Assembly (NCBI RefSeq): GCF_963853765.1
Contig: NC_088860.1
Coordinates: 20,770,001 to 20,834,000 of the forward strand
Direction: 5' to 3'
DNA: 64,000 nt
DNA from: Magallana gigas
Taxonomy: Eukaryota
Made by a program: the position numbers and the translations under genes. The notes beneath the pieces are model-generated. The model did not search any database and was not told where the DNA came from. It saw only the letters and a list, made by a program, of their open reading frames with translations. Positions 1-64,000 of the stretch are shown one piece after another (positions within the stretch are counted from its first letter, which is position 1; each line of letters begins with the position of its first letter).

Positions 1-284
1 TTGATCATCATAGCATCGTCAAAATCAATTTGAACTGCAATCGTTTACGTTTACCGTGTAAAGTGCCGAGGAACAATTCATCCAATTCCACGAATAATAG
101 GTGTTTAGTTTGTCGTTTAGATGGAGTGTGATAGATTGTCGTAAAATTAATACATTCAGTCCTCATAAACATACATGTACATGTATATCCCTTCACCTTT
201 TTAGATTTTTTTTTAACGAAGAACATTTTTGGCAAGATTTATAACTACATTGCCTTAAGTTTGTTAAATGTGAAATTGTCATAC

Positions 285-446
285 CTGAAGCGAAAAGAAC
301 AGAAGTAGATGAAATGGTGGAGTTTCGCTTGTTTTATAGAGCAGACGATCGGGGTTGTCTTCCGATATATCCAAGGTGACGTCATTTCCAGTACCGCCAT
401 TTTCTGCTTCTTCCTTGTAGGACACCTTGCGTTCTCTGTGATTGTT
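285..446 (-). CDS. SLC23A: N-terminal coding exon of a further SLC23/NAT transporter gene (gene continues off the left edge)
   Basis: Minus strand: acceptor TCTTCAG, 162 nt open (NNHRERKVSYKEEAENGGTGNDVTLDISEDNPDRLLYKTSETPPFHLLLFFSLQ), donor CAG|GTATGA. It ends in LLY..ETPP..L..F..Q with a phase-0 intron, as exon 1 of copies A-D does (ILYKAGDHPPIYLTIFCGFQ|). This frame is not in the ORF track. Confidence 0.8.
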
Positions 447-550
447 CTGAAGAGAGTCATAAAATCAATAATTATTTATCTTGAAATAAAACTATTTTTT
501 ACGTTTTTACATTGTGTTGATACACAGTGACGTCGGAAGCAAATTGAAAT

Positions 551-552
551 GT

Positions 553-583
<31 letters not shown>

Positions 584-586
584 GGC
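551..586. repeat. (TG)n microsatellite followed by a G-run
   Basis: Directly visible. Confidence 0.95.
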
Positions 587-2663
587 TAGACTTTTCAGAA
601 GCCTTCACAAGCAAAAACAAAAGGGGGTATGGTCATGGTTATATCTAACTTTGTCCCCCAAAAAGTGGGTAAGCCCCTTCCCCTTTTTCCCCACGTTCCG
701 ACGCCTTTGACGTATGGCGTTTTTTAAAACCTATTTTGACTCGTATTTTATAGTATCGTATACAGTCATGTGTTTTATACACAAATCATTACCACCGCCA
801 ATCAGTTAATGGCTGACCTTCACTCAATCACTCATCTGTCATCTTAACAAGACAGGTTATAGTCGAATAAAGCAGTTAGCCTTGGACAAAAACATAGAAC
901 AAATCCTCATTTTCCCATACATATGTGTACATCCATATGCATTCCACTTACAACATTCCGCGTCAACCATGAAATTGGCAGAATTCACTGGACGTGTCAA
1001 ACGTGGACCAGGCACAATGGGAGAAATCGTGAAGGAATGGGTATCATAATAAATGGAGGTATTATTATATGATCATGTTTCAGCAGAAAGGTAAAAGTCA
1101 TTAACGACAAAATAGACCTAATTTTCACAGGGGGGGGGGGGGGATCCCTATTTATTTATAATACTACTTGGGAGACATTCTCGATGTACATAATATTGGG
1201 CTAGGTATCATAATACAATGCATAGAAGCGCGACAAAAATTATCAAGATGCATCAAAACTGCCAACAATAAAATCAAAATGAAAACTGTTCATTCATTTT
1301 TCTACAAATTCGATTAAAGAACCATTTTAATTCTTTTACATAACTGCACACTTGGACGTGTCAATTTTATTCATTTTTCTTCATCAAGATCGGGTGTCTA
1401 TGTGCATTTCATTAATATAATAACAACAACAACAACAATCTGCAGCCTGTATTGTAATTGCGCGTTAATGTTCCTTTGCTTTTAAGCTGTCTGTTTGTAG
1501 CTTCTTTTAAAAAACATGTTATTTTCAGAATATTTAAAAAATATTTCCGCTCAACTGCGTACATGGCTGCAGAATCTTACCGCAAAACTTTTGATTTACA
1601 AGATTTTATCACCATATTTTTATTGAAAACAAACTTTTTTGCTTGAAATGCACTGATTTCATATGCAATCATTTACATTCAAATCTTGATATGGGATAGG
1701 ATGCAAAAATCACTTCATGACGTATCCTAGTCGGAAACTAGTACATGTTCGAGGGTGCGGATATTTTTGAGACATTTACTCTTACTCCCTTGGGAAAAAA
1801 GATAAATCAATGAAATTTCACCAGAAAGTAAACAAGGATATCTTTTGTTAACGTAAAATTTTTTAAGTTAATGACATCCTGGTAAGCTAACAAACTTGCC
1901 TACATCTAATGACCCAGAGCAACCACAAACTCACAGCAACGTCATTTTAACGTTAGTCCATGGTCCTATGTTAATTATAAACACCTTACAAACGAACATA
2001 AACATGAACTATTCTTCATGTTTAATCTTTTTTTTTAATTTTATAATGGCAACAGTTACATATTCTTCCCATTCTTGATTTTTTCTCGAGTTTAATCAAT
2101 TTATTTCTTCCCAAAAGTCAACTTAACGTGAAACTTCTCTTACATTCTTTCTTTATATATCTTAGAATTGTTAAAATCAGTTTATGTGTAAAAAGTACTT
2201 GATATCTAGTCCCATTTTTTAAATTCTAGTTGATTAATCAGTAAATAAACCCTATTTTGAACCTTTTCCATGATATAGACGTTTTTATTGGCCAAAAGAG
2301 CTCTTCTGCCGAGATTAACACCAATTTTATGTATATTCGCTGCACCGCTATGACGTCAAAATTCAACATCTACATTCTACATATTTTTTGCATGTAAAGT
2401 GTGTGGAAAGCTACTGCAATTATGATGTTGTTACACACACAGGGTACTGAATGGTTAAAATGACGAGATTTATTATGACGTCACAAACGTTGAACGTTGC
2501 AAAATGCAACGGCACAAGCGAAAATCAAAGTTCACGTTTGTGGCTGTTACAGCGACTCTTCCATTTATATGAGCTTACATGTACTTTTAGGATAAAATAC
2601 GATAAATAAGCTATAAATCACATTTGCAGACAAGAAGTTTAAATAAATGTAAATGTAAGTATA

Positions 2664-2812
2664 AGCATTAAATCATTATTTTTTGGAAGATATAGTCTCA
2701 TTACTGCAGTGGTGTGTGCATACAAATTTTCAAAACGCGCGTTATTCAATTTGTACGCACACACCGCTGCAGCTATGAGACTATATATTTTAAATAATAA
2801 TGATTCAATGCT
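2664..2812. repeat. ~150-bp palindromic (foldback) element; related partial copy at ~12360-12485
   Basis: Arms AAGCATTAAATCATTATTTT..ATATAGTCTCATTACTGCAGTGGTGTGTGCATACAAATT and AATTTGTACGCACACACCGCTGCAGCTATGAGACTATAT..AATAATGATTCAATGCTT flank an AACGCGCGTT-containing loop. Confidence 0.8.
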
Positions 2813-4016
2813 TAAATTAACCGTTTCAGGTCAGATTTCAATTGCTTTGTAAATATATTTGTTCTTGTATTTCAGCTCGAACACTAGTTATTTTGTAGTA
2901 TTACTTTGCCCAATTATTCGTTTAGATTTCTTCAATGCTTTATAATTAAAATTCGTCACTTAGAAAGAGAAATATTTGTGATGTCCCAATAGTTTCCGAA
3001 CAACCCTCGTACATATAATGTCATCAACAAAAACATCACGCGCGTACGCCACCGTTACCTATAGAAGTGAGATTAGACCAAGTACCTTTTTCTCATCCTC
3101 GCTATCTATATGAAATCCTGGGTTCGTCACACCATTACCGTTTTCACGAATCTCGATATTTTCCGACATTCTTGAATCAACACCAGCCATACAGCCAGTC
3201 TTTCACTCTTAAATGTTTACAATGTGACAATCAGAGATCTCTTTCGTCACACACCACTTGTCACACTTTCCCATCGACTACACGTGTAGAAGCCGGTGGG
3301 CCCCTTTGTCAGGCCCCGTCGTCATTTCTGAGATCTAATATACCCCCTACTGTATTATGTTAACTGGACAATTGGATACAATAGACCCTATCCACAAAAC
3401 CTCAACGACTTTCTCTATGCTATATTTCGCATATTGAATGATAGTCTTTTAATTAATTTATGCGAGTGTGATTTGTTTGTGGTAAATCTTCTGAAAGTTT
3501 AACTTGTTGTGACCCACATGCATACGACCTTTTTTGTTCGTTTTTCAGTATTCAGCTAAATGCAAGAAAGAGAGATGGGTTGTTAATGTTTAACTATCAG
3601 ATGTCAAATCAAAAAACTTCTTCCTCTTGTGAACACTTCTAAATAATACATCTGCCCCCGAGATACACTTAATGGTACATTCGACGTTTAGAAACTGTTA
3701 ACAGCGGCAGCTATTTATTTATTTTGTAGTTGACCGGAAAAAAGTCGTCTAAGTAGCGGGCATTGTACGAGTTATTAACGTACAGTGTACATCGGTATGT
3801 GGAGAGGTATTTTTATACATGTACAGCCATATTTGAATGTCAAGAGGGTTTGATGGTTGTTGCAATTTTAATGCTACATTTTCCTCCTCCTTTTGACAAA
3901 GAGCTGTGTATAAAGGATACAGAACAACTTTAAAATTTTAAAGCATAAATATGTGGATATTTTCTTTACTAAAAAATAATACATGGCTCAAACTAATATT
4001 ATATATAAACGCAAAA

Positions 4017-4511
4017 AGGGGCATGGTCACGATTTTGGTCAAATTCAATTTTACTTTATTATTATTATTTACAATGCTACAGGAATGTATTTCTGATGAT
4101 CAAGTGGAATTTGACGGTCAGTCGAGGAGATATGAGCAAGATAATGTACAAGGCTAACAACTCTTTGTCATGTTAACTAGGCTTGTTCCCCATTTTGTTT
4201 ACATAGATTCAATTTACCAGTAAAAAAATCTTTTAAGCTGAATTGTCCATCTTCTTATTCATTTTAAGCAAAAATAAACAGTTTCTAACGTTTAACACAT
4301 TCATTTTAGGTCTAAAAATGGAATTTTCCCTTCAACGTTCAAAATGTGAATAAAAGCCTTGTTTACATAGCAAAGAACTGTAAACTCTGTTTATTTAAAA
4401 CTCAACAAATGATACTCAAAATTTGGTTGCCTATTAAAAATGCCCTACTGAAGCATTGTAAACAGTAAACTCGGAAAAGTACTCTATGACCAAAATCGTG
4501 ACCATGCCCCT
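4017..4511. mobile_element. Non-autonomous MITE with AGGGGCATGGTCACGATTTTGGTCA TIRs (Kolobok-like family)
   Basis: TIRs at both ends; interior matches the copies at 4592, 24729, 27856 and 35017. TTAA flanks are eroded in this copy. Confidence 0.8.
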
Positions 4512-4591
4512 AGCCTTTAAGCCAGATCTGATGATGAACTAGTTGACCATCCATTCTTAAACATATATTACACTTTACTCGGGAATCTTAA

Positions 4592-5076
4592 AGGGTCATG
4601 GTCACGATTTTGGTCAACACTAATTTTTCCGATTTAAATTTTTACCATGCTTCAGTAAGGCATTCTTAATAGGCAACCGAAATTTGAGTGCTATTCGTTG
4701 AGTTATTAGCATGTTACAAAGCTTGAAATTCTTTGCTATGTAAACAGAGCGTTTGTTTACATTTTGAATTTTGAAGTGAAAATTCTAATTCTAAACCTAA
4801 AATAAATGTGTTAAACAGAAGGTACTGTTTATTTATGCTTAAAATGAATAAAAAGATGGAAAAATCAGGTTGAAAAAGATTTTTTACTGGTATATTGAAC
4901 CAATGTAAACAAAAACAGGGCACGAGCCTTGTTTACATGACAAAGAATTGTGAGCCCTGTATCTTGCTTATAACTCTTTGACTGACTTTCAAATTTCATT
5001 TTATCATTAGAAATGCATTTCTAAAGCATTGTAGATAATAAAAATAGAATTTGACCAAAATCGTGACCAAGACCCT
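4592..5076. mobile_element. MITE of the same family in opposite orientation, TTAA target duplication
   Basis: TTAA|AGGGTCATGGTCACGATTTTGGTCA ... TGACCAAAATCGTGACCAAGACCCT|TTAA. RR..YY termini with TTAA TSD fit Kolobok. Confidence 0.88.
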
Positions 5077-5450
5077 TTAAAGGTGTGTACATATATTTCA
5101 ATCTTAAATTTTTTTTCTATCGAATCATGTGCAGAGTTGTTAGCTTCTTCCTCTTTTTATACCAATGACAATGCTTAGAAGTACGATTAATAATGACTAT
5201 AATATATCATTTATAATGAATGAGGAATTTCAATGATTTTACATATACATCTATATTACATTGTAAATGTCGTTATGACAAAAAGAAAAACTACTCAAAA
5301 GTTAATACTTCGGCCAGCACTAACAACATTAGAGATAACTTCCTTGTTGTGTTTTGTTCTCTGATTTTCTTTTTATTGTTCTTACATAAATGGGCCGAAT
5401 AAGGTCAAGGTCATCAGCTGTAGACAAGTCCTAACAAGAGAGAGATAATG

Positions 5451-6355
5451 TATGGAACGCCATAGCTGCCTTATGTGGCTATTTCATGTGAAGATGGTGC
5501 TTTATTATATTATGCTGTGGTTATTTCATGTGAAGATGGTGCTTTATTTTATGAAGATGGTGGTTTTTTTATGTGAAAATGGTGCTTTATTATATGTACA
5601 TGGTGCTTTTTATGTGAAGATGGTGCTTTATTATATGTAGATGGTGCTTTTTTATATGAAGATGATGCTTTATTATATGAAGAAGGTGCTTTTTTATGTA
5701 AAGATGATGCTTTATTATATGAAGGTGGTGGTTTATTATATGAAGATGGTGCTTTATTATACGAAGATGGTGCTTTTTTATGTGATGGTGCTTGTTTATG
5801 TGATCTAACAAAATTAAGAGCGGGTCAAAGATCTGATTTTAATCCGATTGCTAGGACATTCACGCCTCATCGAATAACCTGCTCTTCGCTTAAACACAAG
5901 TAATTCAAAATTTACAACATGACATAATTAATAATTTCAATTTTCTGCCCTTTAAAGTTCAGGATAACGTTACTAGGCTTTAATTCTTGTAATGTTCTGA
6001 ATCCGTCATTATATAGTTATCACTTAATAGATGTAAGTTCGGTTTTCTCGTTAGCTTATATACTAATTGTGCTAGAAAAATGAGAAACTAGCAATGGTGC
6101 ATCAAATGGATTTTGATTGCATGAATGTTTTGTTAACCTTCAAAATTTTGAGATAAAAAAGGGTAAACTCAGTATTAAAAAAATAAGAAGTTCCGAGTGA
6201 CCACCTTCACATTAAAAGGCACCATCACATAAAAAAGCACCATCTTCATATAATTAAGAATCATCTTCAGATAAAAAAGCACCATCTTCATATACATGTA
6301 ATAAAGCACCATCTTCACATGAAATAGCCACATAAGGCAGCAATGGCGCTTCATA
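5451..6355. mobile_element. Foldback-type element with minisatellite-built inverted arms and a 6-bp TSD (ATAATG)
   Basis: Left end TATGGAACGCCATAGCTGCCTTATGTGGCTATTTCATGTGAAGATGGTGC matches the reverse complement of the right end. ATAATG lies at 5445-5450 and 6356-6361. A ~21-bp unit (ATGAAGATGGTGCTTTATTAT) repeats at ~5480-5800 and inverted at ~6215-6325. Confidence 0.85.
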
Positions 6356-7870
6356 ATAATGCATACAAATTAGGGGAATAAGGTTTAACGTTATTCATCC
6401 ACAAAATATGCTGAGTGGTTTTCGTCCAATTTGCACCGACATAGTAGAACACTGACACCTGATGTTAAAATGTTTTACTCATATTAAGAAAAAAGATACC
6501 ACCTTCCTTTAGATCTATAAATTATAAATTAGGTAGAGGGTATATATTTTTTTATTATGAGAACAATTTTGCAGTTAGGTTTATTTCGAAAAATTCACTT
6601 CAGTAGAAAAGAATTAAAACAACATGCTTAGAAAAGATAAAATATGGCACATAAACACGATTTTTAGGATGATTCTTTGCAGATTTTATTTTGTATTAGC
6701 AAATCCTGTTTGGTTCAGACATACATAATGTCCGTTGATCAAAAAATTGAATATACATGTTTTAATGGCAAAAAGGATTTCTTGGCAACTTTAAATGTAC
6801 ATCCGATCCGTACCATTATCATCTTTTCCTAAAAGAAATCTATCAAGTTTTTTCATCTTTTAGTAGGTGACAACGGAATTCCGTGGTTCCGTACAGATTG
6901 ACAAGAGACTTTTAGTAAAAGAACTCTGTATCTTTATATAGGCCTTATGCGAAGAGCAATCCTTGATAAAGCGCTGTTAGAAAAAGAATCCGTGACGGTT
7001 TGAAAACAACTGTTCGAAGAAGACAACGCTCTGCAAGCCGCAATTTATGGACGAACCCGATTTAAAAATATTAATTCAATATGTGCTCTTATATAGAACA
7101 ATGAAATGATTAAAAAATTATATCATTCATAAATAAATTTCTCTATAATACGGAATACAAACAGTACCGCAACCCATGGTACATAGGAAAACTTGATAGG
7201 CTTACGTGCTAATATGTACAACATTTAACGGTTTTATAGAGTACATGATTGAAGTGAAATGCAACTAAAATCCTAAAAAATGTAAAAATAGTTTGATAAG
7301 TTGAATGATAAGATATATAACCCTCCCGTTGTTAGCATCTTGACATTCCACTTTTATTATTCTACCCGTACAATGTAGTCGGGATTGTCTTCCTCCATTT
7401 TGACCTTCGGATTCAGCAACGTAAAATTCCTAAGAAAGGTGATGCAGAAAATAGTTTTTTAAACTGAATATAAAACATTTATTAATAAACTAATATCGTA
7501 TTTATATACATCTGTACCATATCGTTTACAAAATTATGGAGATTTAGCGTTGGCATTTTTGCTTCAAGCGGATACTTAAATAACATTTATTATGTTATTT
7601 ATGTCTCTGCTTCAAACACATTGTACATTTGTAAATAAACCCCTATTTTGGGAAATATTTGTACACATTGTACATTTCATTCATTTATCAGACGATTGGA
7701 ATCCTGGAGGCTATATGGGGCATTGACCGGATATAGCATTGGTTTAACGGGTTACCTTTATTCAGACAAATTGAGGGTGGTTGCAGGATACAAAAATGGT
7801 GTCCTTTCTTTTCTTTTTTTTGGGGGGGGGGGGGGTGCAGGAGACACAACATGAACTATGTATTTGTTTA

Positions 7871-9137
7871 TTTGCTCACCTGAGCTAAAGGCTCAAATGA
7901 TCTTCTGATCATAAGTCTTTTGACATTGTTGTTCTTGTTGTGTTGTTGTCATATAAACTCTTCACATTTCATCTTCTCCAGAACCACTGGGCCTATTTCA
8001 ACCATACTTGGTACACGGTACAATGCGTCACGTGTGATGTCACAATTAGAAACATGGCATGGAATTGAAAAAGTATGAGTAAGACTAAGCTGAATGTACC
8101 GTTATATCATTTACTTATCAGGAATATCGAAAATGGAAATATTATTGTGTCTTTTAAGGTTCAAGTTTGTTCAAATTATGGTCCCCGGGGGTAGGGTGGG
8201 GCCACAATAGGGGGATTAAGTTTTACGTAGGAATATATTGAGAAAATCTTTAAAAATCTTCTTCTCAAAAACTATTAGGCCGGAAAAGGTCAAATAAAAC
8301 TGGAAGCATCCTCAGATAGTGTAGATTCAAGTTTGTTCAAATCATAGTCCTTGGGGGTATGGCGGGGCCACAATGGGGGAATGGATTTTTACTTAAGGAA
8401 TGAATTCAATATTTATTTGTTGTATACGATATTAAATGTTTTGGAGCAGTTTACGCTTTATAAACCCCGAAGCGGTTTATAAAAAAAGCGTAAACTATTT
8501 CAAACCATTTTATATCGTATAAAACTAAAATGTTGAATTCATTGCTTATAATTTAATTTGTTTCTTCATTGTAGATAAAAACGGTCATTTAACCTTTAAA
8601 ATTACGTAAAATTATAAAGAATTCAAAGGTAACGTCAGGCGTATTGATACGTTTTTGACGTTAGTCTTACTATGACGTAGGCAACATTCTTTATATGATA
8701 TAAAATAATTTTTTAGCCAATCAGAAAGCGCGTTACAACCAGAATTAAATTATACAGGAATATAAAGAGAAAATCTTTAAAAATCTTCTTCTCAAAAACT
8801 GTCAGTCCAGGAAAGCCCAAATTTGAGTGGAAGCATCCTCAGATAGTGTAGATTCAAATTTCTTCAAATCATGGTCCCCGGGAGTAGGGTGGGGCAAAAA
8901 TAGGAGGATCAAGTTTTACATAGGAATAATATTAGAAAACATCTTAAAAAACAATTTCTTTTAAAAACTATTAGGCCAGGAAAGCTCAAATTGGTGTGTA
9001 AGCATCCTCAGATAGTGTAGATTCAAGTTTGTTGAGATCATGGTCCCTGGGGAATAAATTTTTATATATAGAGAAAATCTTTAAAAATCTTCTTCTCAAA
9101 ACTATTAGGCCAGAAAAGCCCAAATGTGAGTGGAAGC
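7871..9137 (+). repeat. Helentron-like non-autonomous element carrying a short ~167-bp (Cg170-like) satellite array
   Basis: 5' T-rich GCTCACCTGAGCTAAAGGCTCA start; about 4-5 tandem units containing AAAATCTTTAAAAATCTTCTTCTCAAAAACTATTAGGCC and GGAAGCATCCTCAGATAGTGTAGATTCAAGTTTGTTCAAAT. The Cg170 identity is from recall, not from a search. Confidence 0.75.
8393..8752. mobile_element. Unrelated repeat nested inside one satellite unit; relative at ~21860-22150
   Basis: Interrupts the unit's TTTTAC/ATAGGAAT segment. Contains hairpin TTATAAACC-CCGAAGC-GGTTTATAA (8458-8482) and ends in GCGCGTTACAACCAGAATTAAATT, a motif also seen near 22130-22150. Confidence 0.6.
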
Positions 9138-10245
9138 AAATGTACGTGTACATAGAAAATTTATTGTGGGTGATATTTCCAGTGAAAAAGTCCGAGTTCT
9201 CTTGAGAAAAAAGAAATGTCCACATTACCGTCCTCGTATTTTATAATGGAGAACACATTATTTTCTTTTTAAGTTTCACGTAAGAACTGGCGAGTTTGAG
9301 GCGACTCCGATTAAATATGAACTGGGTCGATAAAAATAGCACTTAGAACTTTTTACATGCCACAGTGACTCTACAAAAGTGCATTGTATTATACGGAGGG
9401 ATACCCTATTGGCACATTCTCGGGTTTTTGAATGCGTGTCAAATAACTTCCTGGTCTATGAAAGACGCAGTTTCACGGCAAAGGAAGGCATTTTAATACA
9501 AAAACGGTGGGTATTTATTTGATTAACAACAAATATTATAGATCGAATTAATTACTATACCTTATTTTGTTGTTGTCAAAGAACAAGATAAAACATTTCA
9601 GGCAAGTGATTGGTTTAAATGAAAAACGAAAGCAAATTTGAAAACCAACGATAGGCAGAACCTTTTTAGTAAAAGGGTTCCGAAGGGTTGGTGGTGTCAT
9701 ATGAACCAGTGTATATGTGAGAAAACGCCAGTCTATCATCAAATTTGACGTTTTATCTAAATAAATCAAAAGGACTGCATTTTCACTAGGGAATACTGCA
9801 CTTTCAATGAGCAGTGCTTTCAATGTGTTATCAATGACAAATTCAAACAACTCTGTTTGAAACACAAATCGTGTATCGATTATTTCTGATAGGTTGAATA
9901 AATACTTGCATATACGTGACCTAGTAATAACCTCAATAAAGAAAGTGTTTCACCATATTGGGATATAAAATGTTTAAGAAAATCAAGAGATATTTCATTG
10001 AGTTAAAAGTTGTAGAAAAAAAAATAAGATAAACATTGTTCTTGGTGTGATCGTATTCACAGGAGCATAAACACGGCATGATAAGAGCATGAAAGGAGCA
10101 TGACAAGAGTATAAGATATGACCAGTCCTGGCTCTGTGTCGAAGACTCCTTTAAAAACAATAGGTAAGCTGTTAATGATATAAGTATATCACTCGCTTAA
10201 TAAAACGAAAAAAATTACAAAGATAATTTAAAAATAAAACATAAA

Positions 10246-10247
<2 letters not shown>

Positions 10248-10294
<47 letters not shown>
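10248..10294. repeat. (CT)n microsatellite
   Basis: Directly visible. Confidence 0.95.
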
Positions 10295-10297
<3 letters not shown>

Positions 10298-10876
10298 TTT
10301 TGTAAGATTTTGCTATCGTAAAAAACGAATATTTGACTATTTCATGTATAAAAATGCATTCTACTTTGTCATGATAACAATCTCATTTGCCAATCATTTT
10401 AAATACCTTGACTCGTTTTCATACGTAGCATTTACATGTACTTAATAAAGTTTGTATGACCGAAAAAATCAAAATCATGTGTCATAAACAGATGAAGATA
10501 TCTTATTCAACGTCGTATTGTTAAAACATACATGTACACTCATATTCCACAATGATATCAGAACTTTGCCCAAGGAAGAAAGGATTATCTTTGTTTCCTA
10601 CGAGTAGAGAGAGACAGACAGACATGAATGTTAATACATAAATTTGTTTTTTAATAGACAAATGACGCAAACTAAAGATTTAAAGCAACATGATCTGTAT
10701 CTTTTATAATTTTATTTTGCTCCAAAAACCTGCTAGTATGATAATTCTGCATGTAACTTAAAATTTTATGATAAATAAGATATTTTTTGTCATTTTAGTA
10801 GAAGATAACATTTTCGTAAAAAAAAAAAATACAAAATGAAAATTGCACCTCAAATTGCTTTAATCGTTATATTTTT

Positions 10877-11539
10877 GGGAGTTGATTTTAATCAACTCTC
10901 CTATGCAGTCACTATGGCAAACCGAAAGTGAAACAGTGTTTGGAACTAAGCACAAATCATCACCGCTGACAAATCTTAGTTCTTGAATATAATAGAAAAA
11001 TTCGATGTAATGTACATGTATGCTGAAGCAATGTTTTTTAAGGAAACTTATCTATAAACACTTTGAAAATAGTAAGATTTTATATAATACGAACAATTAA
11101 GATATTTATGTAGTCTCATGTATTCCTACGCCAGAGTTTAATATAGTCTCGTTCAACCAAAAGCTCGGCTGTCTCCGTAAATTTCCGACAAACAGAGAGG
11201 CTCTCTTGCTTGTCGGAGATAAACGGAGACAGCTGAGCGTCTGGTTGAACGAGACTGGAGTTCAATATCGAGAGTGCTTGGATCCATACAATTTTTAGAA
11301 TTGTTTCGATTACTAATACATAGTTTGAAATCTATATAATTATCTTTAAATATTACACAACATGATTCATATGGGGTTTCTCTAAATTCTTGTCTGAAAA
11401 GTCTAATTAAAATCCATATTATAAAAAAGTGCGTAATTTAAATACAGACTAGAAACTAATTGCCACGCAAGATAAGTTGATTTCAAAATAAATGATAATC
11501 GATAAAATCAACTCCCGTCAGTACTTCTGTACTTTGATT
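10877..11539 (+). mobile_element. HINE/Helentron-like non-autonomous element with central ~110-bp palindrome
   Basis: T-run, then GGGAGTTGATTTTAATCAACTCTCC (subTIR hairpin); 3' TAAAATCAACTCCC subTIR followed by AGTAC-TTCT-GTACT stem-loop; palindrome at 11145-11256. Homologous copies at 36176 and 52303. Confidence 0.75.
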
Positions 11540-12184
11540 GAATATGTCCTGTTCCAAAGTTCGGTAGAACTAACTCAGTTCTTTGTGGCAATAAACTTTA
11601 AAATGTTGATTTAACCAAGATTACTATTGCTTTTATTCAGTTCAGCGGTTAATATATCTACTGTGATAAATAGAGGTTATTTAAAACGTGCAGGATTTAA
11701 AAAGCTCATTTAAATACTTGATACATGTATCTTAATATCTGCTGTTGTAAATTTTTATGTTAATATATTGCAAAACAACCTAGCAAAACTGAAAACGTTA
11801 TTTAAAAACATGTGACTGTTTTATCTTCGAATCGTCGCCAATTGTATTTTAAATAAAATTACTTGCAAGTTTTGTACCTAGGTATGTTAACATAACTATT
11901 ATATGTGCATGTATATTTTCATATTTTAGAAAAATATAAACGCGTTTACTTAAATCGTACAATGGATGAATGAACGAACGAACGAACGAACAAACGAACG
12001 AATGAATTTATGAATGAATTAAATTACGATTTTTTTTCTTCGTCGCCATTTTCATTTTATACATCAGATGGACATATTTCATTTTTCCGATTTTGGCATC
12101 AATTGTCAAACAATGAGAATACATTCTCACTCAATTTGAAATCTCAAACAGATTTTTTCATTGTTATTTGTTTATTTATATAAG

Positions 12185-13617
12185 GGGCTCGGGATATTCT
12201 CAAGTTAGACTATCAGAAAAGTGGCCATCTCCGGAAAGAAGGACTCCTAGAGAGAAGCTTGCTGGGCAAACTTGTCGGCGTAACATGTATGTACAATGTA
12301 TATACATATTTGAAATCAAATACTATTCTTGTATGATATACATGTATAACAATATTTACATTCACTTTCATTGTGTATGCAAACAAATTTTCATAACGCG
12401 CTAACGCCCGTCATTCAATTTGTATGCAAACACCGTTGCAGTTATGAGACCACATCTAAAAAAAATAACGATTCAATACTTAAATAAAAACTCCATCCTT
12501 TCTTCGGTGATTCATCCGGTTATGGAAGTGTGAGCACTTCCGAGAAAAAACGCCTTTGAGTCAGTGGATAATGCAATGTTGAATGCCACCCTCAGAACCA
12601 CCAAAGAAGCATTAGGCTGTTAATGTTTTCCCCCTTGTTGTTTATCTCCAATATCTATCTGAAGCAAGCATTAGTGTAAATTATCGTTGCTGTTGGTCAG
12701 TACGTTGCATAAAAGGAACAGCCAATTCTTCCATTAAAGGAATAAACTTTAATAAACATTTTTTTCCTTTTATGGGATGATCATAACAGTCGGGCACGTG
12801 ATCAAATCCAAAAAGAGCCAAGTTTTAAACAATATGCTAATGATGAATATATTGAAAAACAAAATAGTTGACTGATAGTTTTATCATAGANNNNNNNNNN
12901 NNNNNNNNNNNNNNNNNNNNNNNNNNNNNNNNNNNNNNNNNNNNNNNNNNNNNNNNNNNNNNNNNNNNNNNNNNNNNNNNNNNNNNNNNNNNNNNNNNNN
13001 NNNNNNNNNNNNNNNNNNNNNNNNNNNNNNNNNNNNNNNNNNTTGGATCTGTTCTCTCAATGCAGCTCACGATACTTTCGATCAACCACAAAATAATCTA
13101 TACATAAAGTCAATTTCTATAGTGTAAAATGATAAGAAAATACATACATGGACAATATCCATTAAAAGTATTGCAATAATTGGTCTCTATAGGTACATGT
13201 ACGTGTAGTTTCAAAAATTAAAGGAATGCATATATCTGCATACAAATTGAAAAATAATCATTTTTGTTGTAGCTGTATACATAAAATCATATTTCACAGG
13301 CATTAGGAAAGAACGTACTCTGGTGATTTTGAAATATTTGTAGTTTCTTTTTCATCAACTAAATTTACTACTGTACGCTGGACTCTGATTTCCATTTATG
13401 GCGGCCTAAGTTGAAAATCTGCTTTACAGGGCGACAAGTTTTCGTCGTCCTGCGAGATGGTTGCTGCTATGTCTTTGACAATGACCAGTCAACGCAACCC
13501 AAAACAGCATTCTCTTTTGAAAACTACTGTAGGTAAGGGTAAAAAGAAAAAATAATCGATGTATTAAAGAAGCAGCTAAAAAAATTACCAATTTCTTTAC
13601 CGAATCAATTTTTGATT

Positions 13618-13705
<88 letters not shown>

Positions 13706-16214
13706 CGCTTGAATATCAGCTTTTCACCCTTTCAAACGTAAAGTAAGAACATATATTATATGACAAACTGTCAATGTACTTTGAATTGTACATACATTAT
13801 TCAGATTGGAATGTTTCGAGAAGCCACCAGACTTGGATTACTGCTTTAAACTTCTTCCAAGGGTCAACTATGTTGAAATGAAAGAACACTGCTTCGCTGC
13901 ATCTGACGACAACAGTCGAAAGGTAAGATAGCAATGGCATCACACCTGTAAATTTAACTTAATTAAAAGAAACATAATACGCAACGTTTTCAAAAATCAA
14001 AGTTAATTTTTAAACTGTTACAAATATTTAGAATAATAAAAACGAAATGTTTTTTTTATAGGAATGGCTGATCGCCTTTTATAAAGCGTTCCATGTTGCT
14101 AACGACCTACCAGAACCTTTAGACGTGTGAGTAAATTTTGTTGTTTTAATTAAGTTTAATACCGTCACTTCAAATTCATGTTACTAGTATTTTAAATGAG
14201 TGAATTCCACATGGAATTATCTTGGTTGTCTTATCTTATTTGAATTATCAATAGTTGTTGCATATGTACGTGTAGAAGCTTTAAAATTCAAAATGAAGGA
14301 CAATAGTGTAAGTGTATGATGTTTTTGTTTCTCAATATAATGTTAAAGAACAGTCAATTTCGTGTTGCACGTTCAATTAGCTAGATTAATACCGGAAGTT
14401 TGATTATTCAGGTTTCAAAAATATAAATTATGAAAACCAAAAAGAAACGGAATTTACAAATAATTATTCTAGAACTACTGTAGATTAGCAATAATCCCGA
14501 TTCTATTTTACTCATGTTCGCGATTAATTATTTTCCACGAAATTAAACCCATCGTGAATACTATAATTAGTTTTCAAAATCTTGCAGTATTTCAGTACAT
14601 TCATGTAGAAACAAAGACAGATAACTCTTGCAGCGATTGGTCATATTCGAGAAATTTTGAAGCTTTAACACCGCGGAATTAAAACGACATACAGAATGTT
14701 GCAAAAACTAATGACAGATATACTCATGCTTTTTCTACCCTTATATTTAAGTGGCAACGATGATTGGACAAAAGACATTTTCAAGCGAATTGGAGGTAAT
14801 CGCTATGACTACATAGATGAAGAACGTGAAGGGAATCTATCCAATACAAAAAGGCGCTACTCAGACATGCCAAGTATATAAGTTATAACTAAGTCAATTC
14901 AAACTATACATATCATCATCAAATAAGATCAATAACTCTTACATAAAAGTCATTAACTTACATGTACTAGTATTTGAAATATCAAAACAAGAAAAAATCC
15001 ATTTATTCATTAACAAGAGAAAGTAAAATTGAACGTACATAAAATTGAAATCCAACGATCTTCTACAAAATCAATATACTTGTTCATGTACTTTCCAGAT
15101 TTTACAGTTTTATATTAATACATATTTTGAGATTACACAGAGTTCGTTTTGCGCGCCTCAAATCAGTCAAAAAGGTTTTTACTTATGTATCTCGAAAATC
15201 TTGGGATATCTTGGGATATACCATGAAATATGCACAACATTGGTGTCATAATGAAACCTCTCATTTAACAATTTCTAATTAATCTATTGAAAAGTACCAT
15301 TAAAGGGACTTAGAGACGATTTGACTTAAAATTTTCAAATGTTATTTTTCCATTTTCAATGTTTATAACGATAAATATAGAAGTGTATAATGCTATATCA
15401 AAATTTGAAAGTCAAAGATCAAGTTAGAAGTAAGATACAGAGTTCATTATTCTTTATTTGGTAAACATAGCTCGATTACATGTATTGTCATTTTTACATA
15501 TGTGTTGTATTGGTGTAAGTTTCCATAAAATGTAACTGTCTTTTGTTGATAACAGTATTTATGAAGATATTGAGTTGGTTTAAATTGTTTTTTTTACATG
15601 TCATTTTGTCTAAGAAATGGTTATTCTCTACATTACATTTTTTGTAAACAACTATAAGACTCAAATGCAATGTTTCAGCTAAATCAAAATCGCAAGTATT
15701 CAAAACCCGAAGTTTGCCACCTGTTCCAAAAGAGGAGCTGTCGTACGATATGCCAGAACTGGACCCAGAGTCAGAATTGCCAGATGAATCATATGATGAC
15801 TGCGCGGTTGGAACCAAACCTCAGCCCTCAAAGATCAAACCAAAGCGTGCCAGCCTACCGGCGCTCCCCCGGTCCCCGAAAGAGACCAACCCCACGGCAA
15901 GCCGAGGACAGTATATCAATATGGACTATAAAAAACCGAAGGTTTGATAGCAAACTTGGCTGGAATGGATTTTTTAAAAATCGTTTTTTCCTCCACTTCA
16001 CTTTCTCTTCTTATCTTGGTTTTATTTTAATGTGTATATCTAATTTTACTTTATTTTAATTTGAGAGAAATTTTCAAGGTGTCCAAAATCCTTGTTTTTA
16101 TTCAACCTTTAGGTTGACGATTTGCCATTGTTTGAAGGAAATTCTGCGGAGGCAAAGACGTATGTTTACCTTCCTTATGTTTATTGATAGAGAGCCGAGG
16201 ACACAAAAATAATG

Positions 16215-16265
<51 letters not shown>

Positions 16266-17585
16266 CTTTCAACTGATATACATGTACACACGTTTAGCAA
16301 AAACAATCTCGATATATATCAGCGGATACCATGAATTTTTGATACTTTTTAAAATTTGCAACACGACTGTTGTTGGATATTAATTAAAATTTCACTTATA
16401 ACATTTAGAAAATTTTCATCAAATTGTGATGGGTAATATTTTTATGTACGTAATTTGTTTTAGAGCCATCAGTAGTGAAGCTGTTGGAACGTTTATCATA
16501 AGGAAATCAAGCCAGTCTGAAGGTAGAACTCCATATGTAAGTAGCCTTATTAGATCCACATTAATTATCATTATATACAAGTACATGTAAATGATTTACT
16601 GAGCTGTGTGATGTTTAAGAAGCTTGATGGTCGTGGCCATTTTTGGACTATATCAATCTTCTTGAGAAGAGAAGCTTTGTATGAAAATATAAGAAAATTT
16701 AAAAACACGCTTATAACAAAGTGCTAGGGATGGGTGATTTTGCTCCGTTATAGGCATAATTCGTTATATCCGTCAAGTTTACAACACGAAAAAAGTCACG
16801 AGAAATAAAGATCACTTCGCTGTAAGCATCATTTTATTATAAGCGTGTTCGCTAAAAACGTGTTTTGCTTTAGATGTTTCAAATTTTAAAGTAAATATAT
16901 GTAGTTATTTTCTGTAATACTAAATACCCTTTTACCCTCCTTAAACATTCAGGATAATCCATTATGTTGTAGGTTTTAGTGGTATCAGGACCGGAGGAGG
17001 AAGTGCAGTTCAGGATATATAAAAAGGTACCCAAAAATGGCTTATCCCTCCTACATAGCGTGGTGATTGTATTCTAAATATATGTGTATTCTTGAAACTT
17101 ACAGGCATGAAACAGTTGCAAAGAAAACTTACAACATTAAACAGTAGACTAGTGTTGTTCAAAAAGACACTCTGGTTAATAACAATATAACAATCATTAT
17201 GATATGGTAAAAGAACTCGAAGATATTTTGATATTAATTAACAGGTGGTAATATATTTGTAATGATATCTGATCGATTGATCGATTGATTGATTGATTGA
17301 TCCCATCAAATGGAAGTAATTGTCAACCACCCCTACTTCTTTCACTATTGATATTAATAGGTATTATCACTATTAGATATGTGGTATTTGCAATTTTTAA
17401 GTCCATTTAATTTGATTTGTTTCAAACTGTTATCTTTTTTCCCCCAGGAACAAGGAGGCATTTACATTGCGGAAGAAAATATTTTTCAAAGTCTTTCCGA
17501 GCTCGTGGCCTATTACAGAAAAAATGAGCTGTCGGCAAAAACAAAACTGAAACTTGCAAAACATTATGGACACATGGAGTTATGA
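12185..17585 (+). CDS. sh3bp2: PH + Pro/Tyr-rich linker + SH2 adaptor protein, SH3BP2 (3BP2)-like; first coding exon not located
   Basis: Phase-compatible exons: 12185-12271 (or -12277), 13430-13532, 13805-13922, 14062-14126, 14752-14873, 15679-15941, 16113-16159, 16464-16536, 16973-17026, 17448-17585 (TGA). PH: GARDILKLDYQKSGHLRKEG..WRQVFVVLRDGCCYVF..PKTAFSFENYCR..CFKL..HCFAASDDNSRKEWLIAF. SH2: FEGNSAEAK..GTFIIRKS..YVLVV..FQSLSELVAYY. Domain order and PH motifs resemble SH3BP2. Confidence 0.8.
12891..13042. other. Assembly gap (N run)
   Basis: Directly visible. Confidence 1.
13620..13702. repeat. (CT)n microsatellite
   Basis: Directly visible, intronic. Confidence 0.95.
16217..16263. repeat. 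(GA)n microsatellite
   Basis: Directly visible, intronic. Confidence 0.95.
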
Positions 17586-20500
17586 GAATAGTGAGCGGTT
17601 TCTACTTTTTATATGGGGGTGGGGGGCATTCGACCTAAATGTTTCTTTTGGAACAGGGGAAAATGTAAAGATTTTGTTTTAAAAATTATGTCATAAGAGG
17701 GGTCCATGTTTCCGTTGGCCAAGTGATGAGTATGCTTTCATGAAGCTAAAAATAGGAATTATCAGACATGCAGCGACACAGCATAGATATTTATTTGCTG
17801 TTTACCAAATAGACTCTTTTACATAACAATGTATTCTTTAATGTACGCGTCAATTATATTTTGAAAAATACTTTTCTTGGTTTTTGTGGTTGGTTGATTT
17901 ATTTTGCTACTTAAATAATTCAATTAATGTGTTTATCTACGCTTAGCATAACTTTATTTATTCCGTTTTCATTATTAAGACTTACTCAAAAGTTTTTCTT
18001 CGAACCTTTTCAAGTTTAAGTGCATTTATCAATACACAAATATTTTATTAATCATAAGATTAGTTTGTTAATGAATCTTTACTTTCTTACACTGTGTAAT
18101 GTTGCATTCTTTTTTTTATTCGTTGGTCATATTTTATAATGTTTTTCTGCTTATGTTTGACCTGCAATTTTATTTAAATTTAAATGTATTATCTAAAAAT
18201 TATCTAGAAATATTGGCTTTATGTCTGATTTTTATTCTTGATATCAAATAAATGCTCAACTTCCAGTGTTTTTTTTTATTTTATAGCAAAAGTTTGGTCT
18301 TTTTTTTATATGTCAGGTAATTTAATAGGAACTTAATGCGATTGATGACAATTGAAGTACATATACATTTACTAGTTACTCACTGTAAGTAATTTTATTT
18401 ATTGGCATTGCTAAAATTGATCTTTTATTTCAAGAAGATAAAAAAGCTCCGTACATTCATATACATTTTATGATGCACAAAATACATGTACCTGTTGATA
18501 TTACTTCCACATTTCATAGCTTATTTTAATAGCAGAAGTCTCAATATCCCCTTTTTGGGTATTTCCTACATGTAATTCTTGTTACAGAAAAAAGTTCATG
18601 GACTGTTACATATACACATCAATTTTGCACTTTACTATATGTGTGCGTGCGTGTCATACATGCACAACCAATAATTTACGGGTTCCTTAAAAACTTTTTT
18701 TTTTTTTTTTTTTTTAGACTTTTTTGCTTTTTTCATACTCCTTGCAAAAACACTCCCTGGACTTTGAATGATCATTAAATTTTAAAAGTAGTTAATATAC
18801 ATGTTAAGGTAATTATCCATACGTCACAAAACAACGTCTGACGTAATTCACGCGTTATTACGTTTTTTCCGTGCCCGATCTAATCGAAACCTAACGCTAC
18901 GGTGTACATGTGTTTCAAAACAAAAAAATCAAGCTGATCTAGAAATTAATTCAAAACAAATCTATTAAAAATCCTGAAAACTGCAATCAATTAGCCTATT
19001 ACTCAGCGAAATGAAAATTTGACTGGGTTGTGTCGATTGAGTACTCGTTTTGAAAATATAGACCGCTTACTTTTTGTCCTGCATAAACATCAATTCATTA
19101 CAAGGCTGAACTTAATCCAATTCTTTGAACATTAATTCCTGAAAGTCCATAAACATCCAAAATGAAATCCTGACCGAGATCTAATATTCCAGTGCATAAA
19201 TAAGGGAGATAAATACACAAGGGGAAATAATTTGACTTATGTCATCTTTATCCTATATTCGCTTAGCAACGAGCATAGATATATTTTCAACAACAAAAAA
19301 TGTTTTTAGAATTAAAATCATGCGCTGAAGAAAAGTTATTTCATTTTAAGAACAGTCTTTAAAACCATTAAAAAAAGGTTGAATAGAGGTTCTGTCTTAA
19401 AGGCATATCAGGTAGTTAGCATTATCCACGCGTGTGACTGCAATTTCTAAATACCGATCTCGATCCATAATACTTACCGATTTCCAAAGATACAATCTTT
19501 TGCGGTTTAAATAATACAGATTAATCAACAGTTTGTTTAAATCATGTTTTCTAATTAACAATAATTTTAACATATTTTTTTAGAATGATGAAATAATAAA
19601 CCTATGCACAATTTAAATTTTACGGATCTTTTTTCAAAATATATATTTTAATGATTTTTACCCAAAATACGCCCATTGTGATCCTGAAAAGGCCGGTCCC
19701 TTGGGTAAATTTATTTCCAGTTGATTAAAGGCGTTAAGGTTTAAATAATATCAAAATTTTAGAGAATTCTGTACGTAAATAAAATTATAAGAACTTAAAT
19801 TCTCTTTGAAAATTTATTTCATTTTATCTCATTTTTATGCGGATATATCTTTTTTTGATAAATAAGCAAGTGTAACATAAAAATTTTTGATTTGAAATAA
19901 TAATTCCTTTATTTTACATAGGATATAAGTCAAAAAATGATTCTGTGAAATTCAAATTTCAGGCTTAGGCTTATATTCTCTATGTATGAAAAAGCGCCAT
20001 TTTCTGCAATCGGTTCTATTTTTAGCAACGACCCTAGCTCTTATAATACCGATGGACCACCCAACAGGGTAAAATTTGATGAGAAGATATCCTCAGATAC
20101 ATGTTTGAAAAATATGAAAAAATTCTGTACGCATTTTATTTATCTAGTGGGGTATGGACCATTACCTTAATCGATTCCAAACTCAAACCATTCAATTTTA
20201 TCTCCATCTTATCCATGTTCAAAACTCTACAGCAGATACCGATACACTGGTATTCGTCTGGGAAGAACACCTTCAGAAAAGTATAGATACAAGTGTAATA
20301 ATTATATTCTTCTACTGTGCATGAACTCTATATATTTATACGATCTGAACGTGGGTATACACGTACATAAACTAAGGGTATTTAGCCTTTCATGACTTTG
20401 CATGGAGCATGACTCTTCTTCCATGTTAGACCGACTTTTAAACGATACGTTCAACGTCGATTATATTTAATTGAAAGAAAGTCAAGCTAAAGATAGGTTG

Positions 20501-20740
20501 TCGTGAATTAAAAGCAAAATGGGTTCTGTACAAGACAATAGACTTAAAGCAAAGAATGAGCGGGACAATTGCGTTGGGTTTGAAACGGAGAAAATGATTA
20601 AAGATACAGAGAAAAGTGATCTAATTGTTCAGATTGAAACAGATCCGAAGCAGCATATCTTGTATAAGGCAGGAGATCACCCGCCGATTTATCTTACCAT
20701 TTTCTGTGGTTTTCAGGTAATTTTTCTCTTTTGTATTAAA

Positions 20741-21649
20741 GTATATTTCTGCCCCTACATGCAAGATGCGTTATTCTATATGCAAGATAACTATGTCTAT
20801 TTGCATGATAATTATGTCTGCATGCAAAATAATTGTTTTGACATCCAGGTAGCAAATCTTTTTAGATGTTCTGATCTTTGTATGGGTTAATTGACTTACC
20901 ATGCAATGGCGAACTCTGACATCATAAATACAAGATGCAGCATAATTATGACAACAGCGACTTATTTTTTGTAGACATGCAAGATAATTACATAGACATG
21001 CAAAATATTTATGTCGACAAGCGACCTGTTCATATCAAAATGTGAGTTAATTTTGTTAACACGCAAGATATTTATATCTACAAGCGAGTTAATTACGTCA
21101 AAATACGACATACATGTCGACATGCGACTTTTTTTTTCTGTCAACATGCGAGTTGATTATGTCAACATGCAAGTTATTTCGCATGTTGTTATAAAAAAAA
21201 CTTGCTTTAAAATATAATTATCTCGCATGCTGACATCATTATCTTGCATGTTTAGATAATTAACTCGCATAATAACGTAGATAATTCTCATGTCAACATG
21301 CATAATTATCTCGCATGTTTACATCAATTTCTTGCACGTTAACACAATGATCTCGCATCGACAAAATATCTTGCAAATTAACATTATTTAATGAAATGTT
21401 CACATAAATAAGTCGCATGTCAACATAAATAAGCCCTTGTTGTCACAATTATGTTGCATCTTGCATCTATCTCAGATACGGGCGTAAGAAAGTGATTTCA
21501 CCCAATCATAAAAAATCATGTTGTCTCAACGATTTGCAACATGTAGACATAATTATCTTGCATGGTTGCAAAATTATTTTTTTTGCATCAAAGTAGTAAA
21601 ATAAAGTGACATAATTTATCTTGCGTGTAGGGTGCGGAAATATGCCATA
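20741..21649. mobile_element. Foldback-type element made of degenerate CATGCAAGATAATTATGT units, in intron 1 of copy A
   Basis: Left TATTTCTGCCCCTACATGCAAGAT versus right-end reverse complement TATGGCATATTTCCGCACCCTACACGCAAGAT. Internal units switch orientation near the middle. The left terminus is eroded and no TSD is seen. Confidence 0.7.
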
Positions 21650-22939
21650 ACATAGTACTATTAGTTTACTCTTACTAATTAAAACTTTTTTGGCATCAGA
21701 TAAAGAAAAAACTGGTCTTTAGGCACCAGTGTTTTCAACTTCTTGCAACCTTAAATTTTTCATTCAATAAGTTTGATTTAAGAAAGAATTAAATATATAA
21801 AATAGATGTCGTCAAGATGATTAAGAAATGAGTTCAATGTCTAAGCAAGTTATAAGAGTACATGTATAACCTTGGTTGTGGCAAGCGGATTATAAAAAAG
21901 CGTAAATTGCTCCAACCTAGGTTATTCGAGTATTACCACTACTAGATTATGAGTTCATTTCTTGTAAATTATAATTTAATTTTCTTAAATTTACGGTACA
22001 AATTGAGTCCTTTTTTACTTTTAAAAATGATATCAATCTGTTCAAAATTAAAACGCATCGTTAAGCGGATTGGTACGTTTTTCACGTTGGTGCAAACCAG
22101 GTTATACAAATTTCAATCCAATCAAATGCCGCGTTACAACCAGAATAAAATGATATGAAAACCTTAAAAGATATTTTCAAAATTCAAACTGTTATGAAAA
22201 TGACCAATTCTCCGGGTGTATTATTTGAAATTTAATTGCCTTTGAGAACATGGCCAATTTTGCTGCTAATTTCTTTCGCCTTTTATATTTTTCTCAAGAT
22301 GATGTAAATGCTTAAGAAATAAGGTATCATTCTTTAATGTTCTTCGGGATATAAAAACAAGTTGGTCACATAATCAAACCCCATAAAGCGATTGTAATTT
22401 TCAAGAGCGCTTTGTTACGATGTCGATCCATAAACGTGATCTAACGTAAATCTTAAGCCATGATCATTTATCTCGCAATTAATGTTATAAAATTGTAAAA
22501 AAGAAAAGAATGAATAAAACTTCGTACAAGCGTCACAAAATACAGACAAGTTTATTAGTTTTTCTTTATTCATTAAATTATGTTTTTATTAAAATATTAG
22601 GCGTGTTATAGCAAAAATCGGTAAATTTGAGTATAAAGGACAAGTAGTGACCCATATTATTAATGCACTACACTGACTTCTTGACCCAGACTACTGTTAT
22701 GCAGGAATAAAGGCGGATTGTTCAAACAGTATTGTATAATGGGAACATTTGCAAGTGTAAATATATAATGTCATAACAACAGAAACATGTTTAGCATAAA
22801 TTTGTGCATGGAAATATAAAACTTGTTATGAGAGTTCGAATCTCAGTCAAGTGAAATCACGTGAACGCCAAGACCATAAGAATAAAATTCATTAACTAGT
22901 AATTCAATTCTTGTAGTGGCGTGCTTTTGATTCGCTCAA

Positions 22940-23560
22940 CATTATATAAATAGTGCCTGTTTGGGAGGGTGTCAATTTCAACAGTTACCCTCCTAAACAG
23001 GCACTTTTTATTTTATTATATTGAATGTCTTAATTTAAAAGAGAATTTTACTGCTTTTATATAGAAATGAAGTGAATTCAACGGCGAACCCTACGCGCAT
23101 AATTTACGCGCATGTAACAATTCGTTGTGTTACCCGTTGCCAAGTGTGTTGCTAACGCTGGGGTAATAGAACGGATTACCATCTGCGTCTAAACCAATCA
23201 GATTTCAGTATTTTACATGAAAGTATAATAATACTTTTTCCAACACTTTCATGTAAAATACTGAAATCTGATTGGTTTAGACGCAGTTTATAATCCGTTC
23301 TATTACCCTCAGCGTTAGCAACACACTTGGCAACGGGTAACACAACGAGTTGTTATATGCGCGTAAATTAGGCGCGTACGGTTCGCCGCGGAATTCACGT
23401 CATTCCTATAGAAAAAAAGCAGTAAAGTTTTGATCGAATAAGACATTCAGTATAATAAAACAAATAGTGCCTGTTTGGAAGGGTAAAATTATCAAATTTT
23501 GAGTTGAAATTGACACTCCAAGAAATCAAACCATTGTCAACCGATCCGACGCGAAGCTGT
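22940..23560. repeat. Large palindrome with ~250-bp arms (probably a tandem dimer of a palindromic element)
   Basis: About 22985-23228 is the reverse complement of about 23248-23486, with a ~20-nt spacer. An extra AGTGCCTGTTTGGGAGGGT hairpin lies on the left and GCGAAGC near 23550. Confidence 0.85.
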
Positions 23561-24039
23561 GCATTTGATTCAGACTTGAACTAATACAACACATAAGTAA
23601 ACAGTAACTCTAGCCTTTTTAAGAAAACAGAATTTCAAACTCATATTTTGCCTGTAACTCGATATTCACTTTCAAACTTTGACAAAGTATTAAAAATACC
23701 CATATTACCCATAGTAGACAATATAAAATAGAAAAATAAAATTTGAAATTTAAGCTCAAATTTTGTCTAGGTCTCATTTAAGGAAAATTGTAAGATCACC
23801 TTTGAAAAGACGATCAGTGTAAAACAAAAGATTCTTTCAACTATTATCTTGTAAAAATACACTGTAAATTAGAGTTTTTTATTTTGTCCCACAGCACACT
23901 TTAGTCTCGCTTTCCGGTGTGATGGCAGTTTCTCTTTTGGTATCCGACGTCACCTGTGCAAATCTGGATGACGACATCAAGTCCACCCTTCTTAGCTCTA
24001 CAATGTTGATGTCTGGTGTCTGTACAGTTATGATGTGTC

Positions 24040-24183
24040 NNNNNNNNNNNNNNNNNNNNNNNNNNNNNNNNNNNNNNNNNNNNNNNNNNNNNNNNNNNNN
24101 NNNNNNNNNNNNNNNNNNNNNNNNNNNNNNNNNNNNNNNNNNNNNNNNNNNNNNNNNNNNNNNNNNNNNNNNNNNNNNNNNNN
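24040..24183. other. Assembly gap covering the end of exon 2 and intron 2 of copy A
   Basis: Directly visible. Confidence 1.
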
Positions 24184-24728
24184 TAGTATCAGTATTTACT
24201 ATCATTTCATTATTCTTCCGTAGACTTCCTTTGTTCCAAGGCGCTGCTTCAGAATTTTTGATTCCTTTGCTTGCAATGCAGGTTTTAGATAAATCAAAGT
24301 GTGATTTTCCACCAAAAATTTATATAGGTATGAATATACTTTTAATCAAAAATATATTTCCTGGAAGAGTGCATTTGTGTTCTCGGGTTTTTTTCGGAGG
24401 GGGGGGGGGGGTTGTTTGGGTTTTTTTGTTTTGGTATTTTTTTTTGTTTTGTTTCCTTTTTTCAAAATTGTATTTTAACAGAGCAATTTTATCTCGGAGG
24501 AAATATTTTAGACAAATATTTATTACAAGTAAATTTTATCTCCTTTTTTTCGATGTATCATTTTAGACACAAACTCTACGATAACAAACACGTCTGGTAT
24601 ACATCTTGATCAACATAGCGAGTTTATACTTAAGAACATTCAAGAGGTGAGCATCTTTCATTTGTTTATGTACTTATTTCAAGTTTAAGTAGATAAACGT
24701 TACAAAATGTAAAAATGATTAACTTTAA

Positions 24729-25220
24729 AGGGGCATGGTCACGATTTCGCTCAAAATTATGTTTCCGATTTTAATTGTTACAATGCTTCAGTAAGGCATT
24801 CATAAAAGGCAACTGAAATTTGAGTGTAATTCGTTGAATTATAAGCAAGTTACAGAGCTTCAAATTCTTCACTATGTAAACAAAGCGTTTGTTTACATTT
24901 TGAATTTTAAAGTGAAAATTCCAATTTCAGACCTAAAATGAATGTGTAAGAAGTTAGGAACCGTTTATTTATACTTAAAATGAATAAGAAGATAGACAAA
25001 CCAGCTTGAACAAGATTTTTTACAGGTATATTGAACCTATGTAAACAAATACAGGGCACAAGCCTTATTTACATGACAAAGAATTGTCAGCTCTGTATCT
25101 TGCTTTTAACTCCGTGAATGACTTTCAAATTTTGTTTGATCATTAGAAATGCATTCATGAAGCATTGTAAATAATAAAAATAGAAAAATAGAATTTGACC
25201 AAAATCGTGACCATGCTCCT
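24729..25220. mobile_element. Kolobok-like MITE in intron 4 of copy A; empty site in copy B
   Basis: TTAA|AGGGGCATGGTCACGA ... TCGTGACCATGCTCCT|TTAA. The matching intron of copy B has a single TTAA (AAATTTAAATGAAT, ~32166-32179). Confidence 0.9.
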
Positions 25221-27855
25221 TTAAATGAATATACTAAGTTTTCTACGACAGGTGTCAACTACTTACCTGGAAAAAACAATTCTTATTTCATATTTCGAAA
25301 AATGCGTTGAAAAATTCCCTTTATGAAAATAAATTTAGATGAATACATTAAAATTCTAAAACAACAATACTGTTTTGAAATATACTTTTTCCGTTTCCAA
25401 ACATGGAGTATTTAGTGTTTCACGTCTTTTTCACGTTCACGGAAGCTCCAAGGAAGTTTGGTGGCAGCAGGGGCAATTCAGTTTTTGATTGGAGCAACAG
25501 GATTAGTCAGCCTCCTTCTGAAATTCATTGGACCAATCACAATCGTTCCAACACTTCTTCTGATTACCGTTTTTCTCGTCAGAGCATGTGTTAAATTTGC
25601 TTCCGTTAATTGGGGCATAGCGTTAATGTGAGTTGAAACAATTAAATAATTTTATATAATTTCATACAATCAGATTGCTATTTTGGAAGTCACTGACTAC
25701 TGTTATGTTATTGAAGGGTAGCAGCAGTATCACTGATACTGTCACTATATCTCAGTTATTACAATACACCTATTCCGATGTGGACGAAGAAGAAAGGTTT
25801 TCATATCCTGTGGTTTCCATTACATCAAGTGTATTCGGTATGTTTTTAAAGATTATACCGCCAACAGCATTTATAATTTCTGATAATATTTTTAGGAAAG
25901 GATTTCTATCTAGCAAATTTAAATTTATTGTATTGTCGAGCCTTAGCCAGAAAATGATAAACAGTAACAGCACTTCATACTTCAAATCAGCATGTCATCT
26001 CGTACTTAGTATTGCGATGCAATGTCGAAATCATACTTGTATATGTATATGTAGGGTATTCAAGTCGCGTAGAACACAGGATGAACCAGTATTCAAAAAT
26101 AAAGTTAAAACCTTACTTTCAACAATAAAATCAGATTTATGAAATGTGATTTTAGCCGCAAGGTACATGTAAATAATCAAAATATTAAAACCAAACATCA
26201 CATTGTGTATTTCACGTAAAGCAATGCTCCTATACCTATTCCTGGGTTTTTAGATCCTTATTGGGATTCTAGTTGGTTGGTTTGTGTGTGGTGTAATGAC
26301 AGTGGCAGGTGCGTTTAGTCCTGATGACAAGTTGGCGAGAACAGACACTGGCTTGGACGCCATTAGAAAAGCTGATTGGTTCCGGCTACCATACCCAGGT
26401 ATTTCTGCTAATCAACTACTCAATTATTTGACAACATGCCGCCCTGATCATGATTCACATATAATGAGAAATAATGACATTGTATACATTGAATTTGATT
26501 ATCAACTGCTAAACTGAATTTTTACGAACTTTTCAGATCAGTTCGGTTCGATTTCGTTCAGTGCGAGCATTTTTATGGGATTTTTTATAGGAACTATTAT
26601 GTCTATACTCGATTCTATTGGGGACTACTACGCATGCGCCAAAATATGCAATCTTCCTCCTCCACCAGCACATTGTGTAAATCGAGGGATAGCCATTGAG
26701 GGATTTTGTAGCCTTATCGCGGGCTTCCTTGGTTGTGGACATGCTACGACAACTTATGGCGCAAACATTGGTGCAATTGGCGTGACAAAGGTTAAAAATC
26801 ATTGCATCGTATATGAATATATTTGGTCAAAGATGTTTCATTCTTAACCAGCCCATTTTATGTCCTCGCAATAAATGATTTGCTTCCGAGTAAGTAGTTT
26901 TTTAGCTGTATTTAAGAAAATACGCACATTATTTATCAAAAATTTATCTAATACGACTTTTCAGGCTTTTCCAACAATCCGAGATATAGACGGAAAACCC
27001 TATAATAATCCTGTTATGTAATATTCAATACGCAAGTACTGGTTCTATCTTTAGATTAAATTGTCTGCTCTTAATTGGTTCCAAACGCTACCACTGTAGA
27101 AATGGCGCTTTTGTAATCGTAATCAATGACAGCGAAACCAGTCCTATTGAGCTCTTGCGTAGGAATATTTACGACTACAAAATATATAAATTGTTCGTAC
27201 TTTTCAAAATATAGCTATTTTCAAGGTATTTATAAATAAGTTTCTCTAAAAAAAAATTCCTCTGATTACTTAACATCGAATTCATCGAGTAATTTCAAGC
27301 GCTTAGTCTTGTTAGTGGTGATGATTTGTCCAAACACTCTTTTACTTCCGTAACTGCATAGAAGAATTTATGAAAATCAAATGCAAGAATTTTTTTTCAG
27401 ACATGTTGAAATTTATATTCTAATTCATGGTAAAATAACAAATGTGATTAAATACAACAGCTGCATTGAAAGCAAAACTTAATTTTCACTTAATTCTCTT
27501 TTAATTCCAAGGTTGTAGCCAAGAATATGAAGGCATGGGAAGCACTGTTATTATTTTCTGAAGTACACAATTTATACACTTTCTTCATGGAAAAAAGACA
27601 TGATAATAATTATTTGATACGTATATATGTTTAGGATCAGTAACCAGTGACGGCGTGATCAAAATGCTACTTGTTTACCCCAACCTGTGCGCGGGTGTTG
27701 TTGCCTGCTTTCTGGACAATACAGTCAAAGGTTGCTTTTTTCAATCTCTCATATTTCATAGATATTGCATTTATTGAATGGTAGCTGTTTACGAGGGTAT
27801 TTTTATTTTTTAAATTTTCTATTCTATATCTAAATGAGAATATATTTGATCTTAA

Positions 27856-28284
27856 AGGGGCATGGTCACGATTTTGGTCAAATTCTATTTTCCTTTTTTT
27901 ATTATTTACAATGCATTTCTAATGATAAAATGAGATTTCATGTAGACAAGGCTCGTGCCCAGTTTTTGATTACATTGGTACAATATACCAGTAAAACATC
28001 TTTTTCAACCTGATTTGTCTATCTTTATATTAATTTTAAGCATGATTAAACAGTTCCTTATGTTTAACACATTTATTTTAGGTCTGACATTAGAATTTTC
28101 ACTTCAAAATTCAAAATGTAAACAGACTTTGTTTAGATAGCAAAGAATTTCAAGCTGTGTAATTTTCTTAAAACTCAACGAATAAATCTCAAATTTTAGA
28201 TGCCTTTTAAGAATACCTTACTGAAGCATGGTAAAAATTAAAATCGGAAAAATTATTTTCGACCAAAATCGTGACCATGCCCCG
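27856..28284. mobile_element. Kolobok-like MITE in the last intron of copy A
   Basis: TTAA flanks and TIRs; present at the same position in copy B (35017-35485), so it predates the duplication. Confidence 0.88.
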
Positions 28285-30268
28285 TTAAGATAACAAAACA
28301 AAGTGACATTAGATATAAACAATGTATGTTTATATGTATGCATGTCAAAACTTCATAATGATAAATGAAATAAATATTGTAAGCTGGATTCACCAAAATT
28401 CAATACGCAAACAAAACTATGTTTAGGATTAAGAATACTAGTACTTTTTAAAAAAAAAAGTTTATTTAAAAAAGTATCTCTAACACGCAACAAAACTCTA
28501 TTTATGTTTTTAACAACGATTGTAATGCATTCTGTATGGCTATTAATTATGTTCCTCTTGAAACGGTAAGAGAAATTACTTAATTTGACCGTTTTTTTAT
28601 TGAACATTACCTCTATCTGAATGCATGGCAATTTCATGATTATTTGTTTATTTGTTTAAATTCAGGTACTTTGAAAGAAAGAGGAATTGAGGCATGGCAG
28701 GTAATGATCGACGACAAATCAGACAATATGAAAGAATTTGATGGTGACGTCACGATCTATGACATCCCTCTCCCACGATATCTAAAGAAATCCAATGTCT
28801 TCCGGCGTTTACCATTTATTCCTCCTGTTCGTGAATAATTGCCATGTCATTTTTCTATTGTTTTTATCCACAACGTTTATTATTGTTATAAGTGAAATAG
28901 TATAAATGCGTTTAGGCTTTACTATTATAATTTATTTACACATATATTGCTATTTTAACAAAAAGAAATGATTTATATAATAGATAGATCATAAAGTTTT
29001 AGAAAAATAACTTGTTCAAGTTTTACATGCTTATATGCGGAAAACTAAAAATTAGTTTATTCTAATTAATAAATGGTTGTTTAAACTCTAAAGATGCTGA
29101 TTGCCATGACTTCAAGCCTAATGAGCGTGTACCTGAAATAAAAGAGTGCTTGTCAGATATTTCATGTATATAATTATATCCATGTAGAACTCCCACACAC
29201 AAAAAAAAACAAATATTAAAAAAATCATAGTAATAAAATCATACATCCATACTCAGGAGACAGTAACTGTCACACATATTGATTTGTCCTTTTACAAACT
29301 TACTTTTTCACAAATATATTACGAAATACTTATTTACATCTAACAAGCTGAAACGTGATTCTAATTAATTTGTTTTATGCTTTTCAAATCAGACAATACT
29401 AAAAAGTAAAGATAGTTAAAGTATTATATAATATAGTACTTAACAATCGATAAATTCGATGCAATGTTTTGAAAAGCATTTTTTAAATAGAAATATTCAA
29501 ATTCGATATGATATATGTACAAACAATTCATACAGTTGGTACATGTAAATGTAAATACCCATAAATGATTGCTTGAACCAGAAATTATTCTTTCCTGAAT
29601 AAAAATCAACTCTCGTCAGTTCTTTAAGAACTTTGATTTGTGATGCTTTAACTGGGTTGGAAAATATGATGAAACAGCTCACAAAGGCGAGCAGTACAGG
29701 CCTCACAGCAAGCTATCTACATTTACAACGAAAACAAATATTCTGATAGACTAAGAATATTCAATATCTTTTCAATAACTGTATGATTTAAAATCAAAAT
29801 TTCTGCAAAAACCACCTTATCATATTGCTTATTCAGTATGTCCAATTTTCAATCTTAGAAATATTTTTGACATTGCATTTATATATTTACGTGGATTCTC
29901 TAATAACAGAACAGTGTTACTAAATAAAACCAAAAATTGGAGTTAGGGCTTAAGTTTCATTATTTTTGTATGATAATTTAGATGCTTATTATTGGTTTCT
30001 AACCCTATAGGCCTAAAATACCTTTCTAAAGAGCACAAAATATGATGCAATTTTACCACGTGAACGTGGGTATACATATAGATAGACTACAGGTATATGT
30101 AGCCCAACGTTTCTGTAACCGATCTACATTCATGCCTATGCATTAAACATGGAGAAGCTCATACGTCTTCCATATCAGGCCGACTTTTAAAAGACACATT
30201 CATCCATCATTATTGAATGTATCATCGAAGAGAAATCAAGATATAGATTTTTGTGAATTGAAAAGAAA

Positions 30269-31522
30269 ATGGGTACCGCAGAAGAAAATGGGCTTGAAGC
30301 AAAATATGAGCGAGACAATTACGTTGAAAAAGGAACTGGGTTTGAAACGGGGAAAATGATTAAAGATGAAGAAAAGAATAATCTGGTTGTTGAGATTGAA
30401 ACAGATCCGAAGCAGCATATCTTGTATAAGGCAGGGGATCACCCACCGATTTATCTAACCATTTTCTGTGGTTTTCAGGTAATATATCTTTTTTTTAGTC
30501 CACCGGAATCTGTATCATTTAGTCATTGTATATTGTAAAGAAAACTAGGATTAAATGCACCGATGCATAGTAACAGAGTTTGCAATGCTGTAGAAGCAGA
30601 AATATTCGTTGAGAATTATTTTCGTTATCACCATAAATCAACGAAACTAAATCCATGACGAATTTTTAATCAAAATATTAATGAATACAAAGAAATTACG
30701 ATATGGCGAAACTAAATGCCAACGGAATTTTATTTGGTACAAAAACAACGAAGTTTTGACCCAACGAAAATATGTGCTTCTACAGTATGTAACTAGCCGT
30801 AAGTAAGGTCAAGTAATAATTACGACACATTCCATTCTGACGGTTAACACTGAAGAAAATGGGTGAATAAGGCGTGTATAATGCCTACATAAGGACAGAT
30901 AAGATACTGTAAAATTATCAACAAATCTGATAATCGCTTTTTAAAGCTATTAATTACAATGTATATTTAACATTATATCTATTAGTAATCTTTAAATATG
31001 TTAAATACTTGGAATATGTTGATTTAAACCAGAGTATGCGTGTTAAAACTTCCATCTAGTGTCATTTTTAAGAACTTCACTGCGTTTTCTTTTATAGTTA
31101 GGGTCGGTCCAAGCTCCATATATCTTGCTTGTAACTCAATATTCACTCTCAAACTTTGACATAGTATTATAAATACCCATATTAACCATATTAGACAATA
31201 TAAATGGAAAAATAAAATATGAAATTTAAGCTCAAATTTTGTCCAGGTCCCTTTAAGCAAAATTGTAAGATAACCTCTGAAAAGACGATCAATGTAAAAC
31301 AAAAGATCTTTTCAACTATTATCTTGTAAAATACTCTGTAAAGATTTTTATTTTGTCCCACAGCACACTTTAGTCTCGCTTTCTAATGTGATGGCAGTTT
31401 CTCTTTTGGTATCCGACGTCACCTGTGCAAATCTGGATGACGACATCAAGTCCACCCTTCTTAGCTCTACAATGTTGATGTCTGGTGTCTGTACAGTTAT
31501 GATGTGTCTGTTAGGTTCCAGG

Positions 31523-31582
<60 letters not shown>

Positions 31583-34500
31583 TGTATCTCACAACGTGTG
31601 ATTACATGTAGAATCAGTATTTACTATCATTTCATTATTCTTCCGTAGACTTCCTTTGTTCCAAGGCGCTGCTTCAGAATTTTTGATTCCTTTGCTTGCA
31701 ATGCAGGTTTTAGATAAATCAAAGTGTGATTTTCCAGCAAAAATTTATATAGGTATGAATATACTTTTAATCACCAAAAAAACATTTTCTGGAAGTGTAC
31801 ACTCGTGTTGTCGTTTTTTTGTTGGGGTTTTTTTTTTGGGGGGGGGGGGGGGTTGTTTGGTTTTTATTTGTTGTGGTATTTTTTTTTTGTTTTGTTTTCT
31901 TTTTTCAAAATTGTATTTTGACAGAGCAGTTTTATCTCGGAGTAAGTATTTTAGACAAATATTTATTACAAGTAAATTTTATCTCCTTTTATTCGGTGTA
32001 TCATTTTAGACACAAACTCTACGATAACAAACACGTCTGGTATACATCTTGATCAACATAGCGAGTTTATACTGAAGAATATTCGAGAGGTGAGCATCTT
32101 TCATTTGTTTATGTACATATATCAAGATTTAAGCAGATAAACGTTACAAACTGTAAAAATAATTAAATTTAAATGAATGTTTTGCTTGATGGGTGTCTAC
32201 TATTTACCTAGAAAAGAATTCTTATTTCATATTTCGAACATAGAAGAATTTCCCCTATTTAAGAAAAAATTGATGAATACATTAAAATGACAATACTGTT
32301 TTGTAGTAATATGGAGTATTTAGTGTTTCACGTCTATTTCACGTTCACGGAAGCTCCAAGGAAGTTTGGTGGCAGCAGGGACTATCCAATTTTTGATTGG
32401 AGCAACAGGATTAGTCAGCCTCCTTCTGAAATTCATCGGACCAATCACAATCGTTCCAACACTTCTTCTGATTACCGTTTTTCTCGTCAGAGCATGTGTT
32501 AAATTTGCTTCCGTTAATTGGGGCATAGCGTTAATGTGAGTTGAAACAATTAAATAATTTTATTTAATTTCATACAATCAGATGGCTATTTTGGAAGTCA
32601 CTGACTACTTTTATGTTGTTGAAGGGTAGCAGCAGTATCACTGATACTGTCGCTCTATCTAAGCCATCACAACACCCCAATTCCAATGTGGACGAGAAAG
32701 AGAGGTTTTCATATCCTGTGGTTTCCATTACACCAAGTATATTCGGTAGGTTTTCATAGATATACGGCCAATTGCATGCATGATTCATTCTAATATTTTT
32801 AGAAAAAGGTTTCTATCTAGCAAATTTAAATTTATTGTATTGTCGAGCCTTAGCCAGAAAATGATTAACAGTAACAGCAATTCATACTTCAAATCAGCAT
32901 GTCATCTCGTACTTAGTATTGCGATGCAATGTCGAAATCATACTTACATGTATATGTAAGGGTATTCAAGTCGCGTCGAACACAGGATAAACCAGTATTC
33001 AAAAATAAAGTTAAAACCTTTCTTTCAAAAATGAAATCAGATTTAAGAAATGAGATTTTAGCTGCAAGGTACATGTAAATAATCAAAATATTAAAACCAA
33101 ACATCACATTGTGTATTTCACGTAAAGCAATGTTCCTATACCTATTCCTGGGTTTTTAGATCCTTATTGGGATTCTAGTTGGTTGGTTTGTGTGTGGTGT
33201 AATGACAGTGGCAGGTACGTTTAGTCCTGATGACAAGTTGGCGAGAACAGACACTGGCTTGGACGCCATTAGAAAAGCTGATTGGTTCCGGCTACCATAC
33301 CCAGGTATTTCTGCTAATCAACTACTCAATTATTTGACAACATGCCCTGATCACATTTAATGAGAAATAATGACATTGTATACATTGAATTTGATTTTCA
33401 ACTGCTAAATTGAATTTTACGAACTTTTCAGGTCAGTTCGGTTCCATTTCGTTCAGTGCGAGCATTTTTATGGGATTTTTTATAGGAACTATTATGTCTA
33501 TTCTCGATTCTATTGGGGACTACTACGCATGCGCCAAAATATGCAATCTTCCTCCTCCACCAGCACATTGTGTAAATCGAGGGATAGCCATTGAGGGATT
33601 TTGTAGCCTTATCGCGGGCTTCCTTGGTTGTGGACATGCTACGACAACGTATGGAGGAAACATTGGTGCAATTGGCGTGACAAAGGTTAAAAATCATTGC
33701 ATCGTATATTAATATATTTGGTCAACGATGTTTCATTCTTAACCAGCCCATGTTATGTCCTCGCAATAAATGATTTGCTTTCGTCATTACATTAATTATT
33801 TTACAATAAGACTTTGTTATAAAAGTGTATTTTGTCGATAATTATTCATTGACAACATTAAAATTATCTTGTCTTTGCATAATTGCTTTTCCATCTTCTT
33901 TCTAAAATTATCCTGTTTTCATAATTTGCTTTTTCATCTTCTACGTAGGTAGCCAGTAGAGATGTGTTTATCGCTACTGGTGTGATATATTTCATATTCG
34001 GTATCATTGGGAAGATTTCAGCCGTTTTCCTTACCATTCCTTATCCAGTCTTAGGCGGAGCGCTCATTGTGATGTTTGGAATGTTCAACGGTGTCGTTCT
34101 ATCGAACTTGCAAGTTGTCTCCCTTAGCTCAACCAGAAATCTTGCCATTATGGGAACAGCTATCTTGTTTGGTTTCATGATTCCGTATTGGTTGGAGACA
34201 AATCCTGATGCTATTCAAACAGGTGTCATGTTTTCAAAGTATTAAAATCAAATGAGAGAAGACAACAGCAATAGAAACACATTTTCTAAGTACTGACTGG
34301 GTTTGGTTTTATTGATTATTATTAATTTTGAAACCAACGATATGTAAATTCGCATGGCAAGTAGTTTCTTAGCTGTGTTTGAGAAAATACGCACATTGTT
34401 TATCAAAAATTTATCTAATACGACTTGTCAGGCAAATCCAAGCTATAGACGGAAAACCCTATATTAATCATGTTATGTAATATTCAATACGCAAGTATTT

Positions 34501-36032
34501 TTTCTATCTTTAGATTAAATTGTCTGCTCTTAATTGGTTCCAAACGCTACCACTGTAGAAATGGCGCTTTTGTAATTAATGACAGTGAAACCAGTCCTAT
34601 TGAGCTCTTGTGTAGGAATATACGACTACAAAATATATAAATTGTTCCTACTTTTCAAAATATAACTATTTTCAAGGTATTTATAAATAAGGTTCTCTGA
34701 AAAAAAAATCCTCTGATTACTTAACATCGAATTCATCGAGTATTTTCATGAAAAAAAGACATGATAATAATTATTTGATACGTATATATGTTTAGGATCA
34801 GTAACCAGTGATGGCGTGATCAAAATGCTGCTTGTTAACCCCAACCTGTGCGCGGGTGTTGTTGCCTGCTTTCTGGACAATACAGTCAAAGGTTGCTTTT
34901 TTTAATCTCTCATATTTCATAGATATTGCATTTATTGAATGATAGCTGTTTACGAGGGTATTTTTATTTTTTTAATTTTCTATTCTATATCTAAATGAGA
35001 ATATATTTGATCTTAAAGGGGCATGGTCAAATTCTATTTTTCTTTTTTTATTAATTACAATGCATTTCTAATGATAAAATGAAATGTCAGAGTTAATCGC
35101 AGAGTTATAAGCAAGATACAGGGCTCTCAATTCTTTTCATGTAAACAAGGCTCGTGCCCAGTTTTTGATTACATTGGTTCAATATACCAGTAAAAAATCT
35201 TTTTCAACCTGATTTGTCTATCTTTATATTAATTTTAAGCATAATTAAACAGTTGCTTATGTTTAACACATTTATTTTAGGTCTGAAATTAGAATTTTCA
35301 CTTCAAAATTCAAAATGTAAACAGACGGTTTGTTTACATAGCAAAGAATTTCAAGCTGTGTAATTTGCTTATAACTCAACGAAAAACACTCAAATTTTGG
35401 TTGCCTATTAAGAATGCCTTACTGAAGCATGGTAAAAATTAAAATAGGAAAAATTATTTTTGACCAAAATCGTGACCATGCCTCGTTAAGATAACAAAAC
35501 AAAGTGACATTAGATATAAACAATGTATGTTTATATGTATGCATGTCAAAACTTCATAATGATAAATGAAATAAAGCTGGATTCATTAAAATTCAAAACG
35601 CAAACAAAACTATATCTTAGGATTTAGAATACTTTTATTTTTTTAAAGTTTGTTATTTATAAAGGCATCTATAACACGCACCAAAACTCTTTTTATGTTT
35701 TTAAAAACGATTGTAATGCATTTTGTATGGCTAATAATTATGTTTCTCTTGAAACGGTAAGAGAAATTACTTAATTTGACCGATTTTTTTTTATTGAACA
35801 TTACCTCTATCTGAATGCATGGCAATTCCATGATTATTTGTATATTTGTTTAAATGCAGGTACTTTGAAAGAAAGAGGAATTGAGGCATGGCAGATAATG
35901 ATCGACGACAAAGCAGACAATATGAAAGAATTTGATGGTGACGTCACGATCTATGACATCCCTCTCCCACGATATCTAAAAAAATCCAAAGTCTTCCGGC
36001 GTTTACCATTTATTCCTCCTGTTCGTGAATAA
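30269..36032 (+). CDS. SLC23A: SLC23/NAT transporter copy B, intact, 598 aa
   Basis: Exons 30269-30478, 31364-31521, 31649-31752, 32010-32089, 32354-32535, 32625-32745, 33160-33304, 33432-33685, 33949-34222, 34796-34891, 35860-36032 sum to 1797 nt, in frame, all GT-AG. Motifs: TM1 FQH, RLPLFQG, DSIGDYYACA, NRGIAIEG, xNIGAIGVTKVASR, LGG..FGM, RNL..G, LDNTV. Confidence 0.93.
31527..31585. repeat. (CT)n(GT)n compound microsatellite in intron 2 of copy B
   Basis: Directly visible. Confidence 0.95.
35017..35485. mobile_element. Kolobok-like MITE in the last intron of copy B
   Basis: TTAA flanks and TIRs (left TIR partly deleted); paralogous to 27856-28284. Confidence 0.85.
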
Positions 36033-36175
36033 TTGCCATGTAATTTTTCTATTGTTTTCATTCGATGAATTATCGAATTCAGGCATCGATAATTTCGATG
36101 CGATGTTTTGAACAAACAATTTATACAGTAGGTACATGTACATGTGTAAATACCCATAAATGCTTGCTTGAACCA

Positions 36176-36823
36176 ATCAAAGTACTGAAGTACGGACGGG
36201 AGTTGATTTTATCGATCATCATTTATTTTAAAATCAATTTATCTTGCATGGCAATTAGTTTCTAGTTTGTATTTGAATTACGCACTTTTTTATAATACGA
36301 ATTTTTAGACTTTTCAGACAAGAATTTCGAGAAACCCCATATGAATCATGTTGTGTAATACTTAAAGATAGATTTCAACTACTAGTATGTATTAGTTATC
36401 GAAACAATTCTAAAAATTGTATGGATCCAAGCACTATTGATATCGAACTCTAGTCTCGTTTAACTAGAAGCTCGGCTGTTTCCGTTAATATCCGACAAGC
36501 AAGAGAGCCCCCTCTCTGCTTGTCGCAGATTTACGGAGACAGACGAGCGTCTGGTTGGACGAGACTCTATTAACTCTAGCGTAGGAATACATGAGACTAC
36601 AAAAATATCTAAATTGTTCGTAGTATATAAAATTTGACTTTTATTAAGGTGTTTATAGATATGTTTCCTTGAAAATCAATGCTTCATCATATATTTTTTT
36701 TTGTTTCTATTATTTTCAAGAACTTAGTCTTGTCAGCGGTGATGATTTGTGCTTAGGTCCAAACACTGTTTCACTTTCGGTTTGCCAGAGTAACTGCATA
36801 GGAGAGTTGAAAATCAACTTCCA
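36176..36823 (-). mobile_element. HINE/Helentron-like element between copies B and C
   Basis: Reverse copy of the 10877 family, palindrome at 36452-36566. It is absent from the homologous A-B spacer (GCTTGAACCA|GAAATTATTCTTTCCTG near 29580), with no clear TSD. Confidence 0.8.
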
Positions 36824-37264
36824 ATAATTATTCTTTCCTGTCAGTAAATAAAAATAAACTCTGGTCAGTTCTTTGAGAACTTTGATTTGTGATGCTTTAA
36901 CTGGGTTGGAAAATATGATGAAACAGCTTACAAAGGCGAGCAGTACAGGCCTCACAGCAAGCTATCTACATTTACAACGAAAACAAATATTCTGATAGAC
37001 TGAGAATATTCAATATCTTTTCAAAAACTGCATGATTTAAAATCAAAATTTTTGCAAAAAACCCCTTATCATATTGCTTATTCAGTGTGTCCAATTTTCA
37101 ATATTAGAAATATTTATGACATTGCATTTATATATTTACGTGGATTCTCTGATAACAGAACAGTGTATCTGAATAAAACCAATCATTGGATTTATGGCTT
37201 AAGTTTCATAATTTTTGTATGAAAATTTAGATGCTTATTATTGGTTTCTTACCCTATAGGCCTG

Positions 37265-37403
37265 GCTCCGTCGTCACCAATTTTCCTCAAATCGATACTC
37301 AGCCTCAAATCTGAGGTTTGACCTCAAGTTTATGCACTTTTCTTTACCGGATTTTAGTGGAGGAATGAGTTGAGGGATTTGAAAATTTTGGTGACGGTGG
37401 AGC
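37265..37403. mobile_element. 139-bp MITE upstream of copy C, probable CTG TSD (PIF/Harbinger-like)
   Basis: GCTCCGTCGTCACCAA ... TTGGTGACGGTGGAGC inverted ends; CTG on both sides; absent upstream of copy B (TATAGGCCTAAAATACC, ~30006-30022). Confidence 0.75.
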
Positions 37404-37652
37404 CTGAAATACCTTTCTTAAGTTTAAGTGCACAAAATATGATGCAATGATACGACGTGAACGTGGGTATACATAAAGATAGATTACAGGTATATGTAGC
37501 CCAGCGTTTCTGTAACCGATCTACATTTCATGCCTATGCATTAAACATGGAGAAGCTCATAGGCCGACTTTTAAAAGACACATTCATCCATCATCATTGA
37601 ATGTATCATCGAAGAGAAATCAAGATATAGATTTTTGTGAATTGAAAAGAAA

Positions 37653-38319
37653 ATGGGTACCGCAGAAGAAAATGGGCTTGAAGCAAAATATGAGCAAGAC
37701 AATTACGTTGAAAATGGAACCGGGTTTGAAACGAAGAAAATGATTAAAGATGAAGAAAAAAATAATCTGGTTGTTGAGATTGAAACAGATCCGAAGCAGC
37801 ATATCTTGTATAAGGCAGGGGATCACCCACCGATTTATCTAACCATTTTCTGTGGTTTTCAGGTAATATTTCTTTTTTTGGTCCACCGGTATCTGTATCA
37901 TTTAGTTATTGTATATTGTAAAGAAAACTAGGATTAAATGCACCGATGCATAGTAACAGAGTTTGCAATGCTGTAGAAGCAGAAATATTCGTTGAGAATT
38001 TTATTTCGTTATTTTCGTTAGCAGTATAATCAACGAAACTAAATCCATGACGAATTTTTAACCAAAGTATTAATTAATACAAAGAAATTACGATATGACG
38101 AAATTAAATGCCAACGGAATTTTATTTGTTACAAAAACAACGAAATTTTGACCCAACGAAAGTATGTGCTTCTACAGTATGTATCTAGCCGTAAGTAACG
38201 TCAAGTAATAATTACGACCTATTCCATACTGACGGTTAACACTAAAAAATCAAAGTACTGAAGTACTGAAAGCCGGGCTCTTTTGTTGTGTCTTTATGCA
38301 TATTGTGTAGTAAAGACTG

Positions 38320-38366
<47 letters not shown>

Positions 38367-41300
38367 CATGCTTTTAATGTCGGCAAAGCATCAGAGAGCG
38401 ACCAAATTTTGTAAGCGGCTATAAACAAAAAATATGTCTGTCTAGTAGAAGTTAAACAATTTAACAGTTGCTGCCTTGAATTTTGCAACAAGCATTATAT
38501 ATTCAATCCGCGCAGTAAAGTAATTCATGGAAATTCATGCGCATTGTATGTGTCCAAAATGCATAGTAATGTTTTAAAAACACGTTATTAATAAGAAAAC
38601 TAAAAAAGATAGACAATTCATTCGAAATTTAAAAAGAAAGAAACAAAATGCCAACACTTTTGACAAAACGTGGCTCTTGTGTAACTATTTGGTATTGCGG
38701 AAGCTTTACCTTGACGCTGTTTGGTTTTTTGTTTATTTGTGCTATTTATAGTAACATTGGCGATTTGCCTGCCTATAGCCAGGACTCTGCTTTCAGCAGA
38801 GCCTGGCTAAAAAATGGGTGAATAAAACGTGTAAAATGCCTACATAAGGACAGATAAGATACTGTAAAATTATCAACAAATCTGATACCTTTTTAAAGCT
38901 ATTAATAACAATGTATATTTAACATTACATCTATTAGTAATCTTTAAATATGTTAAATACGTTGGAATATGTTGCTTTAAACCAGAGTATGCGTGTTAAA
39001 ACTTCCATCTATCAAACCGATTTTTAATAGCAGCAAGTATTCCTTTTAAAGGAATGATTGACATGAAATAGCAAGGCATGAGTAATATTTTCTTTAAGCG
39101 GACGAATTTACTTTTTTTACGCATTTGTGAAGAAAAACAGGATTTGAATCAGTTTTTATATAACTGCATAAATGTTTTATTTTCAAGGCAAATGGATAAA
39201 ATCAACGTTTTTAGTAATCTACGTGTAATTAAAGATTTAAATGAGATTTCCATTCCATAATTTAAAAAAAAGTAGTGCAAGGTCTAAGACGTGTGAAAAT
39301 AGTAAAATTTGCTGAATGCCTCACATGGACACAACTGTGATCGGTCAAAGCTGATCACAAAATCGTGGAGAGATGACCCACTGTACTTTAAAAATGTCAT
39401 TTTGTATATCATGCAGCAATTGAACGTATTAGAAAAGTAATACAAGTCTTATTGCCCTATCTTCTTGTGGTATGAAATTAAAGCTTTGAAGGTTGTTGTT
39501 AAATCTTTATTCTCAGAATGAGACAGATACATAGAGTTATCAATAGAGACCCCGTACATAAATTTGTGTACAGAATTTAATAAATCTTTAAAATTGTCAG
39601 CTTGGTTTTATGTCAAACGAATGCTGAACGTCATGATTATTTCATCAATAGGAAGACAGAATCAACAGATAGAATAAAAAAAACTAATATTGTCATCAGC
39701 AGGACCCAATTTTAGACAATGAACAATTAAAAGAGTGCTGAAATAGGATGATAAAATTCTTTTATTTTCGGTCATTTTCCACCATAAAATTTGCTGAACA
39801 AGTAAGAACTTTAAAAACCAATAAAAAAAAGTCCCTGTTTACTTGAGGTGCAAGTATAAAGTCTTTTTGGTGATTAAGGTGGCTTTAAAGGGACTTGGAC
39901 ACGATTTGATCTCAATTTTTTTAAATTATTGTTATGTCTAGAATTGTTAATATAGATGTTTTCAATACTTAGACAAAATATAAAAGTCAAATATCGAGTT
40001 ACAGAGGTTAGAATTCTTTATTTTGTAAACAAAGCTCCAGTTTAGTTGAAGTTCACATTCAGTTGTTGTATTGATATCAGTTTCAATCTAGTGTTGATGT
40101 TTGTTGTGATTTAATTGTTTATGAACCCATTGAATCCGTCTATCTTGTTTCCACAAGTTATTTTGATAAAGAAATGGCAATTTCTTTACTCTACAGTATT
40201 TGTAAACAAACATAAGACTCGAGCTTTGTTTACATAACCACAACTTCTTTCCTCTGTATCTCGCTTGTAACATGACTTCTAAGATTCAAATTTAAGTGAA
40301 TCATTCACAATGCAAAGTAAACAAATTTATACATAGAAATCAAAAATAAATTTTCATTTGTATCATTTCGTGTCCAGGTCCCTTTAAGCATTTATCCAAA
40401 TTGTCAGATCGCTTTAAAAAATACAATTGATTTGCAGAAAAATAAACTTTTCACTTAATATTTTATTAATATATATTGTAAACTTAATGTATTAACATTA
40501 TATTGTTCTACAGCACACTCTTGTCTCGCTTTCCGGTGTGATGGCAGTTTCTCTTTTGGTCTCGGACGTCACCTGTGCAAATCTGGATGACGACATCAAG
40601 TCCACCCTTCTTAGTTCTACATTGTTGATGTCAGGAGTTTGTACAATTATGATGAGCCTTATGGGTTCNNNNNNNNNNNNNNNNNNNNNNNNNNNNNNNN
40701 NNNNNNNNNNNNNNNNNNNNNNNNNNNNNNNNNNNNNNNNNNNNNNNNNNNNNNNNNNNNNNNNNNNNNNNNNNNNNNNNNNNNNNNNNNNNNNNNNNNN
40801 NNNNNNNNNNNNNNNNNNNNNNNNNNNNNNNNNNNCAAGGATCTCATTTATATATTGACAGACTTCCCCTGTTTCAAGGAGCTGCTGGAGATTTTCTTAT
40901 TCCTTTGCTTGCAATGCAAGTTTTGGATAAATCGAAGTGTGATTTTCCACAAAGTTTTGATACAGGTTAAACTATACTTCTAAACATAAATACAAGTACT
41001 ATAATATATAATCGTTCTTTATTTTATTCTTTCATTTTTGTATTCAAACATATTTATTAAATTATGTAACATCTATTGTTTTCTCGAAAATATTAATAAC
41101 CCGAAAATGAAACTTTGCACAAAAGACTGTACTACTGCATCAGTTTTATTTCATATTGTCAACTTAATTCTAGACACAAACTCTACAATAACGAATACTT
41201 CCGGTATACCTCTTGCAGACCAAAAACTCTTTGTATTAAACAACATTCGAGAGGTAAGCAGTTTTCAAGTAGTTGTGTACTTAATTCGGGATGAAAACAC

Positions 41301-44300
41301 AGTAATAAATATAGAAATAATTTACATGTATTTCAAATGAATTTGTTAAGTTTTGCATATCTGTTGATTTTCATTTATCTGTTATCGGAAAACTTTTATG
41401 TGAAGATAAGGCTTGATGAAAATATGTATTGCACATGTTTTCACTACTGTTCCATTCCAAAACAAATAATGTTTACTGTTTCACTTTTATCAACTTCAGC
41501 TTCAAGGCAGCTTAATAGCTGCAGGGACTTTCCAGTTTCTTATTGGAGCAACGGGATTGGTCAGCCTCCTTTTGAAATTCATCGGACCAATCACAATCGT
41601 TCCAACACTTTTTCTAAGCTGTGTTTTTATCGTGAGAGCATGCGTTAAATTTGCATCTGTTAATTGGGGCATTGCGTTAATGTAAGTAAAACAAAATACA
41701 CAATTTTACATGATTTCGAAATCAGTTGACGATTACGCGACCATTTGTTTGATTAATACTAGAAAGTCACTGACTAAAAATGTAATATTGTTGAAGGGTA
41801 ACAGCCGTGTCCCTGATACTGTCGCTCTATCTAAGCCATCACAACACCCCAATTCCGATGTGGACGAGAAAGAGAGGCTTTCATATCATGTGGTTTCCGT
41901 TACACCAAGTGTATTCGGTGTGTATAAATAAATTTAAAAGAACCGCCATATTATTTTCAAAAACATTTATGAAAAATATGTTAATCGATGAATTCTAATT
42001 AATGGATCGACAAGACCTGGCGAGCGGAAAATAAACAAGAAAAACAATTCATTTCTCATGATTTACCTATTACTTTAAATCGTCTCCATTGTGTCACATC
42101 TTGTGTTACGTAAATAGCATTACTCATACTTTTGTACATGCACCTATACTTGTGTTTATATGCAGATCCTTATTGGGATCCTAGTTGGTTGGTTTGTGTG
42201 TGGTGTAATGACAGCAGCAGGTGCGTTTAGTCCTGATGACAAGTTGGCGAGAACAGACACTGGCCTAGACGCTATCAGAAAAGCTGATTGGTTTCGGCTA
42301 CCATATCCAGGTCTTGTTTTCTGCTAATAAAGTATAACTATAATATGAAACAGTTTTAGCCATTTTTAAAGCATTTTTTATGATTCACATTTGCTTTAAA
42401 AACTGTTTTACATAGCATTAAAATTGACTGATATCTGCAAACTTTTCAGGTCAGTTTGGTTCTATTTCGTTCAGCACGAGCGTCTTTGTGGGATTTTTGA
42501 TAGGAACTGTTACCTCTATACTTGATTCTATTGGGGACTATTATGCATGCGCAAAGATGTGCAATCTTCCTCCCCCACCAGCACATAGTGTTAATCGAGG
42601 AATAGCCATTGAGGGGTTCTGTAGTCTGATAGCGGGTTTCGTCGGATGTGGACATGCAACGACAACGTATGGAGGAAACATTGGCGCAATCGGCGTAACA
42701 AAGGTACACAATTAATCAAATCATACATTAAAGTTTCTTCCTTATCAGGGGCTCGTAACATAAAGGGTACTTAAGTCTAAGACAGTGCTTAAGCAGGACT
42801 TATGTACATTCCTAGACTTAAGTCCATACCTAGAAGAGTGCTTAGCTAGGACAATTTACCTAAAACTTAGGCGGCCGGTAGAGGTGACTTAAGTATGTCT
42901 TAAGTATTGTTTTTACTCATTTAAAAGCATTTGATTGCAGAGTATTAATCACATGTTTACACAGAATCAATATCTTAATATTCACCAATATAAAAATTTT
43001 GATTTGATTGATTTAAATATTAACAGTGGTCGTAGTGATCTGTAACATTTTCTATATACTGGTAGTATTCAAGTGGGCTGCTGAATAGGTTGTAAACAAG
43101 TAATGGTCGGTTTACAAGAAGTCACTGTATATATAAAGTCGCGAAACTTGAGGAATTAAAAAAGGACTTTTAAAGACAGAAAAACCCTCGGTGATTTTTA
43201 AGAAAACGATTGCCTCTTTCAATATATCGGCATAATAACGAAATTATACCCAGAGTAGGTAAATTGCCTTATTGGTGAGGTAAGATGTAGAACAAAAGAT
43301 AAAAAGAAATCCACTATATAATCATATCAAGTTCTAATGGCGTCGCGATATTACGCCACAGGCACTCTTCGAGAAGGACTAAAATAGTGAATATTCGTTA
43401 AAACAAAGAAAGAACAACAATAGACTGAATACATTGCTAAGATCCATCGCTTTGAGCTTTTTAAAATTTTAGGAACATGTGTATGTATACTCATGCCACC
43501 TTGAATGTTGTGTCTATACATTTACATTTACCCCATTTAATATCAAAGATGTCATGCACGTGTATCTATAAAAATATATTTTTTTAACCATGCATTTAAA
43601 TTCGACAAAAGAAATGAAAATCACGTTTTTACTTTTAACATAAACATTACTTAGCTAAGACATTGCTAAGTTTGCTTTATGCGGTATAAGACTTACTTAA
43701 GCAGGACTTATGTAGGTCCTAAGATTCGGCCTAAGTCCTACCTATGACCGTACTTTAGTCAAAATCTTAGCATGCTTTATGTTACGAGCCCCAGCAGCTG
43801 ATTATGTCCTCACAATTAATGCTTTGTTTCTGTCCTTAAATACATATAAGATATGTATGCTTAGAGTTCATGAGGTACATATAAATAGCAGTCAGATTAT
43901 AATGTGAAAAGATAAAATTAGAAGAAATAAGGGGGTAAAAATTCTAAATTTAGTTTTAAGTTTACTTCAAAACTTTGAAAACAATTTTTAATTAGAAGAA
44001 AAAAGGGAATAACATTTGTCTTTAAATAAAATATAATATTTAAACTACGGTATGTATAATATAACGATCAATGTAAAGTGTATATTTTTTGCAATAACAA
44101 TTGCTTAATAAGTATTCTGTATTAAAGAAGTTCGCTCCTTAGGTTATGGGTAGGCATTTTGGGTCACCTCTAGTCCGAAAATTCAGCATCACACATTAAC
44201 TCTAGTAGTATACTTATATTTTACAATGCCAAATAAACTTTATTGAATAAAATTGTTTTTAAAAAATTACATTTTTACAGAGTTTAGTAATAGGCTATAT

Positions 44301-46415
44301 TTTGTGGCGGAAGGTTTTCAAGAAGGAAATGAAAAGGTTTCATAAATCAATAGTTTTACTATTACTTTAGCTTCCTAATTTTCAGCGCAGACCAAACTTC
44401 TAGCTAGTTTGTGTATTATGATTTATTAATGTGATCATGAAAACATATTAAAACAATATTTTGATATTTCTATCGATATATTTTGGCATATTTAACTTAT
44501 ATTTCATAGAAGTTAAAAAAAAATTAACTCCAATTGTGTCCCAAAATTAGCTTATTTCATGCTATATCTCAATTTTTTTTAGATGTGACCCCTACTTGGT
44601 TTCTTTCAAATGAGACATTTAATGTATGTCTATTTGTATGCAAAGTTTTGGAAAGATGACATTACATTACATTTATTTTTTTTATTTGATTACTCCAAAA
44701 TTTTGTAACATCTGCTGTTGTGTTCACTATGTACTGGCCTATGAAGCCACCATTTAAGCAAGAATTTTTAAACTTTGACTGTAATTTTCTTTTATTGTCA
44801 CTACATGTGTTCAACTTCATTCTGTTTAAAATTCGTAACTAAATAATGTTCAAACTATAAATATTTGATTTATTTCTTTAAATTTTCAGGCTCAATTTCA
44901 AATTTTAGTTAAAAAATTTCAGGAAAACTATCTTTTCTGGTTGGGGCCCTATATTTCCAATAAATGGCATGTGATATGGGTCACAAATAAAATAAATGAA
45001 CATTTTAGGCCTCCATCTTTATATCCAAGTGGTTTTCGAATGATTGACACTTGACATTACTATTAAATGCTTTTTCATCTTCTTCGTAGGTAGCCAGTAG
45101 AGATGTGTTTATAACTACTGGTGTCATATATTTCATATTCGGTATCATTGGCAAGATCTCAGCCGTCTTCCTTACCATTCCTTATCCAGTATTAGGCGGA
45201 GCGCTCATTGTGATGTTTGGAATGTTCAACGGTGTCGTTCTGTCAAACCTACAAGTTGTTTCCCTTAGCTCAACCAGAAATCTCGCAATCATTGGAACCG
45301 CCATCTTGTTTGGTCTCATGATTCCATATTGGTTGGAGACCAATCCTGATGTTATTCAAACAGGTTTCTTTCCTTTTGAGAATAAACAAACAAATGCCAG
45401 TTCGACTAAATATGACTAAAATAGGATACAAAAGTACCCTTGAAAATGTATTTAATTTAGTTATCAAATCTCGTCTTGTTTTGGAGGCCTCCCAACTGCA
45501 ACAGGTTTGGCAAGAATAGAGGCACTGTTATACTACTAATATATTCGTGAAATACACAATTTATTCTTGAGATTCACATTCAATTTGACAATAATTTTAT
45601 GGAACCATTTTTTGTTAGGTTCAGCCGCAAGTGATGGCGTAATAAAAATGCTACTTGTTAATCCCAACCTGTGCGGAGGAGTTGTTGCCTGCTTTTTGGA
45701 CAATACAGTGAGAGGTAGACAAGTTTTTTTTTCATTTTTCTCTGTATTTCATATTTCAGACTTTGACAAATTTGCATCTATTGTTAAGCAGATGTTTGTG
45801 GATATGATGTTTAATTTTAAACATTTTTTTTCTTATTTTAATAGCGATTTTTTTAATCAATGCACTAAAGTTTACTAAATTGATACATGCACATCATTTT
45901 CGTTCGGGTTGTTCAATGTGAAATGATTCCATGAGATTCAATACTGAGACTTGTATCAGCGCTAAAACGTTATAACGGTATTTTGAATGAATATTGGCTG
46001 CAACATTCGTTTGAATTCAACTTTGAAAAAAGGCAAACAATGCTTTAAACTACCATAAGCATATTAATACATTGAAATTCATTCGTTATTAATTAGCAAT
46101 AAAACATGAAAACTTCATTTACGGTTTATAAAACACTGCTAAAATTGTTACTTTTTATGGTAATACAGTGTGTATTGTTTTGTTATGAATATAACATTTT
46201 AAGAATATTTATATTTTTTGTCATACAATGCCTCAAATTCAGGTACCTTAAAAGAAAGAGGAATCGAGGCATGGCAGAAAATGATCGACGACAAAGTAGA
46301 CGATATGGAAGAATTTGACGGTGACGTCACTATCTATGACATCCCTCTCCCACAATTTCTCAAAAGATCCAAACTATTCCGGCGTTTACCATTTATTCCT
46401 CCTGTACGTGATTGA
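37653..46415 (+). CDS. SLC23A: SLC23/NAT transporter copy C, apparently intact (end of exon 2 in gap)
   Basis: Exons 37653-37862, 40514-(gap at 40669), 40862-40965, 41174-41253, 41500-41681, 41797-41917, 42166-42310, 42450-42703, 45090-45363, 45619-45714, 46243-46415. Exon sizes equal those of copy B and no stops were seen. Confidence 0.9.
38249..38808 (-). mobile_element. HINE/pearl-like element with (CT)n microsatellite in intron 1 of copy C
   Basis: One end has hairpin AGCCAGGACTCTGC-TTTCA-GCAGAGCCTGGCT; the other has AGTACTGAAGTACT stem-loop plus subTIR AGCCGGGCTC. It sits in an A-run and is absent at the same site in copy B (~30850). Confidence 0.8.
39889..40383. mobile_element. MITE with AGGGACTTGGACACGA TIRs and TTAA TSD (Kolobok-like, second family)
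   Basis: TTAA|AGGGACTTGGACACGA ... TCGTGTCCAGGTCCCT|TTAA. Related right ends lie just upstream of exon 2 in A (~23780) and B (31252). Confidence 0.85.
40669..40835. other. Assembly gap covering the end of exon 2 and intron 2 of copy C
   Basis: Directly visible. Confidence 1.
42749..43791. mobile_element. 1,043-bp non-autonomous element with CAG TSD (PIF/Harbinger-like) in intron 8 of copy C
   Basis: CAG|GGGCTCGTAACATAAAG ... CTTTATGTTACGAGCCC|CAG: perfect 17-bp TIRs. CTTAAG/CTTAG motifs cluster near both ends and there is no long ORF. Confidence 0.88.
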
Positions 46416-47836
46416 GATTTTTATTTAATTAATCTTCAAACATCATCTTTTTTATGATCCTTTGTTGTCAGTTTCAAAGAATAAATTGATTTCAATAAAC
46501 TGCGTTTTGTGATTGTTATAAACGAGATAGTACTAGTGTGTGTGTTTGGGGGGGGGGGGGGTAAAATTAAGCTTGCATCTAAAAAAAACAAAACAAAAGG
46601 CCCTCGTCCAACGACGTATTTATACGAATGTGAACGAAAGAAGGACAAATTTTTAAAAAGTTGAGATCGGTATCTATGTAACATTATATTATTATTATTA
46701 TACATGTACATATGCTTAACGATAAAAGAGGCACGCTGTATTAATTGCGCTTTTCTACGGAACACTGGCTTTTACAGTTTGTAATTCTATGAAGGTATTA
46801 AAACAAATAGAGATGACTGTTTAGCTAGATACCATACAAACATAACATACTTATCAAAAAGTTATCTCGATTTTTTTTCATATGAGCACGGGTGTCATTT
46901 CAACGATAAATCAAGGTTTGAGCAACTCTTAATACTTGTAGTTTTATAGTTGCTGTTTTGAAAGACATCTTCACGATAATTTAAACTGGGATTTGTTGAA
47001 ACTACTTTTTCTTTTTAAAATAATCGAAATTAAAAAGTATCTATCATTTATCTATCTACCTATCTATTATATGCATTGATAAAGTTATCAAAGCATATAC
47101 CGGTAGCTCATTTCAGCGAATTATTTTAGACAAGAAATGTACAAATTATTTATATGTTTTCAGAAATCGTTTTAAATTGGTTTTAAAAAATAACAGATGT
47201 TTCAAAATTTGAATTAACAAAGTCTCATAAAAAATCAATTTGGTTAAAAAAAAACTGAATTGGTAAAAACACATTTCCACAAGTAATCGTCGAAATCGAT
47301 ATTTAAAAATGTTGAGGTTTCATTTACTCTCACAAAATCGGCTCATTTCCCCTACAGATCAGTGGAAGTGGCAATATGTTGGGAGCATTAAATGTTTTTA
47401 AATTATGTTTCTGGAACTGACAACAACACTTCAAATATTGGTCAGTGAAGAATGTCATTTGACGATAGTGGCCATCTTGTCGTCTGAAATCGACTATGTA
47501 ATTGAAAATCTGTTTGATTAACATATACAATACAAGCAACACCGCTGCGGTGTCAATATGACGGCGCAAGTCGGAAAAAGTTAACCATCCTCACATCCGC
47601 AGGGGTAGTTGATCCGCGTTGTCTGTCATTTAGCTTGCGCTGCAATTTGTAAACCGATGTCATATGGAGTTCATAAAGGCACATTTTAATCTTACGTCTC
47701 GGTCTACATATGATTCAACTGACTGAAATTCCACACCCAGCCAACTTTAAAGAATAAAATATATACCAATTAGTTTCAATATATCATCGAAGGAAGAACA
47801 AGCTTTTGAAATATTGTCGAAACTTCAAGAAACAAA

Positions 47837-50800
47837 ATGGGCTCTTCTGAAGGCGATGGATACAAATTAAAGTGTGAAAAAGACAATAACGTTCAACTTG
47901 CAGCTTTGTTTGAGATAGAAAATGGCGTTGAAGATGCTGAGAAAGGCGATCTCCTTGTTGAGGTTGAAACAGATCCAAAGCAACATATCTTGTACTCGGC
48001 CAGGGATCATCCACCAATTTATTTGACCATTTTCTTTGGGTTTCAGGTAAAAAAAAATTATGTTGGATAATTTTTGCAAAGAAATGAGTGATATCTTTTC
48101 TTTTTATATAAAATGGTTATTCTCAACAAAAATAATGTATAATAATTTATATCGTTTACTTATTGAAGCATACCATTTTCCGACCTGTGCAATATAAACC
48201 AAAATTTCGTTTTTAGCACACTCTGATCTCAATTTCCGGTGTGATGGCCGTCTCTTTATTGGTCTCTGACGTCACATGTGCAAATCTAGATGACGACATT
48301 AAGTCGACTCTTCTTAGTTCCTCTTTGCTGATGTCTGGTATCTGTACAATAATGATGAGTTTAATCGGCTCCAGGTAATTATATCGATACTTCAGTATAT
48401 TGTTTTTTTTACCCACTTCTTAATCTATATCCCTTCAATTGTAAAGCGGGTTTTATTATATTTTACAGACTACCTCTGTTTCAAGGAGCAGCTAGCGATT
48501 TTTTGGTTCCATTGCTTGCAATGCAGGCTTTGAATAAATCAAGGTGTAATCTATTACAGACTTCTGACACAGGTATAAACAAATACGTACATGATTTAAT
48601 AACATTTTTGCCTATTATATTTTTGTATTGTTCATCGTTATATGTGCTATAAGACGTATGTCTTTGGCAAAAAAGAAATTGACATAGTAAAAATAAAAAT
48701 TAATACAACTCAGGAGTGGTATATGTTTAAAGTATTTTTCAAAACTAGGATCTAGGAAGAAAGACGATTTAATTCACGAAAAAATTTAGCAGCTCTAACT
48801 TATCACAAAACGTTGTATGTATAACTTTTAATAATCAAGTCTCCCGGATATAAAGTCGATAATTGATGGGGAAACGGGGGTTACATGAGTCAATGGTATC
48901 TCAGATTATCTATACCTTAATTAGCGCCAGGGGCCAAACATTGTAAACTTTTGGTAAAAAGAGACCCGTAGGCCTTTAATCGTCAGATTTTTATAATATT
49001 CATAATGCACAAAACGCATACATACATAAATCCATACAGCCTTTTTCTACAAGTATACAATGCACAGGATATTAATGTAGATTTCCTAAATTAGAAAACA
49101 AATTTAATATTGCCAAGTAACAATTTTTGGTGTTACTTATTAAGTTTTCAAGATGGAGTTAAAATAGTATGATTACCCTAAGTAAAAGTACATGTTCCCT
49201 CCCAATAAAAAACCTCAACTTCTACATCATGGCCAGGTGACCATGATTTTTACAGTTGAACACCAGGCATTATGAACATAATAAAAATGTAGGACTTTTT
49301 CTCCCACCCTAGGGCCTGAAAACCCTGACTCGGGGAATGTGAATTTCACAATTTAGGTAGAAAATTTCATGGACATCATAACTTTGTNNNNNNNNNNNNN
49401 NNNNNNNNNNNNNNNNNNNNNNNNNNNNNNNNNNNNNNNNNNNNNNNNNNNNNNNNNNNNNNNNNNNNNNNNNNNNNNNNNNNNNNNNNNNNNNNNNNNN
49501 NNNNNNNNNNNNNNNNNNNNNNNNNNNNNNNNNNNNNNNNNNNCATATTTATTAACAACAGTTTAAACGTTATAAAGTGCCAAAATTTGCGTAAAAAAAT
49601 AATGGAATCGGAATTTTCTGGTCATATCCACCTCTGCACGTTGTGTCCTAAATACATAACAAATTTTACGGAATTCCGAAATGCGGTTTAATTAAAAGGA
49701 GTTTTGCTTACAAAAAACAGGACTGACTGACTGACTGACGGATGGACGGACGGACGGACCGGTCAAAAACATCATACCTCTCACAACTTGTTGTGTGGGG
49801 TATAACTAGGTCGGCAGTGATAGTTTGATACTTTCCATATTTTCTTTTTCTTCCTTTTGTCTACATTACATCGAACAACTTCAAACAAAAAAAAATCAAA
49901 GAAGTTGAAAATAAAACACCCACAAATCAACAGATACAAAAGAATCGAGAAAATAAATATCAATAATTAACTCAGAGAATTTTTTATACGAGGCAACCAC
50001 GCCTGACAACACGGTGAAAGTGTTTGACTAGATTTTTTATTATAGACGCAACATTTTATAAGCAATTTTATACCTGGCATATTTCTAATTAGGGAATAAA
50101 AGTTGTCATAACGGTTATCATGTTTTGATTCTTTTAGTAGTATATCAACTTAAATGTACCTTCCCCTCTACCCAACCTGTCCTCCGAAAAAGCAGCGTTG
50201 CCTCTTTTTTCATTTTAATACAGAATGAAGCGATTGCAATGATGGTCGTATTTGTAAATTCTTAATATTGAACTTGCGACACAGGCAATATTAATATTTC
50301 GAAAAGTGTATTACTAAATGTATAAAAAAAAAAAACAATTTCAGAATACTACAGGAAAAGTTGCGGCACAAACGCAGTGTTGAGGTTGTCGGGATTTACA
50401 ATGGAAAAAAACACAATAAATTAAAAAAAAAGAAATTGTAAGCACGTGCTTACAGTGCTTCAATGGAGCTATGCCACTGTAATGTATTTTACTTTGTGGC
50501 AATATTGGCTTACTACATGTATATGGCAATATTGGCCTCGCCCTAGGGCCTGAACCCCTGACTCGGGGAATATAAATTTCACAATTTAGGTAGAAGATTT
50601 CATGGACATCGTAACCTTGTATTTAGTTTTTCTCAAATATATATGCCATTATATGGGAATAAAGAAGAACATTTTTTTTAAAAGATCTAAAGTACTTTAC
50701 GATATGGTAATATTGGCCCCGCTCTAGGGCCTGAACCCCTATTTCAGGGACCGTGGAATTCACAATTTAGGTGGATGATTTCGTCGACATCCGAATTATG

Positions 50801-53800
50801 CATTTAATTTTTCTCAAATATATGTGGGAGTGGAGAAGAACATTTTCGAAGATTTAATACATGTTAATATATGGCCATGAATTTAACAATTTTGGGAGAG
50901 GGCTTCATTGGCATTATTACCATGCATTTAGTTTTTCCCAACATGCGTGGGAGCAGAGGAGAATATTTTTAAATTTCTTACTTTTTACCTTCTTACTTTT
51001 CCCTCTGAATTTATTATTGTTTGTAGATACAAACCAAACAACTTTTACTAATTCGTCCGGAATTTTAATTGTAAACCAGAGAGAGTTTATTCTTAGCAAC
51101 ATCCAAGAAGTGAGTAGTTATCAATGTAATGTTGATATATTTTATTACAAACATAACACAGTGACTGATAAATTTGACTAATGCATAAAAATTTTGAAAC
51201 AATGAACTTATCGAACTTTGTTAATTATTTTTCGATGATGTTCACAGTGTAAGAATTATTCTCTGTGTCATTAGAATAAGAGAATTAGAACTATATATAG
51301 ATAAATTAGATTCTTGATACACCTCTATATCACTATTTTCCATTCGAAGCTCCAAGGAAGTTTGGTGGCTGCAGGGACAATTCAGTTTTTGATTGGAGCC
51401 ACAGGATTAGTCAGCCTCCTTTTGAAATTCATTGGACCAATCACAATCGTTCCAACTCTATTCCTGAGCTGCGTTTTTCTCGTAAGAGCATGCGTTAAAT
51501 TTGCTTCCGTTAACTGGGGCATTTCATTCATGTAAGTAAAAAGTAACAAATTTGAAATCCTTGTAATTCATTTCATCAGTTAACAGTAAATTGTGCTTAA
51601 TTTATCATAGAGATAACTTATATTTAAGGTATCTTTGAAGGGTAGCAGCCGTGTCCCTGATACTGTCGCTCTATCTAAGCCATCACAACACCCCATTTCC
51701 GATGTGGACGAGAAAGAAAGGTTTTCATATCATGTGGTTTCCATTACATCAAGTGTATTCGGTTAGTTTTCTTTTTCATATTGACCTATGAAAAATAGTT
51801 TAAATTACAAGATAAATTTCAAGTACGTTGTTTGTCCAAGTACATAGTTGTTTTATTTGATTTTCCGAACTAGTCAGTCAAGCTACTTCTAAGGGCTTTT
51901 TCTGCAGTTAAGACTACATGTATGGTGTTAGATGTACACAATACAGTACAAATGATATGAAATGCATCTGAAACCTAGTATTAAATGAGCAAACAACCCT
52001 AAATTTCAATTCTGTTGGTTTGCTACAAAATTTGCGAGGACAGAATTTCTCACTTTTTGCAATAAATAGTGCGGAAAACTAAACAAAATTTGTGAGGTCA
52101 GAATTTTTCACCCTCTGCAATAAATGGTGCAGAAAACTAATTAGAATTTTATGTTAAAAATTATATACCTTCCCACGCTTTATTTATATAAATGGGTTGT
52201 GTAAATTTATTTTTAAAATGTGTTGTAGACCTGTTCGGGATTTATGAAGCATATACCGTCCCATTTACTCTTGAATGAAATGATAATATTAAACTTCTTT
52301 TTGGGAGTTGATTTTAATCAACTCTCCTATGCAGTTACTCTGACAAACCGAAAGTGAAAGTGTTTGGACCAAAGCACAAATCATCGCCGCTGACATGACT
52401 TAGTTCTTGAAAATAATTGATAAATTCGATATAATGTATGCTAAAGCGTTGTTTTTCAAGGAAACTTATTAACAAATACCTTGAAAATAGTCAGATTTTA
52501 AATGGTATGAACATTTAAGATATTGTTTGTAGTCGTATGTATTCTTACGCCAGAGTTTAATATAGTCTCGTTCAACTCGACGCTCGGCTGTCTACGTAAA
52601 TCTCCGACAAGCAGAGAGGCTTTCTTGCTTGTCGGAGATTAACGACGATAGCCGAGCGTTTGGTTGAATGAGAGTAGAGTTCAATATTGCTAGGTTCCAT
52701 AAATTTTCCAGAAATATTTCTATCAATGATACATAGTTTGGTTGAATTGATTCTATCTTGAAATATTACTTGACATGATTCATATGGTTTCTTTTCAACA
52801 TTCTTGCGTCGAAAAGTCCGAATATTCAAATTATAAAAATGTGCGTAATTCAAATACAGATTAAAAACTACCTGTACTTGTTATGCAAAATAATACCGGT
52901 ATATCATTGATTTAAAATAAATAAACATCGATAAAATCAACTCCCGTCAGTGCTTCGATACTTTGATTTATTAAGGCATTATATCATATAGAGAGTTCAT
53001 TTTTTGGGGTACCGTTTTAGTCATTGCAATTGGTCGTTTCAGAATAAATTTGAATGGAATTTTACTCAATAATTTCAAGCTAGCCTTCTATCCTTGAGTA
53101 TTGGCTGAAATGAACACAGGCTATGTACATGTATAAGGTCATTCATCAGTTGGCCTTTTTATATAAACTTTTTACCTATTTTCTTCAGTAGTATGTCTTT
53201 GATCATTTGGTTCAATATGTTTATTCAAGAGTGTAATTGTTTAGCCAGTTAGATAAAATATCTTTCGAAAATTCTTGAATTACTTGTTTCAAATCACCAG
53301 AAAAATTAAATACATATCCATGTGAGTATGCTATTTTTTCAGATCCTTATTGGGATCCTAGTTGGTTGGTTTGTGTGTGGTGTAATGACAGCAGCAGGTG
53401 CGTTTAGTCCTGGTGACAAGTTGGCGAGAACAGACACTGGCTTGGACGCCATTATAAAAGCTGATTGGTTCCGAATACCGTATCCAGGTACGCTAGTTGC
53501 AATGTTTGTTGATAGTAAATTAATTCTTACACTATTATTTTAGCTGACCTGAACTAAAAGTGTTCATGTGTGTGAGTGGTTTTTTTTAAACATGAAATTA
53601 AAAGAAGAATAAAGATATGATTTTATAAATTGATGTCTTATCAGATTAGTATGAACAATTTTCAAACTTCTTTGCTGAAAGTGTCAGAAATGGACAACAA
53701 TCATGTGACATTAAGTCAAACTTTACTTAAAACTTTATGGGATTTTTTTTATCTAAGTATGAGAAAAATGTGTTTAAACATAGACATGTTTTCAAGATCA

Positions 53801-56800
53801 TGTACCGATGATCTCACCATGCACCATATCATTAACTTCTTCTATGGATATTTTTTCTATGGGATTTGTTTAGGTCAGTTTGGTCCTATTTCGTTCAGCA
53901 CGAGCGTATTTGTGGGATTTTTGATAGGAACTGTTACCTCTATACTTGATTCTATTGGGGACTACTATGCATGCGCAAAGATGTGCAATCTTCCTCCCCC
54001 ACCAGCACATAGTGTTAATCGAGGGATAGCCATTGAGGGGTTCTGTAGTCTGATCGCGGGTTTCTTTGGATGTGGACATGCTACGACAACGTACGGAGGG
54101 AATGTAGGTGCAATTGGCGTAACAAAGGTAAAAATACAGTTTTATTAGAAAGTGAAATGAAGTCTGAGATTGAATTAATTTAAAGTTCTTTTCAGCCACT
54201 CTTTTCGTACAAGTCACTTTGTGCTTAAGGCTAACAGGAGTAAATACATTGACCCGCAAAAAGACTGTTATATACAATCTTTATAAACATGCATTTATTT
54301 AATAAACTTTTTATAGAACTTTCATTGAGTGTATTAACGAAAGATTTGTTAAAATGTGTATCCAATTACAATTTTAAAAATTGGTATTATTTCGTTTTCA
54401 ACATATCATTTTAATATGATGAACGTTCTGACAAATTTAACTTTTCATGTACATGTACCAGATAATGCTTATGTGTATATTAAAAGCGTATAAAAGAATA
54501 AACAAAAATCGCTATAAGTTTTTTTTTTTTAATATTTATTAACAAACTGTTAATAAAAACGAAATTTCCTACAGAAACAATCATCAAAATCAAAACTTTT
54601 TTTATAGTAAAAAATGAAAAAAAAAATCTGTATGATCTTTCCATGCAGGTATCCAGTAGAGACGTTTTTATAACAACGGGTGTGATATATTTTATATTCG
54701 GTATCATTGGGAAGATCTCGGCAGTTTTCCTTACCATTCCTTATCCCGTACTCGGTGGGGTACTTTTCGTGATGTATGGAATGTTCATCGGTGTTGTTCT
54801 GTCAAATCTACAAGTTGTTTCCCTTAGCTCATCTAGAAACCTTGCCATCATGGGAACCGCCATCTTGTTTGGTCTCATGATTCCGTATTGGCTGGAGACC
54901 AATCCCGATGCTATTCAAACAGGTTTTATTTATTGATAGTAATTAGACAACAACAATAAAAAATAACAAGACTGAAAATGGACCTTTATAAAAATTTATC
55001 ATACTTTTATTAAACTTATGATTAGTAATTGATTTCTTAATTATACTCCCTAGCCGTAGTGCATTTTGAGAAAAGTAGTAGGTTTATTTAAAAAATCGCA
55101 TTGTTAGGTTATCGCATGTTTAAAATAAGACTATGTCTGTGCTTGGTTCTTGTCTGGTTCTGGCCCCGGGGCCATAAAAGTAAGACGATCACACTTTTGT
55201 TATGTCTCACTCTTTCACTATATATTCCTTTTCTAAAAGTGAAACTGAGATCAAAACAGAGCTCGTCTAACTTATATGGCCATGGGGCCAGGAGACCTTG
55301 GACTTTGTGTCAATCTTGAGAGTTTGGCTACAATATGTATGTTTCGAAAATACGTAATGAATTTCTGTGATGCATGTTAATAATGATCATTGAGCATTCA
55401 ATTAATTGTAGGGTCAGCAACCACTGATGGTATGATCAAATTGCTATTGATCAATCCCAACTTGTGTGGGGGAGTTTCGGCCTGCTTTCTGGACAACACA
55501 GTTAGAGGTATGGTTATTTTTGCTACTTCGTTATCTCTATAAGGGTCATTTTCAAAATTTGTCCAAATTTATGTTATTCAAGAATTCTAGTAAATATTGT
55601 GATAAAATCACAAATTTTGTTAATCTAATGAATTAAACTACAATCTGAAGACGAGATAAATGATAAAGAATGATTAAAAATTGATTTAATAACTGAAAAA
55701 AAGAAATTAAACATGTGTTGGTGAGAGAAAATTGGTTGTGATTTCGCCAATACTATACATTCAACTGCTATTATTACTGCATTTAATTTAATATAGCTGT
55801 ATAAAAATACATTTGATGTTTAGTTTGTGTTTAAAACTGTCTAAAATTGTGATAGGTTGTATTTTTAAAAAATGGTAAAATATGATATTTTAAATGATAA
55901 TGTTTGTTATTTTCGCCGTGTCCTTGGAGTAACCAAGGCATATAAGTTGAGTGTAATAGTTATCTTTCCTTGTGGAACTCTTCAACACCAGCTTTCTTCT
56001 TAAGTTCCTGTTCCCGCCAAAGCACAAACAGGCACCAAAAACATGTGTGTCTCAACGCTAACAAAATATGTGGTTTGAGGTAAGTTTGATTGCATTAGTA
56101 ATTTATTTTGAAGTCAGAGTTACCATGCTACTGTGACAATTATTTATTATATCGTTTCTTTGATGTATTAAGCAAATTTGTAGCAAAATACATATCATCT
56201 GTGAACTTTGTTCTATCTCAACAAGTCAGCCATTTTATGTATGCTTCCCACTATTTATAGAATAATTCCCTGGTGTTACTGTCCATTGTGTTACTGCAGG
56301 AAAAGTTACTCAAAGGACACATTTGATTATTCCATGGACATATATAGAAAAATGTATTAAACAGAATACAATTATGAGTCATCTGTTTTTTTATTCCGTA
56401 TATTTTTTAATTGACTGATAACTGTGAATGTAAAAAATGCAAAATTAATTGAAAAAAGCTGTTCGCGATCTGCTATTACTATGTTTTCGATGTTTTGGTA
56501 ACACCAGGGACATACATGTAATTAGTAACTCCAATGACAAATTAAAACAAACTTCAAATTTATCAATTCGAAATAAAACCCATTATGTCAAGTTTATTGC
56601 AAACTAATAATGCGGAATAATGTGCATTGTTGAGTGTTGCTTATTTTCAATTTTTATGTTTATGAATTTTACAAATTGATTAAATAAACAATATAAGTAA
56701 CACAAAGGACAAGTTTAGTAACTCTTATGACATTAACACGATGAAACATTTAGATTTTAGAGTATACTCATCTTTTTTTTATATTGCTGTAAAACATAAA

Positions 56801-59800
56801 GTCTATTTATTTGAGGTAGTTGAAATATATAGCTTATTCATTAAAATAGCTTTAATGAATGGATATTTAGTTGATACTTATCTATGGTAACACCATGGAC
56901 AAATGAAGTTACTCAAGAGACACACAAACAATTAAAAGGTAGAAAATGAAAGACAATAGCACAAATGCAGGTGTAGTGTTCAGTGTATGGTATGTTCGGT
57001 TTAAATGATAGGATGGTACAACTGAAGTCAAAACAAACTCATAACTTGCTTAAAAAATGTACATGTAAGTAGTTTGAAAATAGTAACTCAAAGGAAGCTA
57101 ACAGAATATGAATTAATACAGTATTTTATGTATTTTAGAATCAATATGGCGTTAACAAACGCAGAAAAACAGCGGCGCTATAGGGAAAGGCGAGATATGG
57201 ATCCGTCTAGAAGGGAAGAACATTTGAAAAAGCGAAATGAAAAATATAAAAATGATGTACAAGTTGGAAGACTTAAAAAGATATCAGATATGACCCCAAG
57301 GGAACAACGAAAGCAAAGAAAAGAATGGCGTAAAATTAAGCAAAACCAAAGAAGAAAGAAAAAGAAGCAAGAAGTAAAGGCACTGACCCCTCCATCATCA
57401 CCAGTGGACATTTCACAAAGAGAGCACCATAGTACTACGAGAAAGAAAAGAGCAATTGCAAAGTGCTATCGAGATAATGCAAAGCTGAGAGAGGAGTTAC
57501 AAAAGCAGAAACGTACAATTACAAAGTTAAGAATGAAAGCAACACGGCAAGAACTAAAAAGAAAGGGGGGTACTGATACACCAAGAACTAAAACCAAAAA
57601 ACTTCTCAGAAATTGGTCAACTGAAAAAGGAGGAGGAACAAGAGCTAAACGCAGAAGAATGAAAAATTCAGTTAAAAGATCCCTGATTTTTCAATTTACC
57701 CTCAATGAAGAAATGAAAGCAAAATACAGACAGCTCTGTAAAGGAAAAAAGAAGAGCATACTAGAGATAATGAGAGGGAAACTTATGAGGAAATACAAAG
57801 TACTTGGAAGAGCTTCTAAAGAATTTTGTGTCTCAGGGGGAAGGAACCGCAAAGTGAAAGGGTCACTTTCCTCAAGACTAAGGAAACAAGTACAAACATT
57901 TTATGAGAGAGATGATATTAGCAGATTAACCTCTGGAATAAGAGACACAATTACAAGACAAGGAGAAAAAAGGCAAAAGAGAATACTGAATGACACAATT
58001 GAGAAGATCCATGAGAAATTCCTCTTGGAAAATACAGAACAAAAAATAAGTTACACATCATTTTCCAGATTAAGACCATTTTGGGTGCAGCCACCTAGTG
58101 AGGCAAACAGAGACACATGTGCTTGCAAACAGCACGAAAATATGCAGTATCTTGTTGATGCTCTATTTAACATCAAGCTTTTACATTCTAAACGGCTACA
58201 TGATGTTGCAAAGAATTTCACTTGCGATATGACTGACTTGAATTGCATGTACGGTAGATGTTCAAAGTGCAACGAGGTGCGTCTTGCAATGGAGGTCTCT
58301 GGACAGAAGGTTGATCGAAATGAAGAGACAACATTTTTTCAGTGGAAGACTAAAAAAGAAAGCAGATTGATAAAAGGTGAAGCAAAGGAAATAACAGTTA
58401 CAGTTAGAGAAAAGATCACAGACAAATTGGAATCATTGATAGACAAATTCTGTCAAGAAATGCCGAGATTCAAAATCCATATTTACAACATTACCAATCA
58501 ACTAAATCATTACAGAGCCCTTAAAGAAAATCTGAAGAAGACAGAAGCTCTGATACACATAGATTTTTCAGAAAACTTTCAGTGCAAGCTGTCCAAAGAA
58601 ATACAAGGCATGCATTTTGGTGCATCTCAAAGACAGATTACGTTGCATACTGGTGTGTACTACACAGAAACAGAATTTCAAACCTTTTGTGCTGTATCAG
58701 ATTCTTTGCAACATGATCCCAGTGGAATTTGGGCATTTCTTGACCCTTTGCTGAACAAACTTTTAGACCAGCATCCAGATGTAGAAACCATACATTTCTT
58801 TAGTGATGGGCCATGTACTCAGTATAGACAAAAAGGGAATTTTTTCTTATTATCACAGGAGATGTCTGATCGAGGAATACAGGCTACTTGGAATTTCCAT
58901 GAGAGTGGACATGGAAAGGGCGTTCCAGATGGGGTGGGAGGTGCCCTTAAAAGAGCAGCTAACAACCTTGTCTTGCATGGAAAGGACATTACAAATGCTG
59001 CGTCGTTTGTTCAAAGCATCAAGGAGAAAGAATCTGCCATATATATATATATGAAGTTCCCACAAGTGATGTTACTGAGAAGTCAGAAATATTAGCTTCC
59101 CAAAATTTGAAAACAGTTCCTGGAACATTCAAGCTGCATCAGATAAAGACTTCAAGAATGGGAGAAATTTATTTTAGAAACATCAGTTGTGTTTGTGATG
59201 AGGGTTGTTTGCACACTGGCCACGATTGGAAATTTGCAAGAGTAGCTGACACTGATAAAGACTTAAAAACTCAGACAAACAAGAAAAGAAAAAAAAGAAA
59301 TGTAGATAGTAATCAGGACTGTGACAGCACAGAACAAGTATTGGTGGAAGAAATTTCTACATCACAGTCCGGCAACTCTACATCATGTTCTCCAGATGTT
59401 GGAAGCACAACACATTTAAAAAGACCAAGAAAGGCAAAAATGAATGATTTAGGAGTGAAAGATCATAAAACTCCACAGATCTGCAAAGGAATACCAGATA
59501 GGGAACAGTTTTTTACAAATGCTTTGAATGCCCTTGGAAAGTGTAAATCCTTTGAGGAAATAGTCACAAATTGTTCATCATTGTCAAGCTTAATGCCAAA
59601 AGATGATATCACAATACCAATGCATCAGTCATCAATCATGAGTACAGGTTTGCAGGTGGATGAGGATGCACTTCAGATATGTCCAACTGATATTCCCCAG
59701 GATTGTATTCTATATCCAGTAAAAGTAGGAGCGGACGGTAATTGTTTACCGTACACTGGCAGTATCATAGCATTCGGAAATGAGGATAGGGCAGCTGAAA

Positions 59801-62699
59801 TCAGGGTGAAGATTATAGTAGAAGCCGTTCTCCATATGGATCTTTATCTTTCCCATGAATATCTCGGAAGGGGCATAGAATCAACAAATAAAGATTTGGC
59901 AAAGACATGTGCTTTTTATTCTGATGAATATGCAGCGGATATTACGCTAACACAAGATCAAATAGCTGAAATTTACAAAAAGGAAATCTTAAAAATTACC
60001 CAAGACAAATCTTACATGGGAATATGGCAGATATTTGCTTTATCCAGTGTGTTGAACAGACCGATCTTCTCAGTATATCCAAACTTAGGAAATCCAAACG
60101 TTCGAAAAGACCTTCATCGTGTGATTATACCAAGACAGACAACAAGCCAATCCATGACTTATGTCATGTGGACAACAACAAGAACAGACATGGTAACAAA
60201 TCACTGGATTCCAAACCACTTTGTCGCATTACTTCCTATAGACATTGAAAATGATGCAGGAGAAACTCATAATCTGGAAACCACAGTATTGAATGCAACT
60301 AATGAGAAAATTGGAACAGCTGGACAGACCACTGATACACTGGAAGAGATAAAGTATGAAGATGCAGAAGATGTTAAGACTCTGGAGGAAACGTTGTTGA
60401 AAGCAACTACAGAACAGAAGAATACAGAACTGATCAGAGATACACCAGAAGAGAGACAGGAGATAAATACAATTAGAGAACATAAGAATACAGATGATAG
60501 TCATATCGCAGATACACCAAAAGAGATACAAAATAAAGATACTGAAAAGAATATAGAAGCGATTAAGACACTGGAAGCCATAGACTTGATTGCCTCTGAA
60601 GAGCAGAAAAAAACAGATGGAGAGAACCCAAATTCACGTGAAGCGAGACCGGCAGAAAAGGCCGATGAGATTGAGACACTTGGTAAGACAATGTTGAATG
60701 CAACTACAGAACAGAAGATTACAAAAATGCAGATACCAGATCCAGCAGAAGAGAGACAAGATAAAGATGGTGAAGGGATGGAGGCACAACAAAAGAACCC
60801 AGATGAACAGAGGATGGATACCACGGAAAAGATATCGGATATCACCACATGTACAGAAGACAAGATTCCACACAATCTTCTTAACCGTTACGTACTAGTA
60901 CAATATGATAACGAACCCTACCCTGGAGTTGTTATTGATTGCGATGATGATGAAGTATTTGTTAGATGCATGCACAGGGTTGGGCGGGACCTTAAATCAT
61001 GTTCTTTTTACTGGCCAAAAGCTGTGAAAGATGAATGTTGGTACAGTATTGAAGATGTTTTGGCAATAATTCCACAACCACATGCTGTAGGCAGAAAGTT
61101 TTATGTAGATGCTACATTGTGGAAAAATGCTATTAACAAAACAAAACAAAACAACTGAAATCAAAATTCCGAACATGAAAAAGGATTGGGAACTCTTCAT
61201 GTTTATACATAAATATGAACAAATATATGAACCAATCTAAGTATTTTCATGTATGTTTCATATTAAAAACAGGGTTTATATTTTTAGATGTTCTTTGTGT
61301 TATCTTTTGTCTTTAGTGTTACGATATCTGATTTGTTGCATAAATGCATGTTAATTAACCAATATTTTAAGGTTATGTGGTTGTATCATTTATGATATGG
61401 GCATAGCGACTTGATTTCAGTTTTATTGTTGTCATAAATTCTGTTACCTGGACAAATAGTCTGTGTTGTTACTGTTATATCCTTGGTGTTACCTTGTCAG
61501 ATTCCAATATGTATAATAAAGGCTAATTTTCTGTCATTTCTCCCCAAAACCAAATACTCTTATTTTTATCTTTAAAAACAATGCCATTGTAATGATAAGT
61601 GGAGGTAAGAGGAATAATTTTCTTATTTATTTCAGAGAATTGTATAAACTATCCTTTGTGTTACTTTTTATGTCCTTTGTGTTATGTAGATTTCCCTTGT
61701 GTTACTTACACATTTCCTCTAAATTTTTATTTCAAATCTCTCAACAATTTCACTTAACTTGCAATAATATACTGCCGTTTTCTAATGAAAATGTTTGTTG
61801 GCAAAATTGGTATTTATTGGCTGAGAAAACTAATTTTTTTTACAGGTACATATTAAAGGATTATCAAATGTTACCACACTAGGCATTTATAGCCCAATGG
61901 TTTAAAATATTTCTGAAATGGTCCAATTTTTTTGTATATTAGCAGAATAATTTTTATCAAGATGTTAAGAATTTCATGCTACAAACCTGAAATTTTTGTT
62001 AAATAAAATTTTATTGTGACTTCTAACCCGGTAACACCATGGACATTAATTGTCGACTCAATGTGCATAAAAAGTTTTTTTTAGTATTTGTTAATGTAAT
62101 TCTTTGTGTTTAAGTATTGTTAATGCAACTCTGATGTTTCCTTTATAAAATAAAACTTTCAAAAAGTTAGAACTTGGCATTTATTTTCTTAGAATGTTGC
62201 TGGTGGAAATTGGACCAATTTTGAAAATGGCTCATAAGCAAAATTAGATGTAGTTTTTTTAAAATTATAATTTTCTTCTATTATCATAATCCCGCATGTA
62301 CCTTAAACCATAGTTTCTAAATACATTGAACCTCATTTTAGTAGCATTTGGTATTATGATAAATCATTTTTAAATCAAATGAAATGAACGGTTATTTCAG
62401 TTTTTATTACTGTTCCGCAAATGAAAGTAAAATCCATGTATTGTTCGATGTTTACACCTCTTCTCTTTTATCTATATTTGGTTATTGGACATGTTACAAT
62501 GTTTTGAATATATTTGTCTGTTTTAGGTACTTTGAAAGAAAGAGGAATTGAGGCATGGCAGAAAATGATCGACGAAAAAGCATATGATATGGAAGAATTC
62601 GATGGTGACGTCACGATTTATGATATCCCTCTCCCGCGATTTTTGAAAGAGTCCAAATTGTTCCGGCGTTTACCATTCATTCCTCCATTGCGTGATTAG
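47837..62699 (+). CDS. SLC23A: SLC23/NAT transporter copy D, intact, 599 aa; last intron expanded by a transposon
   Basis: Exons 47837-48046, 48217-48374, 48469-48572, 51027-51109, 51350-51531, 51641-51761, 53343-53487, 53874-54127, 54649-54922, 55412-55507, 62527-62699 sum to 1800 nt, in frame. Confidence 0.92.
48958..49805 (+). mobile_element. Pearl/CvA-like non-autonomous element with tandem core unit and (GACT/GACG)n microsatellite
   Basis: Core unit CTAGGGCCTGAAAACCCTGACTCGGGGAAT..TTTCACAATTTAGGTAG; GGACTGACTGACTGACGGATGGACGGACGG near 49720-49758; terminal CACAAC-TT-GTTGTG stem. Contains an N gap at 49388-49543. Confidence 0.65.
50519..50960 (+). repeat. 2-3 tandem ~180-bp units of the same core repeat
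   Basis: TATTGGCC..CTAGGGCCTGAACCCCT..TTCACAATTTAGGT recurs at about 50530, 50715 and, degenerate, 50875. Confidence 0.75.
52303..52968 (+). mobile_element. HINE/Helentron-like element, third copy of the 10877 family, in intron 6 of copy D
   Basis: Same subTIRs, central palindrome (~52564-52675) and 3' stem-loop. Confidence 0.78.
55919..57097. repeat. Left subterminal array of ~15-bp GT(A/T)AC(A/T)C(C/A)A(A/T)GGACA motifs
   Basis: Copies in both orientations at about 55919, 56267, 56281, 56305, 56498, 56524, 56697, 56718, 56886, 56908 and 57082. Confidence 0.8.
57146..61158 (+). CDS. Sola2-type DDD transposase fused to a vertnin-like OTU domain and a C-terminal beta-barrel-like domain; one frameshift at 59039-59052
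   Basis: ATG at 57146 follows an acceptor TATTTTAG (57138). Motifs: CACKQH..C..CMYGRCSKC; HIDFSENF, FFSDGPCTQY, GHGKGVPDGVGG (three Asp). Deleting one AT from (AT)7 joins ORF1 to ORF2 (..SAIYIYEVPTSDV..LKTVPGTFKLHQI), giving 1,336 aa. OTU motifs: ADGNCLP, YMGIWQIFALSSVLNRPIFSVYP, VMWT, NHFVALL. Confidence 0.85.
61290..62045. repeat. Right subterminal array of the same motif
   Basis: Copies at about 61290, 61479, 61651, 61671, 61692 (reverse) and 62030 (forward GGTAACACCATGGACA, identical to 56886). Confidence 0.8.
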
Positions 62700-64000
62700 G
62701 TGCTCTATCAAACATAACGGATGGCCTTAACTAGTCATTCACGTTACATGTAACTAAGCATAGTAACTGTAATTAAACAAAATAACTTTAACTACGTGTA
62801 TTTCCTTGTTTACACTGATCATTTGTAATAATAAGCAATTTTAAAATTCTATTAACATGTTGTTACTTCGTTTGTGATTTCATGATTCATTTGTGTTGTT
62901 AAAAGAGTATGTCATTTTCAAAGTACTATTGACTGAAAATTCAAATTATAGTATAAAAAAAGAAGCACCATTGTTTCATACGATTGTTTGTTGTTCATTT
63001 CTGAATAAATTCTTCTCTGTTTATGATTATCAAAATGTTTTTCAATTTTTCCATCTTGTGTTTACTGTTTTTTGTGCCAGATGTCATCAATGTAATTTTA
63101 ATCTTTTTAGCATCTTTCTAAATTCCTCACTAAAAATTGAATTCCTTGCATTTGGATCGCCATTACTTTCATGCAGTTTTCCACGTGATCTATAAAAACT
63201 TGTCGGTTTAAATTTTTCACCTTCCAAAATTTATGATAGTGATGTTTTAATACTTTTTTCTGTCTTCGTTCTAGTCTATATTTATTTGACTTGCATCCTC
63301 GTACTTTTGAAAGCTTGAGTAGATTTAATTGTCTTACATTTATTTTCTTCATTATTTTTTTCCCCATCTTAAATACAGATAGTTAGGTGATCCCTTTTGC
63401 TCTGACCCTCTACAAAATGTAGCTTTCTTATTCTAACATAAGTTGTCTAATTTTCCTCTTCAAGTTGTTTCGAATTTGTCTGAAACTTGTCATTTGTGTG
63501 TTTCACTCTATGTACAGTGTAGCCTTCGTATTAACTTTCTAATTTTTTAAATCTTTTTCACTATTTCGTGTGATCATCCACTAGGCGATTTCGGAAGTTG
63601 TTTTTAGAGTGTGATTTTCTTTGCATAGTGTTCCTTATACTCTTGTTTAAAATCGGTTAATGGTTATTTTTTTATATAATATATACAGCATGATTTTTTT
63701 CTATATGTTTGAATAGGCAACGTTTTTCAAGAAATGTCACAAAAATATTTTAAATTTTAAAACAAATCTACAATATTCATAGCGTAGCAATTTCAACCTA
63801 CAATGAAGAAGAATAATAAGCATTTAATAAATAAGTATCAACTTTAAAAGTAATTATCATAATAATGAAAAAAATGATTGGTATACAAAGACAAAACATC
63901 AAAATACAATATCAAAGTTTCAACATGTGATGCAAAGTCTAGCATTTGTAATGAATAGATATAAGATCATCGTATATGGCCAAAGCATATGATCAAAAAT

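What the first reader, a model, noticed from the sequence alone, without database searches (positions are those of the whole stretch)
26740..54130. All four tandem NAT transporters replace the specificity residue of the NAT signature with Gly or Ala
Seen: TTTYGANIGAIGVTK (A), TTTYGGNIGAIGVTKVASR (B, C), TTTYGGNVGAIGVTKVSSR (D). Established: the NAT motif is [Q/E/P]-N-x-G-x4-T-[R/K/G], and its first residue tracks substrate class (Q xanthine/urate, E uracil or broader nucleobases, P ascorbate in SVCT1/2). Inference: an expanded clade with an uncharacterised substrate rather than a standard vitamin C or nucleobase carrier.
Basis: partly seen in the sequence, partly recalled or inferred. Interest (0 to 1): 0.7.

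Follow-up and report, generated by a model that had tools for sequence, protein, structure and literature searches.

The report
Oyster SLC23 transporters with rebuilt substrate pocket
Four tandem oyster genes of the vitamin C/nucleobase transporter family (three intact, one missing an exon) belong to a large mollusc-only branch in which every residue known to grip the substrate has changed, so what they carry is unknown and the database label "vitamin C transporter" is probably wrong.

Summary
Four paralogous SLC23/NAT genes lie head to tail on the + strand. Their TM10 signature reads TYG-G-N (B, C, D) or TYG-A-N (A), where SVCT1 has Pro and nucleobase carriers have Gln or Glu.

The genome is Magallana (Crassostrea) gigas. 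My 11-exon models of C and D match RefSeq "solute carrier family 23 member 2" proteins. B, C and D are intact and under purifying selection (dN/dS about 0.15), and B is spliced in RNA. Copy A, the only Ala copy, lacks exon 9 in this assembly and is probably a decaying duplicate.

The change goes well beyond one residue. These genes belong to a strongly supported clade whose named members are all molluscs. In that clade:
- the TM8 substrate/Na+ Glu is Asp (99%);
- TM10 Ser/Ala-3 is Gly (100%);
- the TM3 aromatic is small;
- a new Asp/Glu sits in TM3 (70%, and in no sequence outside the clade).

All four UapA binding-site positions are therefore altered. The oyster also keeps canonical E- and Q-type genes.

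Most likely these are working secondary-active transporters with a non-canonical, untested substrate. The tandem expansion is published; I found no paper describing the pocket remodelling. This is a new variant of a known kind, of moderate interest.

The parts
20519..28838 (+). Gene A. It has 10 of the 11 exons. Exon 9 (274 nt, TM11-13) is absent between 26791 and 27634, which shifts the frame. The last 13 nt of exon 2 lie in gap 24040-24183. It is probably a decaying duplicate.
   Evidence: tblastn and splice-junction solving. DNA alignment with B shows about 570 bp missing. RefSeq isoforms join A exons 1-8 to B exons 9-11. RNA laid on A exon 8 carries B's letters.
30269..36032 (+). Gene B. 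11 exons, all GT-AG, intact 598-aa ORF.
   Evidence: The exon 1-2, 2-3 and 3-4 joints are seen in RNA contigs and raw reads from three studies. dN/dS against C is 0.14.
37653..46415 (+). Gene C. 11 exons, 598 aa. The last 3 nt of exon 2 and intron 2 are hidden by gap 40669-40835, giving one X.
   Evidence: 99.8% identical to P0156, RefSeq SLC23 member 2 of Magallana gigas.
47837..62699 (+). Gene D. 11 exons, 599 aa, intact. Gap 49388-49543 lies in intron 3. The last intron (55508-62526) holds a large transposon.
   Evidence: 100% identical to P0161, RefSeq SLC23 member 2 of Magallana gigas.
26749..26790 (+). TM10 NAT signature of A (TTTYGANIGAIGVTK). The Ala codon GCA is at 26761-26763.
33644..33685 (+). 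TM10 NAT signature of B (TTTYGGNIGAIGVTK). The Gly codon GGA is at 33656-33658.
42662..42703 (+). TM10 NAT signature of C. The Gly codon GGA is at 42674-42676.
54086..54127 (+). TM10 NAT signature of D (TTTYGGNVGAIGVTK). The Gly codon GGG is at 54098-54100.
33506..33520 (+). TM8 motif D-S-I-G-D of B. Asp replaces the conserved substrate/Na+ Glu (SVCT1 E341, UapA E356). The same motif is at 26611-26625 (A), 42524-42538 (C) and 53948-53962 (D).
31662..31682 (+). TM3 loop and helix start Q-G-A-A-S-E-F of B. Ser replaces the substrate-contacting Phe (SVCT1 F119, UapA F155). The next residue is a clade-specific Glu or Asp. The same stretch is at 24237-24257 (A), 40875-40895 (C) and 48482-48502 (D).
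40669..40835 (.). Assembly gap at the exon 2/intron 2 boundary of C. The gap in A (24040-24183) lies at the homologous place. In B this place holds a (CT)n/(TG)n microsatellite (about 31519-31600).
   Evidence: repeat skipped at 31519-31596
49388..49543 (.). Assembly gap inside intron 3 of D. It has no effect on the coding sequence.

Best explanation
The window holds a tandem array of Pacific oyster SLC23/NAT genes from a mollusc-specific subfamily, which I call clade I. B, C and D encode complete 14-TM proteins with the SVCT1 fold. They most likely work as dimeric elevator-type, ion-coupled importers, like the rest of the family. The mechanism is inferred; the fold and the ion-site Asp are shown.

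Their substrate pocket has been rebuilt:
- the TM10 Gln/Glu/Pro is Gly;
- the residue before it is also Gly;
- the TM8 Glu is shortened to Asp;
- the TM3 Phe is Ser;
- a new Asp/Glu sits at the first turn of the TM3 half-helix, at the same offset from its beta-strand as the lost TM10 residue is from its own strand.

The aromatic Tyr at motif position 2, which stacks on the ring in nucleobase carriers, is kept. I therefore infer a planar, probably heterocyclic solute, bound differently from uracil, xanthine or urate, and not ascorbate. The exact substrate is unknown. Copy A lost exon 9 and is probably decaying.
For: Identity and integrity:
- Pfam PF00860 on single exons.
- E 1e-107 alignment to SVCT1 over 558 residues.
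- AlphaFold model with pLDDT 85 and pTM 0.85, with strand-helix breaks at 128-132 and 405-409.
- Foldseek TM-score 0.89 to SVCT1 and 0.75 to UapA/UraA.
- GT-AG models for C and D that equal RefSeq proteins.
- dN/dS of 0.14-0.17 among B, C and D.
- Spliced B RNA in three studies, with strandedness consistent with + strand RNA.

The clade:
- On an IQ-TREE of 63 representatives with the motif columns masked, clade I has 100/100 support.
- Every named member is a mollusc.

Pocket, from 136 clade I sequences compared with 224 others:
- E341 to D in 99%.
- S390 to G in 100%.
- Position 4 is G in 82% and A in 8%.
- F119 becomes A, S, G or P.
- A120 becomes D or E in 70% of clade I and in 0 of 224 others.
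- D345 is kept in 100%, and Tyr-2 in 79%.

From the literature:
- UapA binds xanthine through F155, E356, A407 and Q408, and even E356D or Q408E cripple transport (PMC3405029).
- SVCT1 Na1 is held by E341, D345 and S390. S389A and S390A abolish uptake (PMC10011568).

The oyster also keeps canonical genes: at least three E-type (SENIG) and one Q-type. Clade I is therefore an addition, not a replacement.
Against: - No transport data exist for any clade I protein.
- The new TM3 carboxylate could simply stand in for the lost TM10 Glu/Gln, leaving nucleobase or urate transport intact.
- SVCT1 P391A keeps normal Km and Vmax, so position 4 alone is weak evidence.
- The link between the TM3 acid and a small residue at position 4 rests on very few independent events. 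The independent-pairs test has no power.
- The tree has no plant or bacterial outgroup, so the direction E/Q to G comes only from the states in other phyla.
Confidence: 0.5

Rival explanations
1. These are still ordinary nucleobase or urate importers. The clade-specific Asp/Glu in TM3 replaces the hydrogen-bonding role of the TM10 Gln/Glu, Asp replaces Glu in TM8, and the substrate class is unchanged.
For: - Tyr at motif position 2, Asn-5, Gly-7, Thr-12 and Lys/Arg-13 are all kept.
- The TM3 acid occurs only where position 4 is G, A or D (95 sequences). It is absent from the clade I members that have E, P, N or S there.
- Orthogroups of oyster Slc23a2 are annotated as purine permease or uric acid transporter in PMC8590024, though only by homology.
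Against: - In UapA the conservative E356D and Q408E changes already cause dramatic loss of transport (PMC3405029). Here all four binding-site positions differ.
- The oyster keeps separate canonical E- and Q-type genes.
- Clade II and part of clade III also carry Gly without any TM3 acid.
Confidence: 0.28
2. They are ascorbate (vitamin C) transporters, as the database names SLC23A1/A2-like imply and as several mollusc papers assume.
For: - The best solved relatives are SVCT1 (35% identity).
- D345, tied to Na+ coupling, is kept.
- SVCT1 P391A retains near-normal kinetics (PMC10011568).
Against: - The Ser-Ser-Ser-Pro block that contacts ascorbate and Na1 reads Thr-Tyr-Gly-Gly here. S389A and S390A abolish SVCT1 uptake (PMC10011568).
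- Ascorbate specificity is reported to have arisen in the vertebrate SVCT1/2 lineage (PMC5972032).
- The window genes sit in a different, mollusc-only clade.
Confidence: 0.06
3. The copies are redundant or decaying duplicates, or have become sensors or receptors, and have no transport role.
For: - Copy A has lost an exon.
- The array carries transposon insertions, and bivalve gene families turn over fast.
- PMC8590024 reports that some oyster Slc23a2 copies are not expressed.
Against: - B, C and D are full-length with dN/dS of 0.14-0.17.
- B is expressed and correctly spliced.
- The pocket residues, although non-canonical, are 80-100% conserved across more than 130 clade I sequences from three mollusc classes.
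Confidence: 0.08

Closest known systems
SVCT1/SVCT2 (SLC23A1/A2), vertebrate Na+/ascorbate symporters (PDB 7ytw, 8jew)
   Same: - 14-TM 7+7 fold, with TM-score 0.89 and 35% identity.
- Q-H in TM1.
- Asp345 equivalent kept.
- N-x-G-x4-T-K core of the TM10 motif kept.
- PPPP-H-x-x-NRG loop kept.
- Similar C-terminal tail.
   Different: - The TM10 block Ser-Ser-Ser-Pro reads Thr-Tyr-Gly-Gly.
- TM8 Glu341 is Asp.
- TM3 Ser117 is Ala and Phe119 is Ser.
- There is an extra acid at the position of A120.
- The genes sit in a separate, mollusc-only clade.
rSNBT1 / SVCT4-type and canonical invertebrate NATs (T-S-Y-S-E/Q-N)
   Same: Tyr at motif position 2. Metazoan, and probably Na+-coupled. The oyster has its own members of this type (loci L008 and L021-L023).
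   Different: The canonical type has Glu in TM8, Ser at position 3, Glu/Gln at position 4 and Phe/His in TM3. Clade I has Asp, Gly, Gly and a small residue at these sites.
UapA (A. nidulans) and UraA/XanQ (E. coli), the structural and genetic prototypes
   Same: The fold (TM-score about 0.75), and the positions of the binding-site residues on TM3, TM8 and TM10.
   Different: All four UapA binding-site equivalents (F155, E356, A407, Q408) are replaced. Sequence identity is only about 18%.
SVCT3 (SLC23A3) and fungal UapD-like proteins, the orphan non-canonical NATs
   Same: NAT-fold proteins that fail one or more of the three diagnostic motifs and have no known substrate.
   Different: SVCT3 lacks the TM8 motif and has Pro at position 4. 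Clade I keeps a D-x-x-G-D version of TM8 and has Gly. Its taxonomic range is different, and it has expanded much more.
Tandem Slc23a2 expansion in Crassostrea ariakensis (PMC8590024)
   Same: Tandem oyster SLC23 arrays. In that species some copies respond to heat and salinity and lie in selected regions.
   Different: In the passages I read, that paper treats the genes as purine or urate carriers by annotation and does not mention the binding-site motifs. I did not test orthology with this array.

Membership tests
NAT/NCS2 superfamily (SLC23; Pfam PF00860 Xan_ur_permease) | Significant match to the family profile | tested here: met
   Single exons score 64-70 bits against a cut-off of 27. The full protein matches SVCT1 at E 1e-107.
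NAT/NCS2 superfamily (SLC23; Pfam PF00860 Xan_ur_permease) | 14-TM 7+7 inverted-repeat fold with strand-helix breaks in TM3 and TM10 | tested here: met
   The model has pLDDT 85, with strands at 128-130 and 405-407 followed by helices. TM-score is 0.89 to SVCT1 and 0.75 to UapA/UraA.
Canonical NAT in the sense of Kourkoulou et al. 2018 (all three motifs present) | TM1 Gln-His | tested here: met
   Q-H is present in A-D. Note that 73% of clade I has Q-Q.
Canonical NAT in the sense of Kourkoulou et al. 2018 (all three motifs present) | [quoted passage not shown] | tested here: not met
   The motif is D-S-I-G-D in all four copies. Asp is found in 99% of clade I, against Glu in 99-100% of the other clades.
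Canonical NAT in the sense of Kourkoulou et al. 2018 (all three motifs present) | TM10 [Q/E/P]-N-x-G-x4-T-[R/K/G] | tested here: not met
   The first residue is Gly (B, C, D) or Ala (A). The rest, N-x-G-x4-T-K, is intact.
Ascorbate transporters SVCT1/SVCT2 | Ser-Ser-Ser-Pro before Asn in TM10 | tested here: not met
   The sequence here is Thr-Tyr-Gly-Gly/Ala.
Ascorbate transporters SVCT1/SVCT2 | Na+-dependent ascorbate uptake | not testable with these tools
   This needs an uptake assay.
Nucleobase-type NATs (SVCT4/SNBT1, UapA, UraA) | Thr/Ser - Phe/Tyr - Ala/Ser - Gln/Glu before Asn, plus the TM3 Phe | tested here: not met
   Thr and Tyr are met. Ala/Ser is Gly, Gln/Glu is Gly/Ala, and the TM3 Phe is Ser.
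Mollusc SLC23 clade I (defined here) | Placement inside the 100/100 clade, with TM8 Asp, TM10 Gly-3 and His at the SVCT1 N384 position | tested here: met
   On the tree with motif columns masked, B, C and D nest inside the clade. Site table.

The most novel reading that the evidence does not exclude
Molluscs evolved a new substrate class for the NAT fold. They moved the substrate-binding carboxylate from the start of the TM10 half-helix to the matching position at the start of the TM3 half-helix. They also emptied the pocket (Gly-Gly in TM10, loss of the TM3 Phe, shorter TM8 acid). The resulting importers would take a larger or positively charged planar solute, for example guanidino- or amino-substituted purine-like compounds taken up from seawater or food. 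The radiation into dozens of paralogues would then reflect diversification over such substrates.
Probability: 0.15. Interest if true: 0.75.

Novelty: new variant of a known kind. Interest (0 to 1): 0.5.

Why it matters
The NAT field explains specificity through a handful of residues, and has asked whether living proteins with transitional signature motifs exist (PMC5972032). Molluscs turn out to hold well over a hundred such proteins. They are conserved, expressed and under selection, with every canonical substrate contact changed. That gives a natural test set for how this fold acquires new substrates.

There is also a practical point. Mollusc papers on shell formation, stress and toxin accumulation read these genes as vitamin C or purine carriers by name alone (PMC10295696, PMC8590024, PMC9324277). 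The binding-site evidence says that reading should not be assumed.

Tried and rejected
- Co-variation test. I asked whether the TM3 acid and the small position-4 residue co-vary independently of phylogeny. The independent-pairs test finds only 3-5 usable pairs and has no power, so the carboxylate-relocation idea stays a hypothesis.
- Literature search on motif strings. Searching papers for YGGNIG, GGNIGAIG and LDSIGDYY gave no hits. That is weak evidence of novelty, because only open-access text is searched.
- Expression of A. RNA was laid on A exons 7-11 and B exons 1-4. Reads on A's exon 8 carry B's letters at 26754, 26760 and 26762. Only 1-2 reads of one run keep A's letters. Expression of A is therefore not shown, and the depth on A is mostly cross-mapped B.
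- The A exon 8 to B exon 9 splice implied by RefSeq isoforms could not be tested. The two sites are 7.2 kb apart and the reads tool takes at most 6 kb.
- Pseudogene readings for B, C and D are rejected: the ORFs are intact, dN/dS is low, and B RNA is spliced.
- An assembly artefact for the motif is rejected: there are four copies, two of them identical to independent protein records.
- Pfam found nothing in the two long transposon ORFs.
- An earlier-findings search by words returned nothing.
- No complex prediction was run. No binding claim is made.
Full report
**1. The observation**

A six-frame scan finds the NAT TM10 signature four times, all on the + strand:
- A, 26749-26790: TTTYGANIGAIGVTK
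- B, 33644-33685: TTTYGGNIGAIGVTK
- C, 42662-42703: TTTYGGNIGAIGVTK
- D, 54086-54127: TTTYGGNVGAIGVTK

Each exon hits Pfam PF00860 at E about 1e-18 to 1e-19. Each aligns to human and mouse SVCT1 with the Gly under the Pro of S-S-S-P-N-I-G. The published motif is [Q/E/P]-N-x-G-x4-T-[R/K/G], and its first residue is treated as a specificity determinant (PMC5972032; bioRxiv 10.1101/287870).

**2. Gene models and the gaps**

I used mollusc homologues found with the motif exon, tblastn and a splice-junction solver. This gave four 11-exon, all GT-AG genes:

| Gene | Span | State |
|---|---|---|
| A | 20519-28838 | exon 9 missing |
| B | 30269-36032 | 598 aa, intact |
| C | 37653-46415 | 598 aa |
| D | 47837-62699 | 599 aa |

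- D is 100% identical, and C 99.8% identical (only the X differs), to proteins named "solute carrier family 23 member 2 [Magallana gigas]". This identifies the genome and validates the models.
- Gap 40669-40835 hides the last 3 nt of C exon 2 plus intron 2.
- Gap 49388-49543 is inside D intron 3.
- Gap 24040-24183 hides the last 13 nt of A exon 2.
- The gaps in A and C sit at the homologous spot. In B that spot is a CT/TG microsatellite.
- No gap touches the motif, and nothing was filled in.

**3. Copy A**

A lacks exon 9 (274 nt, TM11-13). Aligned with B, about 570 bp spanning the end of intron 8, exon 9 and the start of intron 9 are absent, with no N run at the site. Joining exon 8 to exon 10 shifts the frame.

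RefSeq isoforms P0207 and P0192 carry A's exons 1-8, including the Ala, followed by B's exons 9-11. These are read-through models, probably built on this same assembly, so they are not independent evidence.

RNA laid on A's exon 8 carries B's letters at the three diagnostic sites. Only 1-2 reads of one run keep A's letters. dN/dS of A against B is 0.24.

I read A as a recent duplicate that is probably decaying. Its use as an alternative 5' block of B is not excluded. Ala at this site also occurs in apparently intact scallop and pearl-oyster proteins.

**4. Function of B, C and D**

- Pairwise dN/dS is 0.14-0.17, with dS 0.39-0.63.
- B's exon 1-2, 2-3 and 3-4 joints appear in RNA contigs and raw poly-A reads from three studies. 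Mate orientation is consistent with + strand RNA.
- An AlphaFold model of D has pLDDT 85 and pTM 0.85.
- The model matches SVCT1 at TM-score 0.89, and UapA/UraA at about 0.75.

**5. The wider pattern**

In the oyster's own genome the motif exon finds at least 18 SLC23 loci:
- Nine have TM8 Asp with TM10 Gly or Ala. These are the four here, a fifth about 8 kb upstream on the other strand, and four elsewhere.
- Four have TM8 Glu with S-Y-S-G-N.
- One is a canonical Q-type.
- At least three are canonical E-type (S-E-N-I-G).

Across about 360 near-full-length homologues, every named protein with Gly or Ala at position 4 is a mollusc: bivalves, gastropods and octopuses. The sampled cnidarians, annelids, nemerteans, arthropods, echinoderms, a hemichordate, amphioxus and vertebrates have Glu or Gln. 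One brachiopod protein has Asn.

An IQ-TREE of 63 representatives, with the motif columns masked, gives three groups:
- Clade I: 100/100 support, named members all molluscs, TM8 Asp. It contains the window genes.
- Clade II: 100/98 support, named members all molluscs, TM8 Glu with G, S, T and other residues at position 4.
- Clade III: the canonical E/Q types of all phyla, plus a mollusc subclade.

The site changes between Gly and another residue at least 11 times on this tree. TM8 E/D changes twice.

**6. The pocket**

Sites were mapped onto mouse SVCT1 numbering and tallied by clade. In clade I:

| SVCT1 position | State in clade I |
|---|---|
| E341 | D in 99% |
| D345 | kept in 100% |
| S390 | G in 100% |
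| P391 (E/Q in canonical types) | G 82%, A 8% |
| S389 | Y 79% (the nucleobase-type aromatic) |
| N384 | H 97% |
| F119 | A, S, G or P |
| A120 | D/E in 70% |

The acid at the A120 position is seen in 95 of 136 clade I sequences and in 0 of 224 others. It occurs only together with G, A or D at position 4.

From the literature:
- UapA's xanthine site is F155, E356, A407 and Q408, and even E356D and Q408E cripple transport (PMC3405029).
- In SVCT1, E341, D345 and S390 hold Na1.
- S389A and S390A abolish uptake, whereas P391A keeps near-normal Km and Vmax (PMC10011568).

All four UapA-site equivalents are therefore changed here, and two of the three Na1 side-chain ligands are altered.

In the model, residue 133 lies three residues after the TM3 strand (128-130). 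Residue 410 lies three residues after the TM10 strand (405-407). The new acid thus sits at the inverted-repeat counterpart of the lost Glu/Gln. That correspondence is my inference from secondary structure only.

**7. Interpretation**

Shown:
- family membership and fold;
- intact, constrained and expressed genes;
- a large clade, mollusc-only among named members, with a conserved non-canonical pocket;
- canonical paralogues retained in the same genome.

Inferred:
- ion-coupled elevator transport;
- a substrate that is neither ascorbate nor a nucleobase bound in the canonical way;
- a planar, ring-like substrate, because Tyr-2 is kept.

The main rival is that the TM3 acid compensates and that nucleobase or urate transport persists. 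Ascorbate transport and loss of function are unlikely.

**8. Novelty**

Tandem SLC23 expansion in oysters and scallops is already published (PMC8590024; PMC9324277). Mollusc SLC23 genes are routinely called vitamin C transporters (PMC10295696). I found no paper that describes the Gly/Asp pocket, and no characterised NAT listed in PMC5972032 has it.

This is a new variant of a known kind: an orphan NAT subfamily comparable in status to SVCT3 or UapD-like proteins, but much larger. It bears directly on the open question of transitional NAT motifs.

Noticed in passing
window 26791-27634 (compare B 33686-34795): Gene A has lost about 570 bp, including the whole of exon 9. RefSeq isoforms (P0207, P0192) bridge from A exon 8 to B exon 9, which would make A and B one locus with alternative first halves.
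   Followed up: partly
window 55508-62526 (ORFs 57026-59092 and 58963-61155): The last intron of gene D is 7 kb long and holds a large transposon with two long ORFs. Another note on this window calls it Sola2-like. Neither ORF has a Pfam hit. D is still annotated as spliced across it.
   Followed up: partly
G000:C8:20762187-20762429, minus strand (locus L007), about 8 kb before the window start: A fifth clade I SLC23 gene (L-D-S-I-G-D-Y-Y and T-T-Y-G-G-N-I-G) lies next to the array in the opposite orientation.
   Followed up: partly
window 24040-24183, 40669-40835 and about 31519-31600: The assembly gaps in A and C fall at the same exon 2/intron 2 boundary. In B that boundary carries a CT/TG microsatellite, so the repeat probably caused both gaps.
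   Followed up: partly
window 27800-28200 (intron of A): RNA and contig depth is very high (word depth in the thousands), with many loose ends at 27850-27852, 27882-27891 and 28124. This looks like a high-copy, transcribed repeat.
   Followed up: no
G000 loci L011-L014 (C8:3.92-3.93 Mb; C5:0.34 Mb): A second oyster group keeps the TM8 Glu but also has Gly at position 4 (A-G-H-A-T-T-S-Y-S-G-N-I-G). Its full-length relatives fall in the mollusc subclade of clade III.
   Followed up: partly
window about 15648-15944 and 17361-17582, + strand: Open frames with a Pro/Ser-rich stretch and an SH2-like ending (…VAYYRKNELS…) suggest an unrelated adaptor-type gene upstream of the array.
   Followed up: no

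What the first reader, a model, noticed from the sequence alone, without database searches (positions are those of the whole stretch)
55543..62233. Complete Sola2-type transposon encoding a transposase-OTU protease fusion
Seen: exact boundaries (ATAA TSD, 21/24 TIRs with GRG..CYC ends) and one long reading frame, apart from a 2-nt slip, running from a basic N-terminus through a Cys/His cluster and DDD core into an OTU-type domain. Established: Sola2 elements have GRG termini and 4-bp TSDs, and some other DNA-transposon groups (Ginger, Dada, Zisupton) carry OTU or Ulp1 proteases. Inference: a cut-and-paste element whose transposase carries its own deubiquitinase or self-processing protease, possibly to resist host ubiquitin-mediated turnover. 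I do not recall this fusion as a standard Sola2 feature, but could not check.
Basis: partly seen in the sequence, partly recalled or inferred. Interest (0 to 1): 0.85.

Follow-up and report, generated by a model that had tools for sequence, protein, structure and literature searches.

The report
Young Sola2 transposon with OTU protease
This is a real, recently mobile cut-and-paste DNA transposon of the Sola2 group in an oyster-like genome. Its transposase carries a ubiquitin-protease (OTU) domain and a small chromatin-reader-like domain, an arrangement that is common in molluscs but that I did not find described for Sola2.

Summary
Window 55543-62233 is a 6,691-bp element with 24-nt inverted ends (21/24 matching, GGG/GAG termini) and an ATAA duplication.

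- **Copies and mobility.** The genome holds two more copies 99% alike, flanked by GTTT and ATAT. A public oyster DNA run holds the exact empty site, so the insertion is polymorphic and young.
- **Coding state.** The window copy is coding-dead because of an extra AT in an (AT)n run at 59039-59040. Both sister copies carry one uninterrupted ORF of 1,382-1,383 codons (1,336 aa from the conserved Met).
- **Sola2 assignment.** The core has an invariant DDD triad. It shares its motifs, with the same spacing, with the published Sola2-1_HM core and not with Sola1 or Sola3. I could not run a formal tree against Repbase.
- **OTU domain.** It is a confident OTU fold, and its Cys and His are each kept in 43 of 44 relatives. 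Its nearest reviewed match is vertebrate vertnin.
- **C-terminal domain.** A Tudor/chromo-barrel-like domain follows the OTU domain.
- **How common.** The fusion defines an old, diversified clade in bivalves and gastropods, and most relatives lack it. OTU domains are already known in Ginger1 and Helitron elements.

Verdict: a new variant of a known kind, of moderate interest. What the protease does remains inferred.

The parts
55539..55542 (.). Left target-site duplication, ATAA
   Evidence: The empty-site contig in run X3 carries a single ATAA.
55543..55566 (+). 5' terminal inverted repeat, GGGTCATTTTCAAAATTTGTCCAA
   Evidence: The same bases form the end of both sister copies.
56280..56901 (.). 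5' cluster of six copies of the 15-bp motif GTAACNCNNNNGACA. These are candidate transposase-binding or regulatory sites upstream of the ORF.
   Evidence: 8 matches in the 64-kb window, all inside the element, against 0.07 expected by chance. Their function is inferred.
57023..57025 (+). TGA stop specific to the window copy, at codon 7 of the longest frame and upstream of the conserved start
   Evidence: The sister copies read TTA here.
57146..59038 (+). First part of the transposase ORF, from the conserved Met48 to the slip. It holds the basic N-terminus, the Cys cluster (58118-58270) and the DDD core (D520 at 58562, D601 at 58805, D642 at 58928).
   Evidence: Sola2 motifs.
59039..59040 (+). 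Extra AT in the (AT)n run. This frameshift disables the window copy.
   Evidence: absent from L002 and L003; absent from all four laid runs.
59041..61158 (+). Second part of the ORF, in the shifted frame. It holds the end of the core, a linker with a KKRKKR stretch, the OTU domain, acidic repeats, the C-terminal domain and the stop codon.
59644..60291 (+). OTU-type cysteine protease domain. Asp910 is at 59734, Cys913 at 59743 and His1071 at 60217.
   Evidence: Model pLDDT 92. The best PDB matches listed are all OTU domains. Vertnin is the top Swiss-Prot match. Residue conservation.
60874..61155 (+). C-terminal small beta-barrel domain plus helix, Tudor/chromo-barrel-like
   Evidence: Model pLDDT 95. 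VIA Z 5-7.2 to MRG15/MRG701 chromo-barrel, Tudor, PWWP and BAH domains. It is also present in OTU-less relatives.
61308..62045 (.). 3' subterminal region with two more copies of the 15-bp motif
62210..62233 (-). 3' terminal inverted repeat; its reverse complement reads GAGCCATTTTCAAAATTGGTCCAA
62234..62237 (.). Right target-site duplication, ATAA

Best explanation
**What it is (shown).** This is a low-copy, very young cut-and-paste DNA transposon of the Sola2 group. Its single-exon gene encodes a multidomain protein of about 1,336 aa, in this order:
- a basic N-terminal region;
- a Cys cluster;
- an RNase-H-like DDD catalytic core;
- an OTU-type cysteine isopeptidase with an intact Asp/Cys/His set;
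- an acidic repeat linker;
- a Tudor/chromo-barrel-like C-terminal domain.

Also shown: the boundaries, the 4-bp duplications, the insertion polymorphism, the intact fused ORF in the sister copies, the fold and conserved catalytic residues of the OTU domain, and the age and spread of the fusion in molluscs. The window copy is a dead member: an AT-repeat slip breaks its frame.

**How it most likely works (inferred).** The transposase binds the 24-nt ends, and probably also the repeated 15-bp subterminal motif. It excises the element and reinserts it with a 4-bp staggered cut. The OTU domain is an active deubiquitinase carried in cis, and the C-terminal reader-like domain brings it to chromatin. 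There it removes ubiquitin either from the transposase itself or from chromatin and repair factors at the donor and target sites, which would favour completion of transposition.
For: **Mobility.**
- Three copies differ by 0.34-0.76% and are flanked by ATAA, GTTT and ATAT.
- An empty-site contig, and a contig with a different left flank, occur in other individuals.
- Internally deleted and ORF-less relatives exist.

**Sola2 assignment.**
- D520, D601 and D642 are invariant in 53 sequences.
- The motifs DF[AS]EN[YF], EIQxxH, F[ST]DGxxxQY[KR] and WNF..SxHG are shared with Sola2-1_HM.
- Spacing is almost the same: 80 against 83 residues between D1 and D2, and the conserved Trp falls 28 residues after D2 in both.
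- The Sola1 and Sola3 cores differ at these blocks.
- A relative with a 39%-identical transposase has a GGGTCATT terminus and a TGTT duplication.

**Fusion.**
- The sister copies have one ORF.
- RNA-library contigs cover 56789-60538 without a splice joint and carry the intact frame. PolyA reads lie in the sense orientation.
- The OTU domain sits between the core and a C-terminal domain that OTU-less relatives also have.
- OTU-bearing proteins form a clade with 99% support.
- At least 10 diverged loci in this genome keep the transposase and the OTU domain in the same order.

**Active protease.**
- The model has pLDDT 92, and its best PDB matches are Cezanne, A20, TRABID, VCPIP1 and OTUD1 (E about 1e-7, probability 1.0).
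- Cys is kept in 43 of 44 sequences, His in 43 of 44 and Asp in 38 of 44.
- The predicted complex with this genome's own ubiquitin scored 0.49 against a best control of 0.01. The tool rates this as weak support.

**Reader-like C-terminus:**

**Precedent.** Ginger1 transposases and Helitron proteins carry OTU domains (PMC2836005).
Against: - Pfam's OTU model scores below its cut-off: 15.8 and 14.8 bits against 23.3.
- The nearest reviewed relative, vertnin, is reported to be catalytically inactive (PMC10318531).
- The ubiquitin complex score is only weak support, and it may reflect memory of solved OTU-ubiquitin complexes.
- The C-terminal fold matches are middling, Z 7.2 or less, which the tool says is common for unrelated models.
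- No reference Sola2 full-length sequence, HMM or tree was available, so the Sola2 assignment rests on motifs read by eye plus the duplication and end features.
- No experiment shows that any Sola element transposes. No data bear on the protease's substrate.
- RNA coverage is low, and contigs from RNA libraries can contain DNA.
Confidence: 0.75

Rival explanations
1. The OTU domain is a catalytically silent scaffold, as vertnin is reported to be. It would serve only as a protein or ubiquitin-binding module of the transposase.
For: Vertnin is the closest reviewed structural match: E 1e-14 to 1e-15, TM 0.70-0.75. It is listed as an inactive OTU homologue. The Pfam OTU score is below its cut-off.
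Against: The catalytic Cys and His are each kept in 43 of 44 transposon-borne sequences, down to 28% identity. This includes copies fused to other transposase types. Such conservation is not expected of a dead enzyme.
Confidence: 0.1
2. The OTU domain is a self-processing protease that cuts the long protein into a transposase and a separate C-terminal product, as viral OTU and papain-like proteases cut polyproteins.
For: It is a long multidomain ORF with flexible linkers on both sides of the protease. Viral OTU proteases appear among the structural matches.
Against: There is no conserved Gly-Gly site. Only 1 of 23 OTU-bearing relatives has any GG in the N-terminal region, and the element's own core-OTU linker has none. 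The best structural matches are cellular deubiquitinases. The ubiquitin docking test gave a weak pass.
Confidence: 0.08
3. The element belongs to a separate superfamily that merely resembles Sola2, or to Sola1 or Sola3.
For: No formal tree or HMM comparison with reference Sola sequences could be run. No Pfam family matches the core. The nearest named Atlas clusters carry DUF7869, not a Sola label.
Against: The ungapped motif blocks and catalytic spacing match Sola2-1_HM and the sea-urchin E.12 protein. They clearly differ from Sola1-1_AP and Sola3-1_HM. The DDD triad and the non-TTAA 4-bp duplications fit Sola.
Confidence: 0.05
4. The OTU half is a recent independent insertion, or a captured host exon, inside an ordinary Sola2 element. 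On this view the long frame is accidental.
For: OTU-less relatives with the same ends exist. The same OTU type also occurs on pogo-type (PF03184) and MULE (PF10551) transposases, so the module has moved between element types at some point.
Against: The same core-OTU-C-terminal order occurs in proteins that are only 30-45% identical, from Mytilus, Pecten, Pinctada, Haliotis, Patella and others. It also occurs in at least 10 diverged loci of this genome. There are no internal repeats or duplications around the OTU part. The acquisition is therefore ancient, not recent.
Confidence: 0.02

Closest known systems
Sola2 DNA transposons (reference Sola2-1_HM of Hydra; group E.12 in Majorek et al. 2014, PMC3985635)
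   Same: - A DDD catalytic core.
- The same conserved blocks and spacing.
- 4-bp target duplications and short terminal inverted repeats starting with G-purine-G.
   Different: This protein carries about 650 extra residues after the transposase: an OTU protease, acidic repeats and a Tudor-like domain. Most relatives found here (134 of the 150 best representatives) have no OTU domain. No held paper mentions a protease in Sola2.
Ginger1 transposases with a C-terminal OTU or Ulp1 domain, and Helitron proteins with OTU (Bao, Kapitonov, Jurka 2010, PMC2836005)
   Same: A DNA-transposon protein fused to an OTU-type cysteine protease placed C-terminal to the catalytic domain. The published suggestion is the same, that the ubiquitin pathway takes part in transposition.
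   Different: The catalytic domain is unrelated: a Gypsy-integrase-like DDE in Ginger1 and a Rep/helicase in Helitrons. Their OTU domains match Pfam PF02338, whereas this one is of the divergent vertnin type and falls below the Pfam cut-off.
Vertnin (VRTN) of vertebrates
   Same: It is the best reviewed structural match of the OTU domain: residues 56-250 of vertnin, 23-25% identity, TM 0.70-0.75, E down to 9e-15. UniRef names many mollusc copies 'Vertnin'.
   Different: Vertnin is reported to lack the catalytic site. It carries Vertnin_mid and HTH_Tnp_1 domains, which this protein lacks. It has no Sola2 core. The C-terminal domain of this protein did not match vertnin.
Cellular OTU deubiquitinases of the A20 / Cezanne (OTUD7B) / TRABID / VCPIP1 type
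   Same: The same fold over about 210-230 aligned columns, with a probability of 1.0. The catalytic Cys sits in a DGNC motif and the His lies near the C-terminus of the domain.
   Different: Identity is only 13-18%, and there are no zinc-finger A20, ankyrin or UBA accessory domains. Activity and linkage preference are unknown.

Membership tests
Sola2 group of the Sola superfamily | DDD catalytic triad in an RNase-H-like core | tested here: met
   D520, D601 and D642 are invariant in an alignment of 53 homologues. Their window positions were verified. The RNase-H-like fold itself was not modelled here; it rests on Majorek et al..
Sola2 group of the Sola superfamily | Sequence likeness of the core to reference Sola2 rather than Sola1 or Sola3 | tested here: met
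   I compared it by eye with the cores printed in the supplement of PMC3985635. It is identical at 10 of 24 positions in the first-Asp block and at 15 of 45 ungapped positions from the second Asp to the WNF..HG block of Sola2-1_HM. The Sola1-1_AP and Sola3-1_HM blocks differ. I computed no E-value, because the reference has no session id and I did not type it in.
Sola2 group of the Sola superfamily | 4-bp target-site duplication | tested here: met
   ATAA, GTTT and ATAT at three insertions. A single ATAA in the empty allele. TGTT at a 39%-identical relative.
Sola2 group of the Sola superfamily | Termini 5'-GRG ... CYC-3' | tested here: inconclusive
The element has GGG and GAG termini, and a related family has GGG...CCC. 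Bao et al. 2009 is not held.
Sola2 group of the Sola superfamily | Placement inside the Sola2 clade in a tree with reference Sola1, Sola2 and Sola3 transposases | not testable with these tools
   No Repbase or Dfam sequences and no Pfam model are available. My tree holds only homologues found here.
OTU cysteine proteases (Pfam PF02338, MEROPS C85-like) | OTU fold | tested here: met
   AlphaFold model with pLDDT 92.3. 55 PDB matches at E 0.001 or lower, and those listed are all OTU domains.
OTU cysteine proteases (Pfam PF02338, MEROPS C85-like) | Catalytic Cys and His, with Asp three residues before the Cys, present and conserved | tested here: met
   The DGNC and NHF motifs. Cys in 43 of 44 sequences, His in 43 of 44, Asp in 38 of 44.
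OTU cysteine proteases (Pfam PF02338, MEROPS C85-like) | Score above Pfam's gathering threshold | tested here: not met
   15.8 and 14.8 bits against 23.3. None of 53 relatives passes at E 0.001 or lower. It is a divergent branch, the vertnin type.
OTU cysteine proteases (Pfam PF02338, MEROPS C85-like) | Deubiquitinase activity or ubiquitin binding | tested here: inconclusive
   The predicted complex with this genome's own ubiquitin scored 0.49, with a best control of 0.01. That mark was reached by 51 of 78 solved complexes and 2 of 108 mismatched pairs, but at 0.60 or under by only 5 of the 78 solved and by all 4 mismatches that passed. The runs agree in at least 74% of contacts, and the partner's pLDDT is at least 82. 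The tool's verdict is weak support. Enzymatic activity cannot be tested here.
Vertnin family | Vertnin_mid and HTH_Tnp_1 domains following an inactive OTU-like domain | tested here: not met
   There is no Pfam hit to those domains, and the catalytic residues are present here. Only the OTU domain resembles vertnin. The protein is vertnin-like in one domain and is not a vertnin.

The most novel reading that the evidence does not exclude
The transposon-borne, catalytically intact vertnin-type OTU module is an active, chromatin-directed deubiquitinase that the transposon needs in order to move. Here it sits on a Sola2 transposase; elsewhere it sits on pogo-type and MULE transposases. On this reading, the mobile module is also the source from which vertebrates domesticated the now inactive OTU domain of vertnin (VRTN), a regulator of vertebral number.
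Probability: 0.15. Interest if true: 0.75.

Novelty: new variant of a known kind. Interest (0 to 1): 0.5.

Why it matters
- **A test system for Sola.** To my knowledge no Sola element has been studied experimentally. This family offers naturally intact genes, exactly defined ends, a documented empty site and a polymorphic insertion. That is what a first transposition assay for the superfamily would need.
- **A recurring pattern.** Together with Ginger1, Helitron, pogo-type and MULE fusions, it shows that unrelated DNA transposons have repeatedly recruited ubiquitin or ubiquitin-like proteases. This points to a general, still untested link between the ubiquitin system and transposition or its control by the host.
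- **A possible origin for vertnin.** The likeness of the domain to vertnin gives a testable idea about where that vertebrate developmental gene came from.
- **Annotation.** Proteins auto-named 'Vertnin' in mollusc genomes are transposases, not vertnin orthologues.

Tried and rejected
- **Pfam.** Scans of both ORF halves, the intact sister protein and 53 homologues gave no family for the core and only a sub-threshold OTU hit.
- **Solved structures.** A sequence search of solved structures with the second half found nothing.
- **Papers.** Bao et al. 2009 and Yuan & Wessler 2011 are not held. Supplements of two other papers held no Sola2 sequences. One broad literature search was uninformative.
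- **Self-processing at a Gly-Gly site.** The element has RKGG and KGGG in its N-terminal region, but only 1 of 23 OTU-bearing relatives has any GG there, and the core-OTU linker has none. I rejected this as unsupported.
- **C-terminal domain.** Foldseek against PDB and Swiss-Prot gave only weak, mixed rows: RimP, MazF, BAH, PWWP, all at E 0.01 or higher. The wider VIA search gave a consistent but only middling royal-family signal. Vertnin did not appear, so I found no second domain shared with vertnin.
- **MITE swarm.** The end sequence occurs only 11 times in the genome, six of them from the three full copies.
- **Selection between copies.** L002 and L003 differ at 7 synonymous and 18 non-synonymous codons. 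That is about neutral, as expected after insertion, so it says nothing about function.
- **Rfam.** No RNA family was found in 54000-64000.
- **Ubiquitin docking.** Weak support only.
- **OTU gains and losses.** My tree cannot settle whether the OTU domain was gained once or twice. A second deep OTU-bearing clade came in through the OTU-based search, so sampling is uneven.
Full report
**1. What is in the sequence**

- The stretch 55543-62233 begins GGGTCATTTTCAAAATTTGTCCAA. It ends with the reverse complement of GAGCCATTTTCAAAATTGGTCCAA. The two match at 21 of 24 positions, and ATAA lies directly outside both ends.
- This was the longest inverted pair found in the region.
- Two long ORFs on the plus strand, 57074-59095 and 59107-61158, lie in different frames.

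**2. It is a mobile element, and a young one**

- A DNA search of the window's own assembly (564 Mb, 29 contigs) found two more full-length copies at 99% identity, L002 and L003.
- They start and end at the same bases but sit in unrelated flanks. L002 is bracketed by GTTT and L003 by ATAT.
- The three copies differ by 0.34% (window against L002) and 0.75-0.76% (either against L003).
- Contigs and reads of four public runs were laid on 55043-61042. One DNA contig of an 'oyster metagenome' run (X3) reads 55500-55543 and then continues with CAAAATTAGATG.... That is the sequence just after the right-hand ATAA. It is therefore the unoccupied site with a single ATAA.
- A contig of another run (X15) joins the left end to a different flank, which indicates a further insertion site in another animal.
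- The end sequence occurs only 11 times in the genome, six of them from the three full copies. The family is low-copy and has no swarm of miniature derivatives.
- More distant relatives (about 68-74% DNA identity) include an ORF-less element of about 5.6 kb (L059). Another (L060) lacks the region matching element positions 2052-5733, which is the internal-deletion pattern typical of cut-and-paste elements.

**3. The frame**

- The alignment of the three copies shows 78 variable columns. The only difference at the frame break is an extra AT at 59039-59040 in the window copy, (AT)7 against (AT)6.
- L002 and L003 have a single ORF of 1,383 and 1,382 codons. All four laid runs also lack the extra AT.
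- The alignment with an OTU-less relative starts near Met48 (MALTNAEK...), and the consensus of 53 homologues starts at the corresponding Met.
- The window copy has a further private change, TGA at 57023-57025. It lies upstream of that Met.
- The window copy is thus a dead member of a family that has naturally intact members.

**4. Expression**

- Contigs of an RNA-seq library (X16) cover 56789-60538 in overlapping or adjacent pieces without any splice joint. They carry the intact frame, and their variants are those of the L003-like copy.
- In a polyA RNA run, about 1% of which was read, 8 reads lay on the stretch. Their first mates lay on the minus strand, which in most stranded libraries means sense RNA.
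- This fits a low-level, unspliced transcript across the transposase and the OTU domain. No single contig spans both, and contigs from RNA libraries can include DNA.

**5. The transposase**

- No Pfam family matches it.
- An exhaustive profile-free search of 1.84 billion cluster representatives found 8,660 relatives at E 0.001 or lower, and 1,333 at 1e-30 or lower.
- In an alignment of 53 of them, D520, D601 and D642 are invariant. They lie within the blocks IHxDFSENY, HFFSDGPxTQYRQK and WNFxEAGHGKGxxDGxGG. Six cysteines upstream are at least 90% conserved.
- The supplement of Majorek et al. 2014 (PMC3985635) prints the RNase-H-like cores of Sola2-1_HM, a sea-urchin Sola2 protein, Sola1-1_AP and Sola3-1_HM.
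- Read against these, the element shares the following with Sola2-1_HM:

| Feature | This element | Sola2-1_HM |
|---|---|---|
| First-Asp block | DFSEN-F | DFAEN-Y |
| Next block | EIQGMHF | EIQSYHW |
| Next block | TLHT | SLHP |
| Next block | SDSLQHD | SDDITHD |
| Second-Asp block | FFSDGPCTQYR | LFTDGCAGQYK |
| Last block | WNFHESGHG | WNFFATSHG |
| Residues between D1 and D2 | 80 | 83 |
| Residues from D2 to the Trp of WNF | 28 | 28 |

- The Sola1 core (FDLEK..., SDNCGGQN) and the Sola3 core (KDYCQ..., SDNASSYH) differ at these blocks.
- Together with the DDD triad and the non-TTAA 4-bp duplications, this places the element in Sola2.
No tree with reference sequences could be built.

**6. 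A close OTU-less relative**

- At L058:2233-7581 lies a 5,349-bp element with 27-nt inverted repeats that begin GGGTCATT. It has a TGTT duplication and a 697-codon ORF.
- That ORF aligns with residues 46-713 of the present protein at 39% identity, E 3e-146.
- The first half of the present protein is therefore a complete ordinary transposase of this family. Everything after about residue 735 is extra.

**7. The OTU domain**

- Pfam's OTU model hits residues 946-1024 below its threshold.
- An AlphaFold model of residues 870-1100, built on 44 aligned homologues, has a mean pLDDT of 92.3.
- Its best matches in the PDB are all OTU deubiquitinases: Cezanne, A20, TRABID, VCPIP1, OTUD1, OTUD3 and viral OTUs. 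The best E-value is 1e-7, and probability is 1.0 in the rows listed.
- Among reviewed proteins the six best matches are vertebrate vertnins: residues 56-250, TM 0.70-0.75, 23-25% identity, E 9e-15 to 1e-12. Cellular OTU enzymes follow.
- The catalytic residues are kept: Cys in DGNC in 43 of 44 sequences, His in NHF in 43 of 44, and the Asp three residues before the Cys in 38 of 44.
- Vertnin, by contrast, is listed as an inactive OTU homologue without a catalytic site (PMC10318531).
- A predicted complex of the domain with ubiquitin encoded in the same genome (L061:1495-1722) scored 0.49 against a best control of 0.01. The mark was reached by 51 of 78 solved complexes and 2 of 108 mismatched pairs, but at 0.60 or under by only 5 of those 78 solved complexes and by all 4 mismatches that passed. 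The runs agree in at least 74% of their contacts, and the partner's pLDDT is at least 82. The tool calls this weak support, and it may reflect memory of solved OTU-ubiquitin complexes.

**8. The C-terminal domain**

- Residues about 1290-1383 form a conserved module. The invariant or near-invariant residues are Y16, Y21, P22, G23, C37, M38, F50, W52, P53, D58, W61 and Y62 of the domain.
- It is also found, directly after the transposase, in relatives without an OTU domain.
- Its model (pLDDT 94.8) is a small beta-barrel followed by a helix.
- Foldseek gave only weak rows.
- An exhaustive structural comparison put MRG701 and MRG15 chromo-barrels, Tudor, PWWP and BAH domains on top, at Z 5-7.2. 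The tool warns that this is a middling level.
- A chromatin-reader role is therefore a reasonable guess and no more.

**9. How old and how common the fusion is**

- Of the 150 best representatives, 16 carry the OTU domain and 23 carry the C-terminal domain.
- A search anchored on the OTU part found 82 clusters. Most of them also have the Sola2-type core. The named ones come from Mytilus, Pecten, Pinctada, Saccostrea, Mya, Sinanodonta, Ruditapes, Haliotis, Patella, Littorina and Elysia, and UniRef labels several of them 'Vertnin'.
- A few have the same OTU type on a pogo-type (PF03184) or MULE (PF10551) transposase.
- In a tree of 155 cores, the element lies in a 99%-supported clade of 30 rows. 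Of these, 26 have the OTU domain, and the other four are truncated or have only a partial OTU match. The nine proteins that certainly lack it, because the C-terminal domain follows the core directly, cluster elsewhere. A second, deep OTU-bearing clade of nine also exists.
- In this genome at least ten diverged loci, down to 23-27% identity in the core, keep the transposase followed by the OTU domain on the same strand.
- The OTU domain was thus inserted long ago between the core and the C-terminal domain, and it has been kept through much divergence. It is not a nested insertion in this copy.

**10. Other features of the element**

- About 1.6 kb of non-coding sequence precedes the conserved start at 57146, and about 1.1 kb follows the ORF.
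- The motif GTAACNCNNNNGACA occurs 8 times in the 64-kb window, against 0.07 expected. All 8 are inside the element: six at 56280-56901 and two at 61308-62045.
- These are candidate transposase-binding or promoter elements. That is an inference.

**11. Mechanism**

- Shown: the anatomy, the mobility, the fusion and the conservation of the catalytic residues.
- Inferred:
  - The DDD core cuts and rejoins DNA, producing a 4-bp duplication.
  - The OTU domain is an active isopeptidase acting on ubiquitin or a ubiquitin-like protein.
  - The C-terminal domain tethers the protein to chromatin.
  - Removing ubiquitin from the transposase or from repair and chromatin factors at the break helps transposition. 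Bao, Kapitonov and Jurka proposed this kind of role for the OTU and Ulp1 domains of Ginger1 (PMC2836005).
- The self-processing alternative found no conserved Gly-Gly site. The dead-scaffold alternative is at odds with the conserved Cys and His.

**12. Comparison and novelty**

- OTU domains on transposon proteins are known for Ginger1 and Helitrons, and Ulp1 domains for Mutator.
- No paper in the held library links Sola2 with an OTU domain or any protease.
- I could not consult Repbase or Dfam, where oyster Sola2 entries exist (PMC10294476).
- I therefore rate the finding as a new variant of a known kind: a Sola2 lineage with an OTU plus reader-like extension. It is well supported as an object, and its function is untested.
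I reached both independently from tool results.

**13. Limits**

Runs labelled as oyster hold the sequence.

Noticed in passing
window 56280-56901 and 61308-62045: The 15-bp motif GTAACNCNNNNGACA occurs 8 times, only inside the element, against 0.07 expected by chance. Looser variants such as GTTACTCAAAGGACA lie nearby. These are possible transposase-binding or promoter repeats.
   Followed up: partly
window 59644-60291; proteins P0225, P0228, P0234, P0239, P0238: The same vertnin-type OTU domain is fused in other animals to pogo-type DDE_1 (PF03184) and MULE (PF10551, with FLYWCH) transposases. In a tunicate protein it sits beside a PHD finger. The module seems to have moved between transposon superfamilies. 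Vertebrate vertnin is its closest reviewed relative.
   Followed up: partly
L058:2233-7581 (G000:C6:54382232-54387580): An OTU-less relative of 5,349 bp. It has 27-nt inverted repeats starting GGGTCATT, a TGTT duplication and a 697-codon ORF that is 39% identical to residues 46-713 of the element's protein. A near twin lies at G000:C5:15712245-15713495.
   Followed up: partly
L059 (G000:C8:21056500-21064500) and L060 (G000:C5:49203500-49208500): Non-autonomous relatives at about 68-74% DNA identity. One is about 5.6 kb, with both end regions but no ORF of 150 aa or more. The other has an internal deletion matching element positions 2052-5733. L059 lies only about 230 kb from the window on the same contig.
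   Followed up: partly
window about 55157-55295: A repeat of about 135 bp just left of the insertion has many copies across the genome (83-86% identity). Many copies match on both strands, like a palindromic miniature transposon. Other parts of the flank recur at window about 45241-45367, 34111-34241 and 34793-34903.
   Followed up: no
run X15, contig ending at window 55538: A contig joins the element's left end to a different flank (...TTGCAGGGTTTCAAATG). This suggests a further insertion site of the family in another individual.
   Followed up: no
protein P0137 (798 aa): A protein with this eukaryotic transposase core and OTU domain is deposited as part of a 'Sedimenticola sp.' metagenome-assembled genome, on a 3.4-kb contig. 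It is probably host (mollusc) DNA binned with a symbiont.
   Followed up: no
window 60292-60873 (residues about 1095-1290): The acidic Glu/Thr/Lys-rich linker has loosely repeated units, for example TLEETLLKATTEQKNTE and TLGKTMLNATTEQKITK. It has no detectable homologue in any relative, so it evolves fast.
   Followed up: no
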